From Chryseobacterium gleum (lineage in GTDB: Bacteria; Bacteroidota; Bacteroidia; Flavobacteriales_C; GCA-002722245), in NCBI GenBank assembly GCA_945871895.1, contig CAMBXP010000001.1, positions 373-64,372 on the forward strand: 64,000 nucleotides of DNA. The letters are read 5' to 3'. Positions 1 to 64,000 of the stretch are shown piece by piece (within the stretch, counting starts at the first letter, position 1; each line of letters opens with the position of its first letter). The notes under the pieces were generated by a model, which saw only the letters and a list, made by a program, of their open reading frames with translations, made no database searches and was not told where the DNA came from. The translations under genes were made by a program, and so were the position numbers.

Positions 1-3
1 GCG

Positions 4-2745
4 ATGTTCAAAGTTCAAGGTTCAAAGTTCAATGTTCCGGGAGACGTACATTTCTTGGCATGGACGACCACTCCATGGACGCTTCCTTCGAATACAGCCT
101 TGGCTGTGGGACCGAAGATTGAGTATGTGTTGGTAAAAACTTTTAATCAATATACGCACGAGGCGATTCAAGTTATTTTGGCGAAGCCTTTATTGGCGAA
201 ACAATTCGCTGGTAAATTCGAGGAAAGTGAAACTTTAGAATACAAAGAAGGCGATAAAAAAATTCCTTTTAAAGTTGTGAAATCTTTTGTGGGTGCAGAT
301 TTAGTGGGTATTCAGTACGAACAATTGTTGCCTTACGCATTGCCTTTCGAAAATGCTGATAAAGCTTTTAGAGTAATTCCTGGTGATTTCGTTACCACCG
401 AAGATGGTACGGGTATCGTACACATTGCGCCGACCTTTGGTGCCGATGATGCCAAGGTGGCGAAAGACGCAGGAGTGCCAGGTATGTTGGTGTTGAACGC
501 AGAAGGCAATCCTGTTCCTGTAGTTGATTTACAAGGAAAATTCGTTGCACAAATGGGCGAGTTGGCTGGTAAATTTGTGAAGAATGAATATTATTTGGCT
601 GGTGAAGAACCTGAAAAATCGGTAGATGTAGAGATTTCTATCAAACTGAAAACTGAAAACAAGGCATTCAAAGTTGAGAAATACGAACACAGTTATCCGC
701 ATTGCTGGAGAACCGATAAACCCGTTTTGTATTATCCTTTGGATTCATGGTTTATCAAGGCTTCTTCTATGAAAGAGCGCATGAGCGAATTGAATAAAAC
801 CATCAACTGGAAACCGGCAAGTACTGGTACTGGTCGATTTGGTAACTGGTTAGATAATTTGAACGATTGGAATTTATCGCGTTCACGTTACTGGGGCATA
901 CCGATACCAGTTTGGAGCAATGAGAGTGGGGAACAGATTTGCATTGGTTCGGTTGAAGAATTGAAAAACGAATGTGCTAAAGCTGTTGCTGCTGGCGTGA
1001 TGAAAAGCAATCCGTTGGAGACTTTCGTTCCAGGAGATTTCAGCAAAGAGAATTACAACATTTTAGATTTACATAAAAACTTCGTTGATCAAATCACCTT
1101 GGTTTCTTCTACAGGTAAGCTTTTGAAACGCGAAAGCGATTTGATTGATGTGTGGTTCGATTCGGGTGCTATGCCTTACGCGCAATGGCATTATCCTTTT
1201 GAGAACAAAGAATTGATTGACAACAACAAAGCTTTTCCTGCCGATTTTATCGCCGAAGGTGTTGACCAAACACGCGGTTGGTTCTATACTTTGCATGCTA
1301 TTGCTACCATGTGTTTTGATAGCGTTGCATTTAAAAATGTGGTGTCGAATGGTTTAGTTCTCGATAAGAACGGTCAGAAAATGAGCAAGCGTTTGGGTAA
1401 CGCTATCGACCCATTTGTGACTTTAGATAAATATGGTGCCGATGCAACACGTTGGTACATGATTTCGAATGCTCAACCTTGGGACAATTTGAAATTCGAT
1501 TTAGATGGAATCACTGAAGTTCAAAGAAGATTCTTTGGGACTTTATACAATACTTATCAGTTCTTCGCTTTGTACGCAAACCTAGATGGATTCAATTATT
1601 CAGAAGTTGAAGTGCCTTTAAACGAAAGACCAGAAATCGACCGTTGGATTATTTCAAAATTGAATTCATTAATTAAAGAGGTTGACAATCATTGGGCAGA
1701 TTACGAACCAACTAAAGCGGCGCGTGCTATTCAAGATTTTGTGAGCGAGCAGTTGAGTAACTGGTATGTGCGTTTGTGCAGAAGACGCTTCTGGAAAGGC
1801 GATTATGGCTTGGATAAACGAGCTGCTTACCAAACATTGTACACTTGTTTAGAAGTGGTTTCGCAGTTATCTGCTCCATTGGCGCCATTCTTCATGGATC
1901 AATTGTTTAGAGATTTAAACGCAGTAACCAATAAACATAAAGTAGAATCGGTTCACTTGAGCGACTTCCCTGCGGTAAATGAAAGTGCGATTGATACTGA
2001 TCTTGAACAAAGAATGGAATTGGCTCAATCTTTCTCATCAATGGTGTTGAGCTTGAGAAAAAAATACAAAATCAAGGTTCGGCAACCTTTGCAAAAAATT
2101 ATGATTCCTATTTTGGATGAGAAATTTAAATTGCAGGTGGAGGCCATTAAAGATTTGATTTTATCGGAAGTGAACGTGAAGGATTTGGAGTACCTCACTG
2201 AGGATTCTGGCATTTTGGTGAAGAAAATAAAGGCCAATTTTAAAGTGCTCGGACCTAAGTACCAAAAGCAAATGAAACAGATTGCAGCGGCGGTGGCGAA
2301 ATTTAATAAAGCCGATATTGCAACCCTGGAAAGAACTAATGCGTTCGACCTCGATATTGAAGGAGAGAAAATAATTCTTACTTTAGAAGACGTTGAAATT
2401 TTGTCGGAAGATATTCCAGGGTGGGCAGTAGCCAATGAAGGAAGATTGACTGTGGCTTTAGACATGACTATTTCTCCTCTATTGCGAGAAGAAGGGATTG
2501 CCAGAGAGCTAGTGAACAGAGTTCAAAACTTGCGTAAGGACAGAGATTTTGAGCTAACCGACAGAATATCTTTGAAAATTAAAACGGTAGAAGGTATAGT
2601 AGCTGCGATTGACAATAATAAAAATTACATTTGTAGCGAAGTGTTAGCCGATAATGTAGAGTGGGTATTGAGCTTGGAGAGTGGGGTTGAGGTGGAAGTA
2701 GATGAAGATTTAAAAACCGAAATAAGTATTGATAAATTAAATTAG
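4..2745 (+). CDS. ileS: Isoleucyl-tRNA synthetase, C-terminal ~913 aa; the 5' end lies outside the window
   Basis: The translation has the WTTTPWTLPSN editing-domain motif, the KMSKRLGN (KMSKS) motif and a long C-terminal extension typical of Bacteroidetes IleRS. The ORF runs to the window edge. Confidence 0.95.
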   Translation: MFKVQGSKFNVPGDVHFLAWTTTPWTLPSNTALAVGPKIEYVLVKTFNQYTHEAIQVILAKPLLAKQFAGKFEESETLEYKEGDKKIPFKVVKSFVGADLVGIQYEQLLPYALPFENADKAFRVIPGDFVTTEDGTGIVHIAPTFGADDAKVAKDAGVPGMLVLNAEGNPVPVVDLQGKFVAQMGELAGKFVKNEYYLAGEEPEKSVDVEISIKLKTENKAFKVEKYEHSYPHCWRTDKPVLYYPLDSWFIKASSMKERMSELNKTINWKPASTGTGRFGNWLDNLNDWNLSRSRYWGIPIPVWSNESGEQICIGSVEELKNECAKAVAAGVMKSNPLETFVPGDFSKENYNILDLHKNFVDQITLVSSTGKLLKRESDLIDVWFDSGAMPYAQWHYPFENKELIDNNKAFPADFIAEGVDQTRGWFYTLHAIATMCFDSVAFKNVVSNGLVLDKNGQKMSKRLGNAIDPFVTLDKYGADATRWYMISNAQPWDNLKFDLDGITEVQRRFFGTLYNTYQFFALYANLDGFNYSEVEVPLNERPEIDRWIISKLNSLIKEVDNHWADYEPTKAARAIQDFVSEQLSNWYVRLCRRRFWKGDYGLDKRAAYQTLYTCLEVVSQLSAPLAPFFMDQLFRDLNAVTNKHKVESVHLSDFPAVNESAIDTDLEQRMELAQSFSSMVLSLRKKYKIKVRQPLQKIMIPILDEKFKLQVEAIKDLILSEVNVKDLEYLTEDSGILVKKIKANFKVLGPKYQKQMKQIAAAVAKFNKADIATLERTNAFDLDIEGEKIILTLEDVEILSEDIPGWAVANEGRLTVALDMTISPLLREEGIARELVNRVQNLRKDRDFELTDRISLKIKTVEGIVAAIDNNKNYICSEVLADNVEWVLSLESGVEVEVDEDLKTEISIDKLN

Positions 2746-2750
2746 GGTTT

Positions 2751-3152
2751 ATGGCAGCAGCAAAAAAAGGCAAAGAAGAAAAAGTTAGATACTCAGACAA
2801 AGAGCTAGCTGAATTCAAAAAAATCATCCTTGATAAAATCGAGGAAGCCGAAGTAGATTTAAAACATTTTCAAGGCCAGTTAGACCATTCTGATGAGTCG
2901 GATACAGAAAGTGCTGGTACGGCTAATATGATGGAAGATGGTGGCGAATCTATGAACCGCGAGAAAATTGCGTCATTGGCTCACCGTCAGCGTAAATTCA
3001 TCATGCAATTGCAAGCTGCTTTGGTAAGAATTGAAAACCACACCTACGGTGTTTGCAGAGAAAGTGGTAAATTAATTTCTAAGGAGAGATTGAAAATTGT
3101 TCCTCATACTACCTTAAGTATCGAAGCAAAAATTGCACAGTCGAAAGGTTAA
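2751..3152 (+). CDS. DksA/TraR-family C4-type zinc-finger protein
   Basis: 133 aa, lysine-rich N-terminus, a coiled-coil-like middle and a C-terminal C-x2-C...C region. It sits between ileS and lspA, the conserved Bacteroidetes position for this gene. Confidence 0.55.
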   Translation: MAAAKKGKEEKVRYSDKELAEFKKIILDKIEEAEVDLKHFQGQLDHSDESDTESAGTANMMEDGGESMNREKIASLAHRQRKFIMQLQAALVRIENHTYGVCRESGKLISKERLKIVPHTTLSIEAKIAQSKG

Positions 3153-3863
3153 TTGATGGAGGAGCAGGGCAATACATCGCAGCTTAAAAAAGCGCTCATC
3201 ACCATTTTTGCTGTTCTATTTGTAGATCAGCTGGTGAAGTTTTACGTGAAAACGAATTTCGCTTATGGCGATTCATTTGATTTTTTGGGCTTAAGTTGGT
3301 TTCAAATTCAATTCGTTGAAAATCCGGGCATGGCCTTCGGTTGGGAGATTCCTTTTCTACCCAAAGATGGCGCTAAATTGTTGCTTACTTCTTTTAGAAT
3401 AGTTGCTGTAAGTTTGATTGCTTATTACTTGTGGCAAAAAATTAAGAGTGGTAAAATAGGGGGCATGGTGTATAGCTTGGCCTTGATTTTGGCCGGAGCG
3501 ATAGGTAATATCATCGACAGTGTTTTTTACGGTAAAATTTTCTCTGATAGTGACTATCATATTATGGAGCCCGCATCTTTCTTACCCGATTTCAGTGGTA
3601 AAGTAGGCTTCTTAAAAGGAGAAGTAGTGGATATGTTCTTCTTCTCGGCGCGTTACCCCGAATGGATGCCCTTTGATTTGGGTGGCGGTTACATTTTTCC
3701 TCCAATTTTTAATGTTGCCGATTCGGCGATTACCATTGGTGTTTTAATGATTTTATTGTTTCAGAGAAGATATTTCAGAGAGCAGTTTTTGGTGGATGAA
3801 GAACCTGTTGCTACTCAAAAAACTGCGACTGATACTGTTATCTCTACAGAAAATAATCAATAA
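3153..3863 (+). CDS. lspA: Lipoprotein signal peptidase II
   Basis: Multi-pass membrane protein with LspA-like motifs (NPGMAFGW, NIIDSVFYG, VVDMF, FNVADSAI) and an extended C-terminus. Confidence 0.85.
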   Translation: MMEEQGNTSQLKKALITIFAVLFVDQLVKFYVKTNFAYGDSFDFLGLSWFQIQFVENPGMAFGWEIPFLPKDGAKLLLTSFRIVAVSLIAYYLWQKIKSGKIGGMVYSLALILAGAIGNIIDSVFYGKIFSDSDYHIMEPASFLPDFSGKVGFLKGEVVDMFFFSARYPEWMPFDLGGGYIFPPIFNVADSAITIGVLMILLFQRRYFREQFLVDEEPVATQKTATDTVISTENNQ

Positions 3864-3877
3864 TTTATTTATCATCA

Positions 3878-3978
3878 GGGCAATAGTTCCTTCGGAGTAC
3901 CTCAGGATGACAACCGTCCTTAAAAGGCAGCACTTACAAAGCTTGTCATCCTGAGGTACTCCGAAGGAACTATTGCCC
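3878..3978. repeat. 101-bp near-perfect palindrome (about 36-bp arms) between the convergent lspA and hddC-like genes; a member of the GGTACCTC/GTCAT repeat family
   Basis: gggcaatagttccttcggagtacctcaggatgacaa...ttgtcatcctgaggtactccgaaggaactattgccc read directly from the sequence. Confidence 0.8.
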
Positions 3979-3994
3979 TACTCGTAAATTCTAT

Positions 3995-4693
3995 TCAATA
4001 GTTATTTCTAAAATCCAACTGCACCTTCTCGTAATCCTCAGGAATACCAATATCTATAAAGTACCCATTGAATTCGAAAGCATAAAAATGTTTAGAGGAA
4101 AAGTATTTTTCCATATACTCTTTTTCCATCGAGAATTTTTGAGGAAGTTGCATTGCTAAGAATTTTGCTCTATTCATTATATATACACCTGCATTGATGA
4201 TTCCTTCATGCACAGCGCGTTTTTCCTCGAAAGCAGTAATTCTGTTGTCCTTGGTTTGAATGATACCGTAGCGATTGAAGTTGTACATCTTTTTAGCCGC
4301 TATAGAGAATTCGCTTTGTGCTGTGATGTGTTGCGTGGCCAAACTTTGCAAATCCACCTCAAAAAAGGTATCGCCATTCAAAATTACTACATGTTCAGCG
4401 GTGCATTTTTGCAATGCCAACTGAATTCCGCCACCTGTTCCTAATGGTTCTTGCTCATGAGCGTATTGAATTTGGAGTGATTTATAATGGGTACCGAAGT
4501 GGGAAAAAATAACTTCGTGTTTGTATCCGGTAGATAAAACAACGATTTCTATGCCTTGTTGAATACAGTAATCGAGAATATATTGCAGAAAGGGTTTGCC
4601 GTTAACTGGAGCCATAGGTTTGGGAACATCGGCCACTACTTTTTGCAATCGAGTGCCAAATCCGCCGGCCAATATGATTACTTCCTTAATCAA
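3995..4693 (-). CDS. Sugar-phosphate nucleotidyltransferase, candidate D-glycero-alpha-D-manno-heptose-1-phosphate guanylyltransferase (HddC-like)
   Basis: N-terminal ILAGGFGTRL nucleotide-binding motif of the NTP_transferase family, adjacent to gmhA and a GHMP kinase. Confidence 0.6.
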   Translation of the reverse strand: MIKEVIILAGGFGTRLQKVVADVPKPMAPVNGKPFLQYILDYCIQQGIEIVVLSTGYKHEVIFSHFGTHYKSLQIQYAHEQEPLGTGGGIQLALQKCTAEHVVILNGDTFFEVDLQSLATQHITAQSEFSIAAKKMYNFNRYGIIQTKDNRITAFEEKRAVHEGIINAGVYIMNRAKFLAMQLPQKFSMEKEYMEKYFSSKHFYAFEFNGYFIDIGIPEDYEKVQLDFRNNY

Positions 4694-4826
4694 AAGTCAA
4701 AAGTTAAAATTCAAAAGCCAAAAAAGTGGCTTTGTATATGTGCGTACTTCGTTTATTGTTTTTTGGCTTATAGCTTCCGTTGGTGGACGGACAGGTTTCA
4801 CTTTTTGGCTTATAGCTTTTCACTTT

Positions 4827-5408
4827 TTACTTTCCCCTAGGGAACATTTTAGCTTCTACAATTTCGCAGATTGCGTGACCAAGTAACATATGCACCTCTT
4901 GAATACGAGGCGTATCTGTAGATGGAATATTCATTAAATAATCGCAGCAATCTTTCATTTTACCTCCTGTTTCGCCAGTCATAGCAATAACGATCATGCC
5001 TTGTTTTTTAGCTTGTTCGAAAGCTTTCACCACGTTGCCAGAGTTGCCTGATGTTGACATACCAATTAAGATATCGCCTTTGCGTCCTTTGGCTTGAATC
5101 AATCGAGCATAAATTTCGTCGTAAGAGTAATCGTTGGCAACAGCCGTAACATAAGAGGTGTTAACGTGCAATGCCTCAGAAAATAATGGCGCTCTATCGT
5201 AATAAAATCTTCCGCTAAATTCGGCAGCTAAATGTTGCGCATCTGCGGCGCTGCCGCCATTTCCACAAAATAAAACTTTACCATCGGCTTTAAAACATTT
5301 TACAATTTCATCGGCTACTTTCAGGGTGAGCTCCAGCATTGCCGGAGAGTTCAACACCTTGGTTTTAAGTGCTATTGAATCTTGAACGATTCGTTTTAAA
5401 TTTTCCAT
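4827..5408 (-). CDS. gmhA: Phosphoheptose isomerase (SIS domain)
   Basis: GNGGSAADAQHLAAE and the MSTSGNSGN SIS motif are diagnostic of GmhA. Confidence 0.85.
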   Translation of the reverse strand: MENLKRIVQDSIALKTKVLNSPAMLELTLKVADEIVKCFKADGKVLFCGNGGSAADAQHLAAEFSGRFYYDRAPLFSEALHVNTSYVTAVANDYSYDEIYARLIQAKGRKGDILIGMSTSGNSGNVVKAFEQAKKQGMIVIAMTGETGGKMKDCCDYLMNIPSTDTPRIQEVHMLLGHAICEIVEAKMFPRGK

Positions 5409-6418
5409 GTTTGCAATCCGCCTTTAGTAAATAAAAATTCTTTAACAGCGCCATCATATTTGGTCAGTGCAGCTTTAACGTTATAGTGTGAGTTGTTCGG
5501 ACAATAAAACATCATGAATCCGCCGCCGCCTGCACCCGATATTTTACCACCTGTGGCACCGGCTTTTATCATTTCTTCATATAGGTTATCTATCATGGGG
5601 TTGCTTATGCCATCGGCCATTTGCTTTTTAAACTTCCAACCATGGTCTAATATTTCACCCACTCTGCTTAGTTCTCCGCGCAACAAAGCTTCTTTCATAT
5701 TGATGGCTTGTTGTTTTAGTTGATGAGTAGCCTCCAACGACTTTTCTTGCTTCGCGTTGATGTTTTTGGTTTGTTGCTCTATGATGGTAGATGAATTACG
5801 GCTAGTAGAGGTGTGAAAAAGCACCAAATTTGTTTCCAACTCACACACAAAACGTTCTTTAACCCTAAGTGGATTTACGATCACTTTGTCGTTGGCAAAG
5901 AACTCCATGAAGTTGAATCCACCAAAAGTGGCGGCGTATTGGTCTTGTCGGCCACCTGCCATTTTTAAATCAACTCGTTCTATTTCATAAGCCAAATGCG
6001 CAATATCGTATTCTCCTAAAGGCAATGATAACCATTCGGCAAAAGCGCCTACAATCGCTACAACTAAGGTAGACGAAGATCCTAAACCCGAACCGGGAGG
6101 CGCATCTACGTAGGTTTGTAATTCAAAACTCAATGGTTTTTTAACAAAATCGCGAACGATTCTATTGTATACACCCTTGAGCAAATCGAGTTCCCCATTG
6201 ATTTCTAGCTGTTCTTCGCTTTTAAGTTCCAATCGTCCATTGCCATCGCGGGCATGCAACACTATCTTGCCGTCTTCCCTAGGAATGATATTGGCAAAAG
6301 CAAAAGAGTTAATGGTAGCGTTTAGAATGGCGCCGCCGTACAAATCAGCGTACGGACTAACATCTGTACCACCCCCTGCGAGGCCTATTCTAAGTGGAGC
6401 GCGACTGCGAATTATCAT
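5396..6418 (-). CDS. GHMP-family sugar kinase, candidate D-glycero-alpha-D-manno-heptose-7-phosphate kinase (HddA-like)
   Basis: PLRIGLAGGGTD and the GSGLGSSS GHMP ATP-binding motif. It overlaps gmhA by 13 nt, consistent with one operon. Confidence 0.75.
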   Translation of the reverse strand: MIIRSRAPLRIGLAGGGTDVSPYADLYGGAILNATINSFAFANIIPREDGKIVLHARDGNGRLELKSEEQLEINGELDLLKGVYNRIVRDFVKKPLSFELQTYVDAPPGSGLGSSSTLVVAIVGAFAEWLSLPLGEYDIAHLAYEIERVDLKMAGGRQDQYAATFGGFNFMEFFANDKVIVNPLRVKERFVCELETNLVLFHTSTSRNSSTIIEQQTKNINAKQEKSLEATHQLKQQAINMKEALLRGELSRVGEILDHGWKFKKQMADGISNPMIDNLYEEMIKAGATGGKISGAGGGGFMMFYCPNNSHYNVKAALTKYDGAVKEFLFTKGGLQTWKI

Positions 6419-6482
6419 TTTTTAAATTTACGCTAATATAAAGGAACTCAACATATTTTTAAATAAAAGCACTATTATTTAT

Positions 6483-6490
6483 TACATTTG
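6483..6490 (+). promoter_or_regulatory. Candidate Bacteroidetes sigma-A -7 element (TAnnTTTG) upstream of wza
   Basis: TACATTTG lies 16 nt upstream of the ATG at 6506. Confidence 0.3.
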
Positions 6491-6505
6491 CACAAATTTG
6501 AAAGA

Positions 6506-8821
6506 ATGATAAGGATATCTCTATTTTTATTTTTTTGTGCCATAGCGTTAAATTTTCAAGCGCAATCGATTGGTGGAATCGACCCTACAACCTTAACCAA
6601 CAGCGATATCAAAAAGTTGGGTTTTGGCGGTACGGATATACAAAGTTTGAAAAGTGAAATCAAGGCTCCTACAGATAACAAAGTAAAGCCAAAAGTGACT
6701 GATACTATTCAAGATGTGGAAGACGTATCAAAGAAAGTACCGGAGCCCAAAGATTCAGCTATTTTGGCTCAACAAGAATTAAATAGCTATAAAACGACCT
6801 ATGGCAAAAGCTTCTTTCAAAACGAAAATCTGAAAATATTTAAATCGGCTTCTCACGTAAAGGCTGCCGACGATTATATATTGGGAACTGGTGATGAATT
6901 AACCATTGCTATTTGGGGTTATGCCGAGGCTTCATTATCTGAAAGGATTAGTGATGATGGTGCTATTCATCCAAATTTGGTGGGTAAAATATATTTGAGC
7001 GGACTCACCTTAGCGGAGGCACGTAAGGTCATTAAGGCTAAGTACGGGGCAGTTTATGACTTAAAAAACTCGCAAATTAGCATTGAGATTAAGTTCGCCA
7101 AAACAATCATGGTGAATATAGTAGGTGAAGTAGCTGTGCCTGGTACCTATAGTGTTTCTGCTGTTAACTCGGCATTTAACGTTTTGAGTTTGGCTGGTGG
7201 ACTTACCGATTTGGCAAGTGTGCGTAACATTGTTATAAAGCGCGACAATAAAGTCTTTAAAGTCTTAGATGTATATAAATTTTTGCAAGATCCGGCTGTA
7301 GTTAATGATTTCTATCTAAAAAACAATGACTATATTATAGTTCAACCTGCCGCTAAATTGGTATTTGTTAAAGGTGAAGTTGGAAGAACGGGCAAATATG
7401 AACTTACTAAAAATGAAGGCTTGGCCGATGTGATAAAGTTTGCTGGCGGTTTAGGAAGTCAGGCTTTTACTGAAAAAGCATCTGTTATTCGTGTAGACAC
7501 CAATCACCTTGTAGTTAAAGATTTAAATTTAAAGGCTGCCTTAGAAGGCAAACTGGTTGCTCTCAAGAATGGCGACACGGTGTTGATTTCTGAAGTGAAT
7601 TCTACTCTTAGAAATTATGTAGAAGTTAGCGGAGCTGTTCAACTTGCAGGTCGTTTTCAGCACATTAAAGGAGAAAAGGTGAGTCACTTATTGGCACGTG
7701 CTCAAGGTTTGCGTTTCGACGCATATATGGGAAGAGCTTATGTTATTCGAAGTTATCAAGGGGGCGAAAGAAAATATTTTCAAATCAATTTAAATGAAAT
7801 AGAAAAAGATTCTAATTCTGCTGATAATATTGTGTTAGAAGATTTGGATAAAATTAGAGTTTTTTCAGCTTTAGATTTTTTCGATCCTTATACTGTTGAA
7901 ATTCGCGGAGCAGTTCGTCGTGAGGGTAAGTTAGAATACAGTGATAACCTAACGCTACAAGATGTTATTTTCTTTTTTGGCGGCTTAAAAAACGAAGCAG
8001 CTAACAACAGAATTGAAATTTCAAGATGGGTTAATTATATTGAAGTTAAAGACAATAGTGCTCCAATAGAGGTGATTGTGGAAACTTACGATGTGTCTGA
8101 TGACTTATCATTAAATATGCTGAAGGAAGTGAAATTGAGGCCGATGGATAAGATATTTGTGCGTTATGTTCAAGATTATCAAACGCAACCAATTGTTGTG
8201 CTTCGCGGACAAATTAAATATCCTGGAACGTATGCTTTGTTGAATACTAAAGAAACAATTAAAGATGTTATTGAAAGAGCAGGAGGGTTGAATGAAGGTG
8301 CTTTTTTAGAAGGTGCAAAAATGTATAGATCTATGGATGAGCGGGGAGAATTGGTGGTGAATTTTCATGAATTGTTTGTAAAGGGGAAAGAACAATACAA
8401 TTATGTTTTGCGTCATGGAGATACTATTACAGTTCCTAAGATTGATGATATTATTGCCATTCGTGGAGAAGTAGGTAGTGTTTCTGTGGCCGAACGCGAA
8501 GTTCAGAATGCCCCATTTACAAAAGGAAAAAGAGCTAGATATTATATCTCAGAATACGCAGGTGGATTTACTAAGGAAGCGTCAAGAAGCAAAGTTTATG
8601 TGATCAGTTCTAGTGGTAGTGTAAAGAAAAGTAGAAATTTTGGTTTGTTTAAAATTTATCCAAGAGTGAAAAGAGGTGATAAAATTACGGTGGCACGTAA
8701 AAAACAAAAGGAAGAAATTGAGACAGTACCGCTTGATTGGAACAAAACTATTGAAGCGCTAACGGTAAAGGTAACTGGGGTGATGACGCTTTATTTATTA
8801 TTTAAAAACGTGTTCAAATAA
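6506..8821 (+). CDS. wza: Polysaccharide export outer-membrane protein (Wza/BexD family with multiple SLBB domains)
   Basis: Signal peptide MIRISLFLFFCAIALNFQAQ followed by repeated SLBB-like segments (GEV..PG.Y). The track ORF begins at a TTG at 6488; the ATG at 6506 is the more likely start. Confidence 0.85.
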   Translation: MIRISLFLFFCAIALNFQAQSIGGIDPTTLTNSDIKKLGFGGTDIQSLKSEIKAPTDNKVKPKVTDTIQDVEDVSKKVPEPKDSAILAQQELNSYKTTYGKSFFQNENLKIFKSASHVKAADDYILGTGDELTIAIWGYAEASLSERISDDGAIHPNLVGKIYLSGLTLAEARKVIKAKYGAVYDLKNSQISIEIKFAKTIMVNIVGEVAVPGTYSVSAVNSAFNVLSLAGGLTDLASVRNIVIKRDNKVFKVLDVYKFLQDPAVVNDFYLKNNDYIIVQPAAKLVFVKGEVGRTGKYELTKNEGLADVIKFAGGLGSQAFTEKASVIRVDTNHLVVKDLNLKAALEGKLVALKNGDTVLISEVNSTLRNYVEVSGAVQLAGRFQHIKGEKVSHLLARAQGLRFDAYMGRAYVIRSYQGGERKYFQINLNEIEKDSNSADNIVLEDLDKIRVFSALDFFDPYTVEIRGAVRREGKLEYSDNLTLQDVIFFFGGLKNEAANNRIEISRWVNYIEVKDNSAPIEVIVETYDVSDDLSLNMLKEVKLRPMDKIFVRYVQDYQTQPIVVLRGQIKYPGTYALLNTKETIKDVIERAGGLNEGAFLEGAKMYRSMDERGELVVNFHELFVKGKEQYNYVLRHGDTITVPKIDDIIAIRGEVGSVSVAEREVQNAPFTKGKRARYYISEYAGGFTKEASRSKVYVISSSGSVKKSRNFGLFKIYPRVKRGDKITVARKKQKEEIETVPLDWNKTIEALTVKVTGVMTLYLLFKNVFK

Positions 8822-8837
8822 TATAAGTTTATTTGTT

Positions 8838-9869
8838 TTGGAAGAGAAAGAATATACCATAGAAAGTTTTATAATTAAGGTAAGAACTACAGTACTTACC
8901 TTAAAGAAGAAGTGGCTGTTTATAGGCATTTCGATGGCCATTTTTGTTTTCCTATTCGTTTTCTTTCGCTCGCAGTCGTATGTAGCCGAAAGTTCAATTT
9001 TTTTGAAAAATTCAAAACAATCTAAATTGTTTAGCATAGCTTCTACCTTAGGATTAGGGGGTGAAACAGAAGTTTCTTTCGACAAGATTAAAAGTGTTGT
9101 GGAGTCTGATTATATCTTAAATCAATTGTTGTTCACCAAGATTAAGTTAAAAAAGAAGGAAGATTACTTGTACAATCATTTAGTTGATTTTCGCAAATTT
9201 GATAAATCTTACAAAATTACTGATCCTCAATCTAAACATAAGGTTTCAGATGAGTCGCAGTTCATTCAAGACTCTATTTCCTTGCTTTTTGCAAAAGCAC
9301 TTAAAACCTCCATTAGTGTTATGGAAAACAAAGAGCAATTGATTGTTATTGGTGTTAAAAATAAGTCGGAAGAAATGGCTGTTGAAACAAACAGAGCATT
9401 AATTAAATTGATTTTGCAATTCTTTAAAGATGTAGAAATTAAAGATGATTTGCATTCTCAGAAGGTATTGCAAAACCGCCTCGATTCAGTTAAAGACCGA
9501 TTGCTTTATGTTGAAAGTGCCAATGCCAGCATCGTAGATCATTCTGTTAATATGGTTAGAACAGCTGGCTTACTTGAAAAAAGAAGAAGTGAACGCGATC
9601 TTAGAATTTTGAATGAAATGTATATCGAGATTATGAAGCAACTGGAGATCATGAATTTTAAATTGCTAGATAAAAAATCGCCTATTTATGTACTTAGCAG
9701 TCCGCGCTACCCTTTGGTTCCTAAAAAAAGATCGCTTTTGGTTTCCATCATCATTGGTTCTTTGTTAGGTTTTGTTGTCTCGTCTTCTTTTGTTTTAATG
9801 AAACAAAGGTATAAGTCGGCTATAGCTCAAATAAAAGGTGCCAGGCACCCCGCAGAAATTACCACGTAA
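8838..9869 (+). CDS. Polysaccharide chain-length determinant (Wzz-like, TM-periplasmic-TM)
   Basis: N-terminal TM helix (IGISMAIFVFLFVFF), a long coiled region and a C-terminal TM helix (LLVSIIIGSLLGFVV). Confidence 0.6.
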   Translation: MEEKEYTIESFIIKVRTTVLTLKKKWLFIGISMAIFVFLFVFFRSQSYVAESSIFLKNSKQSKLFSIASTLGLGGETEVSFDKIKSVVESDYILNQLLFTKIKLKKKEDYLYNHLVDFRKFDKSYKITDPQSKHKVSDESQFIQDSISLLFAKALKTSISVMENKEQLIVIGVKNKSEEMAVETNRALIKLILQFFKDVEIKDDLHSQKVLQNRLDSVKDRLLYVESANASIVDHSVNMVRTAGLLEKRRSERDLRILNEMYIEIMKQLEIMNFKLLDKKSPIYVLSSPRYPLVPKKRSLLVSIIIGSLLGFVVSSSFVLMKQRYKSAIAQIKGARHPAEITT

Positions 9870-9888
9870 TAAATTCACATAAGTTAAG

Positions 9889-11145
9889 ATGCTGAAGAAA
9901 ATTAAGGGTAAGTTTAAAAGTCAAGAAGGCAAAACCTTAGCGTCGAACTTTATTTCTCTTTCGGTATTAAAAGTTGTGGGATACATATTCCCAATGCTGG
10001 TATTGCCTTATTTAGCCAAGGTAATTGGCGTTGAAAAATTTGGTGAATTGGCCTTTGCTGCATCTGTAGTAGTCTTTTTTGAGACTCTAGTAGATTATGG
10101 ATTTAACTACACAGCAACGCGTGATGTATCAAAACACAAAGAAGATTTACATTTTGTTTCGAAGGTGTTTTCAACCGTAATGGTGGCTAGGTTTTTATTG
10201 CTTATTCTTAGTTTTATTTTATTGCTTATTTGCATATTTATTTTTCCCTCGTTTTATGAAAAAAAATGGTTGCTGATTTTAACCTTTACCTATGTGATTG
10301 GCTACTCTCTTTTTCCTGAATGGATTTTTCAGGCTTTAGAGAAGATGAAGTACATCACCATTATGAATATTGTATCGAAGGCTATTTTCACGGTATTGGT
10401 TTTTGTGGTGATTACCGAGAAGGAAGATTATATTTTTCAGCCTGTATTAACTGCTATTGGATTTTTCTTGAGTGGCATCATTTCTTTAATTGTATTGAGA
10501 AGAAGTTTTGGCGTAAGATTTATAATGCCTACCGTTAAAGATTTAAGGGAAACTATTGCTTCGAGCACGAATATGTTTATCAGTTTAATTTTGCCCAATT
10601 TATACACTAATTTTTCTATCGTTTATTTGCGAAAAATAGGGGGAGATGCAGCAACTGGTATTTATTCGGCAGGTAGTAAATTTATGGGATTGGCCGATCA
10701 GGTGATGCAAGTTTTGTCTCGTACTTTTTATCCATTTTTAGCAAGAAGAATGGATAAACATGATTTTTATATTAAGATTGGTTTGGTTTTTAGTTTGGTG
10801 GCTTCGGCTCTGCTTTTTGTGTTGGCCGTACCATTAATCGATTTGTTCTTTACCGATGAGTTTGAGCCCGCTGTGCAAGTGGTAAGAATCATGGCTATTA
10901 GTCCGTTCTTCTTATTTCTAATGAATACTTATGGTCCGAATTACTTGGTTTTAGTCGGACAAGAAAAACTGCTTAGAAACATCATTATATTTTGTTCTGT
11001 GTTTGGTTTAATTGCTACCCTCATTTTAACTTATTATTATGGTTATGTAGGAGTCGCTTTTACCATTACAGGTGTTTGGGGTGTGCGCGGCTCACTTACT
11101 TATTACTATGCAATGAAACATAAAAAACTTAAGGAAAATGGCTAA
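9889..11145 (+). CDS. wzx: Oligosaccharide flippase (Wzx/MOP superfamily)
   Basis: About 12 predicted TM helices and polysaccharide_biosyn-type sequence. It sits in a polysaccharide locus. Confidence 0.8.
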   Translation: MLKKIKGKFKSQEGKTLASNFISLSVLKVVGYIFPMLVLPYLAKVIGVEKFGELAFAASVVVFFETLVDYGFNYTATRDVSKHKEDLHFVSKVFSTVMVARFLLLILSFILLLICIFIFPSFYEKKWLLILTFTYVIGYSLFPEWIFQALEKMKYITIMNIVSKAIFTVLVFVVITEKEDYIFQPVLTAIGFFLSGIISLIVLRRSFGVRFIMPTVKDLRETIASSTNMFISLILPNLYTNFSIVYLRKIGGDAATGIYSAGSKFMGLADQVMQVLSRTFYPFLARRMDKHDFYIKIGLVFSLVASALLFVLAVPLIDLFFTDEFEPAVQVVRIMAISPFFLFLMNTYGPNYLVLVGQEKLLRNIIIFCSVFGLIATLILTYYYGYVGVAFTITGVWGVRGSLTYYYAMKHKKLKENG

Positions 11146-12262
11146 GCTGTTGGTTACCGGCGATTTTGTTGTAAGTAAGACTTATGCTATTGATGCCAAT
11201 AGCACGGTAAAGGCTTTATTTGAGCAAAGTGATTTGAATGTGGTGAATTTAGAATCTCCTGTTACTTTCGCTATTGAGACAGATAAAATTGTAAAAACGG
11301 GTCCGCATTTGAAAGCCAATGCCAAAGCTACTAAAAAAGCATTACATGATTTAAAAATTGGTTTGGCTACGTTGGCCAACAATCATATTTTAGATTATGG
11401 TAGCAAGGGTGTAACAGATACGCTTCAATTTTGTAAAGAAAATGCTGTAGAGACAGTGGGTGCAAATTTGAATTTACAAGAGGCGCAGCAAACTTATTAT
11501 ACCACTATTGACAATCATACTATTGCGATCGTCAATTTTGCTGAGAATGAATGGTCGAGCGCTGGCGTTGACTCTGCGGGAGCAAATCCAATGGATTTGG
11601 TAGACAATACACGTCAGATTATTGAAGCTAAAAAGAAGGCAAAGTTTGTTTTTGTGATTGTGCATGGCGGACACGAATATCACAATTTGCCCAGTTTAAG
11701 AATGAAGAAGCAATATCGTTTTTATGTTGATCATGGTGCCGATTTGGTAATTGGTCATCATACGCATTGTGTAAGCGGTTGGGAGAAATGCAATGGAGGG
11801 TCTATTTTTTATAGCTTAGGAAATTTTTTATTTACCAAACCTAGTGTGTTTAGTGATTGGTATTTCGGACTCATACTTTCCATTCTTATTGATGAGAATG
11901 GTAAGCTGCAAACAGAATTGATTCCTTGTAAACAATTGAAAGAATCCTTTGAATTGCAATTGTTGGAAGGAGATGAAAAACAACAATTAGAAAAGAAAAT
12001 AGGCGAATTGAATACTATTATTCACGATGATACATTGCTGGCAAAAAGCTGGAAAGAGTATGTGAATAAATCGGCTGCCGACTATTTGAATTTATGGTCG
12101 CCGCTGTCTTCTATACGCAACAAATATGTAAGGGCGGCATTAAGAAAATTAGGCATCAATTTTTTAAATAAGAAAATAGTAGCATTATATGTAAATTTGA
12201 TGCGTTGTGAGGCGCATGCCGATTTATCGAAAGAAGCTTTAGCCCAATATTTAAAGAAATGA
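11138..12262 (+). CDS. CapA/PgsA-family metallophosphatase-fold protein
   Basis: LANNHILDYG, VIVHGGHEYH and GHHTH motifs of the PGA_cap family. Confidence 0.75.
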   Translation: MAKLLVTGDFVVSKTYAIDANSTVKALFEQSDLNVVNLESPVTFAIETDKIVKTGPHLKANAKATKKALHDLKIGLATLANNHILDYGSKGVTDTLQFCKENAVETVGANLNLQEAQQTYYTTIDNHTIAIVNFAENEWSSAGVDSAGANPMDLVDNTRQIIEAKKKAKFVFVIVHGGHEYHNLPSLRMKKQYRFYVDHGADLVIGHHTHCVSGWEKCNGGSIFYSLGNFLFTKPSVFSDWYFGLILSILIDENGKLQTELIPCKQLKESFELQLLEGDEKQQLEKKIGELNTIIHDDTLLAKSWKEYVNKSAADYLNLWSPLSSIRNKYVRAALRKLGINFLNKKIVALYVNLMRCEAHADLSKEALAQYLKK

Positions 12263-13272
12263 AAATAGCCATTCACCATACTAAAGGGAGTTTTTCTGAG
12301 CGTTGGATTAAATACTGCGATGAACAGAATATTGCTTATCAATTGGTGAATTGTTTTGATTCAAATATTGTTCAACACCTGCATGATTGTGATGCATTGA
12401 TGTGGCATTATTTGCACGATTCTTTTAGTGATGGTTTAGTTGCTCAACCTTTGTTGTTTTCATTGCAAGTTTCAGGTAAAAAAGTATTTCCCAATTTCAA
12501 TACAGCGTGGCATTTTGATGATAAAATTGCACAGAAATATTTATTCGAAAGTTTAAATATTCCTTACATCAATACTTATGTTTTTTACAATAAAGATGAA
12601 GCTTTGAAGTGGTTTGAAAAAACTACTTACCCAAAGGTTTTTAAGCTGCGAGGTGGAGCGGGTTCGTCAAATGTGAAGTTGATTCGCAATGAAAATCAGG
12701 CAAAAAAAATTGTAAATAAAGCATTTGGCAAAGGTTTCAAAGCTTTTGATGGTCGTGATTATTTTAAAGATACCTTTAAGAAGTACCGCATTGGTAAAGA
12801 AAGTAAAATCAACTTACTGAAAGCCTTTGCACATATTTTCATTACCACAGCTTTCGGCAAAATGAAGGCCAATGAGAAGGGCTATGTTTACATACAAGAT
12901 TTTTTGCCCAACAATGATAGCGATATTAGAATTGTGGTTATTGGCGATAAAGCTTATGGAATTAAACGCTTGGTGAGAGAGAATGATTTTAGGGCTTCGG
13001 GCAGTGGTAAAATTTTGTATGCGGCTGAGAATATTCCTCTGCCACTTATAAAAATTGCTTTTGATGCTGCAGAAAAATTGAAATCTCAATGCGCAGCTTT
13101 CGATTTTATATACAATGAGCAAGGTGTTCCTTTAATCGTTGAAGTGAGTTATGGCTTCTCTATCAGAGGATACGACACTTGTGTGGGTCACTGGGATAAG
13201 CAATTGAATTTTTACCCTGGACTCTTCAATCCTTATGGATGGATGGTAGAAAATTTGATCCATCAAAAGTAA
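12259..13272 (+). CDS. ATP-grasp domain protein (putative amide ligase)
   Basis: KVFKLRGGAGSSNVKLI and DFRASGSG...VEVSYGF segments resemble the RimK-like ATP-grasp core. Confidence 0.5.
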   Translation: MKIAIHHTKGSFSERWIKYCDEQNIAYQLVNCFDSNIVQHLHDCDALMWHYLHDSFSDGLVAQPLLFSLQVSGKKVFPNFNTAWHFDDKIAQKYLFESLNIPYINTYVFYNKDEALKWFEKTTYPKVFKLRGGAGSSNVKLIRNENQAKKIVNKAFGKGFKAFDGRDYFKDTFKKYRIGKESKINLLKAFAHIFITTAFGKMKANEKGYVYIQDFLPNNDSDIRIVVIGDKAYGIKRLVRENDFRASGSGKILYAAENIPLPLIKIAFDAAEKLKSQCAAFDFIYNEQGVPLIVEVSYGFSIRGYDTCVGHWDKQLNFYPGLFNPYGWMVENLIHQK

Positions 13273-13275
13273 GCT

Positions 13276-14445
13276 ATGCGCGGTAATCTAGATAAATATG
13301 TGGTCTTCGTTTTGAGTCCGTTTTTATCGTTACCTCTCATCTTGTGGGATACTCTTAATAAATCAAAAGGCTCTCTTGTTTTACTAACCATTTTGTTGAG
13401 TTTGTTGAGCTATTTGTATGTTCCGGGTGAAGATGACGATAAGTTTTATTATATCAATTTGTACAGTCAGTTTCGAGCCTATTCTTTAGCTCAGTTTTTG
13501 GGCTTTATCTTTTTGGGAGCAACCGATTTTCTCTTTTATTTTTTCATTTATTTATTTGCTCAAGCCGGCCTACCAATTGGTTTGCTTTTTTTTAGCATGA
13601 CCTTTATAACAGTAGGGATCGCTATTTATATTTTCGATAAAATATTATCAAGGTATGAAATGAGTGGCAAAAGGTATTTGCTATTTTTATCGGTTTTTTT
13701 ATTGTCGTATAGCCTTGTGAATTTACTGTCGGGTATTCGTTTTTATTTTGCTTCTTCTTTTCTTCTCTTAGGCTTTTATAGTGGTGTTTTCAAGGAAAGA
13801 AAAGCAATAAGTTTTTTGTATTTCATCATTGCGGCAGCCACTCACTTTAGTACACTTTTTTACCTTCCGTTTTATATACTTTTTTTAATTTTTGGAAAGG
13901 CGAAATCGGTTTTGAGGGTGCTGTTCTTTGTGTCTTTTATTTTCATTTTTATTCCCGGTAATTTTCTAATCATGTCTCTAGATTCTGTGGGTGTTGGGGG
14001 TATTTACAAAGCTAAAGCCCAAAATTATTTGGGTGAAGAAAAAGACGACATGACAGAGAAAAGTATCAAAACAGGAAACGCCAACAATACTATAAAAATG
14101 GTCATCGATAATATTTGGCTGCTTGTGGCCTATGTTTTCTTGTATTTCAAGAAAGATGATGGGAGTCCGTTTAAAATGATGCTGCTTGTTGTGCTCGCGC
14201 TCAACCATTTGTTCTTTTTGGCGCCCGATGCCTTTTTTCGATACTCCATCATTTCTAAGTTGTTTCTTTTGATGATGCTCGTTTCAGTAGAATGGAAGGT
14301 GAAGACACCTAAGTACACCTATGTCTTTCTTCTTCTATTTGGGATGAGTTTTCTTTTCAATTTAATTGCTTTGCGTTCGCGTTTGATAGATAGTTTTTCC
14401 GATCCAAGATCGTACAGTTTGGTTACACTATTTTTAGAAGAATGA
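13276..14445 (+). CDS. EpsG/Wzy-like polytopic membrane protein (candidate O-antigen polymerase)
   Basis: About 10 hydrophobic helices rich in Phe/Leu. It lies between a wzx/capA segment and glycosyltransferases. Confidence 0.55.
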   Translation: MRGNLDKYVVFVLSPFLSLPLILWDTLNKSKGSLVLLTILLSLLSYLYVPGEDDDKFYYINLYSQFRAYSLAQFLGFIFLGATDFLFYFFIYLFAQAGLPIGLLFFSMTFITVGIAIYIFDKILSRYEMSGKRYLLFLSVFLLSYSLVNLLSGIRFYFASSFLLLGFYSGVFKERKAISFLYFIIAAATHFSTLFYLPFYILFLIFGKAKSVLRVLFFVSFIFIFIPGNFLIMSLDSVGVGGIYKAKAQNYLGEEKDDMTEKSIKTGNANNTIKMVIDNIWLLVAYVFLYFKKDDGSPFKMMLLVVLALNHLFFLAPDAFFRYSIISKLFLLMMLVSVEWKVKTPKYTYVFLLLFGMSFLFNLIALRSRLIDSFSDPRSYSLVTLFLEE

Positions 14446-15500
14446 AAATACTTTTAGTTATACCATCGCTTCCATTGGGAGGAGCCGAAAGAGTGATGTC
14501 GGTTTTGGCAAATAAATTCGTTGCACTAAATCACGATGTTCATTTGGTTTTGTTGGCAAAAGATGAAATATTCTATAGTCTCGATAAAAGAATAGTAGTT
14601 CACCAGTTAGGCTTTGAAAACAAAGGAAAGCTTTCTAAAATTATTTCTGAAGTAAAAACCTATTTCCGACTGCGTAAATTAATTAAGAATGAGAACCCCG
14701 ATGTGGTATTGAGCTTCATGGTGAAGTACAATATTTTTACCATTATGGCTGCTGCGTTTTTAAAAACAAAAGTATTTGTTTCCGATAGATGCAACCCCAA
14801 CAAAAAAATTCCGTGGTTGAGAGATACCTTGCGCGATAGATTGTACAGAAGTGCTACAGGAGTGATAGCTCAAACACAATTGGCCAAATCGGTTTTAAGT
14901 GAATCTACAAAGCATCAAAACATAAAGGTGATTCATAATCCGTTAAAACAAATGGAGATCAAACCTTATGTGAATCGCGAAAAAATTATTTTGAATGTAG
15001 GTCGTTTGGCTCCCGAAAAAGGGCAATTAAAATTAATCGAGGAGTTTTGTAAAATTGAGCAAACAGGTTGGAAATTGATGATTTTAGGTGATGGTCCGTT
15101 ATATGCCGATTTGCAAGCAAGAATTAAAGAGTTAAATGCTCAATCGAAAGTGATTTTAGAAGGAGCAGTAAGCGATGTAGAAAGTTATTTGCAAAGAGCT
15201 TCTTTGTTTGTTTTTTCGTCTTTTTCAGAAGGATTTCCTAACGCTTTGGCTGAGGCAATGTGCAGTGGATTGCCTTGTATAAGTTTTGATTGTGAGGCTG
15301 GACCCAATGAGATTATTACCAATGGCGAGAATGGGATTTTAGTACCTGTAGGTGATTTTGAAACTTTGCGCAAAGAGTTAGAAGGCTTAATCCATAGTTC
15401 AGAAGATAGAGAACGTTTAGCTGTCGCTGCTTTAAAAACCAATGAGGATTTGGCTATCGATAAAATAACCCAAGAATATTTATCATTCTTTAAGTCCTAA
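14442..15500 (+). CDS. Glycosyltransferase family 4 (GT-B)
   Basis: EGFPNALAEAMCSGLPCIS is the E-x7-E motif region of GT4. Confidence 0.8.
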   Translation: MKILLVIPSLPLGGAERVMSVLANKFVALNHDVHLVLLAKDEIFYSLDKRIVVHQLGFENKGKLSKIISEVKTYFRLRKLIKNENPDVVLSFMVKYNIFTIMAAAFLKTKVFVSDRCNPNKKIPWLRDTLRDRLYRSATGVIAQTQLAKSVLSESTKHQNIKVIHNPLKQMEIKPYVNREKIILNVGRLAPEKGQLKLIEEFCKIEQTGWKLMILGDGPLYADLQARIKELNAQSKVILEGAVSDVESYLQRASLFVFSSFSEGFPNALAEAMCSGLPCISFDCEAGPNEIITNGENGILVPVGDFETLRKELEGLIHSSEDRERLAVAALKTNEDLAIDKITQEYLSFFKS

Positions 15501-15503
15501 AAC

Positions 15504-16466
15504 ATGAGTGCAATAAAATCAAGAATCAATGAAATGGATGCCCTTAGAGGTATTGCAGCCATTTTGGTCATCTTGTTTCATTACACTTTTAAGTTTTCAG
15601 AGGTATTCAAATTCAACGGATTTTCTTATCATTTTTCTTTCGGTCATTACGGCGTAGAATTGTTTTTTGTGATTAGCGGCTTTGTGATTTTTATGACGGT
15701 AGAGAAAGTGTCGTCACCGTTAGAATTTGTAAAGAAAAGATGGATTCGTTTGTACCCTACATTTTTGATTTGTATGCTGCTAACTTTTACTGTTATTTCT
15801 TTGATGCATTACGAACAATTGAAGGTGACTTGGTTTGAGTTTTTGGTTAATTTCTCTATGGTGCCTAGTTTGATAGATGTGGATGCGGTAGATGGGGTGT
15901 ATTGGACCCTCAAAGTTGAAGTGCTCTTTTATGCCTTTATTTTCTTCCTTTTGTTTACTAAGCAAATTCAACGCTATCGATTGATTGGAATAGCTTTTCT
16001 TGCCCTAACCACGCTCATTTCTATAGTGTACAAATTTCATCCTTATTTGTATGATGGCACCTTGTTTTTAATGGGTGTAATGTTTTACAATATTTGGAAA
16101 GGAAAGGCTTCTAAAACCGAGCATCTATTGGCTGTTTATGCTGCTTTGTTACCGGGTATTTTTCAAAATTACGAATTGCTTACCGTGAACCTTATTTTGG
16201 TGGGTATTTTTTATCTTTTGGTGTATGGTAAACTTAAGTTTTTAGAGGTTAAACCACTTATTTTTTTAGGCGAGATTTCTTACGCACTTTATTTGGTGCA
16301 TCAAAAAATAGGTTACATCATTCAGCTCCAAATGGTAGAGCATCAATTCACCAATCAGGTTCTGCTGGTTTTAGTTCCTTTTGCAATGGCTGTTTTGTTG
16401 GCTACAATCATCACTTTTTATGTAGAAAAGCCTATCAGCAAGAAACTCCGTGACGCACTTAAGTGA
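15504..16466 (+). CDS. Acyltransferase-3 family membrane O-acyltransferase
   Basis: N-terminal RGIAAILVILFHY motif and 10 TM helices, as in OafA/WecH-like proteins. Confidence 0.75.
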   Translation: MSAIKSRINEMDALRGIAAILVILFHYTFKFSEVFKFNGFSYHFSFGHYGVELFFVISGFVIFMTVEKVSSPLEFVKKRWIRLYPTFLICMLLTFTVISLMHYEQLKVTWFEFLVNFSMVPSLIDVDAVDGVYWTLKVEVLFYAFIFFLLFTKQIQRYRLIGIAFLALTTLISIVYKFHPYLYDGTLFLMGVMFYNIWKGKASKTEHLLAVYAALLPGIFQNYELLTVNLILVGIFYLLVYGKLKFLEVKPLIFLGEISYALYLVHQKIGYIIQLQMVEHQFTNQVLLVLVPFAMAVLLATIITFYVEKPISKKLRDALK

Positions 16467-16535
16467 GCCCTCTTTTTTTACATTGATTATTAGACTATAA
16501 TTCACTATTTTCGCGCACGAACAATCGTTAGTGAG

Positions 16536-17666
16536 ATGAGAATTTTGGTGAATATGTCGACCCTTAAAAAAGGTGGCGGACAAAACGTAGGATTGAACTT
16601 TATTCATTGTATTTCAAAAGTGAAGTACAGCGATAAGGTGTTTTTCTATGCGGTTGTTCAAGATTCTGAAATTCATAAAGCACTGTTAGCATTGAATGAA
16701 AAGAATATTGTTCTAATGCCCGCGAATCCACTTAAAAAATTGTGGAGAGAATTAACGCAAGGGAGATCCATTGTGAAAGAAAATTCCATCGATATTATTT
16801 ATTCTTATTTCGGTTACGGCTTGTACCCTAAATCTTGTTTGCAAGTAAGTGGTTCTGCCGATTCTAATTTGTTCTTTCCCGAGATTGATTTTTGGCAACA
16901 TTACAGCGGACTCCAATTAATGGCCAAAAAGGCTATTGATTCTTTTCGAATTTGGGGTGTGAAACGTGCAACAGCTGTTATATTTGAAAATGCAGCCATG
17001 CAAAAAAGAGGTGTTGAGCTGTTTGGTTTAAAAAATACAACTTTCATAAAGCCATCTTTTTCCTTGGTAGAGAGTGATGCTCAATGGAACCTTCCGCATG
17101 CGGCTAAGAATAAGAAAGTCGGACTCTTTTTCTGCGGATGGCAGCTAAACAAAAATTATGAGCTAATTCCTCATTTGGCAGCAGAATTGAAACAAAGAAA
17201 AATTGATTTTCATTTTGTGATTACAGCTCCAGCAGATAATTCCATAGAACATGAAGCCTTTGTTCAGTCGCTTAGAAGTTTGAATGTTGAGAGTATGGTT
17301 TCGATAGTGGGCGCTATCAAAAAAGCCGAAATACCTAGCTTGTATCGCCAAATTGATTTTGTTTTTTTATTGAGTAATTTAGAAAGCTTTAGCAACAATA
17401 TTATTGAAGCATGGCAATTTGCTAAACCTTTGATGATAGCCAATGCCGAATGGTCGAAAGCTATTTGTAACGATGGTGCTTGTTATGTCGAACGAGTTGA
17501 TAAAACGAGTATTGCTAGCGCTTTGCAAGAATTAATTGAAAATGAAGCAAGCTATAGTGCCTTGGTGCAAAAAGGAAGAACTCAGCTGAGTGCGTATCCA
17601 AGTATTGAAGAAAGAACACAACAAGAAATAGATTACATTGAAAAAATATATCATGAGAATCGTTAA
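16536..17666 (+). CDS. Glycosyltransferase family 4 (GT-B)
   Basis: GT-B C-terminal domain pattern. It sits in the locus and overlaps the next gene. Confidence 0.7.
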
Positions 17667-18186
17667 AAGTTTTTTCGTTATATCCTTTGAACTGCTCATG
17701 AATGTGCTGTTTGCTTTGCCGCGTTACCGATTTTTCATTTTTTTCAAAAAAACTTTGCTGCAAATCATGGGGGCAAAGGTGGGAAAGAAGGTTTGCATTT
17801 ATCCAGGTGTTTGGATTACGCCTGGCAGAAACTTGGTGATAGAAGACGAGGTAGATTTAGCCAAAGATGTTTTAATTACCACTTCTGGTGGTGTGTTTAT
17901 TGGCAAAAGAACATTGGTAGGTTATCGCACACAAATTCTTTCGTCGAATCATACCATTCCGACTGTAGGAGAAGCTTTTCCCATTTCGGGAGATAAACAT
18001 ACACCCATTCACATTGCCAATGATGTGTGGATTGGCGCAAATTGCGTGATTACAGCTGGAGTGACCATTGGAGAAGGCGCGGTGATTGCTGCCGGTAGTG
18101 TGGTGACCAAAGATGTGCCCGAAAATGCTATTGTAGGTGGAGTGCCTGCCAAATTAATAAGATATAGAGAAAACAGTAAAATATGA
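17638..18186 (+). CDS. Left-handed beta-helix (hexapeptide) acetyltransferase, WcaF/LacA-like
   Basis: Repeated [LIV]G-x4 hexapeptides ([30 protein letters not shown]). Confidence 0.8.
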
Positions 18187-19322
18187 CAGCAAGAGCGTAT
18201 CAAATTTGTTCCAATTGTGCGATGGACACCACCGATAGTCAGATAGTATTTGATGACAAAGGGGTGTGCGATCATTGCAATACTTTTTACAATGTAATTC
18301 AACCCAACTGGCATACCAACGACAAAGGTGAACAAGCTATTCAAGCTGTTGCCGCAAAGATTAAGAAAGAAGGAGAAGGAAAAGATTTCGATTGTATCAT
18401 TGGTATGAGCGGTGGTATCGACAGCTCTTATTTGGTTTATTTGGCAAAAGAGAAGTTGGGTTTGCGTCCCTTGGTTTTTCACGTTGATGCAGGTTGGAAT
18501 TCGCAAGAAGCAGTAAACAATATTGAAAGAATTATTGAAAAATTAGGCTTGGATTTGTACACTGAGGTGATTGATTGGGAGGAGATGAAAGATTTGCAAC
18601 TGGCATACTTTAAGGCGGGTGTTTCTAACATCGATACGCCTCAAGATCATGCGTTTTTTGCTACCATGTACAAGTTCGCCAACAAGTATAAAGTGAAGCA
18701 TATCTTAACGGGAGGAAATTATTCTACCGAGTGTGTTCGCAATCCTTTAGAGTGGATGTATTATCAGTCGGATTCAATACAATTGAAAGATATTTACAAG
18801 CAATACGGTACAGGTAAACTAAACAATTTTCCTATCACCAATATCTTGTGGCACAAGGTGTATCTGCCCTACATCAAAGGGATAAAATTAATTCGTCCGC
18901 TCGACTATATGTTGTACGATAAAGAGGCAGCAACTCAGTTTTTGGTAGACAATTATGGCTATCAGCGTTATCCTCAAAAACATTTCGAATCGCGTTTCAC
19001 CAAATTTTACGAAGGTTATTGGTTACCCAAAAAATTCGGTTACGATACCAGAAAGGTGCAATATTCAAGTTTGATTTTAACCAAGCAAATGACTCGTGAT
19101 GAAGCTTTAGAAAAGTTAAAAACATTGCCTTACAACGAAGCAACCATCAAAGATGAGTTTGAATATATTGCCACTAAATTGGGTATTTCTGTAGCCGAAT
19201 TGGAAGGTTATTTAAATGCCCCTAACCGCTCAAACAGCGAGTTTAAATCACAACAATCTATGTACAGTATTGGTGCAAAAGTAATGCGTATGTTGGGCTT
19301 AGAAAAAGGAGGGAAAAGATGA
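18183..19322 (+). CDS. N-acetyl sugar amidotransferase (WbpG/LPS-biosynthesis PP-loop family)
   Basis: N-terminal Cys-rich CSNC...CDHC segment and the SGGIDSS PP-loop. It is followed directly by hisH- and hisF-like genes, as in the P. aeruginosa wbpG-hisH2-hisF2 set. Confidence 0.8.
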
Positions 19323-19933
19323 TCGCTATAGTGAACTATGGTTCTGGTAATATTGAGGCTTTTGCCAATATTTATAAGCGCTTGAATATTCCTCATTTTG
19401 TGGCTACTACAGCAGGCGATTTTGCCAATGCCACTAAATTGATTTTACCCGGAGTTGGTGCCTTTGATGAGACCATGCGTATATTGAATAATTCGGGAAT
19501 TGTTGAGGTATTGAATGATTTGGTTTTGGTAAAAAAAATGCCTGTATTGGGTATTTGTGTGGGTATGCAAATATTGGCGAATTCATCAGAAGAGGGACAA
19601 TTAAAAGGTTTGGGATGGATTGATGCCGAAGTTAAAAAGTTCGACACTTCCTTGCTTAAAACAAAACCACATTTGCCGCACATGGGATGGAACAATTATG
19701 AAGTGGTGAACAACAATATTTTGTTCGAAAATACTATTCCCGATAAGGGATTTTACTTCTTGCATTCTTACTACTTCCGCTGTAACAATAACGCTAATAT
19801 TATCTCTACTGCAGAGTACGGCGCTAAATACACCTGTGCAGTAAATTCAGGAAATATTTATGGCGTTCAATTTCATCCTGAAAAGAGTCACCACAACGGA
19901 ATTCAATTGTTAAAGAACTTTGCTAATTTGTAA
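19319..19933 (+). CDS. Imidazole glycerol phosphate synthase HisH-like glutamine amidotransferase (O-antigen paralogue)
   Basis: Class I GATase pattern: GICVGMQ with the catalytic Cys, and C-terminal HPE. Confidence 0.85.
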   Translation: MIAIVNYGSGNIEAFANIYKRLNIPHFVATTAGDFANATKLILPGVGAFDETMRILNNSGIVEVLNDLVLVKKMPVLGICVGMQILANSSEEGQLKGLGWIDAEVKKFDTSLLKTKPHLPHMGWNNYEVVNNNILFENTIPDKGFYFLHSYYFRCNNNANIISTAEYGAKYTCAVNSGNIYGVQFHPEKSHHNGIQLLKNFANL

Positions 19934-19936
19934 GTT

Positions 19937-20695
19937 ATGTTGCGCTCTAGAATAATTCCTAGTTTATTGGTTCACAAAAAAGGCTTGGTGAAAACCGTAA
20001 ATTTTAAAGACCCCAAATATGTGGGTGACCCAATCAATGCGGTTAAAATTTTCAATGAAAAGGAAGTAGATGAGTTGATTGTGTTAGATATTGATGCTAC
20101 CGTAAACAAGAAAGAGCCCGACTTCGAAATGATTAAAAATTTGGCAGCTGAATGCAGAATGCCCTTTTGTTATGGTGGCGGTGTTACTTCGGTAGAACAC
20201 GCCAAAAAAATTATTAAACTGGGTGCAGAAAAAGTGGCTTTAAGTGCCGCGGCTATTGCTAATCCTGAGTTGGTGACCAAGATATCTGAAGAGATAGGTG
20301 CGCAAAGTGTAGTGGTGGTTTTAGATGTAAAGAAGAAAGGTTTGTTTGGGAAATACGAGGTGTTTACGCACAACGGAACCAAAGCTACAGGAAAATCTCC
20401 GTTTGAATTGGCCGAAGATTTTGAGCGCCGAGGAGTTGGTGAAATTGTATTGAACAATATTGATACTGAAGGCACTATGAAAGGCTTCGATTTTAAATTG
20501 ATTGATGGTGTGCGCGAGATCATTTCAAAGCCTATGACGGTGTTGGGTGGCGCAGGAGATGCAGAGGATATTAAAAAGGTAATTGATAAATATAAAATCA
20601 TTGGTGTGGCTGCAGGAAGCCTTTTTGTTTTTAAAGGAAAATACCGTGCGGTGCTCATTAATTACACGCCTTACAATTCTTTGTTTAATTTATAA
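19937..20695 (+). CDS. HisF-like cyclase subunit (O-antigen paralogue)
   Basis: TIM-barrel HisA/HisF pattern (VLDID, GGGV, VLNNIDTEGT, GGAG). Confidence 0.85.
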   Translation: MLRSRIIPSLLVHKKGLVKTVNFKDPKYVGDPINAVKIFNEKEVDELIVLDIDATVNKKEPDFEMIKNLAAECRMPFCYGGGVTSVEHAKKIIKLGAEKVALSAAAIANPELVTKISEEIGAQSVVVVLDVKKKGLFGKYEVFTHNGTKATGKSPFELAEDFERRGVGEIVLNNIDTEGTMKGFDFKLIDGVREIISKPMTVLGGAGDAEDIKKVIDKYKIIGVAAGSLFVFKGKYRAVLINYTPYNSLFNL

Positions 20696-21147
20696 TGTCG
20701 GTTTTAAAAAAAATATACAAGTATTTTATTCGCTCAAATAACGAATCGCGTTATTTGGTGATAAAGGCTTTTTTTTATTGCGCTATGGTGCGTTTTTTAA
20801 TGCTATTTGTAAAGTATAAACGTTACGAAAAACGCTTGGGAAAAAGAGGAGTAGAATCAACAGAAGAGATAAGTGCCGAGCAATTTGAGTTGGTTAAGAA
20901 AGTGCGAAATGCGGTGCTTAGTGTAAGCAAAAACACCTTGTGGGAAAGCAAGTGTATGGTGCAAGCACTCTCTGCAAAGTGGATGTTAGAGAAATACAAT
21001 ATTCCATCTACCATTTATTTTGGCATTATGAAAGACCTCGAAAATCCTTCGGAATTGAAAGCACATGCTTGGTTAAAAGTGGGCGAATATATTGCCACCG
21101 GTAGAGAAGGCCACAAAAGTTTTAAAGTGGTGAATTTTTATTCTTAA
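20695..21147 (+). CDS. Lasso peptide biosynthesis B2-like transglutaminase-fold cysteine peptidase (PF13471-like)
   Basis: 150 aa with a conserved Cys (ESKCMVQALS) and an HAW motif (KAHAWLKVGEY) spaced as in McjB-C/B2 proteins. The start overlaps the hisF-like stop codon (TAATG). Confidence 0.6.
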   Translation: MSVLKKIYKYFIRSNNESRYLVIKAFFYCAMVRFLMLFVKYKRYEKRLGKRGVESTEEISAEQFELVKKVRNAVLSVSKNTLWESKCMVQALSAKWMLEKYNIPSTIYFGIMKDLENPSELKAHAWLKVGEYIATGREGHKSFKVVNFYS

Positions 21148-22253
21148 CTGAATAAATAGGTGATAGGTCTCAACAAAGGATAGAGTATTCTTCTGCCAAA
21201 AGGAAGCTTCACAATATTCATATCTCTTAAAGGAAAAATACTCATTTGGTACAAGGTAAATTTCAAATGAGGCTTCATGAAAACGCGTTGTTTCCACTTG
21301 CTTATTTTCGAAATTTCTTTACCCGATAAAGATTTTAATCCTTGCAATACATAAGGTGCTTGCTTGTTATTTATTTTGTTCGAAAAGGCAGCAGGAATAG
21401 GCATTTCTAAAGCGACATTACATAAAGAAATAGTCCCTAAAAATAGGTTCTCAATTTTGTTTTTCTTGGCCAATTCAAATACTTCGTTTAATTCTTCTTC
21501 ATTGAATTTTTGCAGCAATAAAACAATATCAATTAACCACATCATTTTTTCCCAATAATGAATTTTACCATGCGCCATCAAATACAATAACGTGTAGGCG
21601 TTGTTCATTCTGTAGATTTTTCGATTGCAGTAATTTTCGGTAACAAGATATTCTGATGTGTCTCTGGGAATTGCTAGAATATACGGATTTTTAAACAGTT
21701 TGAAATGTACGTCTAGTTTACTTTTGGCTGGTGAAAAATAGCCTTTCTCATTGTCGATTTTTAAGAATAAGTCGTATTCTTTTGGGTTTAAATCGAAGTT
21801 CGGACTATCCAACACAAACCCTTTCTCCAATAGTATTTTTTCAAGTTTAGTAAGATCTGCTGGAGCAACACAAATGTCTACATCGGTGGAGGTGCGCATG
21901 TTGTTGTTGCCATAAATCATTTCGTTGATAGGATGCCCTTTAAACAACACCATATCTATATTATTTTCTTTTGCTAAATCAACAATCTTTAGCAAATCAG
22001 CTTGCAACAATAGATTTTTGGTGAGCGATTTTTTAGCTCTTTTTACAAGTGCTTTTTTAATATTTTCCAATTCAGGAAAACGCTCTATATGAGCGGCAAT
22101 AAAAGCATTTAGATTATTTCTTGATATGAATTGAATCAATTGATCGTGATCGTAATTCACAGCAGGTAATGGCTCTTTGGTATTGAACAGAATGGTTTTC
22201 ACTATGGCCAAAACCATTTGAAATTCGGGGGTGATATAAGAGTGTTTGTTCAA
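21144..22253 (-). CDS. Nucleotidyltransferase-fold protein of the PF14907 type that co-occurs with lasso kinase clusters
   Basis: hG-S...DVDICV pol-beta-like NTase motif, about 370 aa, next to the B2 gene. Confidence 0.5.
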   Translation of the reverse strand: MNKHSYITPEFQMVLAIVKTILFNTKEPLPAVNYDHDQLIQFISRNNLNAFIAAHIERFPELENIKKALVKRAKKSLTKNLLLQADLLKIVDLAKENNIDMVLFKGHPINEMIYGNNNMRTSTDVDICVAPADLTKLEKILLEKGFVLDSPNFDLNPKEYDLFLKIDNEKGYFSPAKSKLDVHFKLFKNPYILAIPRDTSEYLVTENYCNRKIYRMNNAYTLLYLMAHGKIHYWEKMMWLIDIVLLLQKFNEEELNEVFELAKKNKIENLFLGTISLCNVALEMPIPAAFSNKINNKQAPYVLQGLKSLSGKEISKISKWKQRVFMKPHLKFTLYQMSIFPLRDMNIVKLPFGRRILYPLLRPITYLFS

Positions 22254-22286
22254 GTTAATAAAATGCTATTTGCGAAAGTAGTTATT

Positions 22287-22502
22287 TTATATTTTCTTTT
22301 TCCCCATATGCATGATCCAGCGCATTTTGTAGTTCTTTTTAAAGGCAATTAGAAATTCTTCTTTAGTAAAATTGAAGTGATGTTGTTGAGCAAAAAGCTG
22401 AATGCTCTCAAAACTTTTATTTTGAAGTGCTTTCATGTCATTTTGAAAATCGTTGTCTTCAAATGATTTTTGGAAGAATAGAATTGCGTCTTTTTCGCAC
22501 AT
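22287..22502 (-). CDS. Nif11-like domain small protein (71 aa)
   Basis: The pattern F.K...D..FQ..MKAL......E.I...A.Q..FNFTKEEF matches the Nif11/NHLP leader consensus (..aFleKvk.D..Lqeklka...eevv.lAke.GfeFtaeEl). Confidence 0.45.
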   Translation of the reverse strand: MCEKDAILFFQKSFEDNDFQNDMKALQNKSFESIQLFAQQHHFNFTKEEFLIAFKKNYKMRWIMHMGKKKI

Positions 22503-22546
22503 TATAACTAATTTGCGCTAAAATACAATTAAAATATAAATGCCTT

Positions 22547-23719
22547 ATGGATATTGATTTTGAATCGATGGGTTTTTTACTTGATCCTCACGAAACATAC
22601 GATAAGATTTTCGCTAGCCAGCCTATATTTTATTCTCAAAAGTATGGGGCTTGGATTTTTGCTGATTTTGCTACCGTTAAGTTGGCATTAAGTGATGATG
22701 AAAACTTCGCATATAACAAAAGAATAAAGCCAGCTGGAATTCAACAAAGCAGTTCAGGCAAACTTTTGGCGAATTGGATTTTAAATCAAACAGAAGAAGA
22801 TCATAAAACATTTAAACGAATTATTGGCACTTTTTTTTCCTCAAGTGCTGTTGGTCGTTTGGAGTTATATATGCAAGAAGAAACGCGTAAGATTTGTGAC
22901 GGATTTAACGAACAAGAAATTGACTTAGCTGATGTGTATGGCAATTTTTTTCCAATGAAATTAATGACAAAGATTTTAGGACTTAGGGAAGTTGATTTTG
23001 ATGTTATCAAAAAAGCGTCAAGAATGGCCGAACATTACGCCTATTTTCCTAATACCGATAAAGACAAAAAAATATTTGAGTTTGCTGTTTTCACATTAGA
23101 GAAATTTGTTAAAAATATTCTTGAAAACAATCATTATAGTAATGACGGACTGATTCACCATTTAGCATCATTCTATAAAAATGGTGAGATTACCTTAGAT
23201 GAGTTAGTTAGCAATACAATTTTGTTTGTAATAGCTTCTATCGAAACAACGAGTTATTCCCTAAACAATGCGCTCATGTTGTTACTCAAGTATCCCGAGC
23301 AACGAGCCTTGTTTCTGCAGAATAGTGATAAAGCAAATCAATATATTGATGAGTTAATGCGCTTTGAATCTTCTGTAAGTTATGTTAGGCGTTTTGCAGT
23401 CAAAGATTTTGATATGGCAGGGAATAAAATTAAAAAAGGAGATTTGGTTTTACTACTTGTAAATGCAGCTAACCGAGACCCTCTTGTTTATAATGAACCT
23501 AATGAATTCAATCTCGAAAGAGAGCATATTAAAAATTTAGCTTTTGGGCATGGGGTGCACGTATGTTTAGGATTGCATTTAGCAAAAATGGAAATCAAAG
23601 TAGCTACTACTTATTTTTTTAATAGGTATCCAAAGTGTGAGCTAGTAAATGAAACAGTTCAGTGGAATGATAGGTTTGGCTTTAGGGGAATTGTAAAGAT
23701 GAATGTAAAACTGAATTAG
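22547..23719 (+). CDS. Cytochrome P450
   Basis: FGHGVHVCLG heme-thiolate loop, the EXXR motif (ELMRFES) and an ASIETTS I-helix. Confidence 0.9.
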   Translation: MDIDFESMGFLLDPHETYDKIFASQPIFYSQKYGAWIFADFATVKLALSDDENFAYNKRIKPAGIQQSSSGKLLANWILNQTEEDHKTFKRIIGTFFSSSAVGRLELYMQEETRKICDGFNEQEIDLADVYGNFFPMKLMTKILGLREVDFDVIKKASRMAEHYAYFPNTDKDKKIFEFAVFTLEKFVKNILENNHYSNDGLIHHLASFYKNGEITLDELVSNTILFVIASIETTSYSLNNALMLLLKYPEQRALFLQNSDKANQYIDELMRFESSVSYVRRFAVKDFDMAGNKIKKGDLVLLLVNAANRDPLVYNEPNEFNLEREHIKNLAFGHGVHVCLGLHLAKMEIKVATTYFFNRYPKCELVNETVQWNDRFGFRGIVKMNVKLN

Positions 23720-23720
23720 T

Positions 23721-25748
23721 ATGTCGGTATTACAAAATGATTTATTTAAGATTTTCAAGCAAGATATTTCTTTGCTTTCTTCGCCAGAACAGTTAAAGCA
23801 AATTGAAATAATTTCCAAGTTATTACCTCCTATTTATCGCTCTGCAATTGAAGTAAGATTGGGTGATGATGATACCGTTGATTTTCACGTTAATATAAAA
23901 ACTGAAGATGATATTTCCTCCATATTGTTGTTTTTTAAAGAGTCAGGGTTTTATGAGCAACCAAAATGGAGCCCTTTGCTACATTTTTTAGAATTGTGGG
24001 AAAGCAATACTTATGATTTCCGTCATATAATTCCAGGTATATTTTTAGAGTATGATTTGTCTAAAAATGATGAACTCTATCAGGTGCCGTCTTTGTTTGT
24101 TAAAGTTGCGGTAGAAAAATTGAGCGCACAGCAAACTTATTCTTTGATAGAAAAATTAATACTAACTGTAAAAGGCGAAGATTATTTTAATGTATTTAAA
24201 GCTTTGCTTAGGCAAATTATTTTTACTGAGAAAGATTGTAAACTAGGTTACTTAGGCTTTATGCTTTCTCGTCCTGAGGAACTTTTACGCATTAATATTT
24301 ATAAAATTACAGCAATAGAAGTTGTGCCATTTTTAGAGCGATGCGGATGGAAAGGCAATGCTGGTGTTGTGAAAGATTGGGCGAAAAAAGTATCTGTTTA
24401 CTGTGATAAATATGTAGTGAGTTTCGATCTGTACAAAGATGCGGTGTTGCCTGCTATAGGCTTGGAGTGTTTTTGGAATAAATTACCCGATGAAGAGCCA
24501 CGTTGGTCTTTATTACTCGATGAATTGATGGAGCAAAACTTATGTACTTTAAGCAAGAAATCTTTGTTTTTGGAATGGAAAAAGGAGTTACTTCCTTTCG
24601 AAACGCAACAACCTTGGCCAGAACATTTGGCGATAGAATCTTTGTTGCGAAATGAGAAAGATTTTTCGAAGATAAAACAGTTGGTGAGTCACCTAAAAAT
24701 TTCTATTTCTTCTTTGGGAGATATTTCTGCAAAAGCATATTTGGGCTATGGAAATATATGGTTAAATAATTCTAAGGAGAAGATTACTAGGTCTTTGGCT
24801 CAATGTGAAAGTAGCGAAGAATCTGCACAGAAAGCCATTCAGTTTTTACTAAGTGAGCAACAGCAGTCGGGTTTTTGGAAAGATTTTGAAATATTTAAAG
24901 GGGCAGCAGATCAATGGGTGACCGCTTATGTAGCATCTGCATTGAATGAGACGAATTCAAAGAGTGAAGTTCTAGCTGCAATCAATAGAGCGTGGTGCGC
25001 ATTGAAAGATACTTTCAGAGAGGGTGAAGGATGGGGCTATAATTTTTATACTCCTTGTGATGGAGATAGCACCGCATGGAGTTTATATCTTGCCTCATTT
25101 TGTGATCCATCATTTTATATGAGGCATAAAACGCTTATTGAAAGATATAAGGGTGCCGATGGTTTGCTGACTACCTATGTTGACGAAGAGGATATATTGC
25201 GTTACATAAACCTTCAACCTGAATCGGGAATACTGGGTTGGAACTCTTCTCACCTTTGTATTTCAGGTGTTGCAGCGAAATTGGAGGGATCTTGTTCCAT
25301 TGAAGCTATAGCAAGTAAGCAAAACGAGCAGGGCTATTGGCAGGGCTATTGGTGGCAGCACCATAGCTACACTACTTACTATTGTTTGAAAGCCTTAATG
25401 GCAGAAGATAGTAAGTTTGATGGGCAAATCAATAAGGCAAGAAGGTGGTGGAGAGAGCAAGATTTTGCATCAATAGACAGCATTTTTTATCGTGCGTTAT
25501 GGGTTGAAATTGGATTGTTACTTAGAGAAGATAAAAGTATTATTGATAATGCCATAGCCTCTATTATGAAGGAGCAATTGGTGAGCGGATCATGGATAGG
25601 AGATGCGCGTATTATAGTGCCGATGCCCAATCATCTTTTACAAAATTCATCTTTAAGTTGGCTGAAGCATGATGTGAATGGTATTTTCACTACAGCTACT
25701 TGTTTACGTTTGTTAACGAATTACCAAAATCATTATGGAAAAAAGTAA
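23721..25748 (+). CDS. Two-domain protein: unknown N-terminal about 350 aa plus a C-terminal prenyltransferase/squalene-oxidase-repeat (QW-motif alpha/alpha-toroid) domain
   Basis: C-terminal repeats QQQSGFWKD, NEQGYWQGYWWQHH and QLVSGSWIGD resemble terpene-cyclase QW motifs. There are only 2 nt between the P450 stop and this start. Confidence 0.5.
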   Translation: MSVLQNDLFKIFKQDISLLSSPEQLKQIEIISKLLPPIYRSAIEVRLGDDDTVDFHVNIKTEDDISSILLFFKESGFYEQPKWSPLLHFLELWESNTYDFRHIIPGIFLEYDLSKNDELYQVPSLFVKVAVEKLSAQQTYSLIEKLILTVKGEDYFNVFKALLRQIIFTEKDCKLGYLGFMLSRPEELLRINIYKITAIEVVPFLERCGWKGNAGVVKDWAKKVSVYCDKYVVSFDLYKDAVLPAIGLECFWNKLPDEEPRWSLLLDELMEQNLCTLSKKSLFLEWKKELLPFETQQPWPEHLAIESLLRNEKDFSKIKQLVSHLKISISSLGDISAKAYLGYGNIWLNNSKEKITRSLAQCESSEESAQKAIQFLLSEQQQSGFWKDFEIFKGAADQWVTAYVASALNETNSKSEVLAAINRAWCALKDTFREGEGWGYNFYTPCDGDSTAWSLYLASFCDPSFYMRHKTLIERYKGADGLLTTYVDEEDILRYINLQPESGILGWNSSHLCISGVAAKLEGSCSIEAIASKQNEQGYWQGYWWQHHSYTTYYCLKALMAEDSKFDGQINKARRWWREQDFASIDSIFYRALWVEIGLLLREDKSIIDNAIASIMKEQLVSGSWIGDARIIVPMPNHLLQNSSLSWLKHDVNGIFTTATCLRLLTNYQNHYGKK

Positions 25749-26016
25749 AGGGCTTTCGCAATCAAAACACACTCATTATTTTGCTATACCCACTTAAATT
25801 CCTGCTTTAATAATAAATATCCTTCTTCACCTTTGTTGGGGATTTTTTATTGTTACCATAATTATAGTAAATGGTGAAGCCCTTATGGTCGTTCCTTTAT
25901 ATTATTTTATGGAACTACCTTTCATCCAACTTGGAAAGTACTAAATAAAAAAGCATCTCGAAAATTAATAAGTACCGATATCAAAGTTTTTTTTATCTTA
26001 GCCAAAAATTACAATT

Positions 26017-26127
26017 ATGGAAAACAAGAAAACTTGGGTTAGTCCCCAATTTAATTTAGTGGATGTAGATTCAACGGCTTCTGGACCCTTTGGAACTTCG
26101 GTGGAATCAGGATCATACGGTTCATAA
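26017..26127 (+). CDS. Candidate lasso peptide precursor (36 aa), MENKKTWVSPQFNLVDVDSTASGPFGTSVESGSYGS; not in the ORF track
   Basis: ATG at 26017 and TAA at 26125. It has Thr at -2 of the putative leader/core junction (..DSTA|SGPFGTSVE..). The core SGPFGTSVE with Glu9 parallels the paeninodin core AGPGTSTPD with Asp9. The C-terminal Ser sits immediately upstream of the HPr-kinase-like gene. Confidence 0.5.
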   Translation: MENKKTWVSPQFNLVDVDSTASGPFGTSVESGSYGS

Positions 26128-26187
26128 TACAGAAGATTCTAGTTGTTGGTGTGGAGGAAATTTTCCATACTTGTTTAGTCGAATTTT

Positions 26188-27096
26188 TTGTATTTTCGCC
26201 CCATGCAAAAAAAGTACATCGCAGGGGGAATCATCATTGAAACAGATATTGAATTTCCCGAGTTAATTTTGACAGAAGGCCCAACAGATGTTGTTTTGGC
26301 TTATGGCAAAGTGCCTGGGGAGCTGCCTAATGTTAAAAATGAAAAAGCTTTGTTTTCAAGCAATGAAAACGAAGTATTGTTTAGAATGCCCGATATCGCG
26401 AGATATTTAATTGAAGGGTATTCAAAAATCACCATAGAATTAATAGACGAAAAAAGAAAAGCTGATGCTGAAAAGTATATTCTTACTTTTATTTTAGGCG
26501 TTTTATCTTTCAAAAAAGGCTTTTACCCTTTGCATGGCGGTGGCGTTATACACAACGGCGAAGCGTATTTGTTTACTGGTCATTCTGGTGCTGGTAAATC
26601 TACCACTATGGCAGGTTTGCAACAAAGAGGTTTGCAGCCCGTGGGCGACGATATAGCGAATCTTTTTGTGAAAGATGGTAAAGTATATGTTCATCCTTGT
26701 TTTCCGCGTTTTAAACTGTGGAAAGACTCATTGAATTTTTTAAATAAGAAGGGTTCTGGAGAGTATCATTTGCGCAGCGACATGGAGAAATTTTTAGTGC
26801 CTATGGGCGATGATTTTTCTATTGAACCTGTGCCAGTAAAAAGAATCTATTTGTTGGTGGAAGACCGCAATTTCGAGTATTCATTTAAGGAAATTAAAGG
26901 GAAAGAAAAATTGCAGCGTTTAAAAGTAAATAGCTACAAACCTTGGATGGTAAAAGCTTTTTCTTTGAACCAATTGCATTTCGGATTGATGAATGATATT
27001 GTGGGTAAGCTTGAAATCACAGAATATCACCGGCCGCTCGACAAAGCAAACCTTGAGAAAATGTACGATTTATTGATCGAAAACATCAAGGCCTAA
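26188..27096 (+). CDS. HPr-kinase-like serine kinase (candidate lasso peptide kinase)
   Basis: HGGGVIHNGEAYLFTGHSGAGKSTT P-loop, as in HprK C-terminal domains and lasso precursor kinases. Confidence 0.6.
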   Translation: MYFRPMQKKYIAGGIIIETDIEFPELILTEGPTDVVLAYGKVPGELPNVKNEKALFSSNENEVLFRMPDIARYLIEGYSKITIELIDEKRKADAEKYILTFILGVLSFKKGFYPLHGGGVIHNGEAYLFTGHSGAGKSTTMAGLQQRGLQPVGDDIANLFVKDGKVYVHPCFPRFKLWKDSLNFLNKKGSGEYHLRSDMEKFLVPMGDDFSIEPVPVKRIYLLVEDRNFEYSFKEIKGKEKLQRLKVNSYKPWMVKAFSLNQLHFGLMNDIVGKLEITEYHRPLDKANLEKMYDLLIENIKA

Positions 27097-27965
27097 TGTT
27101 TACTCCACAAAAGAGAATAATTTGGCTAACGTCTTATCCTAAGTCGGGAAATACTTGGATGCGCTTGTTTTTACATGCTCTGCACACAGGTTCTAGCGAG
27201 TTACTAAATTTAGAAGACATTGAAGCTACCAACGGCATTGCTTCTTCTCGCGCATTAATCGACAATAATTTAGGTGTATACACTTCTGATATGCCCGATC
27301 TAGATGTACAGAAATTAAGAGGAGAAGCCTACAAATATTGGTCATCGGTATTGACAGATGATGTTATTGTAAAAGTACACGACGCAGCTTTTCATCGCGG
27401 AATCGTCACTTTTCCTAAAGAAGTAACGAAGAAAGTAATTTTCATTGTGCGCAATCCTTTTGATATGGTGGCTTCTTATGCTAACCATATGGGCTGCGAT
27501 ATCAAAATGGCTGTTTGGATGTTGTGCGATGGAAACAATACTTTAGCTAAATCGAAAAACAGATTAGGAACACAAGTGTCTCAGTACATGGGCTCGTGGA
27601 GCGATTATTACAACAGCTGGAAGAATTTGTATCGTGATGAAATGATAGTGGCGCGCTACGAAGACATGAAGCACGATTCACTCAATACTTTTAGAAAGGT
27701 GGTTGATACTTTGGGTTGGAACAAAACGGATGAAGATATTTTAAAAGCATTAGAGGCCAGTAAATTCGATAAAGTAAAGAGTTTAGAGAACGATAAAGGC
27801 TTTAAAGAGAAACCTCCCAAAACGGAAGCTTTTTTTCGTAAAGGTCAAACTGGAGGATGGAAGAATGAAATTACTGCAGAGCAAGCTCAAATTCTAGTTG
27901 ACAGACATTTTTATACTTTATTGGAATTAGGGTATATTGATGAAAAAGGGGTCATTTTAGTGTAA
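27096..27965 (+). CDS. Sulfotransferase-domain protein
   Basis: YPKSGNTWMR 5'-PSB motif and a downstream RNP..D 3'-PB region. The start overlaps the kinase stop. Confidence 0.75.
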   Translation: MFTPQKRIIWLTSYPKSGNTWMRLFLHALHTGSSELLNLEDIEATNGIASSRALIDNNLGVYTSDMPDLDVQKLRGEAYKYWSSVLTDDVIVKVHDAAFHRGIVTFPKEVTKKVIFIVRNPFDMVASYANHMGCDIKMAVWMLCDGNNTLAKSKNRLGTQVSQYMGSWSDYYNSWKNLYRDEMIVARYEDMKHDSLNTFRKVVDTLGWNKTDEDILKALEASKFDKVKSLENDKGFKEKPPKTEAFFRKGQTGGWKNEITAEQAQILVDRHFYTLLELGYIDEKGVILV

Positions 27966-28039
27966 ACTAAAATGCCCCCTTTTTCATTTGATTGTGCGGT
28001 GGAAAAAAAGATTTGAATACAATAAAATAAACGAAAAAG

Positions 28040-29863
28040 ATGTCTAGTATTTACGGTTACACAGGAAAAAAAGAAGCCCAAAAATTGATGAGTAATGCCT
28101 TACGTCATTGGCAGCCCGATCGAGAAAATTTTATAGAACGCGAAGCCTTTACTTTGGGCGCATTAGAGCTTTTCAAAACACCCGAATGTCCGCTTGTTGC
28201 GCTGCCTTATGCCTATAAAAATTTCCACATAGTAGCAGATTGTAGAATAGATAATCGTGAGGAGTTGGCAAAGGAATTAGGTGTTAGCGACATTTCAAAA
28301 CACAGTGACATCGAATTTATTGCGCGTGCATATGAGAAGTATGGAGAGGATGCGCCAAAGAAATTAAAGGGAGATTTTGCCTTTGTCATTTGGGATGAAA
28401 GTAATCAAGAGCTTTTCGCTGCTACAGATCACTTTGGTGTTCGAACTTTGTATTATACAGTAGTTGAAAATCAATTGATTTTTGCTAGTGAAATGAAGGG
28501 GATTTTGGCCTATCCTACTTTCAAAAAAGAGTACAATGAAGCCTATATCGTAAGTCAGTTTTCTGCCTTGCAAATTCCTATTCAAGATACCTTTTATTTG
28601 AATTTGTTTTTGCTTCCTCCAGCGCATCATTTTACTTTTAAAAACGGCAAATTAGACCAAAAAAAATATTGGACATTAGGAGATACTGTTGTTGAAATAC
28701 CCGCTACTGTTGCCCAGCAAGAAGCCGAATTTAATCGATTGGCTTATCAAAGTGTTCGCTCACGATTACGCAGTTACAAAAAAATTGGTGCCGAGGTGAG
28801 TGGAGGGTTGGATTCTACAGGTATTGCTGCTGCGGCTATGGAGATTTTAGGTAAGGGGCACCCTTTTTATTCTTATTGTTATGGTAAGCCCGATGTTTCT
28901 GCGGGAGATCACGACCAAAAAGACGATACCCATGTAGTGCGTGAGATGTGTAAAAAATACGATATTGAGCAATATTTCACGGTGGTGAATGAGAAAGATT
29001 TGTTAGCTGATGATTTATTGAAGACAATGTGCACTGTTTACGATGATATAGAGAGCAATGGTGTGCCTTTGTTTACCGCTTCATTTTTGCCACACGCTCA
29101 GAAAAATGATGTTGGTATTATGTTTTCGGGATGGGCTGGAGACCAAATGGTAACCGATACCTGTGGTGGTTTTCCTGAAGCTTTGGCGTACGAAAAAAAC
29201 TATATAGGTTTGTGGAAAGATATTATTCGTAGGCATAATTTTGTAGGCAGTGTTGCACGTTTTTGGGTGTATGCTATTAAGTGCTGGAACAGCAAAGGTT
29301 TTTACAATCTCAATGTAGATAAGCAAAGAAAACTGTTGCAAGATTTTCATTTAAAAAAGTCATTTATTCAAAAATACAAATTAGACACATTACCAGGGTT
29401 GCGTTATTATTTAAAAAGTTGTACCGACATACGTACTTATCATTTTCGCAATCTTCAACATGCTGGTATTCAAAAACGAACTTGTGATCATGTGTTAATG
29501 GGCAAGCACTTTAAAGTAGATTATCGTTTTCCTATGTTGGATTTAAATTTCTTGGAATACATTAATTGTTTGCCTTTTGATACCATCGCGCCGAAGGGGA
29601 AAAATAGGTATCTGTACAAACAATTTGCTGCACCATTGGTACCACAGGAATTACTTAGAGTACATAAAAGCAAAGTGCCTACGACACCCTTTGCTTATAA
29701 GTACATGAAGGATAATTTGCCTTTTTTTATAGAACAATACAAATCGTTGGAAAAAAGTACGTTTAATGATTTTGTGGATTCTTCATCGTTAGATGTTGAT
29801 TCAGGCAATTCAAATCACAAAGAGTATTTGCGCATGTATTTCTTTGCTAAAAAGATGCGTTAG
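28040..29863 (+). CDS. Asparagine-synthetase-like lasso cyclase (lasso C protein)
   Basis: AsnB-like N-terminal domain without the Cys2 nucleophile (MSSIYGY) and the SGGLDS PP-loop. Length about 600 aa. Confidence 0.75.
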   Translation: MSSIYGYTGKKEAQKLMSNALRHWQPDRENFIEREAFTLGALELFKTPECPLVALPYAYKNFHIVADCRIDNREELAKELGVSDISKHSDIEFIARAYEKYGEDAPKKLKGDFAFVIWDESNQELFAATDHFGVRTLYYTVVENQLIFASEMKGILAYPTFKKEYNEAYIVSQFSALQIPIQDTFYLNLFLLPPAHHFTFKNGKLDQKKYWTLGDTVVEIPATVAQQEAEFNRLAYQSVRSRLRSYKKIGAEVSGGLDSTGIAAAAMEILGKGHPFYSYCYGKPDVSAGDHDQKDDTHVVREMCKKYDIEQYFTVVNEKDLLADDLLKTMCTVYDDIESNGVPLFTASFLPHAQKNDVGIMFSGWAGDQMVTDTCGGFPEALAYEKNYIGLWKDIIRRHNFVGSVARFWVYAIKCWNSKGFYNLNVDKQRKLLQDFHLKKSFIQKYKLDTLPGLRYYLKSCTDIRTYHFRNLQHAGIQKRTCDHVLMGKHFKVDYRFPMLDLNFLEYINCLPFDTIAPKGKNRYLYKQFAAPLVPQELLRVHKSKVPTTPFAYKYMKDNLPFFIEQYKSLEKSTFNDFVDSSSLDVDSGNSNHKEYLRMYFFAKKMR

Positions 29864-29902
29864 TGCATAATTGATAGAAAGTTAGAAAATTCTCTTATTT
29901 TT

Positions 29903-30193
29903 GTGGAAAATCAACTTGATATGGAATTGACTCAAAAAATCGCTCGCAGTGATAATTTCGTTTTTAACGAGGTAGATGGCGAGTTAGTAATGATGAATAT
30001 TGAAACTGGTGCTTATGCATCATTGAATGAAACAGGGAAATCAATTTGGACTTTGTTAGATGCCCCTAAAAGTTTATCTGAAGTAGTTAGTTCTTTGGTT
30101 GAAGAATACGAAATCGATCAAGCTACTTGTGAAAAAGAGGTGTTGCCATTTGTAGAAAATATGTTGAAAAGTGAAGTTTTAATAAAAGCATAA
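29903..30193 (+). CDS. PqqD-family RiPP recognition element (lasso B1 protein)
   Basis: 96 aa with the FNEVDGELVMMNIETGAYASLNETGKSIWTLL pattern typical of PqqD/B1 proteins. Confidence 0.7.
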   Translation: MENQLDMELTQKIARSDNFVFNEVDGELVMMNIETGAYASLNETGKSIWTLLDAPKSLSEVVSSLVEEYEIDQATCEKEVLPFVENMLKSEVLIKA

Positions 30194-30315
30194 TAATGGA
30201 AATGAATAATGTAAAGAAAGTTTGGATTTCGCCAGCTTTTACCCAAGAGTTATTGATTAACACTAATAAACTCCCCAATGCTATAGAAACCACCACTTCT
30301 TTTAGTACCTGATGC

Positions 30316-31224
30316 ATGTATCGCTATCGAATTCAATCATTAAATGAAAAACAGCAGAATCTTTCTGCTGTTTTTGTTGATGCCCATATCAAAGAAATTG
30401 AAACCTGTATTAAAGGTATAAGAGATGTTTTTGATGTGCTTTGGAGTACTTCTACAATTGATTCTTCTTACCCTTCCATTTCACAAGAAATTCAAACTTA
30501 TAAATCCCGACAAAGAAAAAATGATTTAGCGCTTTATCCTGTTGGTTTTTGCTATCCTATTACTCAGTTTTGTTTTAAAATATTACATCAAAACCTTCAA
30601 GAAAATACGCAACATATTGTACAGCGCTATTTGGATGAGGGTGGTGTTTTGAAAATTATTTGGGGTGATTTACGCGGTGAATATTTTCAAACAGCAATAC
30701 AGTTAGGCGATTGGTACATTGATTTGGCGTACGATGCGATAGATAGAAATAAACCTAAAATTCGTTGCGCTCGTTTTCATGAATCTGACTTTAAAGACAT
30801 CACTTCTTTTCAGCAGTATATTTGTATTAAAGAACAGTACCATAAAGGAGAAATATATATAAACAATATTCTACCCGAATTATTTCCTCATTTTCCTTTT
30901 ATTTTTGAGAATACTGAAGGGCGAATTTCGATAGAGGAATCTGAATATGTGCGCGCTTTGTTGGAGGACAAAGATACAGATGTGCTGACAAGCTATCTCC
31001 GTGATGAATCGGCTTTGAAATTTCTTGATCTTGAGCAAAAGGAAAGAATTAAATCGGCATTGTCGAAAATTGGCGAAGCTTATGTTTACTTTCCCTTCTT
31101 ACAATTTAAAGAATTAGATACGAGCCAATTACTTGCTAAAATTGAAAAAGAAAAAATTAATTCAATGCCCTCTGTTTTACCTAAAGTGGTGAACAACATC
31201 AATTTCATGCTTTCACTATGTTGA
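30316..31224 (+). CDS. Hypothetical protein (302 aa) inside the RiPP cluster
   Basis: No family recognised from sequence. Same strand as the C and B1 genes. Confidence 0.3.
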   Translation: MYRYRIQSLNEKQQNLSAVFVDAHIKEIETCIKGIRDVFDVLWSTSTIDSSYPSISQEIQTYKSRQRKNDLALYPVGFCYPITQFCFKILHQNLQENTQHIVQRYLDEGGVLKIIWGDLRGEYFQTAIQLGDWYIDLAYDAIDRNKPKIRCARFHESDFKDITSFQQYICIKEQYHKGEIYINNILPELFPHFPFIFENTEGRISIEESEYVRALLEDKDTDVLTSYLRDESALKFLDLEQKERIKSALSKIGEAYVYFPFLQFKELDTSQLLAKIEKEKINSMPSVLPKVVNNINFMLSLC

Positions 31225-31227
31225 TAT

Positions 31228-32430
31228 TTACAACAATTCAATTTCGCTTTTCAACTTTTTCAATTCATATTTAAGGGAGATTTCGTCTCCCTTTTTTACG
31301 TTTTTTACTTTGGGTAAATAGAATATTTTTAATCCCCAATGGTTGTCTTCATTTATTTTATTTTGTGCTAAAGATAGTGTGTTTTCTTCGCTCAGTGTCG
31401 CTTCAAAATAAACATGAATTCCGTTCAATTCTCCTTCTTTATCTATGGTTATTTGATGCGTACTTAATTTTTGAAAATCAGTCTTTTCATCGAAATGTAC
31501 ATCTATTACTTTAAGAGGAGAAGATAAAGCCTTGCATTTCTTTAAATCTACATTACTCATGTTTAGCAGAACTGGCTTTTCATCAACATAATTTTGAAAA
31601 GCAGAGAAATCAACCTGGTAATCTTTTTTCCAGGTTTTGATGTTGTTTTCGTGCACCAAACTATTGGTGTATTTTTCATTGGGCATTTCAAAAGTTTGTA
31701 AGTAAATCGCTATGCTTTCAGGAATCAGTTTTGCCTTGGGCGTTAACAATCGCTTTTTAGCATCTTCAAAAGTGCCTAATATACCTTCGTCGAACGCGTC
31801 GTTTCCAATAATTTCACTAATTAAAACACTAGCCTTTTCGGGCAGCTCTATATCTCTAGAATCCCCTTTAATTAAAGTGATTTTATCTTCTAAACCGTTG
31901 GCTTTAAATACTGCCCTGGCTACCTCAATAAACTCGGTTCTTTCTATTGCATAAACATGTTTTGCACCGCACATCGCCGCTGTAGCCGCTAAAATACCGT
32001 TGCCAGTTCCTATATCTAAAACAATATCATTGGGTGTTACTTTAGCCCGAATGGCTTTTTGAAAAGCTAAGGTGCGCGTTTTGTCATTCAACATTCTTAC
32101 ATGAACAGGAAATGAATCAAACTTACTACCGTGAAAACTAAAGGTATTTTTTGCTTCGTCTTTCACATCAAAAAATCCTTTTTTTAATAGCTCATGAAAG
32201 TTGCTGCTTACGCCAAAAAAATCATTTTTGTGTTTGCATTTTTCGGCCATTAATTTAGTGCCTTCTTCAATGCTTTTCCATTTGCTAAAAATATCAAGAA
32301 TAATGAGTGAAGCGTAGTTTAAAGGCAATTTCTGTTGATCGAATTTTACTACCCAGCCGAGTTCAGTAAATTCAACTTTTAAGCCTTTTTTAAAACGAAT
32401 GATATCTTTCTTATTCATAAAGACAAACAT
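31228..32430 (-). CDS. Class I SAM-dependent methyltransferase, PRMT-like
   Basis: VLDIGTGNGILAATAAMCGA motif I, a post-I acidic residue (YAIE), and the SEI/THW-like region of protein arginine MTases. Confidence 0.65.
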   Translation of the reverse strand: MFVFMNKKDIIRFKKGLKVEFTELGWVVKFDQQKLPLNYASLIILDIFSKWKSIEEGTKLMAEKCKHKNDFFGVSSNFHELLKKGFFDVKDEAKNTFSFHGSKFDSFPVHVRMLNDKTRTLAFQKAIRAKVTPNDIVLDIGTGNGILAATAAMCGAKHVYAIERTEFIEVARAVFKANGLEDKITLIKGDSRDIELPEKASVLISEIIGNDAFDEGILGTFEDAKKRLLTPKAKLIPESIAIYLQTFEMPNEKYTNSLVHENNIKTWKKDYQVDFSAFQNYVDEKPVLLNMSNVDLKKCKALSSPLKVIDVHFDEKTDFQKLSTHQITIDKEGELNGIHVYFEATLSEENTLSLAQNKINEDNHWGLKIFYLPKVKNVKKGDEISLKYELKKLKSEIELL

Positions 32431-32466
32431 AGTTTAAAATTTTAAAAAATTCCCGACTTTTGCCGC

Positions 32467-34125
32467 ATGCAAAAACTTAAGGCGGTACTTTCCTTTTTCC
32501 AATTGATGCTTTCCCACTTTCGGTGGAAGGTTATTCTCATTATACTTTTAGGAATTTCATTTTCTGTGTTTCAAGGTGTTGGTATCGTAATGGTGATACC
32601 GCTCTTAGAAGCTTTTCAGCACAAGGCCAAATCGCGTTTCACTCCCTTTTTTGAGTATTTCAATTTTGAGCAAACTTTAGGCAATTTACTTTTGCTTTAT
32701 TTTTTGGTGCTGCTGATGTTCGCCATTTTTAAGGCCTTGCAGATTTTGTACACGCAGCGCACTATCTCTAAATTTTCCAACAAAATAAATATCGATTCAA
32801 TACAAAAATTGTTGCACGCCAATTGGGAGTTTTATTTAAAAGTTCCTTCTTCGCAATTGCTCAATATGCTCAATACAGAAGCGCGTCAACTGCGTTCTTT
32901 GGCCAATCAACTGTTTCAATTTATTCAAAACGTAATTTTGATTGTTATTCAATTGTTTTTTGCTTTTTGGATTTCGGCTAAACTTACCTTGGTACTAATT
33001 TTTGTTTTGGCTATTTTGTTTGTTATGCAGCGTTTTGTGTTTAGAAGGAATTACGATTTGGGCCGCGGACAAATTAAAAATTCAGAAGGAATTCAAAAGT
33101 ATTTGAACGAGACTTTTAAAGGAATCAAATTGCTTAAATTACATGGTTTAGAATTGCAACGAGGTGAGGAATATAAAGCTCATTTAGATGGCATGTACCT
33201 CAATGAAGAGAAGAAAGCAAGGATTGAGGCTATGAGCGATTTGGTATACACCTTAAGCGCATCCATGCTGCTAATTGCTATTATTTGGTATAGCTTAACT
33301 TTTACTGCTATCACCGTGGGTTCTTTGCTTATTTTGTTGGTGTTATTCTCGCGTGTTATTGCGCAAACTTTAAGTTTGGTGAAGGTGAGTTCTCATATTA
33401 CGAACATGATTCCATCTTATGTGCGGTTTACTGAGGTGTTGGCCATTGCCGAACAACACCAAAATAATTCTCCGGTGCCGAAAGATAAAATGGCTATTGA
33501 TTCCATAGAATTGCGCGATATTCATTTCGCTTTCGCCGATAAAAAAATATTAGAAGGCATTAACCTTAAATTCGAAAAAGGAAAATTTTATGTGCTAACC
33601 GGACCAAGCGGTGTGGGTAAAACCATTACTTCCGATTTGATTTGCGGACTAATTACTCCCAAAAGTGGCGATATTTTAATCAACGGAGAAGTAAAATCTA
33701 CCGAAGAATTAAAATACTATCAGTCTTCTACTTCTTACGTTTTGCAAGATACTGTGATGTTTGGTTCTACCGTAAAAGCGAATATTACTTTCTTTGAGAA
33801 GTACAGTGACGATGAAATTAATGCCGCAGTAGATAAAGCCGGCTTGCGCAGTTTACTTGATAAATTACCCGATGGTTTAGATAGCGAAGTAAAAGAAGAC
33901 AATCGCGGTTTCTCGGGCGGCGAACTTCAACGCATGGCTATCGCTCGCGCCATCATTAGAAAAACTCCGCTTATCATTTTAGATGAGGTAACGAATACAC
34001 TCGACAGAAAAAATGAAGACATTATTTTGGCTACCATCAACAACATCAAAAAAGATGGAATTGTGGTGCTGATTACACATAAAGAATATTTGTTTGATTT
34101 GGCTGATGAGGTGGTGAGACTGTAG
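32467..34125 (+). CDS. ABC exporter with fused TMD and NBD (lasso D-type candidate)
   Basis: Six N-terminal TM helices, Walker A GPSGVGKT, signature FSGGELQR and Walker B ILDEVT. Confidence 0.85.
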   Translation: MQKLKAVLSFFQLMLSHFRWKVILIILLGISFSVFQGVGIVMVIPLLEAFQHKAKSRFTPFFEYFNFEQTLGNLLLLYFLVLLMFAIFKALQILYTQRTISKFSNKINIDSIQKLLHANWEFYLKVPSSQLLNMLNTEARQLRSLANQLFQFIQNVILIVIQLFFAFWISAKLTLVLIFVLAILFVMQRFVFRRNYDLGRGQIKNSEGIQKYLNETFKGIKLLKLHGLELQRGEEYKAHLDGMYLNEEKKARIEAMSDLVYTLSASMLLIAIIWYSLTFTAITVGSLLILLVLFSRVIAQTLSLVKVSSHITNMIPSYVRFTEVLAIAEQHQNNSPVPKDKMAIDSIELRDIHFAFADKKILEGINLKFEKGKFYVLTGPSGVGKTITSDLICGLITPKSGDILINGEVKSTEELKYYQSSTSYVLQDTVMFGSTVKANITFFEKYSDDEINAAVDKAGLRSLLDKLPDGLDSEVKEDNRGFSGGELQRMAIARAIIRKTPLIILDEVTNTLDRKNEDIILATINNIKKDGIVVLITHKEYLFDLADEVVRL

Positions 34126-34160
34126 AATCAGAGTGAGAGTGAGAGTGAAATTTGTGTGCG

Positions 34161-34382
34161 TTAATCTGTAATGAAAATGACTTCATTATTTGAGTAGCTT
34201 AGACTTCCTTGGCGCAACATATATTCGGTTTTATGTGCTTTTACAAATTCTTCTGCGGTAAAATCGAAATTTAACTTTTTGGCTTGTTCTAAAATCTCAG
34301 AAACCTCCATATGATTGGTATCCAAAATTATTTCCTTCTTTCTCACTTTAGAGATGAATTGTACAGCGCTATTGATACTCAT
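34161..34382 (-). CDS. Nif11-like small protein, paralogue of 22287..22502
   Basis: From the internal Met: MSINSAVQFISKVRKKEIILDTNHMEVSEILEQAKKLNFDFTAEEFVKAHKTEYM. It aligns along its length with the first Nif11-like ORF (F.K., NF.FT.EEF, K..Y.M). The longer track ORF 34161..34442 probably over-extends. Confidence 0.4.
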   Translation of the reverse strand: MSINSAVQFISKVRKKEIILDTNHMEVSEILEQAKKLNFDFTAEEFVKAHKTEYMLRQGSLSYSNNEVIFITD

Positions 34383-34596
34383 GATGAAATTTATGCAGAG
34401 CCAGGGTGGCCATGGTGGTGGTGAATAAATTGTTTTGATCAATTAAGAAGTTAGCCGTCCCATCATTTTTAAGCATTTGAGCGTCGCCCCTCCAATTACC
34501 TTTTTCTGTTTGGTGTTGTAAGATGAATTCAACAATGGGTTCGATATTGAACGCAGATAGTTTGCAATGCATAGCACTTAAGGTGAGCAGCGACAA
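34369..34596 (-). pseudogene. Remnant of a second QW-repeat gene: a 75-aa ORF homologous to the last 65 aa of the 23721..25748 protein
   Basis: FILQHQTEKGNWRGDAQ...LFTTTMATLALHKFHHEY aligns with SIMKEQLVSGSWIGDAR...IFTTATCLRLLTNYQNHY at the C-terminus of the 675-aa protein. Confidence 0.4.
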
Positions 34597-34685
34597 ATGA
34601 AAAATATTTTGATTGTTTTCGCTGTTTATTATTTGTCTGCCAAATTACATATTTTCAATTCGAATATTTACCTATATTCGATTGT

Positions 34686-35855
34686 ATGAATTTTGCACAA
34701 ATTATACATCCTATTTCTGTCGAAGAGTTCTTCAACGATTACTACGAAAAGAAGCCTTTATACATTGCGCGCAGCAACGCTTCTTATTATCATACTTTTT
34801 TAAACCTGCCTGAAATTGATTCCTACATTCAGTTGAAGCAAACATTTTCTCCCAACGTTAAAATGGCTTTTGAAGGCAAAGAAGTTTCGCCTTTGTTGTT
34901 TTGCGATAACGACAATGATGTTGCTCCGTTTAAAGCAAATCCGCAAAAAATGTTGGCTTTATTTAAGCAGGGCTATACCATAAAATACGATAAATTACAC
35001 CAAACCTATCCGCCCCTGGCAAGCAAGGTTTCTTTCTTGGAAAATGAAATAGGTTTGAAAATTCGAACGAGTTTATATATCACTCCTGAGAACTCGCAGG
35101 GCTATGGTGTTCACACCGATAGACACGATGTGTTGGCTTTACAACTCAATGGAACTAAGATTTGGAAAGTGAAATATTCAGAAGAAATTTTGCCTTCTTT
35201 ATACGACGGAAAAGTGTTGCCTACGAATTGGGAAGATGGCGCGCAAGAAATTCATTTGCAGGCTGGTGATTTTTTCTATTGTCCGCGCGGACTAGCACAT
35301 GTCGTATACACCAAAGATGAATCTTCTATTCATTACACTTTAGGTTTTCAGCCTATGTATGGCTACAAAGCCATGGAGTATTTAAGTGAGTTAGCCTATG
35401 AGAATGCTTTTTTTAGAAAAGCACTTCCCAATAAATTATTTAGTGAGGGGCAAAAGGAAAGGTTTGCCAATGAATTTAAAAATGAATTCAAAAAGTTTAT
35501 TGATGGTATTGATATCGATGCATTGCTAAACAAGAAAAGTAAAGAGAGTACTAGTTCTCTCATTGAGTTTAGCGAGAATCGTTTTTTATCTCAGTTTTAT
35601 CAGCCTAGCGCCTCAGATATTTTTATGATCAATCCAAATATTTCGTGGCAATTGAGTTTTACCAAAGTAGCCTGCCGTATTGAATTAGATGGAATTAGCA
35701 ACGACTTCCCTTTTCTTTTAAAAGATTTTTTCTCTTCTTTAAAAAATAAAACTGAATTTTCAATTCACGATATGGGAACAGAATTGAATGAGAAGCAAAA
35801 ATTGAAATTGGTTAAGCGTTTGATGAAACTGAAAATGATTGAGGTAAAAAAATAA
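34686..35855 (+). CDS. JmjC/cupin-4 family 2-oxoglutarate-dependent oxygenase-like protein
   Basis: GVHTDRHDVLALQLNGTKIWKV (H-x-D plus a double-stranded beta-helix) and a downstream H (LAHVVY), as in RoxA/YcfD-like hydroxylases. Confidence 0.55.
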   Translation: MNFAQIIHPISVEEFFNDYYEKKPLYIARSNASYYHTFLNLPEIDSYIQLKQTFSPNVKMAFEGKEVSPLLFCDNDNDVAPFKANPQKMLALFKQGYTIKYDKLHQTYPPLASKVSFLENEIGLKIRTSLYITPENSQGYGVHTDRHDVLALQLNGTKIWKVKYSEEILPSLYDGKVLPTNWEDGAQEIHLQAGDFFYCPRGLAHVVYTKDESSIHYTLGFQPMYGYKAMEYLSELAYENAFFRKALPNKLFSEGQKERFANEFKNEFKKFIDGIDIDALLNKKSKESTSSLIEFSENRFLSQFYQPSASDIFMINPNISWQLSFTKVACRIELDGISNDFPFLLKDFFSSLKNKTEFSIHDMGTELNEKQKLKLVKRLMKLKMIEVKK

Positions 35856-36045
35856 TCCTAACTGCTTAGAGAAAGGATTATTTCTTTGAATTTAATTTGA
35901 ATTAAGAAGACATTTCTGCTCTTTCTGACCCACCTGGAGATCCTGACAGAGTCTCTTCTATTTCCATTTCAGAAATTTGTGGTGCAATCCAATTTTTTTT
36001 TGCTGTTTGCATAATTGCTACTTTTTGGTAAATATAATGAAATAA

Positions 36046-37482
36046 TTAAAACTCTGCCGTTTTAGGTGCACGTGGAAAAGGAATAACATCTCTAATGTTC
36101 CCCATTCCCGTAATAAATAACATCAATCGTTCGAAACCTAAGCCAAAGCCGGCGTGTGGTGCTGTTCCAAATCTTCTTGTATCTAAGTACCACCAAATGT
36201 CTTTTTCGGGAATATTAAAGCGTTTGCACGCTGCCAACAATTTATCGTAGTTCTCTTCACGCTGCGAACCTCCAATGATTTCACCTATACCAGGAACTAA
36301 CACATCCATAGCAGCAACTGTTTTACCGTCCTCATTTTGCTTCATGTAGAAGGCTTTTATTTCTGCCGGATAGTTGGTAACAATGACTGGTTTTTTGAAA
36401 TGTTTTTCAACCAAATATTTTTCGTGTTCACTTTGCATATCGAAGCCCCATTCGCCGACAGGATATTGAAATTTACCGTTTTTGTTAGGTTTTGAATCTT
36501 TTAAAATTTGAACGGCTTCGGTATAGGTAATTCTTTCGAAATTATTGGCCAGTACGAATTCTAATTTTTGAATCAAATCCATTTCGCTGCGCTGTTCTTT
36601 GGGCTTGTCTTTTTCTTCGTCGAGTAAGCGTTGTTTCAAAAATTCTATGTCGTCTTTGTTCTGCTCTAAAGCATATTTGATCAGGTATTTGATGAAGTCT
36701 TCCGCCAAATCCATGTTTTCCTTTATTTCGTTGAAAGCTGCTTCGGGTTCTATCATCCAAAATTCAGCAAGGTGACGAGAAGTGTTAGAGTTTTCGGCTC
36801 TAAAAGTCGGACCGAATGTATAAATTTTACCCAAGGCCATGGCAGCCAACTCGCCGTTTAATTGTCCGGATACCGTAAGGTTGGTTTCTTTGCCAAAGAA
36901 ATCTTGTTTGTAATCTACCGAACCATCTTCTTTCAAAGGCGGATTTTTAGCATCAAGTGTAGTAACTCTAAACATTTCACCTGCTCCTTCGCAGTCGCTG
37001 CCAGTTATAATTGGCGTATGCACGTTGAAAAATCCTCTTTCGTTAAAGAAGCTGTGAATGGCAAAAGTCATAGCATGACGTAAGCGCAAAACAGCGCTAA
37101 AAGTGTTGGTGCGCGGCCGCAAATGGCCTATCTCTCTTAAGAATTCCAACGAATGTTTTTTGGGTTGTAAAGGATATTTTTCTGGGTCGGCTTCGCCCAA
37201 TACTTCAAAACTATCTACTAAAATTTCTACTGTTTGTCCGCTACCTGTTGATTGCGCTAGCTTGCCTGTAACAGAAATACAAGCCCCAACAGAAATATGT
37301 TTTGTCTCGTCGGGTTTCACTTTTTCTAAATCTAAAACAGCCTGAATATTGTGAATGGTTGAACCATCGTTAATGATGATAAAACGGTTGCTTCTAAAAA
37401 ATCGAACCCAGCCTTTAACTTCTACTTCTTTTTCGTATTCTATTGATTTTAAAAGGCTTTTGATCGAATTTGTTGTGTTCAT
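36046..37482 (-). CDS. asnS: Asparaginyl-tRNA synthetase
   Basis: Class IIb aaRS: an N-terminal OB anticodon-binding domain, motif 2 (FRAE) and motif 3 (GFGLGFERL). Confidence 0.9.
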
Positions 37483-37664
37483 AAGGAATTCATTTAAAAC
37501 ATGCGAAACACAAATAGATGTTATTTTGTTTCTTGTTGAGCTTTATGTTCTTGGTATTTTTGAGCGTGTGATTGTTAATTATTTTTGAGTATTTCTTCAT
37601 TTGGCATGATTATTATCATGTACTTCACTTCGTGTTCAATCAGTTAAAAATTTAAATTAGTATT

Positions 37665-38243
37665 ATGAAAAAAATCAGTTTGTTTATTGTTATGCTTTGT
37701 GCGTTATCTTTCGTTGAGGTTTCTGCGCAAAAAAATGTTGTACGTTGGTCACCGCTTGCTACCGTTAAAATGAAGGCAAAAGTTCACTATGAAAGAGCGT
37801 TAACCGATAAATTAAGTGCTGGTGCCATCGGTTCTTATTTTTTTGGTGCTTATCCTGGTTTTAGAATAGAACCTTTTGCTCGTTTTTATTTAACTGATGA
37901 AGTATTAACAGGTTTGTATATTCAAGCGAAACCACATTTTTCAAGTAATTCTCTTACTGTAGAAACTACTTCTAGTGGAGCAGTAATGAACACCTATTCG
38001 CATTCTTTTACAGAATGGGGTTTTGCAGGAAATTTAGGTTGGCAGTTTATGATGGGTGCCAACAAAAATATTTCTTTGGATATTTTCACTGGTTACCGTT
38101 ACTCTTCATTGAAAGCTTTAGATAATTTAGATCCTAACACGTTAACTCAAAGTGAAGTGGATAATAGAGCTGCAGAAATAGTATACAGAGCATTGCATTC
38201 TAATCTTTTTGATTTAGGTATTTCTTTAGGATACAAATTTTAG
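37665..38243 (+). CDS. Outer-membrane beta-barrel protein (small porin-like)
   Basis: Signal peptide, alternating amphipathic beta-strands, and a C-terminal aromatic residue (..GYKF). Confidence 0.5.
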   Translation: MKKISLFIVMLCALSFVEVSAQKNVVRWSPLATVKMKAKVHYERALTDKLSAGAIGSYFFGAYPGFRIEPFARFYLTDEVLTGLYIQAKPHFSSNSLTVETTSSGAVMNTYSHSFTEWGFAGNLGWQFMMGANKNISLDIFTGYRYSSLKALDNLDPNTLTQSEVDNRAAEIVYRALHSNLFDLGISLGYKF

Positions 38244-38316
38244 ATTTCTTTTACAGCATATTGAAAGGCTACTCACGCAATGAGTAGCCTTTTGTTTTTT
38301 TAGCTAAATTTGTGCA

Positions 38317-38877
38317 ATGATTAGCATAGATGATACTTTGATTTCCGATGATTTAGTAAAAACTCGTTTTGTGTGCGATTTAGCTTCGTGCAAAGGTGCT
38401 TGTTGTGTAGAAGGCGATAGTGGAGCTCCACTTGAAGAAGAAGAGTTAGCTATATTAGATGATATTTATGTGGACGTAAAGCCTTACATGGTACCAGCAG
38501 GAATTGAAGTGGTGGAGCAAAATGGCAAATACACTATAGATAGCGATGGCGATTTTGTAACACCTTTGGTAAACAATAGAGAGTGTGCCTATGTTTTTTA
38601 CGATGAGAAGGGCGTTACCAAATGCGCGATAGAGAAGGCTCATATCGATGGTAAGATAGATTTTAAGAAACCCATCTCTTGTCACCTCTTTCCTGTAAGA
38701 CTCAATAAATACAGTACTTTCACTGCGGTTAATATTCAATCTTTAGATATTTGCCAGGCTGCTTTTACCTGCGGAAACAAATTGCAGGTGCCCGTGTATC
38801 ACTTTTTAAAAGAGCCCCTCATTAGAAAATTTGGAAGCGATTGGTTCGAAGCACTTGATGCTGTAGCCAAAGGTTAA
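38317..38877 (+). CDS. Cys-rich DUF3109-like protein
   Basis: CDLASCKGACCVEGDSGAP pattern. Confidence 0.45.
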   Translation: MISIDDTLISDDLVKTRFVCDLASCKGACCVEGDSGAPLEEEELAILDDIYVDVKPYMVPAGIEVVEQNGKYTIDSDGDFVTPLVNNRECAYVFYDEKGVTKCAIEKAHIDGKIDFKKPISCHLFPVRLNKYSTFTAVNIQSLDICQAAFTCGNKLQVPVYHFLKEPLIRKFGSDWFEALDAVAKG

Positions 38878-39351
38878 AGGTTTCGCGACTTATCAACCTA
38901 AGTCGTTTAATATTTTCAACAAACTTTTTCCCCCTTTCGGCAGTTTCATCACTAAATTTAGAGAAGAGATTAGTTAGTCGATTAAATAATAAAAAGTTCT
39001 CAGTAATTGGAATTATTTGCTGACTAAAATCATATTCGTTCTTTTTATTTATTGATTCATCAGCAAAATATGGCACTTACAATAATTTCCTGTTTTTATT
39101 GTTTAATAGGAGGTGCTTAAGTGTTTGTTTGATAGAGGGATAAGTGGAATGTTAAAAACTTCATGCCTTTGTGAAAAACTATGAATTGATAGTCCCATAA
39201 ATTTTGTAAACTTTTGTACTCTGCTTCGGTTAACCATTTACAACTGGTTAATCTTAACTCAAAAACGGTTGCGCAGTGCACAGGAAACTCGCTCTCTTAA
39301 TAGGGGAGAAGAAAATATAGTCCAATTTATTGAACAGAAAAAGCAAGGGTC

Positions 39352-40398
39352 ATGAACGAACAAGAAATTAAAATCACACTGAATCAAGAGTCTGAGTTAA
39401 GTCAGATTCTACCAAACAACAAAATACACGTGGAAGAGCCTATTTTAAAAGAAAGCAGTGATCGTTTTGTTTTGTTTCCAATAGCGCACAGCGATATTTG
39501 GGATATGTACAAAGCACAACAAGCTAGCATTTGGACTGCTGAGGAGATAGATTTGTCTTCTGATGTTTTAGACTGGGAAAACAAGTTAAACAACGATGAG
39601 CGTCACTTCATCAAACATGTACTGGCTTTCTTTGCTGCCAGCGATGGTATTGTTAACGAAAACTTGGCTGAGAACTTCCTAAGTGATGTGCAGTACACTG
39701 AAGCTAAGTTCTTTTACGGTTTCCAAATCATGATGGAAAATGTTCACTCTGAAACTTACTCATTGTTGATTGATACATTGATTAAAGATCCTAAAGAGAA
39801 AACATATTTGTTCAATGCAGTTGACACTATTCCTTGCGTTAAGAAAAAGGCTGATTGGGCTTTGCGTTGGATCGACAATGGTTCTTTTGCCGAAAGATTA
39901 GTGGCTTTTGCTGCAGTTGAGGGTATTTTCTTCTCTGGTTCTTTTTGCTCCATTTTCTGGTTAAAGAAAAGAGGATTGATGCCAGGTTTGACTTTCTCTA
40001 ACGAATTGATTTCTCGTGACGAAGGTATGCACTGCGATTTCGCTTGCTTGCTGTACACTAAGCACTTGCTAAATAAATTGTCTAAAGAAACTGTTCAGAA
40101 AATTATTACTGATGCAGTAGAAATTGAAAAAGAATTCGTGTCGGATGCTATACCAGTTAAATTGATTGGAATGAACGCCGATATGATGTGTCAATACATC
40201 GAGTTTTGTGCGGATAGATTGTTACAAGAACTAGGTAACAACCGTGTGTACAATGCAGAAAATCCTTTCGATTTCATGGAGTTGATTTCTCTTCAAGGGA
40301 AAACCAACTTCTTCGAAAAAAGAGTAGGTGACTATCAAAAATCGGGTGTAATGAGCAAGAAGGAAGACAATGTTTTCCGTTTGGATGAAGATTTTTAG
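39352..40398 (+). CDS. nrdB: Ribonucleotide reductase class Ia small subunit
   Basis: Di-iron ligand context (EAKFFYGF...[16 protein letters not shown]) and a C-terminal acidic tail. Confidence 0.9.
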
Positions 40399-40492
40399 GA
40401 AGTAAAAAACAATAAAATAATTCAGGGTTAAGGTTTTGGTTCAGCGGTTGGACAAGGGATTTTAATCTGTAAATCATAAATCAGGTAAGCGT

Positions 40493-42895
40493 ATGTTTGT
40501 AGTAAAAAGAGACGGAAGAAAAGAGTCGGTTAAGTTCGACAAGATTACAGCGAGAATCCAAAAACTATGTTATGGATTGGATCCTTTAGTGGATTCGGTA
40601 AGTGTTACGATGAAGGTGATTGAAGGATTGTATGATGGTGTAACGACGATTGAGCTGGATAATCTTGCCGCTGAGATCGCTGCGTCTAACACTACAAAAC
40701 ATCCTGATTACGCCTTGTTAGCATCACGTATTGCAGTATCTAACTTGCACAAAAACACTAAAAAATCTTTCTCTGATACGATGAAAGATTTGTACGAGTA
40801 CATCGATCCTAAAACAGGTGAGAAAGCTGCTTTGTTGGCTAAAGATGTGCACGAAATCATTCAAGCAAACTCTGAAATGTTAGATTCTTCTATCATTTAC
40901 GATAGAGATTTTGGCTACGATTATTTCGGTTTCAAAACTTTAGAGCGTTCTTACTTATTGAAGATGAACGGTAGAATCGCCGAGCGTCCTCAACAAATGT
41001 TGATGCGCGTTTCTATTGGTATTCATAAAGAAGATATCACTTCTGCTATTGAAACTTATAACTTAATGTCGGAAAGATGGTTTACCCACGCTACACCTAC
41101 ATTATTCAACGCAGGTACACCTAAACCGCAAATGTCTTCTTGCTTCTTGTTAACCATGAAGGATGATAGCATTGATGGTATTTACGATACTTTAAAACAA
41201 ACTGCTAAAATCTCTCAATCTGCTGGTGGTATTGGTTTGGCTATTCACAACATTCGTGCAACTGGTTCATATATCAAAGGAACAAATGGTACATCAAATG
41301 GTATCATTCCAATGTTGAAAGTGTTTAACGACACTGCTCGTTACGTTGATCAAGGTGGTGGTAAAAGAAAAGGTTCTTTCGCTATTTACATGGAACCTTG
41401 GCATGCTGATATCTTCGATTTCTTGGATATGAGAAAGAATCACGGTAAAGAAGAATTACGTGCTAGAGATTTGTTCTTCGCTTTATGGATTCCCGATTTA
41501 TTCATGAAACGTATTGAAGAAGATGGCAATTGGACTTTATTCTGCCCTAACGAATGCCCTGGTTTAGCAGATACACACAGTGAAGAATTTGAAAAATTAT
41601 ATACTAAGTACGAGAAAGAAGGTAAAGGAAGAAAAACCATTAAAGCACAAGAATTGTGGTTTGCTGTGTTAGAGTCTCAAACCGAAACTGGTACGCCATA
41701 CATGCTTTACAAAGATGCTTGTAACAGCAAATCGAACCAACAAAATCTAGGTACTATTCGTTCTTCTAACTTATGTACTGAGATTGTTGAATACACTGCT
41801 CCAGATGAGGTTGCGGTTTGTAACTTGGCTTCTTTGGCATTGCCTAAGTTTGTAGATAGCAATGGTGAATTTGATCACCAACGTTTATTCGACATTACTT
41901 ATGTTGCTACGAAGAACTTGAATAAAATTATCGATAGAAACTACTACCCAGTACCTGAGGCGAAAAACTCAAACATGAGACATCGTCCGATTGGCTTAGG
42001 AGTTCAAGGTTTAGCAGATACTTTTATCTTAATGCGTTTGCCATTTACTTCTGATGAAGCTAAAAAATTAAACAGCGAGATTTTCGAAACCATGTATTTC
42101 GCAGGTTTAACAGCTTCTAAAGATTTAGCTCAAGAAGAAGGTGCTTATGAAACTTACGCTGGTTCTCCAATCTCTAAAGGTATTTTCCAACACGATATGT
42201 GGAATGTAACTCCATCTTCTCGTTGGAACTGGAATGCATTGAAAGGTGAGATTAAAAAATACGGTGTGCGTAACTCATTGTTGTTAGCGCCAATGCCAAC
42301 AGCTTCTACTTCTCAAATTTTAGGTAATAACGAATGCTTCGAACCATATACTTCTAACATCTATTCAAGAAGAACTTTATCGGGTGAGTTTGTTATCGTA
42401 AACAAACACTTGATGAAAGACTTAGTGAAATTAGGTTTGTGGAACGACAATCTTAAAAATGAGTTGATCGCTGCCAACGGTTCGGTACAAAACATCGATG
42501 TTATTCCAGATAACATTAAAGAATTGTACAAAACAGTTTGGGAGATGAAAATGAAAGATATTATTGATATGGCTGCCGATCGTGGTGCCTTCATCGACCA
42601 ATCTCAATCGTTGAACTTGTTCATTGAAAATCCAAACTTCGCGAAGTTAACTTCAATGCACTTCTACGGATGGAAAAAAGGTTTGAAAACAGGTATGTAC
42701 TATCTAAGAACCAAAGCTGCTCGCGATGCTATTAAATTCACTGTGAAGAAAGAAGAAGTGGTTAATGAAGTTTCTACCTCTATTCCTTCTCAAGTAGCGG
42801 TAGCACAGCCAGAATTGGTAACTGCAGAACAACGTCAGGCTGAGATTTCTTGTTCATTAGATAATCCAGATGCTTGCGAAGCTTGCGGAAGTTAA
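40493..42895 (+). CDS. nrdA: Ribonucleotide reductase class Ia large subunit with ATP-cone
   Basis: ATP-cone ([13 protein letters not shown]), active-site NLCTEI and a C-terminal CxxC-like pair (CEACGS). Confidence 0.95.
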
Positions 42896-42917
42896 TATCA
42901 CAAGATATATGATAAAG

Positions 42918-42947
42918 AAAAACCCTCGAATTTCGAGGGTTTTTTTA
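42918..42947. terminator. Bidirectional rho-independent terminator after nrdA
   Basis: aaaaaCCCTCGAAatTTCGAGGGttttttt, with an A-run upstream and a T-run downstream. Confidence 0.7.
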
Positions 42948-43025
42948 TGTACTTTTCTTTTGTGAATTCAAAATGGAGAAGTTGTGGGATGTTTTGTGGG
43001 TAAGGGTTTAGAGAGTGATAAGGTG

Positions 43026-43085
43026 ATTGATGTTGTGTAGGGGTACCCCTTGCGGGTACCCATATATCTGGGCACCCGCGAGGGG
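43026..43085. repeat. Imperfect 25-bp-arm palindrome containing a GGTACCC core; related to the GGTACCTC repeat family
   Basis: gtaggggtaccccttgcgggtaccc...gggcacccgcgaggggagcccctac. Confidence 0.6.
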
Positions 43086-43098
43086 AGCCCCTACAAGA

Positions 43099-44064
43099 TT
43101 AACTTTTAATTTTTTCCACCGCCTTCTTCGCATCTTCCTCACTCCCAAACTCAATCTTTCTTTTCAACGTTAATTTCCAACCGCTTTTGCTCTCCATCAC
43201 CACAAATACTTTCTTTCTTTTCTTTTCAATTTTAGCGCTTAAAATCTCCTCTTTTTGCAATACATCACTGGTTGATTTGTTGAGCAAAGAAAATGGTAAA
43301 GGAAGGAACAAGAGGAACATAAAAACTACGAGTAAATCAACCCATAAAACTTGACCTTTATTGATGATGATATATGTTTTCGCGGCAATAGATGCAAGTA
43401 TCCCCACCATCAAAACAAAAAACAAGAAGTTGTTTACACTCACATACTCTGCTTTTTGAGGATAGACGTTGTTTTTAGCGATTACTATTTCTTTTTCAAG
43501 CAAGTATAATTTTTCGTTTTCGTTGATGGTAATTGATTCAGCATTTTTAAGTTTTTCGTTCTTTGCATCCATCGGATTTTCAATGGTGAATCCGGTTTCG
43601 CTCAAGATGTTTAATGCTCTCTCAATTTCATTTTTGCTGTCGTACAAACGCATTGTTTTTTGCATCTGTTTTCCTTCGTCGTTTACAATAAGCATATCCA
43701 ATTCGTGGAAGCCCAATTTTCCTGTAATAAACTGAATACTTTTTATGTTTTTAAGTGGCATGCAATTGCTTTTAAGCAAAGGAAGCGTTTGTCTTTTGAT
43801 GCGTTTTAAATCCCAAATGGTTAAGAAAAGAAGCAGCGCAAGTGGGTAAAATCCCGTGATGTAAGTCATTACCAAAATGGCAATAGTGATGGCGGCGTTC
43901 AATAAAATTTTGCCTGTTTTAACTTCACTCACTTTATTCATGTCCATTACCAAGTCGCGCGGCTCAATAAATTCTCTATCGTTAATCACCAACAAATCGT
44001 TGTAGATATGGCAATACAAACCCGATTGTAAAGCGAATATTTTATTAAGTGCGGTTCTTTCCAT
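43099..44064 (-). CDS. Hypothetical membrane protein (321 aa)
   Basis: Several TM segments and a C-terminal KKAVEKIK tail. No family recognised. Confidence 0.4.
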   Translation of the reverse strand: MERTALNKIFALQSGLYCHIYNDLLVINDREFIEPRDLVMDMNKVSEVKTGKILLNAAITIAILVMTYITGFYPLALLLFLTIWDLKRIKRQTLPLLKSNCMPLKNIKSIQFITGKLGFHELDMLIVNDEGKQMQKTMRLYDSKNEIERALNILSETGFTIENPMDAKNEKLKNAESITINENEKLYLLEKEIVIAKNNVYPQKAEYVSVNNFLFFVLMVGILASIAAKTYIIINKGQVLWVDLLVVFMFLLFLPLPFSLLNKSTSDVLQKEEILSAKIEKKRKKVFVVMESKSGWKLTLKRKIEFGSEEDAKKAVEKIKS

Positions 44065-44104
44065 GAATAATTATATTTTTACGCCACTAAAGTAAATAAA
44101 CTAT

Positions 44105-45191
44105 ATGGTTACTTCAGAACAATATAAAGGAATTGTGCAGCGCGTGGGCGCGTTAAAACAATATCTTTGACGTCGATAAGAAAGTCATAGAAATACAGGA
44201 AGAGGAGGAAAAGACACAGGCTCCCGAATTTTGGGACGATGCCAAACGGGCAGAAACCATTCTTAAGCAAATCAGAATTAAAAAATCGTGGGTTGAAAGC
44301 TATAATGCTGCTCAAGCTATGGCCGATGATTTACAAGTGATGATGGAGTTTTGTGCAGCGGGCGAGGCTACAGAGGATGAGGTGGATGCTGCCTATGCAA
44401 CGGTGCTAGAGAAGATAGATGCGATGGAGTTTAAAAATATGCTATCCGGACCAGAAGATAGTTTAAGCGCGATTTTAGAGATTAACTCGGGTGCGGGCGG
44501 TACTGAGAGTCAGGATTGGGCCAATATGCTCTTACGCATGTACAAAATGTACGCAGAGAAGCAAGGTTTTAAAGTTACCGAGGTAGATTATCAAAAAGGA
44601 GATGGCGCAGGAATTAAAACGGCAACTCTCGAAATTGAAGGCGAATTTGCTTACGGTTATCTAAAAGGCGAAAATGGTGTACATCGTTTGGTGCGCATTT
44701 CTCCTTTCGATGCAGCAGCAAAACGCCACACTTCTTTTGCATCTATTTATGTTTATCCCTTGGTGGATGATACTTTAAATATTGAAATAAATTTGGGTGA
44801 TATTGAGTGGGATACTTTTCGTGCGGGTGGTGCTGGCGGACAAAATGTAAACAAGGTAGAAACGGCGGTGCGCTTGCATCACAAACCATCGGGTATTATC
44901 ATTAAAAATCAGGAATCACGTTCTCAGTTGCAGAATAAAGAGAAGGCAATTACGATGTTGAAGTCGCAATTGTACGAGTTAGAATTGCGCAAGCGACTAG
45001 AAACGCAGAATGCTATTGAGGGCAACAAAAAGAAAATCGAGTGGGGTTCTCAAATTAGAAACTACGTGATGCATCCTTACAAACTCGTTAAAGATTTACG
45101 CACCGGACACGAAACATCGAATGTGCAAGATGTGATGGATGGCGAGATTCAGCCGTTTATTAAGGCGTATTTGATGGAATACGGAGGGTAG
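44105..45191 (+). CDS. prfB: Peptide chain release factor 2 with a programmed +1 ribosomal frameshift
   Basis: Frame 1: ATG at 44105, [21 protein letters not shown], then TGA at 44168-44170 within CTT TGA C. The +1 frame continues [10 protein letters not shown]... through the track ORF 44319..45191, which carries the SPF and GGQ motifs. Confidence 0.9.
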
Positions 45192-45244
45192 GAGCAGAGT
45201 GGGAGTGAGGGTTGAGAGTGAGTTTTGAAAGAGTGGGATTTGCA

Positions 45245-45347
45245 CAGTACGTCATTGCGAAAATTTTGTACCCAAAATTAAAGCAATCCTATTCCGTATT
45301 TACTAATTAAATGAGGTTGCTTCGGGGTACCTCGCAATGACGTACTG
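45245..45347. repeat. MITE-like palindromic element with 16-bp terminal inverted repeats (CAGTACGTCATTGCGA / TCGCAATGACGTACTG)
   Basis: Perfect reverse-complement arms at 45245-45260 and 45332-45347. It sits between the convergent prfB and the 45355..45900 gene, preceded by a GAGTGRG-rich run at 45197-45222. Confidence 0.75.
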
Positions 45348-45354
45348 GGTGTTT

Positions 45355-45900
45355 TTACTTCCACACCCAACCCAACTCTTCCGTATAATTCACCTTTATT
45401 TTTTTCGCCAACTCTTTCAACTCTACAATCAGCGCAGGTAAATCGTTAATTTTATCTTTAGGAATAACAAAGGCTTGAGTAACATCTAATCTTATTAAAA
45501 TCAGATCTTTCAGCTCCACGATTTCTTTAATTTCATTCGTAGAAATTTTTGCTTCACTGCCTCCGCTTGTTGAAAATAGATGATCGTTTTGAAGTTCAAT
45601 TTTAATATCGGTTCCAATTCTGCTTTTGTGATTTTCTTCTATTACTTTTCGGTAATATTTTACATATTTCCCTTTTTCCCACAAGGGATAAAAGAAAAAC
45701 CAAAACATCGCGAAAGCCGCGAATCCTGCTGCTAAAAACGGACTCTCTAATACAAATAAGCTAATGGCAAAAACACTGTACAAAATTGGAACTACCAGTC
45801 TTGTTCGTTTTCTTTTCTTTAAAATACTTTGCGATTTTGAGGCTAAGTACAATTGAAAAGTAAGGTAGTTTTCGTTTGTTATTTTGAAGTTGAGATTCAT
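45355..45900 (-). CDS. Hypothetical membrane protein (YcxB-like)
   Basis: Two TM helices followed by a soluble domain. Weak family assignment. Confidence 0.35.
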   Translation of the reverse strand: MNLNFKITNENYLTFQLYLASKSQSILKKRKRTRLVVPILYSVFAISLFVLESPFLAAGFAAFAMFWFFFYPLWEKGKYVKYYRKVIEENHKSRIGTDIKIELQNDHLFSTSGGSEAKISTNEIKEIVELKDLILIRLDVTQAFVIPKDKINDLPALIVELKELAKKIKVNYTEELGWVWK

Positions 45901-45906
45901 GTTTTT

Positions 45907-46482
45907 CTATTTATAATACCCCATATCCATCATATATTTCCAAACTTTCTCTGGAACAAAATACTGCACATTTTTATTTTCTTTAATGGCATTTCTAATG
46001 AAAGTGGATGATATTTCTACTTGTGGAGCAGCGGTAATTTTTACTTTTGGATGATGGTGAAATGGTGTTTTTTCGCAGTTCGGACGAGGATAAACTAATA
46101 AGTCACATTGTTCTAAAATGCGCTCGTAATTTTTCCACTTGTGGAAAGTTGCCAAGTTATCTTCTCCCATGATTAACGAGAATTTATTCTTGGGATATTT
46201 CTCTTGTAAATGCACCAAAGTATTGATGGTGTAGGAAGGTTGAGGTAAATTAAATTCTATGGTTGATGCTCTAAATCGTGGCTCTGCTTCTATAGCTTCT
46301 AATACCAATTGGTATCTGTCGTTTTGATTGAGTAGGGATGCTTTTTCTTTTAAAGGGTTGTGCGGACTTACTACAAACCACAATTCTTTGATGTCGGTGT
46401 ATTCAATTATGTAATTCGCAATGGCCATGTGTCCGTTGTGAATAGGATTGAAAGAACCAAAGAAGAGTCCGATGTTTTTCAT
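45907..46482 (-). CDS. nadD: Nicotinate-nucleotide adenylyltransferase
   Basis: GLFFGSFNPIHNGH (H/T-x-G-H) motif. Confidence 0.85.
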   Translation of the reverse strand: MKNIGLFFGSFNPIHNGHMAIANYIIEYTDIKELWFVVSPHNPLKEKASLLNQNDRYQLVLEAIEAEPRFRASTIEFNLPQPSYTINTLVHLQEKYPKNKFSLIMGEDNLATFHKWKNYERILEQCDLLVYPRPNCEKTPFHHHPKVKITAAPQVEISSTFIRNAIKENKNVQYFVPEKVWKYMMDMGYYK

Positions 46483-46778
46483 TTCTTTAGTTTCAGTTTT
46501 TTCGGATTTTGACGATTGTACCAGATCTCTAAAACATTTATGACATGGGGCTGAATTTCATAAAAGACCAAATATTCTTTTAGTACGCCAATTCTTATGT
46601 TATCAACACTAGTTTTTCTGCCCAGCAATGGATGTTTTGAGATGATTTTCAAGTAGTCCTCAAAAAGTTGATTCAGCTTTATGGAGTAGGTATTCGCAAG
46701 ATTGTTTTCTTTCCAAAATTGAAGAATCTTTTTACGGTTTTTTTGGGCGTTTGGAGACCAAATTACTTTTTTAGCCAT
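46479..46778 (-). CDS. Type II toxin, RelE/ParE superfamily
   Basis: 99-aa basic protein that overlaps the upstream small gene and the downstream nadD, arranged like a TA pair. Confidence 0.55.
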   Translation of the reverse strand: MAKKVIWSPNAQKNRKKILQFWKENNLANTYSIKLNQLFEDYLKIISKHPLLGRKTSVDNIRIGVLKEYLVFYEIQPHVINVLEIWYNRQNPKKLKLKK

Positions 46779-46999
46779 TCTCGAATTTCTTTGTTCGCTT
46801 GTGCGTTAGGTATACCAAGTCCTTTTTTTATTTGATTTTGGGCAGCTTTAATTGCTTTTTTTTGCTCAGGAGTAACAATATAGACATCTTCTACATCTTC
46901 TTGTATTTGCAGTAATTTGTAAACATCAGCCAAAACATTTTTGTCATTTGTTTCAGTGATTTTTTTTATGATGTCTTTTTTTAGAGCAACAGATGTCAT
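46763..46999 (-). CDS. Putative antitoxin (78 aa)
   Basis: Small acidic/basic protein overlapping the toxin start by 16 nt. Confidence 0.4.
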   Translation of the reverse strand: MTSVALKKDIIKKITETNDKNVLADVYKLLQIQEDVEDVYIVTPEQKKAIKAAQNQIKKGLGIPNAQANKEIREWLKK

Positions 47000-47051
47000 A
47001 GCTAAGCTTTTCTCAAATATAAGTCAGAATAGCTTTTGATGCAAGAGTGGT

Positions 47052-47636
47052 TTATTTTTTCCCAAAAAACTCACCCACTATCTCTTCGGCTTTCGCAAAA
47101 GCGCTTTCTAAATCGTCGTTCAAAATAACTTTGTCGAAGAGTACCGATTTTTGCAATTCTATAGGAGCTTTGCCCATGCGGCGCGTTATACTTTCTGGTG
47201 TTTCTGTCTCCCGTTGTTCTAGGCGTTCGCGCAATGATTCTAACGAAGGAGGCATCACAAAAACCGCCAAGGCTCTTTCGCCAAATGCTTTTTTAAGGTT
47301 GAGTCCGCCATCTACATCCACATCAAAAATAACATGGTGTCCGCTTTTCCAAATGCGCTCCACTTCAGTTTTTAAAGTGCCGTAAAAATTATTTTTGTAC
47401 ACTTCTTCCCACTCTACAAACTCATCTAAAGAAATGCTTTTTTTGAATTCTTCTAACGAAATATAATAGTAATCTTTTCCATGAACTTCGCCCGGACGCT
47501 GAGCACGCGTACAAGCAGAAATGGAGAATTCTAATTTGAAATCTTTGCTCAACAAATGATGCACAATAGTTGTTTTTCCTGCACCCGATGGAGCAGAAAA
47601 AATAACCAGTTTGCCTTGATGCTGATTAGAGGACAT
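47052..47636 (-). CDS. gmk: Guanylate kinase
   Basis: FSAPSGAGKTT P-loop, and a GEVHGKDYYYIS segment in the GMP-binding region. Confidence 0.9.
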   Translation of the reverse strand: MSSNQHQGKLVIFSAPSGAGKTTIVHHLLSKDFKLEFSISACTRAQRPGEVHGKDYYYISLEEFKKSISLDEFVEWEEVYKNNFYGTLKTEVERIWKSGHHVIFDVDVDGGLNLKKAFGERALAVFVMPPSLESLRERLEQRETETPESITRRMGKAPIELQKSVLFDKVILNDDLESAFAKAEEIVGEFFGKK

Positions 47637-48495
47637 TTAAACTTTGTTCTTTAATTTTTTCTAATTCGTCTTTCATTTGCACCACCATTTGTTGCATATC
47701 GGCATCATTCGATTTAGAACCAATGGTGTTGATTTCTCTTCCTATTTCTTGAGCGATGAAGCCTAATTTTTTACCCGGATTCTCTTCTTTCGCTGTAACA
47801 ACGAAATAATCTAAGTGACTTTTCAATCTTACTTTTTCTTCGCTAATATCTACCTTCTCAAAATAGTAAATCAACTCTTGTTCGAAACGATTTTTATCTA
47901 CCGTTACTTCTTTCAATTCGGCAATGGCTTTCTCTTGTTTCTCGCGAATTTTAGCCACTCGTATTTTGTCTAAAGGATCTATTTGTGTGAGGTAAGTGTC
48001 AATGTTTTTGATGTGCGAAAACAAGTCATTTTCCAACACTTTACCTTCTGTGTTTCTAAAATTATCTAAGTTTTTTAGCGCTTCGTTCGTTGCTTTTTTA
48101 ATGGCTTCCCACTCGTTTTCATCAATCTCTTCTTTTCCTGTACTGCCAATTACTTCGGGCATTCTCAAAATTAGCGATAACATTTCTTCGCTCATTTTAT
48201 CACCTACAGAAGGTTCTAATTCTTTAATTTGATTGAAGTAGGAAAGTGCTAATTCTTTGTTGATTTTAACGAGGTTGTTTTCTGTGGATTCTACCGCTAA
48301 TAAGAAATCAATTTTACCGCGATTCAACGATTGAGAAATGATGTTTCTCAAATCTATTTCCTTCGATTTATAGCTCGAAGGTAATTTCATGAAAATGTCA
48401 GATTGTTTGCTATTGAGCGATTTCACTTCAATAGTGATGACCTTGCCCGCTAAACGGACTTCGCCTTTTCCAAACCCTGTCATCGATTTAATCAT
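47626..48495 (-). CDS. YicC-family stress-induced protein
   Basis: MIKSMTGFGKGE N-terminus and the YicC_N/DUF1732 pattern. Confidence 0.8.
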   Translation of the reverse strand: MIKSMTGFGKGEVRLAGKVITIEVKSLNSKQSDIFMKLPSSYKSKEIDLRNIISQSLNRGKIDFLLAVESTENNLVKINKELALSYFNQIKELEPSVGDKMSEEMLSLILRMPEVIGSTGKEEIDENEWEAIKKATNEALKNLDNFRNTEGKVLENDLFSHIKNIDTYLTQIDPLDKIRVAKIREKQEKAIAELKEVTVDKNRFEQELIYYFEKVDISEEKVRLKSHLDYFVVTAKEENPGKKLGFIAQEIGREINTIGSKSNDADMQQMVVQMKDELEKIKEQSLNVL

Positions 48496-48528
48496 GTATG
48501 CTGCTTTTTAGCAAACATAAGAATAAAT

Positions 48529-49401
48529 TTATTCTTTGCCCACTAAGTACACGCCTACAAAGATGAGTGCGGCTGCAAAAAGCGCTGAAATGGAGAGTGA
48601 TTCGTTCAGCCACAACATCGCCAATCCTGCAGCAATTATGGGTTGTACATATAAGTATGCGCTTACCAGTGAAGACGAAACCCAGCGCAAGGCCAATATG
48701 TTGGGCACGTAGCCAAAAAAGGTGACGACGGCCGATGCGTAGATGAAGGCCCACCAAACCTCGGTACTGAAATTCCAATCTACAGCCATTGTTTCTTCAT
48801 AACCAAAGGGAATCAAAAGTATTAGTCCGAGTAAGAATATCCATTTCATCAATGTAATCGTGTCGTACTTGGTAATTAATGGTTTTACAATTACGATATA
48901 CAAGCCAAACAAGATGGAATTTACAAATATCATAGTGTTGCCATACAGTCTATCTGGCGCGTTGTGATTGCCTTCTTTTTGCATAATGATTAAAATGGCG
49001 CCCAAACAGCCTAAAGCAATGCCAATGAATTTGTTTTTGGTAAGTTTTTCTTTTAAGATGACCGATGCAAAAAGCAATACAATAATGGGATTGGTGGTCA
49101 TGATGAGCGATGCATCGATGGGCGATGTATTTACCGCTCCTTGAAAAAAACACAATTGGTTGAAAGCCGAGCCGCAAAATGCACAAAGTATAATTCGCGA
49201 CCAATCTTCTTTGTCGATTTTTTTGCCTTTGACGAAGAGCGATGCTATCCAAAAGAAAGCTACAGCCATGATGGTTCGCATCAAAACCAATCCGCTAGGA
49301 CCAACAGGATGGGGCGATACAAATTTGATGATGACGTAGTTGGAGCCATACACCAAAGTGACCATGATGAGAACAAGATGTGCGAGCAGTTTTTTCGACA
49401 T
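48529..49401 (-). CDS. EamA/DMT-family transporter
   Basis: 10 TM helices and two EamA repeats. Confidence 0.75.
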   Translation of the reverse strand: MSKKLLAHLVLIMVTLVYGSNYVIIKFVSPHPVGPSGLVLMRTIMAVAFFWIASLFVKGKKIDKEDWSRIILCAFCGSAFNQLCFFQGAVNTSPIDASLIMTTNPIIVLLFASVILKEKLTKNKFIGIALGCLGAILIIMQKEGNHNAPDRLYGNTMIFVNSILFGLYIVIVKPLITKYDTITLMKWIFLLGLILLIPFGYEETMAVDWNFSTEVWWAFIYASAVVTFFGYVPNILALRWVSSSLVSAYLYVQPIIAAGLAMLWLNESLSISALFAAALIFVGVYLVGKE

Positions 49402-49754
49402 TACTTCTTCAACTTGCTTTTCACCGCTTCGGTTACCGCTTGGGCATTGCCAATAAAAATTTCATTATCGATAACGCTCACCGGTCGGCGCAAGAAGGTA
49501 TATTCTTCTAAAATTAATTTTCGATAATCTTTTTCTGTTAGTTTTTTATCGGCCAAACCCAAAGCCCTATATTTCATCGATTTTCTGCTGAACAAGGCCT
49601 CATAAGAACCAGCCAATTTCGCCATGAAATCCAATTGTTCGGGTGTAATTTTTTCTGTTTTAATATCTTGCAATTCTACTTCCTCAGAAGGATTCACTTC
49701 GTTGATGATTTTAACGCAAGTAGAACAAGTCTTTAAGTGGTATATTTTCTTCAT
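49401..49754 (-). CDS. ArsC/Spx-family protein (arsenate-reductase-like, YffB-type)
   Basis: MKKIYHLKTCSTC N-terminal CxxC-like motif. Confidence 0.7.
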   Translation of the reverse strand: MKKIYHLKTCSTCVKIINEVNPSEEVELQDIKTEKITPEQLDFMAKLAGSYEALFSRKSMKYRALGLADKKLTEKDYRKLILEEYTFLRRPVSVIDNEIFIGNAQAVTEAVKSKLKK

Positions 49755-49814
49755 GATTCAAGTTTAGATATTTTATTCAAAGTAAATACAATATTTTTGG
49801 TAGGAAATATGTTT

Positions 49815-49859
49815 GGCCTCACCCCAGCCCTCTCCAAAGGAGAGGGCTGGGGTGAGGCC
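49815..49859. repeat. Perfect GC-rich 21-bp-stem hairpin (GGCCTCACCCCAGCCCTCTCC aaa GGAGAGGGCTGGGGTGAGGCC) in a divergent promoter region
   Basis: Read directly. Its GC content is far above the local background. Confidence 0.8.
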
Positions 49860-49874
49860 ATTTAAATCATTATT

Positions 49875-51233
49875 GTGAAGTATCTACTTTTTGTCTTTTG
49901 CCTTTTTACTTTTGCCTTTTCTTTAATGGCCGACCATTACTTAGGCGCTACTATTTCCTATAAATCTTTGGGCAATAGGACTTTTGAGGTGACGATTACT
50001 GCCTTTCAAGATGAAGATCATCCCGCCAGCGATAAAGATGCAATAACCTTATTCTGGGGTGATAATACTTCATCTTTAGTGAGTAGAATTAATGGTTCTG
50101 GAAATGGTGTGCTGATCAATCCCGATATTCGAAAAAGTGTTTTTGTGGGCACACACCAATATACTTCTGATGGAAACTTTAAAATGTACGTTTCAGAGAG
50201 TTACCGCCATGCAAGTATTCTAAATATAGCTGGCGGCCAATCGGCAACAACCAAGCTTTATGTTGATGCCATTGTGCCTGTGTATAGCGACCCTAACATT
50301 TGTGCAAACAATTCGGTACAGTACCAGCTCGACCCCATTTTTTACGCCAACAAGAATTTAGAATATTCGGCCAATGTAGGAGCTTTCGACCCCGATGGTG
50401 ATAGTTTGGTTTTTGAGTTGGGGGAGAGCAGGGGCGCAAATGGAATACGAGCAAACAATTATTTTGTGCCGTCGGGAGCAACTATCAATGCTCTAACAGG
50501 CACACTAACTTGGACCGTTCCATTCACCGGCGATTACAGTTTTTGTATTTTGGTTCATGAGTTCCGTGCAGGCAAGAAAATAGGTATTACTTCAAGTGAT
50601 TTCTTGGTAAAAGCAGGAGCTAATTTTGTAGTAAATCCTGTGTTTACGGGCTTAGATGTTCATCATTTAAATGAAGGAGATGCTTTGCATTATCCAGCTG
50701 AAATTGATTATCCTTCTGCTAGCAATTTAAGTTACACTTTTTGGAATAGTACTTTTGGCGGTGTTTCTCAAAAACAGTTGGTAGGAGCTACGACTGCGAA
50801 AGATACTATCGACTGGGCCACCGCAGTAGGCGATGGAAAGAATGGCACTTATGTTTTTGTGCACCGTATTCAAAATAGTACTGGAGGTAAAATTTTAATT
50901 AAAGATTTTGCTGTTGCAGTTCATGTCTATGGCGATTTACCATTGAATTGCACTGTGCCCGATATTTCTGAAGTGGTGGATGTAGCGCCCGAGTTATTCG
51001 ATTTTTCGGTTTCGCCAACAATTTTCGAAGAGTCGGTGTGGATAAATGTAGGAACTTTAGAAGGTGCTGAAATTTACTTGTATGATATTCAAGGTAAATT
51101 AATGGAAAAATACAGCGATTTCACACAGAAAACTGTTCAGCTGGATCTTTCGTCATTGGCATCTGCCATGTACGTTTTGGTTTTGAACGTAAACAATAAA
51201 ACAATTTTAACGCAACGATTGATAAAGAAATAA
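49875..51233 (+). CDS. Secreted protein with a T9SS C-terminal sorting domain
   Basis: Signal peptide and a C-terminal about 80 aa (..IYLYDIQGKLMEKY...VLVLNVNNKTILTQRLIKK) typical of the Por_Secre_tail type A CTD. Confidence 0.7.
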   Translation: MKYLLFVFCLFTFAFSLMADHYLGATISYKSLGNRTFEVTITAFQDEDHPASDKDAITLFWGDNTSSLVSRINGSGNGVLINPDIRKSVFVGTHQYTSDGNFKMYVSESYRHASILNIAGGQSATTKLYVDAIVPVYSDPNICANNSVQYQLDPIFYANKNLEYSANVGAFDPDGDSLVFELGESRGANGIRANNYFVPSGATINALTGTLTWTVPFTGDYSFCILVHEFRAGKKIGITSSDFLVKAGANFVVNPVFTGLDVHHLNEGDALHYPAEIDYPSASNLSYTFWNSTFGGVSQKQLVGATTAKDTIDWATAVGDGKNGTYVFVHRIQNSTGGKILIKDFAVAVHVYGDLPLNCTVPDISEVVDVAPELFDFSVSPTIFEESVWINVGTLEGAEIYLYDIQGKLMEKYSDFTQKTVQLDLSSLASAMYVLVLNVNNKTILTQRLIKK

Positions 51234-51251
51234 CTTTCTCTTTTCACTAAT

Positions 51252-51420
51252 GCATCGCTAACTTCTCCCTCTTAGAGAAGAGGGGTGTGTAAATGCCTGT
51301 GAGTGGGAGGGAGATGGAATTTTTTTTTCATTACGCTTTATTTGTTATAACTATCCATCTCCCTGCAGCGCGCAATCCACATCGCACCCCTCTTCTCTCA
51401 GAGGGAGAAGTTAGTGATGC
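51252..51420. repeat. 169-bp MITE-like element with 36-bp terminal inverted repeats (2 mismatches); each arm is itself a hairpin
   Basis: gcatcgctaacttctccctcttagagaagaggggtg ... cacccctcttctctcagagggagaagttagtgatgc, with an internal pair gggagggagatgg/ccatctccctgc. Confidence 0.75.
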
Positions 51421-51484
51421 AACGCTGGAAAAACTTTGCTTGAAAAGCCGAATATTGCTCTTCCCAATATTTTAATTTATCATT

Positions 51485-52015
51485 GTGCCTATACAAAAAA
51501 TTATGGCCTTAATTAAAGCAGTAGAAGGAAAATCTCCTCAGTTTGGTAACGATTGTTATATCGCAGAAAACGCAACAATAGTAGGCGATGTAGTGTGTGG
51601 AGATCAATGCAGTTTTTGGTTCAATGCTGTGGTGCGTGGAGACGTGCATTACATCAAAATGGGTAATAAAGTTAATGTTCAAGATGGAGCTTGTATTCAC
51701 GCAACTTATCAAAAATGTCCCACCAATATTGGTAATAATGTATCCATAGGTCACCACGCTATAGTGCACGGCTGCACGGTAAAAGACAATGTTTTAATTG
51801 GCATGGGCGCCATCGTAATGGACAATTGCATTATCGGCGAAAACTCTATCATCGCCGCCGGGGCAGTGGTTACAGCAGGTACTATTGTTGAGCCTGGTTC
51901 TATCTTCGCAGGCGTTCCCGCTAAGTTCATCAAGAAAATTGATGAGCGTTTGCAAGAAGGAGAAATTAATAGAATCGCGAATAATTATGTGAAGTATAGT
52001 GGGTGGTTTAAATAA
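51485..52015 (+). CDS. Gamma-class carbonic anhydrase family (hexapeptide) protein
   Basis: LbH repeats with His ligands (HATY, HHAIVHG), as in the PaaY/YrdA family. Confidence 0.8.
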   Translation: MPIQKIMALIKAVEGKSPQFGNDCYIAENATIVGDVVCGDQCSFWFNAVVRGDVHYIKMGNKVNVQDGACIHATYQKCPTNIGNNVSIGHHAIVHGCTVKDNVLIGMGAIVMDNCIIGENSIIAAGAVVTAGTIVEPGSIFAGVPAKFIKKIDERLQEGEINRIANNYVKYSGWFK

Positions 52016-52017
52016 AC

Positions 52018-52373
52018 ACAGTAAGTCATTGCGAAAATCCGTCAGCTGACGGATGAAGCAATCTCATCATAGTATTCAATTCTTATTTGGGAAAAGAAGC
52101 TGAAAGCTTCAAGAAAAGATTCAGCAAAGTTACGCTAACGCTAAACTTAGCAGAGTTGAGGAGTTGAGGAAAAAAAGCTGAAAGCTTCAAGAAAAGATTC
52201 AGCAAAGTTACGCTAACGCTAAACTTAGCAGAGTTGAGGGAAGCAATCTCATTTTATAGAATATTCTTCAAATCAATTGCCGTTTGGTTTTAACCAACGG
52301 TAAAAGATAAAATTATTTATGATAAGTTTGCTTCATCCGTCAGCCGACAGATCTTCGCAATGACGAACTGGGT
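52018..52373. repeat. About 356-bp MITE-like element of the GTCATTGCGAA family, with an internal 64-bp tandem duplication (period 78)
   Basis: Termini cacagtaagtcattgcgaaaatccgtcagctgacggatgaagcaatc / gcttcatccgtcagccgacagatcttcgcaatgacgaactggg. Internal units at 52097-52160 and 52175-52238. Confidence 0.8.
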
Positions 52374-52401
52374 ATTTGATGTGTGAAATTCGGAAATCTA
52401 C

Positions 52402-53217
52402 TTACCGCCACAAATCCACCTCCTTCAGCTTCACTTTTCCACTAAAAAATATCTTAGTTGATTCTTCGAAAGATTGCGTGTAATCGGAAACGTAGAATTC
52501 ATGTTTCGGGTTGGATTTTTTAGAAAGCAGTTTTTGTTCTTTTAGAGAATCTTTTACTGCGTTGGCAACGATATCGGCGCTATTGAGAATTTTAACTTTT
52601 TGCTTTTTCTTTTTGTAAACTGCCTCAATCTCTTTTTGAATTAGCGGGTAGTGGGTGCAGCCTAAAATTAATGCGTCGATATTTTTGAGTGAGCTTTTAT
52701 CGAGGTAAGCAGAGATAATGGTTTTGCTAATGTTGTTATTGAAAAATCCTTCTTCAATCATTGGCGCCAACAATGGAGTAGCCAATGAGTTGGTTGTGAT
52801 TTTTGAATTGGCTTTGGCGATTGATTTTGGATACACACGTGAGTTGATGGTTCCTTTGGTGCCAATTAAGCCTATGGTTGACTTATTGAAGTGTGAAGTA
52901 ACATAATCTACCACCGGGTCGATTACGTTGATTACAGCAATGTTTTGAACGTGTTCTGCGGTTGATTTGCGCGCTGCTGCCGAGGCAGTATTGCAAGCGA
53001 TTACGATAATTTTACATTTTTTCGATAGCAAGAAATCGGAAATTTTCTCAGAATAAAACTGAATAGCACTTGCCGATTTATCTCCGTAAGGAACGTGTGC
53101 CGTATCGCCAAAGTAAATCAACTTCTCATTGGGCAATAGCTTTTGTATGGCAGAAGCTACGGTGAGTCCGCCAATGCCCGAATCAAAAATTCCTATGGCT
53201 TGTTCTGGTTTTGACAT
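52402..53217 (-). CDS. murI: Glutamate racemase
   Basis: IGIFDSGIGGLTV N-terminal motif and a second-Cys motif in ILGCTHYP. Confidence 0.9.
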   Translation of the reverse strand: MSKPEQAIGIFDSGIGGLTVASAIQKLLPNEKLIYFGDTAHVPYGDKSASAIQFYSEKISDFLLSKKCKIIVIACNTASAAARKSTAEHVQNIAVINVIDPVVDYVTSHFNKSTIGLIGTKGTINSRVYPKSIAKANSKITTNSLATPLLAPMIEEGFFNNNISKTIISAYLDKSSLKNIDALILGCTHYPLIQKEIEAVYKKKKQKVKILNSADIVANAVKDSLKEQKLLSKKSNPKHEFYVSDYTQSFEESTKIFFSGKVKLKEVDLWR

Positions 53218-53252
53218 AAAAAAGTCCCGAATTTCTGCGGGACTGATTTAAA

Positions 53253-53795
53253 TTATTTTGCTTTTGGTGCAGTTGCAGTTTTAATAACAATGCCCAATTC
53301 TTTTTTAACTAATTCGGTAATGTCAGTTCCACTTGTAGTATCTACATACAATAAAGTGCTAGAATCAACTACGTAAGTGTATAAATTCGCTTTTGCTACT
53401 TTCTCTATTGCTGCTTTTACTTTCTTTTGCAAAGGCTCAAACAATGTAACTTGCTCTTCTTGTAATTTAGCATCTGCTGCTTGAGAGAATTGAGCAAACT
53501 CTTGTTCTTTTGATTGCAACATACCTGCTTCCATTTCAAGTTGACTCGGACTCAAAGTAGCTTTCTTAGTTTCCAAAGCTTGAGCCGCTGTCATGTATTC
53601 AGTTTTCATTTTTTCTAATGTTGTTCTAAAGTATTCTTCATCTTCTCTAATACGCATTTCTACTGTATCTCTTTCTGGCATGGTTAAGAAAATATCGTTG
53701 GTATTTACGTAGCCGAATTTCATTTTCTGTGCAAAAGAAGCAGCACTCATCACAGTCACAAATGCAAGAATTAAAAGGGTTTTTGAATTTTTCAT
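53253..53795 (-). CDS. OmpH/Skp-family periplasmic chaperone
   Basis: Signal peptide and a coiled-coil-rich Skp-like sequence. It is tandem with a paralogue. Confidence 0.8.
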   Translation of the reverse strand: MKNSKTLLILAFVTVMSAASFAQKMKFGYVNTNDIFLTMPERDTVEMRIREDEEYFRTTLEKMKTEYMTAAQALETKKATLSPSQLEMEAGMLQSKEQEFAQFSQAADAKLQEEQVTLFEPLQKKVKAAIEKVAKANLYTYVVDSSTLLYVDTTSGTDITELVKKELGIVIKTATAPKAK

Positions 53796-53810
53796 GGTTA
53801 GATTTATTGA

Positions 53811-54329
53811 TTAATTAGAATATCCTAGTTGTTTTAAAATGTCGTTGCTAATTTCATTTTTAGCATTTACATAAAGCACAGAAACTTCTCCTGCTTTGTC
53901 GATGATTACAGCGTATCCTTTGCTGTCGGCATAATCTTTAATGGCTTTGTAAACTTTGTCTTGAATGGGTTTTACCAATTTTTCTCTTTGTTTAAAAAGC
54001 TCGCCTTCCTTGCCGAAATATTTGTTTTGCATTTCTTTCAATTCTTGCTCGGCTTTGGCAATATCTTGCTCTTTTTTCACTTTCATTTCTGCCGACAAAA
54101 GGATTTTATCGGCTTCGTAGTTTTTGTACTGCTGGTCGATGCTGTTTTTTTTGGCTTCAATTTCTTTCTGCCAATCGGTGGCCATTTGTTTTAAAGAGGT
54201 TTCTGCCGTAGTGTAATCGGGTATTTTGCTGAAAATGTATTTGCTATCAATACAACCAACCTTCTGCGCGCTTTGCGCTGCAAGGATTAAGCTGCTGCTT
54301 AAAAAGAGTATGATGAATAAACTTCTCAT
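53811..54329 (-). CDS. OmpH/Skp-family periplasmic chaperone
   Basis: Paralogue of the previous gene, sitting in the conserved position downstream of bamA. Confidence 0.8.
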   Translation of the reverse strand: MRSLFIILFLSSSLILAAQSAQKVGCIDSKYIFSKIPDYTTAETSLKQMATDWQKEIEAKKNSIDQQYKNYEADKILLSAEMKVKKEQDIAKAEQELKEMQNKYFGKEGELFKQREKLVKPIQDKVYKAIKDYADSKGYAVIIDKAGEVSVLYVNAKNEISNDILKQLGYSN

Positions 54330-54395
54330 GTATTGAATTACGAATTTATAAATTTAAATGCAGAATTATTCATGTCTTTGCAAATGCTGTTCCAA

Positions 54396-56849
54396 CTACC
54401 AACCACTCATACTCGCGCCTAGCATAAAAGTAGGTTGCCATTTCGGATTTGGTAAATTATCGAAGCCGTAACCTATATCAAAGCCAAGTAAGCCAAACAT
54501 TGGCATGAACACTCTAACACCAACGCCAGCTGTCTTACGGGCTTCAAACGGACTCAATTTTCGTACTTCGCTCCATCCTCGACCGGCCTCCATAAATGCC
54601 AAACCGTAAATCGTAGCGCTTGGATTTAACGAAACAGGGTAACGCAATTCCATAGTGTATTTAGCTGCAGCTACGGCTCCATTACTTGGCGTTACGCCAT
54701 TAGATCCATGATCGTCGGTATAGCCTCTTAATGCAATAATTTCTCGACCATCGATAGAAAAGGTCATCGGACTGCCACCTAAATAAAATCTTTCGAATAA
54801 AGTATAATCAGCTGCGCTGTTGTACCTTCCCAAAACCCCAAAATTCACTTTGGTGTACAATACCAAATTGCCAAATACTTTATTGTACCACTCGGCTTGA
54901 ACTTTCATTTTGTAGTACTCAATTAAGTTGCTTTTTGATATTTGATCGGCAGTCATAAAATTGCTGTAAGGCAAAGTTCCTTGCAAGGTTAACGTAACAT
55001 TAGAGCCGCTTCTTGGATAAATAGGCTGATCTATGGAGTTTCTAGATAGTATTAACCTTCCGAAGTAAGCATTGTACTGCCCGTCGGGAATTTGTGATGA
55101 ACCAAAATTATAATTTGAAATATTATAATGTTGGTAAGTTCCAATTAAGTTAAGGTTGAAGAAGTCATCTGGCCATTTTAAGCGCATGCCATAACCAGCG
55201 GAACCAGTAGTGGAGTGGTAAAAACCTGTTATTTCACCATTAATAGTGTTGCTACTTAGATTGGCTAAGCGTGAATGCGAAAAAGACAAGCTTAAAGAAT
55301 TTGGTTTTTTACCACCCAACCAGGGTTCTATGAATGAAGCGTTGTAGCTTTGGTACTGCAAACCTGTTGATTGCGCACGAATACTAAATGTTTGTCCGTC
55401 ACCAGAAGGTAGGGGAGTCCAAGATTTTCTATCCAACATTCTTTTTGTAGAGAAATTGTTGAACGATAAACCTAAAGTACCTACTAGTCTGCCGCCACCA
55501 TAACCAGCGGACAGTTCTACTTGATCGGAAGGTTGTTCTTCAACAATATATTCGATATCAACTGTTCCATCGGCTGCATTGGGCTTAGGATTCACCGACA
55601 TTTTTTCGGGGTTGAAATATTTCAATTGTGCTAACTCACGCTGAGAACGAATGATATCAGAACGACGAAATAAATCTCCTGGCTTGGTTCTAATTTCGCG
55701 CATTACCACATAGTCGCTGGTTTTGGTATTTCCTATCAAAGTAACGCGATTGATACGCGCTTGTTTTCCTTCGTAAATGCGAATTTCAATGTCGATACTA
55801 TCGCCTTCAATTTTAATTTCTTTTGGGTTTACGTTGAAGAAAAGGTAGCCATCATCCAAGTAAAGAGAACTTACATCTTGTCCGTTAGCATCCATCATCA
55901 AACGCGCATTCAAAGTCTGCATATTATAAACATCACCACGATTGATGTTTAAAATTCGGTTGAGCTCTTCGGCGCTGTATTTGGTGTTTCCTACCCAACT
56001 AATGTGGCGGAAATAGAATTTATCGCCTTCATCTACACGAATACCAATCAATTTTCTGTTGTCCTTTAATTTTGAAACGCTATCTGCGACTATTCGTGCA
56101 TCTCTAAATCCTTTTTCGTTGTAGGCATTCACTATAGCAGCCAAATCATTATTGTAATCTTTTTCATTGAAAGCACCGTCTTTAAACACATTCCACCATC
56201 GGTAGCGCTTGGTTTCTTTCATTAATTTGCGCAATTTTCTTTCGCTAAGGGCATAATTGCCATAGAATTTGATGTCTTGAATACGTACTTTTTTCCCTTT
56301 GTCGATGATGATTTTAAGGTTTACGCGCTTGCTGTCTATAGAGTCGGCACTCTCTTCCATTTTCACGGTGCAGTTGGCTCTTCCTTTTTCTTCGTAATAT
56401 TTTTTAATGGTGTTTTCGGTGAAGTTGAGAAGGTTCTTGGTAATGGGCTTATCTTTCTGAATACTTATTTTTTCGCGAATTTCTTTTTTGTGGTTTTTGC
56501 TTACGCCAACTATACTATATTTATTCAATCGAGGGCGCTCTTTTACAACGATAATTAGTGTTATTTTCTCTTCATTTAAATCGGCATATTTTATTTGAAC
56601 ATCATCAAACATTCCTTGTGCCCAAATCTTTTTGATGGCGTTGGCAGCTTGCTCACCTGGCCAGCGAAATTTGCCGCCTCTTTCCAATCCCGACCAAGAT
56701 ATGATGGTATATTCTTCTGAAGTTGCGTTACCTTCTACTCTTATGTTGTCAATGGTGTATTCGCGTGGAGCAAGAATAGACGGAACATCAAGTTGTGCTG
56801 CTACAGAAATAGAAAAAAGGAAAAAGATAAGAAGCTGGAGGTATTTCAT
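54396..56849 (-). CDS. bamA: Outer-membrane protein assembly factor BamA (POTRA repeats and Omp85 barrel)
   Basis: 817 aa with a signal peptide, POTRA-like repeats and a C-terminal barrel ending in an aromatic residue (MSGW). Confidence 0.9.
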   Translation of the reverse strand: MKYLQLLIFFLFSISVAAQLDVPSILAPREYTIDNIRVEGNATSEEYTIISWSGLERGGKFRWPGEQAANAIKKIWAQGMFDDVQIKYADLNEEKITLIIVVKERPRLNKYSIVGVSKNHKKEIREKISIQKDKPITKNLLNFTENTIKKYYEEKGRANCTVKMEESADSIDSKRVNLKIIIDKGKKVRIQDIKFYGNYALSERKLRKLMKETKRYRWWNVFKDGAFNEKDYNNDLAAIVNAYNEKGFRDARIVADSVSKLKDNRKLIGIRVDEGDKFYFRHISWVGNTKYSAEELNRILNINRGDVYNMQTLNARLMMDANGQDVSSLYLDDGYLFFNVNPKEIKIEGDSIDIEIRIYEGKQARINRVTLIGNTKTSDYVVMREIRTKPGDLFRRSDIIRSQRELAQLKYFNPEKMSVNPKPNAADGTVDIEYIVEEQPSDQVELSAGYGGGRLVGTLGLSFNNFSTKRMLDRKSWTPLPSGDGQTFSIRAQSTGLQYQSYNASFIEPWLGGKKPNSLSLSFSHSRLANLSSNTINGEITGFYHSTTGSAGYGMRLKWPDDFFNLNLIGTYQHYNISNYNFGSSQIPDGQYNAYFGRLILSRNSIDQPIYPRSGSNVTLTLQGTLPYSNFMTADQISKSNLIEYYKMKVQAEWYNKVFGNLVLYTKVNFGVLGRYNSAADYTLFERFYLGGSPMTFSIDGREIIALRGYTDDHGSNGVTPSNGAVAAAKYTMELRYPVSLNPSATIYGLAFMEAGRGWSEVRKLSPFEARKTAGVGVRVFMPMFGLLGFDIGYGFDNLPNPKWQPTFMLGASMSGW

Positions 56850-56850
56850 G

Positions 56851-57594
56851 TTATGAAGTAATTTGTTCGCTGGTCATACCAAAGCGGCGCTCGCGATGTT
56901 GGTAGCTTATGATGGCTTTAAAGAAATCTTCTTCTCTGAAATCGGGCCACAGTGTTTCGGTAAAATACAATTCTGCATAAGCCAATTGCCATAGCAAGAA
57001 GTTGCTAATTCTTTGCTCACCACTGGTGCGAATCATCAACTCTGGATCGGGAAAATGTTTGGTACTTAAATAGGTGCTTAGGGTACCCTCAGTGATTTTA
57101 TCTGCCGAAATTTTACCAGCAACGGCATCTTTTGCAATTTGCTTGATAGCCTCGGTAATCTCAAATTTAGAGCTGTAACTTAATGCCAAGATCAAATTGA
57201 GTTTAGAGTTTTTACTGGTATTGTCGATGGCTTCTTGCAATTTATTCTGGCACTTTTTAGGAAGAGATTCAATGTTTCCGATGGCGTGCAAACGGATATT
57301 GTTTTCGTTTAGTGTTTTGGTCTCACTATTTATGGTATCCACTAGTAATTCCATTAGCGCATTTACTTCTGCTTGCGGTCGGCTCCAGTTTTCTGTGGAA
57401 AAAGCGTAAAGTGTTAGGTTTTCAACTCCACTTTTTACAGCAGCTTCTAGTGAAGCGCGCACCGCTTTAACGCCATTTTTATGGCCAAATACGCGCATCA
57501 TTCCTTGTTTCTTAGCCCAACGTCCATTTCCATCCATTATGATGGCTACATGTTTAGGTACGTTATTTTTATCAATTTTTTCTAGCAAAGACAT
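56851..57594 (-). CDS. uppS: Isoprenyl transferase (undecaprenyl-diphosphate synthase)
   Basis: HVAIIMDGNGRWA and ENWSRP cis-prenyltransferase motifs. Confidence 0.9.
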   Translation of the reverse strand: MSLLEKIDKNNVPKHVAIIMDGNGRWAKKQGMMRVFGHKNGVKAVRASLEAAVKSGVENLTLYAFSTENWSRPQAEVNALMELLVDTINSETKTLNENNIRLHAIGNIESLPKKCQNKLQEAIDNTSKNSKLNLILALSYSSKFEITEAIKQIAKDAVAGKISADKITEGTLSTYLSTKHFPDPELMIRTSGEQRISNFLLWQLAYAELYFTETLWPDFREEDFFKAIISYQHRERRFGMTSEQITS

Positions 57595-57674
57595 TAATTC
57601 TCAGGCTTTTTAAAGAGGTGTAAATGTAGTTTTTTTTTCTCAAAGCTTAATAAATTAATGCTTTTTTGCGTGTT

Positions 57675-58475
57675 TTAAAAAACCCGACAAATCTCTTCTT
57701 TGCTTAGTTTGTAAGAGATGGTGAAACCAGTGAAAACATAGAGGTCTTTTCTTGTGGAGTCGCCACGTTGTTTGCCCGCTATTTTTTGAAGAGGAATTCC
57801 GGTTTTATTCGACATGTTTTCGGCCTCTGTAGAAATTTCTCCTGGGTTAGGGTAGTTGGTGCTTATATCGTCTATATAATCAGTGAAGGTTTTTCTAATG
57901 CCCCATTCAGCGCTAAAGCCCAATCGGCCCCATTTCATTTTGAGTCCCAAACCAACAGGTATCGCTATTTGGTGCAAAGAATAATCTATTCCTTCTGTTT
58001 GCAAGGGCTCAAGATTTATGAATGTTCCACCACTATTGGCTTGCGGATTGAAATAAAAGTAGTTGAGTCCGCCAAATACAAAAGGAGTTATTTTTCTTTT
58101 TATACTTTTCATCAATGCAAATTCATAGAAATTGAATTCCAATTGTCCGCCTACCTCAAATATGGGCGATGTAAATGACAAATTTCTTTGTTTTTCGAAT
58201 GTGTTTGATGAATAAGCATCGTATCCTTTTATTTCGTTGTAATTGATGAATGCGCGAAGGGAATAGTGACTATTGAGGGCATATCTGTAAAATATACCTC
58301 CTGCGGGTTGCATCAGTTGGATAGGGAAATGATAGCGATTTAATTCCCCTATGTAGTATCCTACGCCCCCAAATAATCCTATTTCTGAATAAGGATTTAT
58401 GTTGGTGTTTGCTACACTCGAGAAGCTAATAAAAGTAAGAGAAAATGAAGCTAATAATTTTCGAATAAGATTCAT
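57675..58475 (-). CDS. Outer-membrane beta-barrel protein (DUF6089-like)
   Basis: Signal peptide and a beta-strand pattern ending ..ISYKL. It has a paralogue immediately upstream. Confidence 0.5.
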   Translation of the reverse strand: MNLIRKLLASFSLTFISFSSVANTNINPYSEIGLFGGVGYYIGELNRYHFPIQLMQPAGGIFYRYALNSHYSLRAFINYNEIKGYDAYSSNTFEKQRNLSFTSPIFEVGGQLEFNFYEFALMKSIKRKITPFVFGGLNYFYFNPQANSGGTFINLEPLQTEGIDYSLHQIAIPVGLGLKMKWGRLGFSAEWGIRKTFTDYIDDISTNYPNPGEISTEAENMSNKTGIPLQKIAGKQRGDSTRKDLYVFTGFTISYKLSKEEICRVF

Positions 58476-58531
58476 TATACTAGATTATTGCTTATGAACG
58501 CAGAGTGATTAATCAAATTGCCTTTTAGCAA

Positions 58532-59461
58532 TTAGAAACGAACCCTACCATCTCTACCGGTTTTAAGCTTGTAGCTTACGGTTATGGTTAAGAAGCCATA
58601 GCTGTCTTTGTCGGTGGGGTCTCCTCGTTGTTGTCCGGCAACATAGTTTTCATTGGTGCCTTTATTCGGATCTGCTAAATATGCTGCTGGAGCCCCTTTA
58701 TAAGCTTCTATAGTTGCGTTATCGAAATAAGTGGTGCTAACGCCATCCATATAATCGGTAAAAGTTTTTCTTTGCCCGTATTCAAGACCAAACATCCATC
58801 TTTTACTTCCAGCAAAGGCTTTTCTAAAACCAAAACCGTAAGGAATAGCTAAACTTACCGGACTAAAAGGTTTTCGAGTTGCAATGATTTCCTGACCTTC
58901 GGTGTTTAATGGACGGATATTGTGCCAGTTCCCACTTTCATCTTTACCTTGTGGGTTGTGGTAAAAAGCAGCAGCGCCAATAAACAAATACGGGTAGATA
59001 CCTGCATTTTTAAGACCTCTAATTTTTTTTAATTTATAAATATGACCAGCTTTTTCTTTTACAAAATAGAACTCATATCTAGCGCCCAACTCAAATACAT
59101 TTGATCTGAATTGAAACTGTCTGTCCATTCTATATGCCCAAGCAGTTGTTCTATCATCTCCAGACAGCATTCCCCATTGAAAACCAACCATTACAGCGTG
59201 TCTTGGGTGTAGCTTGTATCGTCCGCCTAAAAATGCAGTTGGACGCGTCATATTCGTTTCAAAGTCTTTGTAGTAATCTGTACCAATCTGATCGGCACCC
59301 CCAAGGTCCCCCAAGAAGTTGGTTGTTCCTGCGCCAAATGTAATTTCGGCTCTTAATCGTTTCCAAGCAGAATAGGATTGAGCGTGAGAACTTGCTGTAA
59401 TTAGCATTAGTCCTAAGAAAGCGATGCAATATTTCATTAGATTTATTTTCACTAGATGCAA
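58532..59461 (-). CDS. Outer-membrane beta-barrel protein (DUF6089-like paralogue)
   Basis: Shares a TFTDYMD/TDYIDD motif and a C-terminal ..TVSYKL with the previous gene. Confidence 0.5.
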   Translation of the reverse strand: MHLVKINLMKYCIAFLGLMLITASSHAQSYSAWKRLRAEITFGAGTTNFLGDLGGADQIGTDYYKDFETNMTRPTAFLGGRYKLHPRHAVMVGFQWGMLSGDDRTTAWAYRMDRQFQFRSNVFELGARYEFYFVKEKAGHIYKLKKIRGLKNAGIYPYLFIGAAAFYHNPQGKDESGNWHNIRPLNTEGQEIIATRKPFSPVSLAIPYGFGFRKAFAGSKRWMFGLEYGQRKTFTDYMDGVSTTYFDNATIEAYKGAPAAYLADPNKGTNENYVAGQQRGDPTDKDSYGFLTITVSYKLKTGRDGRVRF

Positions 59462-59495
59462 ATATAAATAAAATATGCAATTAAAGAAACTAAAA

Positions 59496-60374
59496 TTAAT
59501 TTCGGATATCGTGGCCCCAATATAGCTTGTTTCTGAGGGTGCTGGCGAATGACTGACCTTGAATTCTTACGATATGGGCCTTAAATTCTTCTTTTTCAAT
59601 AATCAGTTCTGTTTTTTCATTCACCGAGGTATTTCTTGAATCTAGGGAGACCATAAATTCATTGCCTCTGCCTTCCATCACCAGCTTTATTTTTTTGCTG
59701 TCGGGTATAATCAAGGGCCGAACATTTAAGTTGTGCGGTGCGATAGGAGTAATAATAAACACCCCTGAGTTGGGCATTACGATGGGACCGTTGCAGCTTA
59801 AGGAATAGCCTGTTGAACCCGTTGGGGTAGAAACGATGAGGCCATCGGCCCAATAGGATGTAAAGTATTCATCATTGATGTAAGCGTGTACGATAATCAT
59901 AGATGAAGAATCTTTTTTATGAATGGTCAATTCATTGAGTGCGAAGTTGGTTTCGCCAAATAGATTTTCTTTGGTTACTAGCTTAAGCATGGTACGCTGA
60001 TCCATGTAAAACTCTTTGCTAAGCAAGCTTTCGATCGAATTGATGGTGTCGCTAGAAGCGATGCTCGCCAAGAATCCCAATCTACCAGTATTGATTCCAA
60101 TCACAGGGATTTCTAAATTTTTGATCAGCAATAATGATTCTAGAATAGTTCCATCGCCACCCAATGAGCAAACGAAATCAACTCCTTGCAATTCCTTATG
60201 CTCTATAAAAGTTTTGGCATTGTCAATGCCACTCAATTTGTCTTTTATTTTTTCTAAATAAGGCGCATATACTACAAACTCAATTTCTTGGTGCTGTTGA
60301 ACAAAGCGGAAGAAATTTTCAAAAATTTCTTTTTTGGCTTCATTGTATTCTTTTCCAAAGATGGCGAGTTTCAT
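59496..60374 (-). CDS. nadK: NAD kinase
   Basis: GGDGT motif (SLGGDGTILE) and the NE/D short motif. Confidence 0.85.
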   Translation of the reverse strand: MKLAIFGKEYNEAKKEIFENFFRFVQQHQEIEFVVYAPYLEKIKDKLSGIDNAKTFIEHKELQGVDFVCSLGGDGTILESLLLIKNLEIPVIGINTGRLGFLASIASSDTINSIESLLSKEFYMDQRTMLKLVTKENLFGETNFALNELTIHKKDSSSMIIVHAYINDEYFTSYWADGLIVSTPTGSTGYSLSCNGPIVMPNSGVFIITPIAPHNLNVRPLIIPDSKKIKLVMEGRGNEFMVSLDSRNTSVNEKTELIIEKEEFKAHIVRIQGQSFASTLRNKLYWGHDIRN

Positions 60375-60384
60375 AGTGTATCTT

Positions 60385-61770
60385 TTATATTGGAGCTATA
60401 AAGCTAAGATAAATACCCGATTGTCCTTTTCTATTGGCAGAAAATTCTATTCTCAATACTTTGTCGTAGTAAGTAACGAAGTCGAGTCCCACGCCATAAC
60501 CTATTAGTAAAGTATTGCTCAACGCATTGCTGGCTGTATAAACCCTATCTTTAATATATCCCGCATCGGCAAAGAGATTTAGATAGAAGGCATGATGGAA
60601 GGTGTTGAATTTCTCGAAAGGCAAATGTTTGATTTTGTAAACTCTAGGTTTGTACAATTGCCATTTAACATTCGATTTAAATACCACGAAATTAGTACCA
60701 CTAATCATATTGGGTTCGTAGCTGCGCACAAAATCATTGTTAAAGCCAAAGCCTTTCGCAATGTAGAAGGGCACCTTGTCATGCGTATATGCTCTCGCTT
60801 TCAATCCTAAGCCGTAGTAGAAACTGCCCTTTATCTTTCCGAATTTTTCAGCCAGCACCGAAAAAAGCATGGTATTGATTTTGTTTTTTGAAAAATCTAG
60901 TCCGTACTTATCGGCAGTAAACTCCAAATCGTGCCCCTTAAGTGGGTAGTTTTTAGAATCTCTTTTATCTACTCTGTACAAATATCTAAGTGTTAAATAC
61001 GAACTTTGATTTTGACCGTTGAGCAAGTAATTAGGGTTTTCATTCGTCGAAACAATGGTATCGGCAACTTTCACAAAGTCGTATTGCAAGCGAAAAAAGT
61101 GTTGTTGGTAAAGTTTATGGCGAAATACATACTCTGCATAAGTATTGAATTCCTCGCGCATAATTTCATTGGCATCTTTGTGGTAAACAATTTTGTCGTT
61201 CACGCTTTTGTAATAGATTTCGTGGCGGCGCACACTTAAAAATGATAAGTTGAGTCCGTGATTTTTCGTTTTCACCAAATACGGTATTTTGTAGAGCAAG
61301 CCAATCTCTTGCGAGTAACCAAACTTCAATTTCAACTGGATAGTTTCTTGTCGGCCCCTAAAATTGTACTGATTAAGATACAAACCGTAGCTAAACCTAT
61401 CAAAATTGCGGTATTGCAGCCAGTCGAAGGTGTTTCTATCTTCGCCCACCAATATGGGTTGAGGCCAAGTGTACCAGCGTTCTTTTACTTTAATTTTTAT
61501 GTTGATTAATTTACCATCGTAGGTAGGTTCAATAAAAACAAAATTGAATAGGGAAGTATTGATAAGGTTTTGCTGCGAGCGTAAGGCTTTCTCGCTGAAA
61601 TCGTTCAAGGAAACAACATTACCTTGATGAAAAGTTATTTCTTTTTCAATGATATAGTTTTTGGTGATTTTGTTACCCTCAATCTCAATAAGATTTACAA
61701 TGAAGGTAGAATCTTGTCCTTTCGCGACAATGCAACTCAGCAAAAGAATAAGAACTACTACATTGCGCAT
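60385..61770 (-). CDS. Omp85/BamA-family outer-membrane protein with an N-terminal POTRA
   Basis: Signal peptide, a POTRA-like segment (IVNLIEIEGNKITKNYII) and a beta-barrel C-terminal half. Confidence 0.6.
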   Translation of the reverse strand: MRNVVVLILLLSCIVAKGQDSTFIVNLIEIEGNKITKNYIIEKEITFHQGNVVSLNDFSEKALRSQQNLINTSLFNFVFIEPTYDGKLINIKIKVKERWYTWPQPILVGEDRNTFDWLQYRNFDRFSYGLYLNQYNFRGRQETIQLKLKFGYSQEIGLLYKIPYLVKTKNHGLNLSFLSVRRHEIYYKSVNDKIVYHKDANEIMREEFNTYAEYVFRHKLYQQHFFRLQYDFVKVADTIVSTNENPNYLLNGQNQSSYLTLRYLYRVDKRDSKNYPLKGHDLEFTADKYGLDFSKNKINTMLFSVLAEKFGKIKGSFYYGLGLKARAYTHDKVPFYIAKGFGFNNDFVRSYEPNMISGTNFVVFKSNVKWQLYKPRVYKIKHLPFEKFNTFHHAFYLNLFADAGYIKDRVYTASNALSNTLLIGYGVGLDFVTYYDKVLRIEFSANRKGQSGIYLSFIAPI

Positions 61771-61771
61771 T

Positions 61772-62437
61772 TTACATGTTCAAATAGTTCATGAACAAAT
61801 CGAATCGACGTTGTAAATCTTCATCAAATGTGCTTTGATGATAGCTAGCTTTAATGGTGTAGTTGAAACGCGTAAAAGTTTGAATGATGCGCGATAAATC
61901 GATGATATTTATTTTAAGTACCACTTCCAATTTCATAGAATCTGCTGGAGTTGAAGTCGCACAATTTAAAATTTTAGCGTTGTCTGATTCAACAATTTGA
62001 GCGATATGAGAAAGTGAATAATCATTGATGTTTACCTCTAAAACGATTACTCCGCCTGGTTCATTAGAGGCAGTGAATTTAGAGAAGCTATAAGCCAAAT
62101 CCATAGAAAGGATAGAGCCGCAGTAAACATTTTTATCGTCTAATACAGGAATCACTGATATTCTAGCTTCCCCCATTATTTTAATCACTTCAAAGATATG
62201 GTCGTGAACGCGCACAAAAGGACGCATTAAAGAAATCTTTTTATTTTTTATTTCCTCTGAAGTATCTTCAAAGAAATCGTAGATATCTTTGTCGGATAGG
62301 AGTCCGCAGTACTCTTCGTCTTTTACAATAGCAACGTGAGAAATTCGGAATTCATCCATCATAGAAAGAGCAGTATCTCCTGTGTCTTGAGGTTTCAAGA
62401 AAGGAAGGTCGTAGGTGATTAAATCTTGTGCTAACAC
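61772..62437 (-). CDS. CBS-domain pair protein
   Basis: Two CBS-like repeats (HVAIVKDEEYCGLLSDKDI, ISVIPVLDDKNVYCGSI). Confidence 0.65.
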   Translation of the reverse strand: MLAQDLITYDLPFLKPQDTGDTALSMMDEFRISHVAIVKDEEYCGLLSDKDIYDFFEDTSEEIKNKKISLMRPFVRVHDHIFEVIKIMGEARISVIPVLDDKNVYCGSILSMDLAYSFSKFTASNEPGGVIVLEVNINDYSLSHIAQIVESDNAKILNCATSTPADSMKLEVVLKINIIDLSRIIQTFTRFNYTIKASYHQSTFDEDLQRRFDLFMNYLNM

Positions 62438-62484
62438 GGAATAAACGAATTTAAGTACTCGGGCAAAGGTAGTATTTTTTACTT

Positions 62485-63231
62485 TTGTGCACCACTAATA
62501 AAAAAGCTATGGTAAGATTAAGCGTAAACATTAACAAAATAGCCACTTTGCGAAATTCGCGCGGCGGAGATGTGCCTAACGTTGCGCAGGTAGCGAAAGA
62601 TGCCGAGCGATTTGGGGCGCAGGGCATAACGGTGCACCCTCGACCAGATGAACGTCATATAAGATATGCCGATGTTTACGATTTAAAGAAAATTGTAAGT
62701 ACCGAGTTCAATATAGAGGGTTATCCATCTACCGATTTCATGAAGATGGTGTTGGAGGTGAGGCCAGAACAAGTAACTTTAGTGCCCGATCCTCCTGGCG
62801 CATTGACATCGAATGCTGGATGGGATGCCAAAAAGAATTTCGATTTTTTAAGTGAGGTGGTTGCAGAGTTTAAAAAACAAGGAATTCGCACTTCTGTTTT
62901 TATGGAGACAGAACTCAATCAAATAGAGTGGGCGGCGAAAACCGGAGCTGATAGAATAGAGTTGTATACTGAGGGTTACGCAACTGAATATGTTAAAAAT
63001 AAAGAAGAGGCCGTTGCTCCTTATAAAAGAGCGGCTTTAAAGGCGAGGGAATGTAGTTTGGGTTTAAATGCCGGCCACGACCTAAACTTGCAAAACTTGA
63101 AATATTTTGCAGAGGAAGTGGAGGGCTTGGATGAAGTGTCTATCGGTCATGCCCTAATCGCCGATGCTTTGTATTTCGGATTAGAGAATACTATTCAACT
63201 TTATTTACGTCAGTTGCGCCATGGAGCTTAA
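62485..63231 (+). CDS. pdxJ: Pyridoxine 5'-phosphate synthase
   Basis: [18 protein letters not shown]-terminal motif and a TIM-barrel PdxJ pattern. Confidence 0.9.
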
Positions 63232-63985
63232 TTTTAAAGTGTTTGGTGAAGGAGAACCTGTAATTATTTTACACGGATTTTTAGGCTCTTTAGACAATTG
63301 GCAAAGTGTGGCCAAAGATTTATCTTGTGGTTTTAAAGTGTATTTGATTGATTTGCGCAATCATGGTAAAAGTGAGCATACATCAAAACATAGCTATGCC
63401 CTGATGAGCGAAGATTTAAAAGATTTTTTTCAGCAACATAATATTACGAATGCCAGTGTCATCGGCCACTCCATGGGAGGAAAAACAGCAATGTTTTTTG
63501 CTGCGCTTAACCCAATATTGGTAGCTCAATTGGTGGTGATTGATATTGGTGTGAAGTATTATCCTCCACATCATCAAGAGGTCTTAGGAGCTTTAAATTC
63601 TATTGATTTATCTCTTGTTACAAGCCGACAAGAAGTAGAAGCGCATTTGATGCAAAAGCTTAACGATAATGGTGTGGTGCAATGGCTAATGAAAAATCTA
63701 AAAAGAGAGGGAGACGCATTTCAATGGAAATTCAATCTTAAAGATTTAAGTACTGAAATAGAAAATATAGGAGAGGCCTTGCCCGAAGAAGCAGAATTTT
63801 TGAATCCTACTTTATTTATACGTGGCGGAAACTCTCACTATGTTTTAGATGAAGATATTGAGGGTATCATGCAGCATTTCCCATTGGTGAAAATGGAAAC
63901 AATTACTAATGCCGGCCACTGGGTGCACGCCGAGCGACCGCATGAATTTAACGATGTTCTTCAAAAATTTCTTAAAAACCACTAA
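63221..63985 (+). CDS. Alpha/beta hydrolase fold protein
   Basis: GHSMGG nucleophile elbow and a C-terminal GHWVH segment. Confidence 0.75.
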
Positions 63986-64000
63986 CTTAACCGATTCAAA

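Follow-up and report, generated by a model that had tools for sequence, protein, structure and literature searches.

Does the segment rich in biosynthetic genes between a capsule/EPS locus (Wza-like exporter, flippase, EpsG, glycosyltransferases, WbuX/Y/Z) and asnS make lasso peptides, and on what would its many additional enzymes act? The segment lies within a 64-kb window, the whole stretch of DNA that was analysed. An earlier note had read positions 20695-35855 as a lasso-peptide cluster containing a kinase, a sulfotransferase, a nucleotidyltransferase (NTase), a P450, a PRMT-like methyltransferase and a JmjC/cupin oxygenase. All of the genes it named were present where it placed them, and their families were reproduced by HMM searches (Table 1). 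The proposed start of the cluster stands, while its end moves to 36012, because precursor genes, for which no coordinates had been given, are now added, and one of them, A3, falls just past 35855. We estimate at about 80% the probability that positions 20695-36012 form a functional split-B lasso-peptide cluster, with tailoring steps that are proposed from homology. Its assignment to the kinase-associated (paeninodin/pseudomycoidin) type, here in an uncultured, Flavobacteriales-like member of the Bacteroidota and with many additional tailoring genes, is supported.

Table 1. Features of the cluster, with positions in the window (slashes separate predicted leader and core).
Feature	Position	Strand	Evidence or remark
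B2 leader peptidase, transglutaminase-like	20695..21147	+	PF13471 4e-19; NF033537 1.4e-22
PF14907 nucleotidyltransferase	21144..22253	-	PF14907 6e-36
Nif11a, Nif11-domain small ORF, 71 aa, tail KKNYKMRWIMHMGKKKI	22287..22502	-	PF07862 3.9e-5
Cytochrome P450	22547..23719	+	PF00067 6e-29; heme motif FGHGVHVCLG
PC, putative bifunctional prenyltransferase-cyclase	23721..25748	+	weak PF13243 5e-7; fold and phmmer matches
Precursor A1, MENKKTWVSPQFNLVDVDSTA/SGPFGTSVESGSYGS	26017..26127	+	predicted S1-E9 ring, C-terminal Ser
HPr-kinase-like lasso kinase	26203..27096 (alternative start 26188)	+	P-loop GHSGAGKST, HG, DD motifs
PAPS-type sulfotransferase	27096..27965	+	PF00685 1e-24; YPKSGNTW motif
Lasso cyclase C, Asn-synthetase-like	28040..29863	+	PF00733 + GATase_7; SGGLDS PP-loop
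B1, PqqD-type RiPP recognition element	29903..30193	+	PF05402 2.5e-18; NF033536 2.2e-22
Precursor A2, MEMNNVKKVWISPAFTQELLINTN/KLPNAIETTTSFST	30196..30312	+	predicted K1-E7 ring, C-terminal Thr
U302, 302-aa protein without assigned fold	30316..31224	+	always directly 3' of A2-type precursor
PRMT-like SAM methyltransferase, ~100-aa N-terminal extension	31228..32430	-	PRMT_C 1.5e-14
ABC exporter D, fused TMD-NBD, without C39 peptidase domain	32467..34125	+	PF00664 + PF00005
Relic module: PC-paralogue C-terminal fragment, then Nif11b	34161..34596	-	BLASTP, PF07862
JmjC_2/cupin-4 Fe(II)/2OG oxygenase	34686..35855	+	PF08007 2e-20; HTD...H triad visible
Precursor A3, MQTAKKNWIAPQISEMEIEETL/SGSPGGSERAEMSS	35902..36012	-	predicted S1-E8 ring, C-terminal Ser

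Recovery by HMM searches of B2, B1, the cyclase and the ABC exporter supports the lasso reading. B2 scored 80 bits against the lasso_biosyn_B2 model NF033537 (cutoff 33), and Cys87 and His124 are visible in its sequence. The best NCBIfam match of the cyclase was the lasso cyclase model NF033535 (2e-74), at a score below the model cutoff (251 versus 525 bits). Its N-terminus reads MSSIYG, so that Ser2 stands where the Cys2 nucleophile of an intact AsnB would be, while the SGGLDS motif is kept.

Among the small ORFs of the whole window, KKxWxxPx[hydrophobic] near the N-terminus was found only in A1, A2 and A3, and shuffled controls contained no ORF with the leader motif in 30 shuffles. The K, W, P and Thr(-2) positions were invariant across 14 precursors, including those of Cohnella, Bacillus and Paenibacillus loci; A1-A3 have the K-W-P...T(-2) leader in common with Firmicutes kinase-type precursors. 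In the A2 homologue of locus L091, the Thr is at -3 rather than -2. All three peptides end in Ser or Thr, as do nearly all precursors of kinase-bearing loci. Gene calls include A1 in both L001 and L093, A2 is conserved in L091 and L093, and A3 has positional homologues 3' of the JmjC gene in L011 and L091. Judging by family membership, B1 would bind the leader (KKxWxxPx-hydrophobic-(9 residues)-T-x), B2 would cleave one residue beyond the invariant Thr, and the cyclase would join the new N-terminal amine to Glu7/8/9 in an ATP-dependent reaction, yielding small lassos of 14-15 residues. For A2 this predicts a core with Lys at position 1, an atypical residue there and one seldom seen at the start of a lasso core.

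The same genes could be read as a part of the adjacent polysaccharide locus, with no RiPP cluster at all and with a sugar amidotransferase, the sulfotransferase, the NTase and the methyltransferase all acting on a glycan. The cluster does abut the capsule/EPS locus, the B2 ATG overlaps the stop codon of the upstream WbuZ/HisF2-like gene, the L010 and L011 clusters likewise adjoin glycan genes, and loci of this kind include AsnB paralogues (L011, 4404-6293; L091). However, the cyclase has Ser2 instead of Cys2 and best matches the lasso cyclase model, B1 and B2 fit lasso-specific NCBIfam models, the lasso leader motif, invariant and with Thr(-2), is present in three precursor ORFs, and in many phyla the same set of genes occurs apart from any glycan locus. 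The Ser2 cyclase, the lasso-specific B1 and B2 and the three precursors effectively refute the glycan assignment, which we regard as very improbable.

Judged from comparison of related loci, the cluster resolves into three putative layers: a widespread core of kinase, NTase and sulfotransferase; a lineage-conserved block of U302, PRMT-like methyltransferase, ABC exporter and JmjC oxygenase; and a mobile Nif11-peptide/P450/prenyltransferase-cyclase module. Each kind of enzyme, taken singly, is already known; their combination was not met in 80 related genome loci, and no characterised product for it was found in the searchable literature, in line with the earlier expectation of an uncharacterised product. 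Given this large tailoring set, which includes a fused prenyltransferase/terpene cyclase, the cluster probably yields a new peptide, heavily decorated, of a known natural-product class. We infer every proposed modification from homology.

In the first layer, the HMM matches of the kinase were weak (PF07475, 0.002; TIGR04352, 2e-5; below curated cutoffs), yet its HG...GxSGxGKS...DD core aligns to L. casei HprK, and homologues were detected by tblastn in 65 of 80 lasso loci. NTase homologues were present in 36/80; the NTase shares its Pfam family with PsmN, and a gene caller places its start at 22217. The start of the sulfotransferase gene overlaps the kinase stop codon. Its nearest solved structures were TEG12, Teg14 and StaL (1.7e-15), with YPKSGNTW and KVH conserved, which relates it to the glycopeptide phenol sulfotransferases TEG12 and StaL. 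Sulfotransferase genes occurred in 13 of the 80 loci, always with a kinase, and adjoined it in all eight of those whose layouts were inspected. The earlier idea of a many-enzyme tailored cluster in Bacteroidetes stands, but the co-occurrence of kinase, sulfotransferase and NTase is not special to it, recurring in 7/80 related genome loci from several phyla; earlier papers already mention both sulfotransferase and NTase genes from clusters of this sort (PMC8498205, PMC4289311). The paeninodin kinase and the pseudomycoidin NTase are described, and the sulfotransferase is noted as uncharacterised (PMC8498205). As in paeninodin, the kinase would phosphorylate the precursor at the hydroxyl of its C-terminal Ser/Thr, and the NTase would probably add a sugar to this phosphate, as in pseudomycoidin. 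The kinase-coupled sulfotransferase may sulfate a hydroxyl, with Tyr13 of A1 as the best candidate; the association of a Tyr near the C-terminus with sulfotransferase presence (15/22 against 4/11) was not significant (p=0.14).

The second layer is conserved at 31-94% in L011 and L091, with the JmjC gene (62% and 65%, respectively) also found in L054. The methyltransferase matched Hmt1/PRMT1 at 1.5e-29, in an alignment that takes in the double-E and HW loops. The block would provide methylation, hydroxylation and product export; Arg, the expected PRMT substrate, is present only in A3 among the three precursors. It is also conceivable that only a simple phosphorylated lasso is made and that the extra tailoring genes are recent passengers or pseudogenes without a role. 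The cluster does hold a truncated PC relic and recombination scars, the slot between the ABC and JmjC genes differs in every relative (the relic here, an MBOAT plus a 296-aa gene in L091, empty in L011), and searches beyond the present lineage turned up no close relative of the P450. Such decay is nevertheless unlikely: the full-length genes are all intact ORFs that keep their catalytic motifs (P450 Cys ligand, JmjC HxD...H, PRMT double-E, cyclase-domain DxD, sulfotransferase PSB and His) and are 97-100% conserved in L093. For U302, PRMT and JmjC, conservation extends to more distant genomes (31-84%), which points to purifying selection.

The third layer would have been inserted between the NTase gene and A1. 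Its central protein, formerly taken for an accessory QW-repeat toroid, is, on its AF2 model (pLDDT 85.5; five alpha-alpha-beta-beta repeats, then an alpha/alpha toroid), an ABBA-barrel prenyltransferase (residues 1-345) fused to an MstE-like class II terpene cyclase (~355-675, with D-G-D-S-T). Foldseek matched MstE (4e-16, 27-28% identity) and AmbP1, EpzP, NphB and DMATS (1e-4 to 2e-3), and the phmmer alignment to MstE (4.5e-29) includes the WGYN..D.D(S/T)T motif. NctPC, which, like ChrPC, is a prenyltransferase-cyclase maturase of RiPPs, has this architecture (reviewed in PMC13290415). By analogy, PC would prenylate an aromatic side chain with a long-chain donor (substrate and donor both presumed) and cyclise the attached chain via protonation by the conserved DxD(S/T)T aspartate; no prenyl-diphosphate synthase gene was found within the cluster. 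The NCBIfam models nearest to the P450 were cyclodipeptide-synthase-associated P450 and TxtE (TIGR04538, 1e-45, below cutoff), and lasso peptides tailored by a P450 are already known (PMC10664482).

Because the cluster contains two Nif11 ORFs and a relic of a second PC gene, P450, PC and Nif11 form a separable module. The relic comprises a 75-aa PC-paralogue fragment (34369-34596; BLASTP to PC residues 608-672, 2e-5) and Nif11b (34161-34382; PF07862, 8e-4; 2e-5 against Nif11a). L011, the closest lasso relative, lacks PC, P450 and Nif11 altogether yet keeps the lasso genes, so the module is dispensable for lasso formation. It may serve a second peptide in place of the lasso peptide. Two independent RiPP pathways would then be packed together: the P450 would cross-link or oxidise, and PC prenylate and cyclise, the Trp/Tyr/His-rich Nif11a tail KKNYKMRWIMHMGKKKI, and the lasso peptides would receive neither terpene nor P450 modification. 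We take this possibility seriously without favouring it. Nif11a, divergent from the P450 gene, scores above the Pfam gathering threshold (24.3 versus 23.8 bits), and its tail holds the only Trp among the candidate cores, the predicted cores of A1-A3 having none; the characterised PC maturases prenylate Trp (PMC13290415). The trio also recurs on the independent contig P0028 (a Nif11 ORF beside a P450 and a 684-aa protein), and in L008, a YcaO cluster from a cyanobacterium, a P-domain-only homologue lies 3' of a Nif11 precursor. On the other hand, full-length PC homologues lie beside kinase and NTase genes in other Bacteroidota lasso clusters, L004 (Chitinophaga dinghuensis), L006 and L010, which have no Nif11 ORF and whose cores lack Trp. 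A GG/GA cleavage motif is absent from Nif11a, and no gene of the cluster encodes an ABC transporter with a C39 peptidase.

Comparison with L093, a ~99% identical strain that keeps the whole architecture at 97-100% amino-acid identity, also argues against separate pathways. Its P450 is a swapped-in allele only 49% identical to that of the window, the PC P-domain has diverged, and the lasso cores show changes at aromatic positions (F4Y in A1, F12W in A2), while Nif11a is 97% conserved and its tail identical. This pattern is what one would predict were the lasso cores the substrates. We favour the lasso tails, with their aromatic residue at -3, over the Nif11 peptide as the PC substrate. The aromatic residue at -3 of the cores may, however, be simply a steric plug.

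ORF listing and HMM scans recovered all of the genes and families named in an earlier note, which had read the region as a lasso peptide cluster with kinase, sulfotransferase, nucleotidyltransferase (NTase), P450 and methyltransferase genes. That reading was to be given up if the family models failed to hit the Asn-synthetase-like cyclase C, the PqqD-like RRE protein B1 and the transglutaminase-like leader peptidase B2, or if the 28040 protein were an AsnB with Cys2. All three families were matched and the cyclase, which begins with MSSIYG, lacks Cys2, so that neither objection holds. Its Ser2, invariant among four related cyclases, rules out a glutamine-dependent asparagine synthetase (AsnB) of primary metabolism, and the SGGLDS PP-loop is present. 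The top NCBIfam match of the cyclase is NF033535, yet it falls below that model's cutoff; B1 scores 79.0 bits against NF033536, slightly less than the curated cutoff of 80. Cys87 and His124 are seen in the B2 sequence, and the HG, GxSGxGKS and DD motifs of the kinase align to HprK. At the gene level, the cluster contains what defines the split-B lasso class (precursors with leader and core, B1 and B2, a PP-loop cyclase without Cys2), the HprK-like P-loop kinase of kinase-associated, paeninodin-type clusters, and the PF14907 NTase together with a kinase, as in the pseudomycoidin type; a polysaccharide-amidotransferase reading of the region is effectively excluded. The boundaries of the cluster were set from its flanks, a capsule/EPS locus upstream and asnS, an OMP gene, a DUF3109 gene and ribonucleotide reductase downstream.

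Genes and predicted precursors of the cluster, with the evidence for each
Feature	Position	Strand	Evidence or sequence
B2, leader peptidase	20695-21147	+	PF13471 4e-19; NF033537 80 bits (cutoff 33)
NTase	21144-22253	-	PF14907 6e-36; 124.7 bits (cutoff 31.2)
Nif11a, small ORF	22287-22502	-	PF07862 24.3 bits (GA 23.8); tail KKNYKMRWIMHMGKKKI; divergent from P450
P450	22547-23719	+	PF00067 6e-29
PC ('QW' protein)	23721-25748	+	weak squalene-cyclase repeat match as sole family match
A1, predicted precursor	26017-26127	+	leader MENKKTWVSPQFNLVDVDSTA, core SGPFGTSVESGSYGS; predicted S1-E9 ring
HprK-like kinase	26203-27096	+	weak HMM matches: PF07475 0.002, TIGR04352 2e-5
Sulfotransferase	27096-27965	+	PF00685 1e-24
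C, cyclase	28040-29863	+	PF00733 and GATase_7
B1, PqqD-like	29903-30193	+	PqqD (PF05402) 2.5e-18, 66.6 bits (cutoff 23.4); NF033536
A2, predicted precursor	30196-30312	+	leader end ...KKVWISPAFTQELLINTN, core KLPNAIETTTSFST; predicted K1-E7 ring
U302, 302-aa unannotated gene	30316-31224	+	without family match
PRMT-like methyltransferase	31228-32430	-	PRMT_C 1.5e-14
ABC exporter	32467-34125	+	PF00664 and PF00005
Nif11b, small ORF	34161-34382	-	PF07862 8e-4, sub-threshold
JmjC_2 oxygenase	34686-35855	+	PF08007 2e-20; HxD...H triad present
A3, predicted precursor	35902-36012	-	leader MQTAKKNWIAPQISEMEIEETL, core SGSPGGSERAEMSS; predicted S1-E8 ring

The leaders of A1, A2 and A3 have a common motif, KKxWxxPx(hydrophobic), which within the 64-kb window occurs only in these three ORFs and which was found 0 times in 30 shuffles. 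Fourteen precursors were aligned: A1-A3 and those of related Bacteroidota loci and of kinase-type clusters from Cohnella, Bacillus and Paenibacillus. K, W and P are invariant throughout, as is a Thr at -2 relative to the predicted cleavage site, and Glu or Asp is found at core position 7-9. A1 and A3 thus have the Thr at -2 and the Asp/Glu at 7-9 expected of lasso precursors, as does A2, whose residue 1 is atypical. As predicted from sequence, the lassos would be very small (14-15 residues), and position -3, where the residue is aromatic or bulky (Y, F or M), may provide a steric plug. A1 and A3 end in Ser, like precursors of the paeninodin type; the C-terminal residue of A2 is Thr, which is also the last residue in four of the five precursors of L011, the closest genome locus. 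Nearly all precursors found in kinase-bearing loci end in Ser/Thr. Such an ending marks the paeninodin family, whose kinase phosphorylates the C-terminal Ser (PMC8498205).

Paeninodin-type clusters (PadeK, ThcoK; Zhu et al. 2016, as described in PMC8498205) share with the window the split B1/B2, an Asn-synthetase-like cyclase, an ABC transporter and an HprK-like kinase, and their precursors share the KKxWxxP...T-x leader and the C-terminal Ser. Our cluster differs in its Bacteroidota origin, in its three precursors with much shorter cores, one of them Thr-ended, in the translational coupling of kinase to sulfotransferase, and in six more tailoring genes. The pseudomycoidin cluster (PsmK and PsmN; Zyubko et al. 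2019, as described in PMC8498205) likewise combines a kinase and a PF14907 NTase with lasso genes, and the chemistry expected from that description is addition of a hexose onto phospho-Ser. In contrast, the NTase of the window is on the opposite strand and adjoins B2, in a cluster that adds sulfotransferase, PC, P450 and other genes; it is merely 20-36% identical to the NTases of other lasso loci.

We consider a lasso pathway with a kinase the best explanation of the cluster core, with a probability of about 0.8; each individual tailoring step is graded lower. B1, B2 and C would mature three small lassos in a leader-guided manner, and their C-terminal Ser/Thr would be phosphorylated, with glycosylation on the phosphate likely. 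The lassos would further be sulfated, methylated and hydroxylated, a recombining PC/P450 module would attach and cyclise a prenyl group and make an oxidative change, and the product would be exported by the ABC transporter.

To place the cluster among related ones, one genome per species was scanned with the cyclase alignment, which yielded 80 loci, and all window proteins were run against these by tblastn. Kinase homologues were observed in 65 of the 80 loci and NTase homologues in 36; the sulfotransferase was present in 13, each of which also carries the kinase, and seven loci combine all three. The sulfotransferase gene adjoins the kinase gene in 8/8 sulfotransferase-bearing loci whose gene layout was inspected. 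The kinase/NTase/sulfotransferase core occurs in Bacteroidota, Cyanobacteria, Chloroflexota, Acidobacteriota, Proteobacteria and Firmicutes, and also in Methanobacterium MAGs. We therefore conclude from the 80-locus counts that this core is widespread. It is already in the literature, where the role of the sulfotransferase was left unresolved (PMC8498205; PMC4289311). The PRMT-like methyltransferase (4/80), the JmjC protein (2/80) and U302 (1/80) were rarer, and PC, P450 and Nif11 gave no tblastn match in any of the 80 lasso loci.

Among named genomes, a Flavobacteriales MAG (L091) is nearest; it has the same synteny, with AsnRS 95% and ABC exporter 94% identical. Its cyclase is fused with B1 (PqqD) in one 717-aa protein (3256-5409 of that locus), with two more Asn-synthetase-like genes upstream. 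L011 (cyclase 55% identical) also encodes B2, NTase, kinase (68%), sulfotransferase (66%), B1 (70%), PRMT-like methyltransferase (51%), a U302-like gene (31%), ABC (62%) and JmjC (62%), and is without PC, P450 and Nif11. Its five precursors end in YRT, YRS, QRT or YHT. These five precursors and a different set of extra tailoring genes suggest that Bacteroidota lasso islands are hypervariable. The extra genes of L011 (11837-14586 and 20332-21351) are those of a SAM methyltransferase, a Sulfotransfer_2 protein and an Asp/Asn beta-hydroxylase, and a Porphyromonas-type peptidyl-arginine/agmatine deiminase gene lies at the edge of the locus.

The closest solved homologues of the sulfotransferase are TEG12, Teg14 and StaL (1.7e-15), PAPS-dependent enzymes that act on peptide phenols, and the 5'-PSB motif and the catalytic His of KxH are kept. 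Because of this relationship and conservation, sulfation of a peptide phenol is favoured, with Tyr13 of A1 as the top candidate. The identity to these enzymes is low, and the candidate substrate, in contrast to theirs, is a ribosomal peptide. Across the loci, a Tyr at most six residues from the C-terminus was not significantly associated with the presence of the sulfotransferase (Fisher p=0.14). The PRMT-like methyltransferase aligns with Hmt1/PRMT1 over the whole catalytic core (residues 101-385, 1.5e-29) and has, by sequence, the features of a type I PRMT: SAM motif I (VLDIGTGNG), the double-E loop (SEIIGNDAFDE), a THW-type loop ((N)HW) and the beta-barrel domain. Among the candidate peptides, Arg is found only in A3 and the Nif11 tails. 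Pfam searches with sub-fragments (N-terminal 100 aa of the PRMT, N-terminus of the kinase, C-terminus of the JmjC protein, halves of U302) gave no match, and the idea that the PRMT N-terminal extension is RRE-like is thus unsupported. The U302 family, an orphan family of seven members, gave no fold match.

For the protein that the earlier note called a QW-repeat toroid, AF2 modelling and Foldseek indicate a fusion enzyme (hereafter PC), with an ABBA prenyltransferase as its N-terminal and an MstE-like cyclase as its C-terminal domain. The model (pLDDT 85.5, pTM 0.75) has five alpha-alpha-beta-beta repeats followed by an alpha/alpha toroid. In Foldseek searches against the PDB, the N-domain matched AmbP1, EpzP, NphB/Orf2, 6-DMATS and AnaPT (E 1e-4 to 2e-3, TMt 0.5-0.59), while residues 366-651 matched MstE, the merosterolic acid cyclase (PDB 6sbb-6sbg; E 4e-16, 27-28% identity, TM 0.77-0.80). 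MstE was also matched by sequence search alone (4.5e-29), with WGYNFYTPCDGDSTAW aligned to WGYNYILCGDADTTGW; the WGYN...D-x-D-(S/T)-T stretch of PC thereby falls on GDADTT of MstE, D-G-D-S-T on D-A-D-T-T. D-x-D-[ST]-T is kept in 8/8 aligned homologues that contain the cyclase domain (P0001-P0007 and the P450-fused P0015), and R184, R190, K279, K326, K338 and Y340 on the barrel strands are nearly invariant. The MstE match rules out a LanC-like or glycosidase-like toroid.

An N-terminal ABBA (PT-barrel) fold and a C-terminal MstE-like monodomain class II cyclase with its Asp motif, within a RiPP cluster, are also the features of NctPC. According to a 2026 review (PMC13290415, with reference to Hubrich et al., Chem 2024), NctPC geranylgeranylates a RiPP Trp before it cyclises the chain. 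As modelled, PC has the architecture given in that description, where the substrate is the Trp of a cyanobacterial proteusin-type peptide; PC, in contrast, belongs to a lasso cluster with Trp-less lasso cores. MstE differs from both in that it is a stand-alone enzyme acting on a prenylated benzoate, whereas the cyclase domain of PC is fused to a prenyltransferase and would presumably act on a prenylated peptide. Hubrich and co-workers reportedly predicted that proteusins, Nif11 peptides and lasso peptides would have such prenyltransferase-cyclase units. Given this prediction and the NctPC-like architecture, the kind of enzyme is known, and its association with lasso clusters was probably anticipated but is uncharacterised.

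The PC family is rare (18 matches in 5.8 billion proteins). Full-length homologues all lie within lasso clusters, in the order B1-B2-C-A-kinase-X-NTase in Chitinophaga dinghuensis (L004; QLMA01000008) and in L006, and B2-B1-C-kinase-A-X-ABC-NTase in L010, X being the PC homologue. The N-terminal half, or P-domain, is also found stand-alone or fused to a SAM methyltransferase; the alignment of PC to the sole P450-fused homologue, P0015, runs through the cyclase half. P-domains alone or fused to a SAM methyltransferase were seen in cyanobacterial contexts (L007, L008). In L007, the P-domain adjoins an animal-haem-peroxidase gene and a 113-aa Nif11-like ORF; in L008, a YcaO/ThcOx cluster and RiPP-linked like the NctPC type, a stand-alone P-domain lies directly 3' of a Nif11 precursor with a CCCC-rich tail.

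Comparison with a near-identical strain (L093) revealed that its cluster is 97-100% identical in every protein but three features. In L093, otherwise ~99% identical, a different allele with 49% identity takes the place of the whole P450 gene, and the PC enzyme is 93.8% identical. The A1 core SGPFGTSVESGSYGS is replaced by SGPYNASVESGTYGS, and ...TTTSFST of A2 by ...TTSSWST; both cores differ at aromatic positions, F4 against Y4 in A1 and F12 against W12 in A2, while the Nif11a tail is unchanged. In 200-nt sliding windows, identity to L093 (3925-6600) was 55-70% over 22540-23820 and recovered through the P-domain by ~25200. At E<=1e-40, only three relatives of the P450 were recovered beyond its own cluster: one close relative is that of L093, and another (45% identity) is on a contig with the order 684-aa protein, Nif11, 38-aa ORF, P450. 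A 75-aa ORF before Nif11b (34161-34596 region, minus strand) matches the last 65 residues of PC (2e-5), and the two ORFs are the relic of a second PC-then-Nif11 module. The relic, the P450-Nif11 contig and the L093 comparison together indicate that PC, P450 and Nif11 travel together, and since L011 and L091 are without the module, it is dispensable for the lasso core. We conclude that the module recombines and that the slot between the ABC and JmjC genes is variable. The L091 slot is occupied by an MBOAT acyltransferase gene, a gene for a 296-aa protein and a remnant resembling Nif11b. Biaryl-linked lasso clusters (PMC10664482) also encode a P450, and the window cores offer aromatic residues; those clusters are actinobacterial, whereas the window P450 moves with a Nif11 ORF and PC and is allelically replaced between strains.

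Co-travel with a Nif11 ORF is also what would be expected if PC and P450 served the Nif11 peptide as an independent RiPP, the main rival, which we regard as possible though somewhat doubtful. Known PC enzymes act on Trp, which A1-A3 lack and the Nif11a tail contains, as does A2 of L093 (SWST). Against this, PC homologues occur in lasso clusters without Nif11, and the strain-level changes are in the lasso cores, not in Nif11a. Moreover, of what characterizes a Nif11-leader RiPP, only the Nif11 domain was found, in Nif11a; neither Nif11a nor Nif11b has a GG/GA cleavage motif, and the cluster ABC transporter has no C39 peptidase domain. Instead of being a substrate, the conserved Nif11-domain protein may work with PC and P450 as their dedicated partner or scaffold. 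With the lassos as substrates, the product would be the first lasso with a PC-installed cyclised (polycyclic) tail terpenoid, atop phosphorylation/glycosylation and sulfation, and the P450 and P-domain would be co-diversifying with aromatic core residues between strains in an arms-race-like, recombination-driven manner; in this full form we think the proposal unlikely.

Lasso peptides form stable scaffolds that can be antibiotics or receptor antagonists, and little tailoring of them is known. None of the enzyme kinds in the cluster is new in itself, and earlier work describes or mentions lasso clusters that have a kinase, an NTase, a sulfotransferase or a P450. What is new, though not categorically so, is the gene combination, the Bacteroidota context, the presence of PC in a cluster whose lasso cores have no Trp, the PRMT homologue and the orphan U302. 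With some eight predicted tailoring functions (kinase, sulfotransferase, NTase, PC, P450, PRMT-like methyltransferase, JmjC, U302) around 14-15-residue lassos, the cluster merits experimental follow-up. It is a compact test bed for the role of lasso-associated sulfotransferases, noted since 2014-2016 and unresolved in the literature searched, for whether PC maturases act on lasso peptides and on Tyr/Phe instead of Trp, for the role of a bacterial PRMT homologue in a RiPP pathway, and for the function of the U302 family. The window and L093 constitute a natural experiment, in which a P450 allele swap goes together with core residue changes.

A scan of 20000-36500 for sigma-70 promoters gave 40 sites versus 56 in shuffles, and is uninformative for Bacteroidota since sites were fewer than in shuffles; terminator-like hairpins in this region were slightly enriched only. 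A 10-bp hairpin at 26148-26171, a consensus match only, lies 20 nt 3' of the A1 stop and 5' of the kinase start, and may work as an attenuator, setting the ratio of precursor to enzyme. The capsule/EPS locus directly upstream (6488-20695) is complete, with Wza-like exporter, flippase, PGA_cap, ATP-grasp, EpsG polymerase, GT1/GT4, acyltransferase and hexapeptide transferase genes. It ends with WbuX/HisH/WbuZ acetamidino-sugar genes, the wbuZ stop overlapping the B2 ATG. The junction is the same in L093; in L011, B2 begins where an AsnB-like gene ends, and in L010, GT4, epimerase and Glycos_transf_4 genes adjoin the NTase. The adjacency of cluster and glycan locus could reflect a tie to sugar-nucleotide supply or just a common integration hotspot. 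Finally, kinase-type lasso loci (cyclase, kinase, B1, NTase, ABC) were observed in four Methanobacterium/Methanobacteriaceae MAGs (L030, L052, L077, L083), which, if their binning is correct, places lasso clusters in archaea.

Follow-up and report, generated by a model that had tools for sequence, protein, structure and literature searches.

The pseudomycoidin (psm) cluster of Bacillus pseudomycoides is organized as psmC-A-K-B1-B2-N-D (PMC6993621). In Firmicutes clusters, the N gene adjoins B2 and PsmN is required for the addition of a hexose to the phosphorylated C-terminal serine (PMC8498205; PMC6993621). In the summary of kinase-containing lasso clusters given in PMC8498205, the kinase of the paeninodin (pade) cluster from Paenibacillus dendritiformis is predicted to phosphorylate the C-terminal serine of the precursor (Zhu et al. 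2016, as cited there), flanking sulfotransferase and nucleotidyltransferase (NTase) genes are noted, and fusions of B2 with an NTase are reported. Among the lanthipeptides, unclustered proteases are encoded away from the core genes in a separate transcription unit (PMC8960859).

The window, which is the whole stretch of 64,000 nucleotides that was analysed, belongs to an uncultured Flavobacteriales genome. Its lasso peptide genes and their flanks are presented in Table 1. An HPr-kinase-like gene (K), a precursor ending in serine and a PF14907 NTase are all present, as in clusters of the kinase/NTase (paeninodin/pseudomycoidin-like) type. The likeness to psm extends to the split B1 and B2 proteins, the position of the NTase by B2 and the ABC exporter. 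Unlike psm, B2 lies 8.8 kb from B1 and abuts a polysaccharide operon, while N is inverted and convergent with B2. The locus also differs from psm in its three precursor genes, its sulfotransferase, PRMT-like methyltransferase, JmjC and 302-aa proteins, and its P450/prenyltransferase-cyclase/Nif11 cassette. With paeninodin-type clusters, the locus has in common the predicted C-terminal-Ser kinase, along with sulfotransferase and NTase genes, and it differs in that B1 and B2 adjoin or overlap there; the two genes are no more than 500 nt apart in 64 of the 90 loci outside the clade of the window and in none inside it. A literature search found no link of paeninodin-type lasso clusters to a polysaccharide operon. 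The unclustered lanthipeptide proteases offer a parallel, since there too the gene for a protease that matures a RiPP is separated from the core genes and would be expressed from another transcription unit; unlike these proteases, which lie elsewhere in the genome, the lasso B2 is still at the edge of its locus.

Table 1. Positions of the lasso peptide genes and flanking features in the window.
Feature	Coordinates	Strand	Basis or remark
Surface-polysaccharide (Wzx/Wzy-type) operon, 13 co-directional genes	6488..20695	+	Pfam, gene calls, gaps
Acetamidino-sugar module: WbuX 18183-19322, HisH 19319-19933, HisF2 (hisF-like) 19937-20695	18183..20695	+	NCBIfam
TAATG junction	20693..20697	+	TAA of hisF2 (20693-20695) overlaps ATG of B2 (20695-20697) by one base
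B2, lasso leader peptidase (transglutaminase-like Cys protease), 150 aa	20695..21147	+	PF13471, NF033537
PF14907 nucleotidyltransferase (PsmN-like)	21144..22253	-	Pfam E 6e-36, 124.7 bits
Nif11-like 71-aa ORF	22287..22502	-	PF07862 E 4e-5
Cytochrome P450	22547..23719	+	PF00067 E 6e-29
ABBA-fold aromatic prenyltransferase/class II terpene cyclase fusion, 675 aa	23721..25748	+	phmmer, AF2, Foldseek
Precursor A1, MENKKTWVSPQFNLVDVDST-A-SGPFGTSVESGSYGS	26017..26127	+	ORF list
HPr-kinase-like kinase K	26188..27096	+	Weak Pfam Hpr_kinase_C, E 0.002, below cut-off
Sulfotransferase	27096..27965	+	PF00685 E 1e-24
C, lasso macrolactam synthetase (Asn-synthetase-like)	28040..29863	+	Pfam Asn_synthase/GATase_7
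B1, PqqD-type leader-recognition protein (RRE)	29903..30193	+	PF05402 E 2.5e-18
Precursor A2, MEMNNVKKVWISPAFTQELLINT-N-KLPNAIETTTSFST	30196..30312	+	Leader motif as in A1
Conserved 302-aa protein, no assigned family	30316..31224	+	Always after B1/A2 in this cluster type
PRMT-like methyltransferase	31228..32430	-	PF22528, PF06325
ABC exporter (D)	32467..34125	+	PF00005, PF00664
JmjC-type oxygenase, last enzyme gene of the cluster	34686..35855	+	PF08007
Precursor A3, MQTAKKNWIAPQISEMEIEET-L-SGSPGGSERAEMSS	35902..36012	-	Motif scan; right edge of cluster
Housekeeping right flank: class II tRNA synthetase, ribonucleotide reductase small and large chains	36046..42895		Pfam

From the comparisons below, it is probable that B2 is the leader peptidase of a kinase/NTase/sulfotransferase-type lasso cluster with a split layout and is read as the last cistron of the polysaccharide operon. 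The observed parts of this reading are the gene identities, the junction and its conservation, the variable spacing and the mosaicism of the loci.

The assignment of B2 is supported by matches to PF13471 (E 4e-19, 69 bits, cut-off 26) and to the NF033537 lasso_biosyn_B2 model (80.4 bits, cut-off 33). A six-frame search with a family profile HMM identified it as the sole PF13471-like ORF of the 64-kb window. The N-termini of 35 homologues of about 150 aa align from M1, in agreement with the start codon; Cys87 and His124, candidates for the catalytic Cys-His(-Asp) of a transglutaminase-like protease core, are invariant among them and an acidic residue at 131 is found in most, not all. An AF2 model had a pLDDT of 87.9. 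Since no significant match was obtained when this model was searched against solved structures in the PDB (best E 0.2), the fold assignment rests on the HMMs and the invariant Cys/His pair. The gene is under strong purifying selection (dN/dS 0.03–0.15), and its product is 30–41% identical over its full length to B2 proteins whose genes overlap B1 in canonical Firmicutes clusters. The partner B1 and the cyclase C are present at the locus, as they are in L009, L178, L179, L180 and L181.

An overlap of the hisF-like stop and the B2 start in TAATG, pointed out in an earlier note on this DNA, is borne out by the sequence of 20680–20699, which reads tttgtttaatttaTAATGtc. The same TAATG occurs in L007, L094 and L176/177, and an ATGA junction takes its place in L009, L012 and L015. 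By itself, a stop/start overlap is ordinary operon spacing, and the 13 polysaccharide genes upstream are spaced by -14 to +19 nt with one exception of 87 nt. What sets this junction apart is its recurrence, equally tight, in relatives whose upstream genes are unrelated. The separation of about 7 kb between B2 and C/B1 also agrees with the measured distances, which are 6,892 nt from the B2 stop to the C start and 8,755 nt from the B2 stop to the B1 start. The usual split-B layout, in which B2 adjoins or overlaps B1, is thus not found in the window; this adjacency is a convention of layout and not a biochemical requirement.

The polysaccharide operon begins with genes for a Wza-like exporter, a 343-aa ORF, a Wzx flippase, PGA_cap, ATP-grasp, EpsG-like and GT1 proteins, and continues with acyltransferase_3, GT1, a hexapeptide acetyltransferase, WbuX, HisH and HisF2. 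All three models of the AglZ/HisF2-WbuX-HisH module exceeded their cut-offs: TIGR03573 for WbuX (319 bits, cut-off 203), TIGR01855 for HisH (225 bits, cut-off 105) and NF038364, the AglZ/HisF2 acetamidino family, for the hisF-like gene (369 bits, cut-off 310). The wbuX-wbuY-wbuZ and wbpG-hisH2-hisF2 genes are acetamidino-sugar modules of O-antigen loci (NCBIfam TIGR03573, TIGR03572, NF038364). While the three genes upstream of B2 match the same families, the described loci are not known to carry a RiPP protease gene after the module, unlike the window.

B2 is on the same strand as this operon, overlaps it by one nucleotide, and showed neither a promoter nor a terminator at the junction in scans that are weak predictors. 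The Bacteroidetes -7 motif TAnnTTTG was absent from the plus strand of 16979–21719, including the 3.7 kb upstream of B2; this is weak evidence because the motif is not enriched over chance in the window (93 occurrences, 92.7 expected). A sigma-70-type scan returned a weak 9/12 match at 20571–20598, and no convincing terminator-like site was found between 20441 and 20779.

All three precursors present a Thr at position -2 and an Asp or Glu at core position 7–9. In A1, T-A is followed by a core from S1 to E9 with a predicted Ser1-Glu9 ring and a C-terminal Ser. A2 has T-N before K1 to E7, with Lys as a first core residue that is atypical for a lasso peptide, and ends in Thr; A3 has T-L before S1 to E8 and ends in Ser. 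The leader motif KKxWxxP and core ends of the form TY[GAS]S recur in precursors of L007, L011, L012, L092, L094 and L174. An orthologue of A2 is found in L182 in the same place, after C-B1, and small ORFs orthologous to A3 come after JmjC in L179 and L180.

The block of P450, "QW protein", Nif11-like and NTase genes that was described between B2 and C is present, with the NTase and the Nif11-like ORF on the minus strand, and the interval additionally contains A1, K and the sulfotransferase. As a unit, the block mixes an old partner of B2, the NTase, with a mobile cassette made up of the rest. The NTase also adjoins B2 in Firmicutes clusters (PMC8498205) and, along most of its length, shares 23–27% identity with the N proteins encoded after B2 there. 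Its start was placed at 22217 by the gene caller (357 aa). The gene is convergent with B2 and a 4-nt TTAA double stop is common to both; this convergent overlap recurs in L007, L012, L014 and L006. The Nif11-like ORF is conserved over its whole length in an alignment of five orthologues, with an invariant NYxMRW near the C-terminus. By PF00685, the ORF at 27096–27965 encodes a sulfotransferase rather than an NTase.

K, for which the gene caller prefers a start at 26203, is 20–32% identical over its full length to the K proteins encoded next to B1/B2 in Firmicutes clusters and 90–97% identical to K of L007, L011 and L092. The top NCBIfam match of C is the lasso cyclase model NF033535 at 251 bits, under its strict cut-off of 525, and orthologues in the same cluster type are 53–88% identical. 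B1 scored 79 bits against NF033536 lasso_PqqD_Bac (cut-off 80). The 302-aa protein had no match in Pfam, NCBIfam or the PDB; homologues of 302–313 aa are found in L009, L178, L179 and L181. The methyltransferase is conserved in L009, L179, L180 and L181, the position of JmjC is identical in L176, L179, L180 and L181, and the right flank has the same gene order in L180 and L181.

The "QW protein" may now be described more closely as an ABBA-fold aromatic prenyltransferase (approximately residues 1–345) fused to an MstE-like class II terpene cyclase (residues 366–651). A phmmer search of the PDB identified MstE (6sbg, E 4.5e-29), and the AF2 model (pLDDT = 85.5) contains five alpha-alpha-beta-beta repeats. 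With Foldseek, the cyclase domain matched MstE (E 4.5e-16, TMt 0.77–0.80) and the prenyltransferase domain matched AmbP1/EpzP/Orf2/DMATS (E ~1e-4, TMt 0.5–0.59). The C-terminal domain is therefore alike in sequence and fold to MstE, the monodomain class II meroterpenoid cyclase of Scytonema (PDB: 6sbb–6sbg); unlike MstE, it is joined to a domain with the ABBA prenyltransferase fold and is encoded inside a lasso cluster beside a Nif11-like ORF and a P450. Such a fusion in a lasso cluster is a lead of its own.

In about a dozen non-redundant relatives (B2 53–97% identical), B2 directly follows a co-directional gene with a gap of -23 to +11 nt. As an entire group of related Flavobacteriales has this layout, it is inherited rather than a single chance event. 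Eight different genes precede the tight junction: HisF2 (window, L006, L091, P0001), a GT of 734 aa (L007, P0006), an AsnS-like amidotransferase of 629–631 aa (L009, L015, L094, L176), a GT of 368 aa (L011, L092), a hexapeptide acetyltransferase (L012), a GT of 380 aa (L174/L014), a 328-aa ORF without assigned family (L099) and RidA (L096-98, L171-173). The identical B2 protein is also encoded in L177, where the polysaccharide locus in front of it has been rearranged and the AsnS gene is truncated. The conserved abutment to a co-directional gene supports B2 as the putative terminal cistron of the polysaccharide operon.

The distance from B2 to C is 1.2 kb in L095, 3.3 kb in L009 and L099, 6.9 kb in the window, 7.2–7.7 kb in L094, L174 and L176, 10.3 kb in L007 and 20.9 kb in L015, where L178 and L179 are the continuations of L007 and L015, respectively. 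This range is due to different cassettes between the NTase and C. The simplest layouts are B2-NTase-C (L095) and B2-NTase-K-ST-C (L099, L009). Other fillers are an MBOAT, a 275-aa ORF and an AsnS-like gene (L094, L174, L176), and the P450/prenyltransferase-cyclase/Nif11 cassette occurs elsewhere and in other orientations in L007, L011, L012 and L092. Thus, the 7-kb gap is a variable, insertion-prone middle region. Insertion of a tailoring module and co-transcription of B2 with the polysaccharide genes had been posed as exclusive in the earlier note; they are not, and both are supported by the layouts of relatives and the conserved junction.

A polysaccharide-linked B2 lacking C and B1, which would have placed the gene in the polysaccharide system, was looked for in the relatives and none was found. 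C/B1 are present in all such loci that could be traced far enough (window, L009, L094, L174, L176/177, L178, L179 and L181, the last from the same MAG as L011). C alone is seen on the short contigs L095 and L099, while L012 and L092 contain lasso precursors or K/ST and end before C. The B2 genes without lasso genes in the 10 kb before them or the 4–7.5 kb after them follow RidA and not a polysaccharide gene, so B2 is not part of the polysaccharide system. The RidA-linked genes also show that the B2 family can persist away from the cluster, possibly with another role.

By sequence comparison, recombination uncouples B2-NTase from the K-to-C block. Between L174 and L176, the block from K to the methyltransferase is 98–99% identical in DNA and 97–100% in protein, whereas identity drops to 56% for B2 and 25% for the NTase, and the two sets of polysaccharide genes bear no relation to each other. 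The breakpoint falls between NTase and K, in the intergenic region. Likewise, K of the window is 96–97% identical to that of L092 and L011, while B2 is only 65–67% identical.

As a relative of the paeninodin and pseudomycoidin clusters, the locus extends from 20695 to 36012 (about 15 kb), between a Wzx/Wzy-type polysaccharide operon and housekeeping genes. The usual B1-B2 pair has probably been broken in this lineage, leaving B2 and its old neighbor, the inverted and convergent NTase, at the left end and C-B1-A2-U302-PRMT-ABC-JmjC-A3 at the right end. The insertion-prone middle here holds the Nif11-like ORF, P450, prenyltransferase-terpene cyclase fusion, A1, K and sulfotransferase. With no intergenic region of its own, B2 would close the operon as its fourteenth cistron, and termination-reinitiation would be possible at the overlapping TAATG. 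Judged by their families, B1 would bind the common KKxW[IV]xP leader of A1, A2 and A3, B2 would act in trans to cut after the residue following Thr(-2), and C would close the ring between residue 1 and Glu7–9. K would then phosphorylate the C-terminal Ser/Thr, the NTase and sulfotransferase would decorate the peptide further and the ABC transporter would export it. The polysaccharide locus with B2-NTase and the K-to-C block are separate units of recombination.

The conserved junction may be explained in other ways. It is possible, if doubtful, that the layout has no regulatory meaning and is a by-product of a polysaccharide recombination hot spot, with B2-NTase in the conserved flank used for cassette exchange. 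The exchange between L174 and L176, with its breakpoint between NTase and K, is in keeping with this, and so is the comparison of L176 and L177, where a stretch of 98.7% identity starts within the last polysaccharide gene, about 1 kb before B2, and all that lies further upstream is rearranged. A hot spot does not account for a junction of a few nucleotides that survives each replacement of the last gene, nor for the same abutting layout (gap +1) of the RidA-linked copies, and it is compatible with B2 as the last cistron. An unlikely alternative is that adjacency reflects only genome compaction: a promoter of B2, within the 3' end of the preceding gene, would tie its regulation to the lasso genes and keep it apart from that of the operon. 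Genes are tightly packed throughout the freshwater and marine Flavobacteriales MAGs compared here. Promoters in Bacteroidetes, being short and AT-rich, are hard to predict, so that the motif scan does not discriminate in this window, and a weak 9/12 sigma-70-type match lies within hisF2. However, the promoter would need to be re-created in at least six unrelated upstream genes, no TAnnTTTG precedes B2 on its strand within 3.7 kb, and the spacing of B2 equals that among the polysaccharide genes.

It is very improbable that the B2-like protein is instead a polysaccharide-pathway enzyme, such as a transglutaminase-like amidase or acyl-transferase, and that the lasso cluster has no B2 or uses host proteases. 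B2 always stands in an operon-like arrangement with polysaccharide genes, often directly after one for a glutamine amidotransferase (HisH/HisF2, AsnS-like), and in L093 the next gene encodes a polysaccharide deacetylase. Between L174 and L176, B2-NTase has gone with the polysaccharide side, and pseudomycoidin can be produced without B1/B2 in heterologous hosts (PMC6993621). These points are outweighed by the B2 score on a lasso equivalog-domain model (80 bits, cut-off 33), its identity to canonical B2 proteins, the lasso genes in every traceable polysaccharide-linked locus and the lack of any other B2 in the window. In addition, the upstream polysaccharide chemistry varies among loci, which argues against a specific role, and the RidA-linked copies are outside any polysaccharide locus.

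A functional link may also be considered, at rather long odds, in which the PsmN-like NTase would modify the lasso peptides at their phosphorylated C-terminal Ser with a sugar from the neighboring polysaccharide locus. It would explain why B2-NTase follows the polysaccharide locus in its inheritance rather than the K-to-C block, and why the NTase type tracks the type of polysaccharide locus; there are two types, 25–28% identical to each other, with NT2 in AsnS-ending loci and NT1 in the others. If true, a last-cistron B2 would release mature peptide only while sugar donors are made, and the product would be a lasso peptide bearing a strain-specific surface-glycan unit. In the window, the prenyltransferase-terpene cyclase fusion might add a cyclised prenyl group to it as well.

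The hisF2/B2 junction on the left and A3 beside the tRNA synthetase gene on the right fix the functional boundary of the cluster. The comparisons show that the evolutionary units do not match it, because B2-NTase recombines with the polysaccharide side. Genome-mining programs such as RODEO and antiSMASH delimit a lasso cluster by how close B1, B2 and C lie to one another. As a result, a clade in which B2 lies 1–21 kb from C and resembles the last gene of a polysaccharide operon will be mis-bounded or scored as having no B2. Only the RidA-linked B2 subgroup may be truly unclustered, and these orphan copies raise the question of whether a lasso B2 acts on clusters elsewhere in the genome or has a second role. 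The layout itself presents a testable case of a RiPP maturation protease that would be expressed from a cell-envelope operon.

The leader peptidase B2 starts on the final base of the hisF2 stop codon, the sequence reading tttaTAATGtc, and the overlap described in an earlier note is therefore real. The start codon (ATG at 20695) is backed by the 150-aa length and the N-terminus of 35 B2 homologues, across which Cys87 and His124 are invariant. B2 scored 80 bits against the NCBI lasso B2 model (cut-off 33), is under strong purifying selection (dN/dS 0.03–0.15) and is 30–41% identical to the B2 of canonical K-B1-B2-(N)-D clusters from Clostridia, Bacilli and Paenibacillus. A family profile HMM run against all six reading frames of the 64-kb window identified no second copy. 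The AF2 model of B2 was confident (pLDDT = 87.9). Among solved structures there was neither a sequence match nor a significant Foldseek match and, as a result, the fold assignment of B2 relies on HMMs.

The genes of the window, mapped from an ORF listing together with Pfam and NCBIfam scans, are collected in the table. WbuX, HisH and HisF2, which make up an acetamidino-sugar module, all exceeded their NCBIfam cut-offs (3/3). The earlier note placed the cyclase C about 7 kb from B2, in agreement with the map, where C starts 6.9 kb and the leader-recognition protein B1 starts 8.8 kb past the B2 stop. The P450, 675-aa protein, Nif11-like ORF and nucleotidyltransferase (NTase) that it listed between them are present, but the interval also contains the precursor A1, the kinase K and a sulfotransferase (ST). 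Furthermore, the NTase and the Nif11-like ORF are encoded on the minus strand, and the NTase is convergent with B2 via a shared TTAA double stop.

Genes of the polysaccharide operon and the lasso cluster
Feature	Coordinates	Strand	Remarks
Polysaccharide operon	6488-20695	+	13 co-directional genes: Wza-like exporter, 343-aa ORF, Wzx flippase, PGA_cap, ATP-grasp, EpsG-like, 2 GT1, acyltransferase_3, hexapeptide acetyltransferase, WbuX/HisH/HisF2
B2	20695-21147	+	leader peptidase
NTase	21144-22253	-	PF14907
Nif11-like ORF	22287-22502	-	71 aa
P450	22547-23719	+	
675-aa protein	23721-25748	+	earlier "QW protein"
A1	26017-26127	+	precursor, 36 aa
K	26188-27096	+	HPr-kinase-like
Sulfotransferase	27096-27965	+	
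C	28040-29863	+	cyclase
B1	29903-30193	+	PqqD
A2	30196-30312	+	precursor
U302	30316-31224	+	conserved 302-aa protein
PRMT-like methyltransferase	31228-32430	-	
ABC exporter	32467-34125	+	
JmjC oxygenase	34686-35855	+	
A3	35902-36012	-	third precursor
Housekeeping genes			beyond A3: class II tRNA synthetase, ribonucleotide reductase

The third precursor, A3 (MQTAKKNWIAPQISEMEIEETLSGSPGGSERAEMSS), lies between the JmjC and tRNA synthetase genes and extends the edge of the cluster; small orthologous ORFs occupy the same position in the related loci L179 and L180. The predicted first core residue of A2 is an atypical Lys (Asp in the L182 orthologue), and A2 is always followed by the conserved ~302-aa protein U302, for which no match was found in Pfam, NCBIfam or the PDB. 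No cluster boundary was evident from composition, as GC and GC3 per gene do not distinguish between polysaccharide and lasso genes (GC 0.31–0.41 throughout). In functional terms, the cluster is bounded on the left by the hisF2/B2 junction and on the right by A3 (36012).

The contexts of B2 homologues were gathered by exact-protein look-ups, a search through 185,579 species-representative genomes and a metagenome scan, and window proteins were placed on all loci by tblastn. Uncultured Flavobacteriales from freshwater and marine MAGs form a distinct clade, with B2 proteins that are 53–97% identical. Of 90 loci outside of this clade, 64 have B1 no further than 500 nt from B2, a proximity never seen inside it. 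Within the clade, the gene directly upstream of B2 is always co-directional and separated from it by -23 to +11 nt, although its identity varies: HisF2 (window, L006, L091, P0001), a 734-aa double glycosyltransferase (GT; L007, P0006), a 629–631-aa AsnS-like amidotransferase (L009, L015, L094, L176), a 368-aa GT (L011, L092), a hexapeptide acetyltransferase (L012), a 380-aa GT (L174/L014), an unknown 328-aa ORF (L099), or RidA (L096–98, L171–173). A convergent PF14907 NTase is downstream of B2 in all of the polysaccharide-linked loci. In L093, a polysaccharide deacetylase gene (683–1543) is situated between B2 and the NTase, making B2 an internal rather than the last member of an operon-like array. 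The layout of B2 is a real, lineage-wide architecture, and the window cluster is a variant of the split-B, kinase/NTase-type lasso clusters.

The earlier note held that polysaccharide-linked B2 genes in relatives lacking C and B1 would place B2 outside of the lasso system. No such case was observed among the loci that could be traced far enough. Orthologues of C (53–62% identical) were located 3.3 kb downstream in L009 and 7.2–7.7 kb downstream in L094, L174 and L176/177, while in L095 and L099, where C is 45–47% identical to that of the window, its distance from B2 is 1.2 kb and about 3 kb, respectively. With C as the query and more look-ups, three further loci were extended. The L007 contig has C-B1-U304-ABC 10.3 kb from B2 (continuation L178), the L015 contig has C at 20.9 kb (continuation L179), and another contig of the L011 MAG (L181) encodes a C-B1 fusion, U302, PRMT, ABC and JmjC. 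The fused C and B1 form one 717-aa protein (L181 3256–5409; Flavobacteriales MAG GCA_049430665.1). L012 has a lasso precursor with the leader of the clade, as does L092 together with K/ST; both sequences stop short of C. The L015 MAG carries two B2 genes ~11 kb apart, since the interval that separates its polysaccharide-linked B2 from the K-ST-C cluster holds another lasso cluster of canonical type, B1-B2(142 aa)-A-C-JmjC (L179 1–3839). The AsnS-like genes that precede B2 in L009, L015, L094 and L176 were considered as true cyclases; however, they are only 22–28% identical to C, and a 53–62% identical C orthologue is downstream in the same loci. They are treated as putative polysaccharide amidotransferases.

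The RidA-linked B2 genes (L096–L098, L171–L173; B2 at about 10001–10450) lie away from any polysaccharide locus. They are 58–60% identical to the window B2, abut RidA (gap +1) and are convergent with a T9SS-secreted pectate-lyase-like gene. No lasso genes were found within 10 kb upstream or 4–7.5 kb downstream. A simple NJ tree nests the subgroup in the clade but, being calculated from 150-aa B2 sequences with no support values, serves as an indication only. Purifying selection is kept but is more relaxed (dN/dS 0.18–0.22).

As to how B2 came to be separated from C and B1, the earlier note weighed the insertion of a tailoring module against co-transcription of B2 with the polysaccharide genes. 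A comparison of layouts supports insertion, more than once and with varying content. Minimal layouts are B2-NTase-C (L095) and B2-NTase-K-ST-C (L099, L009), whereas in L094, L174 and L176 the stretch from ST to C is filled by MBOAT, a 275-aa ORF, a precursor and another AsnS-like gene. In the window, a Nif11/P450/675-aa cassette is found between the NTase and A1; a related cassette, with a large protein that is 33–34% identical, is at another site and in the opposite orientation in L007, L011, L012, L092 and L180, and L007 has two copies of a cassette of this type. The NTase does not belong to the insert; N also comes after B2 in the clusters of Firmicutes, and fusions of B2 with N have been described (PMC8498205). 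Tryptophan halogenase genes were noted in the variable middle region (L012 19400–20440; L015 14826–16355) along with MBOAT and methyltransferase genes, which suggests halogenated or acylated lasso variants in related clusters.

The recombination units do not coincide with the functional boundary of the cluster. L174 and L176 share an 8.7 kb block from K to the methyltransferase with 98–99% DNA identity and 97–100% protein identity, whereas outside of it identity falls to 56% for B2 and 25% for the NTase, and there is no relationship between the polysaccharide genes. With a breakpoint in the NTase/K intergenic region at about 11586–11672, this pattern points to a recent exchange. The window K is 96–97% identical to K of L011 and L092, yet B2 is 65–67% identical. 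Between L176 and L177, a 98.7% identical block begins ~1 kb upstream of B2, within the last polysaccharide gene; L177 encodes the identical B2 protein, but the polysaccharide locus ahead of it is rearranged and its AsnS gene is truncated. Thus, over evolutionary time, B2-NTase has shared its descent with the polysaccharide side rather than with C/B1. The NTases fall into two types, NT1 and NT2 (25–28% identical), which track the type of polysaccharide locus, NT2 occurring with the AsnS-ending loci. Lasso genes are still downstream of B2-NTase in every such polysaccharide-linked locus examined.

Promoter and terminator scans cannot decide whether there is co-transcription. Promoter-like sigma-70 sites were fewer than in shuffled sequence (23 versus 34.5), the Bacteroidetes -7 motif occurred at chance frequency (93 versus 92.7) and terminator-like sites were not enriched (10 versus 7.3). 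With scans of such little power here, no -7 motif was found on the + strand up to 3.7 kb upstream of B2 and no terminator-like site at the hisF2/B2 junction. A terminator-like hairpin (26148–26171) is located 21 nt past the A1 stop, ahead of K, and could be an attenuator that sets the precursor:enzyme transcript ratio.

Residues 366–651 of the 675-aa protein match MstE, a cyanobacterial class II meroterpenoid cyclase, by sequence (E = 4.5e-29) and by Foldseek (E = 4.5e-16, TMt 0.77–0.80). In the AF2 model (pLDDT = 85.5), residues 1–345 form five alpha-alpha-beta-beta repeats for which Foldseek identified the ABBA aromatic prenyltransferases AmbP1, EpzP, NphB/Orf2 and DMATS (E about 1e-4, TMt 0.5–0.59). 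The product is an ABBA-fold aromatic prenyltransferase domain fused to an MstE-like class II terpene cyclase, encoded within a lasso cluster beside a P450 and the Nif11-like ORF. In other genomes, the apparent N-terminal domain, as assigned from matches spanning about half of the query without a cyclase Pfam match, is found both by itself and in fusions with a methyltransferase or P450. The Nif11-like ORF always adjoins the prenyltransferase-cyclase gene in L007, L011, L012, L092 and L180, with a second copy in L178. It is conserved over its full length with an invariant C-terminal NYxMRW. Because conservation is as high towards the C-terminus as in the Nif11 domain, the idea of a classical RiPP precursor was rejected in its simple form, in which the core would be hypervariable. 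The ORF may instead encode a small accessory protein or a peptide substrate that is conserved, and the cassette may serve in lasso-peptide tailoring or in a nested meroterpenoid or peptide-prenylation pathway.

The sequence comparisons establish the gene identities, the hisF2/B2 junction with its conservation, the variable spacing and the mosaicism, and a probable mode of action can be proposed from them. Transcription of the polysaccharide operon would run on into B2 as its fourteenth cistron; the TAATG overlap would permit translation reinitiation, and there would be no room for a B2 promoter outside of coding sequence. B2 would then work in trans with B1 on A1, A2 and A3, which share the leader KKxW[IV]xP and Thr(-2). 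C is expected to close a 7–9-residue ring onto Glu. By analogy with paeninodin and pseudomycoidin, for which C-terminal phosphorylation by a kinase has been shown (PMC8498205; PMC6993621), K would phosphorylate a C-terminal Ser/Thr, and the PsmN-like NTase would be expected to put a sugar on this phosphate (PMC6993621). The sulfotransferase, PRMT-like and JmjC enzymes may perform further peptide tailoring prior to probable export by the ABC transporter. Nothing relevant to Bacteroidota lasso clusters or to a lasso–polysaccharide link was present in the literature searched. By position, B2 resembles a member of the polysaccharide operon, and it has a recombination history common to that side; the lasso peptide may also be linked functionally to the polysaccharide locus.

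Follow-up and report, generated by a model that had tools for sequence, protein, structure and literature searches.

A probable terpenoid-tailoring module in a lasso peptide cluster of Chryseobacterium gleum: a prenyltransferase-cyclase fusion with a Nif11-like partner protein

To our knowledge, prenyltransferase-cyclase (PC) maturases, of which two have been characterized, are the only route to peptides that carry polycyclic terpenes. The substrate of one of these enzymes, NctPC, is reportedly a proteusin-type precursor with an NHLP leader. The enzyme type was first described in 2024 (Hubrich et al., Chem, via the review PMC13290415). As the review summarizes it, NctPC consists of an ABBA prenyltransferase (P) domain fused to an MstE-like cyclase (C) domain, and it geranylgeranylates a peptide Trp and then cyclizes the chain, whereas the P domain of ChrPC, from the same study, resembles trans-isoprenyl-diphosphate synthases rather than ABBA enzymes (PMC13290415). 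MstE itself (merosterolic acid synthase, PDB 6SBB and related structures) stands alone and cyclizes a geranylgeranylated small aromatic acid.

Leader dependence is known among the ABBA prenyltransferases of lanthipeptide pathways, such as MppC, which requires the Nif11-like leader of its substrate (PMC12715784). Lasso peptide clusters of the paeninodin/pseudomycoidin type encode split B1/B2 proteins, the lasso cyclase C, an HPr-kinase homologue, a precursor ending in Ser, an NTP_transf_5 protein and a sulfotransferase (PMC9266682, PMC8498205). The kinase function of the HPr-kinase-like gene is taken from work on paeninodin (PMC9266682). In pseudomycoidin, the NTP_transf_5 homologue uses the C-terminal phosphate as a handle for the addition of hexoses (PMC9266682; its role is also described in PMC8498205).

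Here, we report an analysis of a PC homologue encoded in a 64,000-nucleotide stretch of Chryseobacterium gleum DNA (GCA_945871895.1 CAMBXP010000001.1:373-64372), hereafter the window. The initial annotation of this DNA, made from the sequence alone, had singled out a small Nif11-like ORF, a P450 and a protein with terpene cyclase-like repeats, and had proposed a second, non-lasso peptide-modification module or, equally, a terpenoid side-branch. We favor another reading, namely, that the region is a terpenoid-tailoring module of a kinase-type lasso peptide cluster, in which PC modifies the lasso peptide and the Nif11-like protein is accessory; we put the probability of this reading at roughly 55%. 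The features on which the analysis draws are as follows.

20695..21147, plus strand: lasso leader peptidase B2 (NCBIfam lasso_biosyn_B2, E 1.4e-22)
21144..22253, minus strand: NTP_transf_5 nucleotidyltransferase, PsmN-like (Pfam, E 6.1e-36)
22287..22502, minus strand: Nif11-domain small protein, 71 aa (Pfam Nif11, 24.3 bits; independent family HMM, E 2.9e-11; homologues in 46 of 53 PC loci)
22547..23719, plus strand: cytochrome P450 of the generic bacterial CYP107-like type (Pfam p450, E 5.8e-29)
23721..25748, plus strand: 675-aa PC protein, a prenyltransferase-cyclase fusion in a single ORF
23721..24755, plus strand: P domain of PC, residues 1-345, predicted ABBA prenyltransferase barrel (AF2 model, Foldseek matches in the PDB)
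24813..25748, plus strand: C domain of PC, MstE-like class II terpene cyclase (phmmer, Foldseek, Pfam SQHop_cyclase_C)
25059..25079, plus strand: putative catalytic acid motif of PC, D447-G-D449-S-T-A-W (alignment with MstE; conservation)
26017..26127, plus strand: lasso precursor peptide, 36 aa, leader MENKKTWVSPQFNLVDVDSTA and core SGPFGTSVESGSYGS, the split assuming Thr at -2 and an S1-E9 ring (ORF; leader motif and C-terminal Y-x-S)
26188..27096, plus strand: HPr-kinase-like protein (weak Hpr_kinase_C and HprK_rel_A matches; conserved position)
27096..27965, plus strand: sulfotransferase, a tailoring gene of the cluster (Pfam Sulfotransfer_1, E 1.2e-24)
28040..29863, plus strand: lasso cyclase C, asparagine-synthetase-like (NCBIfam lasso lactam cyclase, E 1.8e-74)
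29903..30193, plus strand: PqqD-like B1, RiPP recognition element (Pfam PqqD, E 2.5e-18; NCBIfam lasso_PqqD_Bac, 79 bits)
32467..34125, plus strand: ABC exporter, 552 aa, without a peptidase domain (domains read in the identical contig L003)
34164..34644, minus strand: relic of a second PC/Nif11 pair (PC-family and Nif11-like family HMMs)

The three ORFs of the initial annotation (22287-22502, minus; 22547-23719, plus; 23721-25748, plus) are located where it had placed them. The 71-aa ORF and the P450 gene diverge across a gap of 44 bp, and the former is the first gene of a minus-strand pair, with the NTP_transf_5 gene downstream, an arrangement that recurs in loci L001, L006-L009 and L096. 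The P450 stop codon, TAG, is followed after 1 nt by the ATG of the PC gene, so that the P450 is translationally coupled to PC. The lasso precursor lies 269 nt downstream of PC, and B1, B2 and C are encoded in the vicinity; B1 scores 79 bits against a cut-off of 80 with an "exception"-type model. Judged by its encoded B2, PqqD/B1, lasso cyclase and 36-aa precursor, the lasso cluster around PC is real. It has the components of paeninodin/pseudomycoidin-type clusters listed above, with a candidate for the HPr-kinase homologue and with the sulfotransferase, which is also found in L016-L018; the prenyltransferase-cyclase, the P450 and the Nif11-like protein, all present here, are not described in the two reviews of such clusters (PMC9266682, PMC8498205). 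Against the favored reading, no prenyl diphosphate synthase gene was found within the window.

By sequence, the N-terminus of PC, ~350 aa that the initial annotation had found unrecognizable, indeed has no match: residues 1-350 hit nothing in Pfam, NCBIfam or the sequences of the PDB, and the same holds for the whole P-domain family, which comprises 3693 clusters at 50% identity. Structure prediction and a Foldseek search, suggested at the outset, gave an answer. Modelled alone, the P domain shows five aa-bb repeats (AF2, pLDDT 89.7), and in the predicted full-length structure (pLDDT 85.5) the five repeats precede an alpha/alpha toroid. The best 50 PDB matches of the P domain, down to E 2e-6, are all ABBA aromatic prenyltransferases, and its fold matches include EpzP, MpnD, AmbP1/3, NphB, CloQ and DMATS, at a Foldseek probability of 1.0. 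The predicted fold of the N-terminal 345 residues is thus the barrel of aromatic prenyltransferases of the ABBA type (five alpha-alpha-beta-beta repeats). The similarity is one of fold only, the domain lying outside the curated ABBA sequence families (Trp_DMAT, Orf2-type and cyanobactin F-type). Invariant residues of the P domain are E44, D54, E110, D112, R184, R190, E249, K279, K326, K338 and Y340, and the model places the conserved Arg, Lys and Tyr on barrel strands; the predicted fold and the conserved charged residues suggest that the domain is catalytically competent. C domains also occur fused to at least one further family of ABBA-like N-domains, which, like the lack of sequence matches for the P domain, counts against the favored reading.

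In the remainder of the protein, the three squalene-cyclase-type QW repeats quoted in the initial annotation are all present (QQQSGFWKD, 380-388; NEQGYWQGYWWQ, 535-546; QLVSGSWIGD, 619-628), and the HMMER search that it had proposed for such repeats places SQHop_cyclase_C above its cut-off (29.5 versus 26.1 bits; E 4.9e-7). The nearest solved relative is MstE, which the C domain matches clearly (phmmer, E 1.2e-28; Foldseek, E 4.5e-16, TM 0.77-0.80, 28% identity), and the best matches are monodomain cyclases of 345-367 residues. The ~310 residues of the C domain make up one barrel, and the beta-gamma double barrel of SHC/OSC/CPS is absent. D447-G-D449-S-T-A-W aligns with GDADTTGW of MstE, and six full-length homologues all keep D447, D449, T451 and W453; either D447 or D449 is presumably the counterpart of MstE D109. 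The corresponding acid motif of squalene-hopene cyclase is DxDDTA. This canonical DxDD(TA) is absent from PC, which has D-G-D-S-T-A, Ser standing in for the last Asp, and homologues have Ser or Thr at this position. Sequence comparison clearly identifies the C domain as a homologue of MstE, a class II terpene cyclase of the monodomain type, with a D-x-D-[S/T]-T motif kept. As to whether the closest homologues are bona fide class II cyclases with DxDD, which the initial annotation regarded as decisive against its proposal, MstE, a bona fide class II cyclase, is the nearest solved relative, whereas the nearest sequence homologues are peptide-cluster fusions, and the motif reads DGDS. Squalene-hopene and oxidosqualene cyclases share the QW-type repeats, the alpha/alpha toroid and the position of the acid motif, but have two barrels (beta-gamma) and DxDD or DCTA.

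A predicted ABBA P domain and an MstE-like C domain together define the 675-aa protein as a prenyltransferase-cyclase fusion, and the suggestion in the initial annotation of a prenylating and cyclizing enzyme of a peptide pathway gains support. Compared by published description only, it resembles NctPC in being a single polypeptide in which an ABBA domain precedes a monodomain class II cyclase of the MstE-like kind, in its location in a RiPP cluster, and in a P domain that, in NctPC, has low similarity to cyanobactin prenyltransferases. With ChrPC, as that enzyme is summarized, it shares the fusion, the MstE-like C domain and a ribosomal peptide as the proposed substrate (PMC13290415). NctPC acts on Trp, whereas PC sits in a lasso cluster with Trp-free cores and a stand-alone Nif11-like protein alongside. 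With MstE, the C domain shares the single alpha/alpha barrel and the D-x-D-T/S-T motif; here, however, the cyclase is fused, and the chain is proposed to be peptide-bound.

The PC fusion is found within lasso operons across at least six phyla, and lasso genes occur in the fetched flank of 47 of the 53 species-level PC loci, which argues against a "second, non-lasso" module. The lasso-linked branch comprises ~48 species-level loci from Bacteroidota, Cyanobacteria, Actinomycetota, Proteobacteria, Acidobacteriota, Nitrospirota and candidate phyla. The usual gene order is PqqD, lasso cyclase, precursor, HPr-kinase-like gene and PC, with the kinase homologue directly upstream of PC in most loci. 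The co-occurrence of Nif11-like ORFs with QW-repeat proteins, which the initial annotation had proposed to examine, is pronounced: the small protein is encoded in 46 of the 53 fusion loci and in none of 27 cyclase-only loci, and is a conserved partner. That the two genes move as a pair is likewise shown by the relic in the window, in which the final ~90 codons of a PC gene (34372-34644; E 6.5e-6 over positions 606-697 of the 702 in the PC-family HMM) overlap an intact second Nif11-like ORF (about 34164-34382; E 9.6e-11 with a family HMM built without window sequences). It appears that no member of the lasso-linked branch has been characterized and that no product of this branch is known.

The P450, whose best solved relatives are BioI and EpoK, is a recurrent neighbor of PC in several lineages. 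A P450 gene adjoins PC or lies within 2 kb of it in L016, L017, L035, L037, L041, L051, L053, L056 and L093, and one homologue (P0015) is a fusion of a cyclase domain with a P450.

The 71-aa ORF, with its Nif11 domain at the N-terminus, narrowly passes the Pfam Nif11 cut-off (PF07862; 24.3 versus 23.8 bits), with members of its PC-partner family reaching up to 44 bits, and falls below that of the RiPP-precursor model TIGR03798 (14.5 versus 32.3 bits; positions 1-48 of 68 matched). A family HMM built from 47 homologues from other genomes, with the window and its closest relatives left out, finds the ORF at E 2.9e-11 among 1011 window ORFs. In a comparison with a strain whose protein is 89% identical, 10 codon changes are synonymous and 8 non-synonymous, and third positions account for 11 of 19 substitutions. 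Given the HMM match and this pattern of codon changes, the ORF is a real, conserved gene.

The initial annotation had raised the possibility that this protein is a Nif11-type precursor with a Trp-containing tail as the site of prenylation or cyclization. In a broader form of the idea, which we consider rather unlikely, the Nif11-like protein itself is the substrate and a second ribosomal product of the lasso cluster: PC would prenylate Y58 (Trp in most lineages) or W62 and cyclize the chain, and the P450 would help where the residue is not Trp. The tail motif of the family, AF..[DN][WYF].[ML]R, contains a nearly invariant aromatic position (W in ~40 of the 48 aligned members covering it, otherwise Y or F), and the characterized PC enzymes and long-chain peptide prenyltransferases all target Trp (PMC13290415), which the lasso cores lack. 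Moreover, P domains, stand-alone or methyltransferase-fused, directly adjoin Nif11-type precursors of 101-113 aa (L011, L012, L014, L100), both clades with W replaced by Y or F have an adjacent P450, and Actinobacterial members carry an additional conserved tail, ..STVAVVN.P.SS, that could be a core. However, the aromatic residue is W, Y or F depending on the lineage (Y58 here; Phe, which is not directly prenylatable, in L041, L051 and L053), and so, by sequence, looks more like a residue for binding or on a helix face than like a prenyl acceptor; likewise, the A-F-x-x-D-W-x-M-R-W spacing puts the aromatics on one helix face, suggestive of packing or binding. The Trp of MRW (W62) is conserved only in Bacteroidota and a few other lineages, which detracts further from a Trp prenylation site. 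Besides the failure with TIGR03798, the ORF lacks both a GG or GA cleavage site and a variable core; its 21-residue tail is kept in ~50 homologues, and the whole 65-75 aa are conserved like a folded domain. No C39-peptidase transporter is encoded nearby, the 552-aa transporter having ABC_membrane and ABC_tran domains only, and the cluster contains no second protease. Were the product an independent RiPP, another explanation would also be needed for why it is so strictly tied to lasso operons (47 of 53 loci). We infer that the 71-aa protein is a leader-like accessory protein and not a precursor.

The lasso precursor ends in ..SGSYGS, and its core is without Trp. Precursors of ~45 PC loci share the leader motif and a C-terminal Y-x-S; the cores of PC loci end in Ser, their most conserved feature, nearly all have a Tyr 1-3 residues earlier, and none contains Trp. 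Both characterized PC enzymes modify Trp, an observation that runs against a lasso substrate; the only conserved Trp in PC loci is in the small Nif11-like protein, which, on precedent alone, favors that protein as the substrate. We know of no PC gene for paeninodin, a lasso peptide that also ends in Y-x-S; if there is none, the Tyr, instead of being an acceptor, may be a determinant for the kinase. The HPr-kinase-like protein, with sub-threshold matches only (Hpr_kinase_C, E 0.002; HprK_rel_A, E 2.4e-5), is expected, by analogy, to phosphorylate the C-terminal Ser of the precursor. In an improbable variant, the prenyl group goes onto this phosphate, and the resulting peptide-phospho-terpene would resemble a prenyl diphosphate, the classical class II cyclase substrate. 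We know of no ABBA enzyme that O-prenylates a phosphate, MstE naturally acts, by its PDB titles, on an aryl-linked rather than a phosphate-linked chain, and the kinase linkage may reflect common descent of one cluster lineage. Nevertheless, PC is confined to lasso clusters of the kinase type, where it usually comes straight after the kinase gene, no other core position is as well conserved as the C-terminal Ser, and the phosphate of pseudomycoidin is a handle for hexoses added via an NTP_transf_5 homologue (PMC9266682).

A terpenoid or meroterpenoid side-branch unrelated to the peptide, in which PC acts on a small aromatic metabolite and is in the cluster by chance, is very improbable because PC is strictly linked to peptide genes (lasso genes and the Nif11-like protein in 46-47 of 53 loci, in many phyla), P-domain relatives adjoin peptide precursors and no gene in the window would supply the aromatic acid, even though MstE acts on a small prenylated benzoate and most ABBA prenyltransferases act on small molecules.

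Thus, PC, the P450 and the Nif11-like protein probably attach a ring-closed terpene to a ribosomal peptide. Under the preferred reading, a terpenoid-tailoring module of the lasso cluster, primary metabolism would supply the P domain with a polyprenyl diphosphate, probably C15 or C20, which the domain would ionize, joining the prenyl chain to a nucleophile on the ribosomal peptide. The C domain would protonate the terminal double bond via D447-x-D449 and fold the chain into a polycyclic terpene, and the P450 would most likely oxidize the terpene part. The lasso peptide or its precursor (26017-26127) is the likeliest substrate and would be modified in the C-terminal tail, with the conserved Tyr or the phosphorylated C-terminal Ser as the acceptor. 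The 71-aa protein would be an obligate partner of the PC family, core-less and leader-like, and may bind or activate the P domain, given that stand-alone P-domain relatives act beside genuine Nif11-leader precursors. MppC and other leader-dependent lanthipeptide ABBA prenyltransferases likewise combine an ABBA fold with a link to a Nif11-like leader; for MppC, however, the leader is part of the substrate, there is no cyclase domain and GPP is used, whereas the Nif11-like domain here makes up a protein of its own, without a core (PMC12715784).

More specifically, and tentatively, the 71-aa protein might be a naturally occurring "leader in trans", a Nif11 leader without a core turned into a separate subunit that lets a leader-dependent PC modify a leader-less lasso peptide at a non-Trp acceptor (the tail Tyr or the phospho-Ser handle). 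If this is true, the product would be, as far as we know, the first terpene-annelated lasso peptide, with an acceptor chemistry new to the enzyme class. The lasso-linked branch would extend PC chemistry to lasso peptides, probably to a non-Trp acceptor, and the constant stand-alone Nif11-like protein offers an opportunity to test whether a RiPP leader can act as a subunit of its own, which is relevant to the engineering of leader-independent peptide lipidation.

The 675-aa protein lies in what is a complete lasso-peptide cluster. Besides the genes listed below, the window holds an HPr-kinase-like gene, a sulfotransferase, the lasso cyclase, the PqqD-like leader-binding protein B1 and an ABC exporter. 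The three ORFs of the initial annotation are present where it had placed them, with a single base between the P450 stop and the ATG of the 675-aa ORF, and the QW-like motifs that it had pointed out occur at residues 380-388, 535-546 and 619-628 of the encoded protein. No trans-prenyl diphosphate synthase was found within the window, so that the prenyl donor must derive from primary metabolism.

Features of the cluster and of a second, partial gene pair (window coordinates)
20695-21147, leader peptidase B2, part of the lasso cluster
21144-22253, minus strand, NTP_transf_5 nucleotidyltransferase, part of the lasso cluster
22287-22502, minus strand, small 71-aa ORF, as initially annotated
22547-23719, plus strand, P450, unambiguous Pfam match
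23721-25748, plus strand, 675-aa ORF, prenyltransferase-cyclase (PC) fusion, boundaries as initially annotated
26017-26127, lasso precursor, 36 aa
about 34164-34382, minus strand, second Nif11-like ORF, apparently intact (E 9.6e-11), containing ..FTAEEFVKAHKTEYMLRQ..
34372-34644, minus strand, relic of a PC gene, last ~90 codons (PC-family HMM, E 6.5e-6)

Pfam recognizes only the C-terminal part of the 675-aa protein (SQHop_cyclase_C, 29.5 bits). In an AlphaFold model built with 18 homologues (pLDDT 85.5), residues 1-345 form five consecutive alpha-alpha-beta-beta units, followed by a disordered linker and an alpha/alpha toroid. When the toroid was compared with the PDB using Foldseek, it matched MstE, a class II terpene cyclase with a single domain, from merosterolic acid biosynthesis (E 4.5e-16, 28% identity, TM 0.77-0.80), along with three further cyclases of ~340 residues, and the homology of this C domain to MstE is detectable from sequence alone (phmmer E 1.2e-28). 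The segment CDGDSTAW aligns with GDADTTGW of MstE, and D447, D449, T451 and W453 are invariant among full-length homologues, which indicates that the acid motif is retained as D-x-D-[S/T]-T rather than DxDD. A LanM/LanC-like toroid acting with a Nif11 leader was ruled out by the homology of the C domain to MstE and by the absence of a Cys/Ser/Thr core from the small ORF.

The N-terminal P domain was identified through structure prediction only: sequence searches against Pfam (no match in residues 1-350), NCBIfam and PDB sequences returned nothing. Modelled alone (pLDDT 89.7, pTM 0.89), its best 50 PDB matches are exclusively ABBA aromatic prenyltransferases (E down to 2e-6, probability 1.0), including EpzP, MpnD, AmbP1, AmbP3, NphB/Orf2, IptA, FamD1, CloQ, CdpNPT, 6-DMATS and FgaPT2. 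The invariant residues on the barrel strands (E44, D54, E110, D112, R184, R190, E249, K279, K326, K338 and Y340) include acidic and basic side chains, as would be expected of a diphosphate-binding barrel. Judged by sequence, the P domain defines a large family that matches neither a curated family nor a solved structure; it comprises 3693 clusters at 50% identity (E <= 1e-3, 1.84 billion representatives), mostly stand-alone proteins of 340-450 residues, whereas in some members the partner in a fusion is a methyltransferase, a 2OG-Fe(II) oxygenase or the cyclase domain.

Architecture of this kind has a precedent. According to a 2026 review (PMC13290415), which gives Hubrich et al., Chem 2024, as its source, NctPC joins a prenyltransferase domain of the ABBA-barrel fold to a cyclase domain resembling MstE; it geranylgeranylates a tryptophan of a peptide and then cyclizes the attached chain. 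In ChrPC, presented there as the analogous fusion, the P domain is trans-IDS-like. Like NctPC, the window protein combines an ABBA P domain and an MstE-like C domain in one chain, and it is very probably a PC-type fusion of an already known kind. No description of a lasso-linked member was found in the searched literature. The abstract of Hubrich et al. 2024 reportedly predicts PC units from genome data for proteusin, Nif11-like and lasso peptides. A search for NHLP-type precursors near the other cyclase-fusion families, undertaken to pinpoint NctPC, found none.

Another ABBA/DMATS-like N-terminal domain family, with one weak Trp_DMAT match, is likewise fused to MstE-like cyclase domains at eight loci from other genomes (L068, L079-L081, L084, L091, L094 and L095) and stands alone at a ninth (L099, 130-1134), ahead of a cyclase-P450 fusion. 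Neither lasso genes nor a Nif11-like protein were found at these nine loci.

The linkage to lasso genes extends far beyond the window. Scanning one genome per species with six full-length fusions yielded 80 loci, a set biased by its queries toward fusions, in which both domains are encoded at 53 loci, 47 of them as a single ORF. Searched by BLAST with the cluster proteins of the window, 43 of these 53 PC loci have the lasso cyclase, 38 have PqqD and 31 have the kinase-like gene, a figure that is too low owing to the divergence of that query; 47 have one or more genes of the lasso pathway. The usual order is PqqD, lasso cyclase, precursor, kinase, PC. Of the other six, one is truncated where its contig stops and five are divergent or of non-lasso type, such as L040, where a GG-leader peptide is present. 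The PC loci come from Bacteroidota, Cyanobacteria, Actinomycetota, Alpha- and Gammaproteobacteria, Acidobacteriota, Nitrospirota and candidate phyla, and looking up single homologues one by one left the picture unchanged. The fusion thus emerges as an integral component of a widespread type of lasso cluster, and we put the probability that it functionally belongs to the lasso pathway at roughly 0.8. As one possibility, the initial annotation had put forward a second, non-lasso module of this protein, the P450 and the Nif11-like ORF; an enzyme for prenylation and cyclization, accompanied by a P450 and a Nif11-like partner, is borne out, and its separation from the lasso pathway is not.

The initial annotation had matched the 71-aa ORF to the Nif11/NHLP leader consensus, a mark of RiPP precursors elsewhere; the ORF is probably not a precursor. 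It passes the Pfam Nif11 model by half a bit (24.3 bits, cut-off 23.8) and fails TIGR03798, the curated model for Nif11 precursors (14.5, cut-off 32.3), and there is neither a GG site nor a variable core. In close relatives (87-93% identity), which sit upstream of the nucleotidyltransferase gene, the C-terminal tail is nearly unaltered, with one I-to-L change. At the equivalent position, Chitinophaga encodes a 64-aa ORF ending in ..EELKKAFQIDWDMRWLKYSRQ, compared with ..EEFLIAFKKNYKMRWIMHMGKKKI in the window.

An HMM iterated from these sequences identified such an ORF, and never more than one, in 46 of the 53 PC loci, and one each in three further loci (L001, L009 and L010), usually directly after the PC gene and convergent with it or overlapping its stop. 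The only lasso-type loci lacking it are two (L037 and L049) where the contig ends ~1 kb or less from PC. With the same HMM, none was found in the five divergent or non-lasso loci (L040, L078, L083, L085 and L090) or in any of the 27 loci with a cyclase domain only. An HMM built without the window and its nearest relatives still retrieved the 71-aa ORF at E 2.9e-11, several family members clearly pass Pfam Nif11 (up to 44 bits), and a metagenome scan with the small-protein alignment gave only two loci, one with the usual nucleotidyltransferase and PC neighbours. The family is conserved over its entire 65-75 residues and closes with the motif A-F-x-x-[DN]-[WYF]-x-[ML]-R, in which most lineages have Trp at the aromatic position, while Tyr takes its place in the window's clade and Phe does so in L041, L051 and L053. 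An apparent PC-Nif11 fusion at L033 was dismissed as two overlapping genes in different frames. Actinomycetotal members (L039, L043, L052, L056 and L059) carry an extra conserved C-terminal tail, ..STVAVVN.P.SS, absent elsewhere, which might serve as a core or as a docking strand.

The window itself preserves a trace of a second such pair at 34164-34644, downstream of the ABC exporter and before a JmjC-like gene, where the PC remnant and the second Nif11-like ORF overlap; this shows that PC and the small gene move together. At a locus from a close relative (L006, 274-2558), an IS21-type element (transposase and IstB) lies beside the conserved 71-aa gene, in the place held in the window by the P450 and PC genes.

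The window P450 is of a generic bacterial type, and among solved structures BioI and EpoK are its best relatives. Five loci (L016, L035, L037, L041 and L053) have a P450 gene that abuts PC or overlaps it, four (L017, L051, L056 and L093) have one at most 2 kb away, and in an alphaproteobacterial clade the distance is a constant 5.8-7.9 kb. In one homologue, P0015, cyclase and P450 are fused, and a stand-alone ABBA-like protein of a different family precedes them. This recurrent coupling of P450 and cyclase suggests oxidation of the terpene part. In both clades in which the Trp of the small protein is replaced by Tyr or Phe (the window, L016, L017, L041, L051 and L053, from the small-protein alignment and the PC tree), a P450 gene adjoins PC, which amounts to two independent events only; Trp-type loci with a P450 against PC or within 2 kb number only three (L035, L056 and L093).

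As to the substrate, precursors recovered from ~45 loci have [YWF]xxPx[LIVMF]...Tx in common as a leader motif, and their cores contain no Trp. A final Ser is present in nearly all, preceded at a distance of 1-3 residues by Tyr (rarely Phe), as in ..SYGS, ..GYNS, ..GGYS and ..SAYS. This terminal Ser is the known site of phosphorylation by HPr-kinase-type enzymes, and in pseudomycoidin the phosphate is decorated further by an NTP_transf_5 homologue (PMC9266682, PMC8498205). Tyr and phospho-Ser are the two candidate prenyl acceptors, and the sequences favour neither over the other. That the small protein itself is the substrate is retained as the main alternative, because both characterized PC enzymes use Trp. 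We lean slightly towards the lasso peptide as substrate with the small protein as accessory factor.

Downstream in the window, a 38-aa ORF (30196-30312, plus strand, MEMNNVKKVWISPAFTQELLINTNKLPNAIETTTSFST) shares the leader motif of the lasso precursor, with a Thr end and without an obvious G/A/S/C at the core start, and may be a second or degenerate precursor. A 302-aa protein without family match, a PRMT-like methyltransferase (minus strand) and a JmjC-like oxygenase, at 30316-32430 and 34686-35855, may be additional tailoring genes.

Cyanobacterial P domains, stand-alone or fused to methyltransferases, adjoin true Nif11-type precursors, which are long (101-113 aa) and in some cases combine a GG site with a core that is rich in Cys or ends in Trp. 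Two of the methyltransferase fusions (L011, 7840-11869; L014, 4347-8190) come after a gene for a haem peroxidase and a Nif11-like peptide of 107-113 aa whose last residues are ..CRW or ..ARVW, and look like an uncharacterized RiPP type. The ABBA prenyltransferase MppC acts on a lanthipeptide and requires that substrate's Nif11-like leader (PMC12715784). We infer that the P-domain family may have evolved recognition of Nif11 leaders, and that in lasso clusters the Nif11 leader would persist as a separate, core-less accessory protein.
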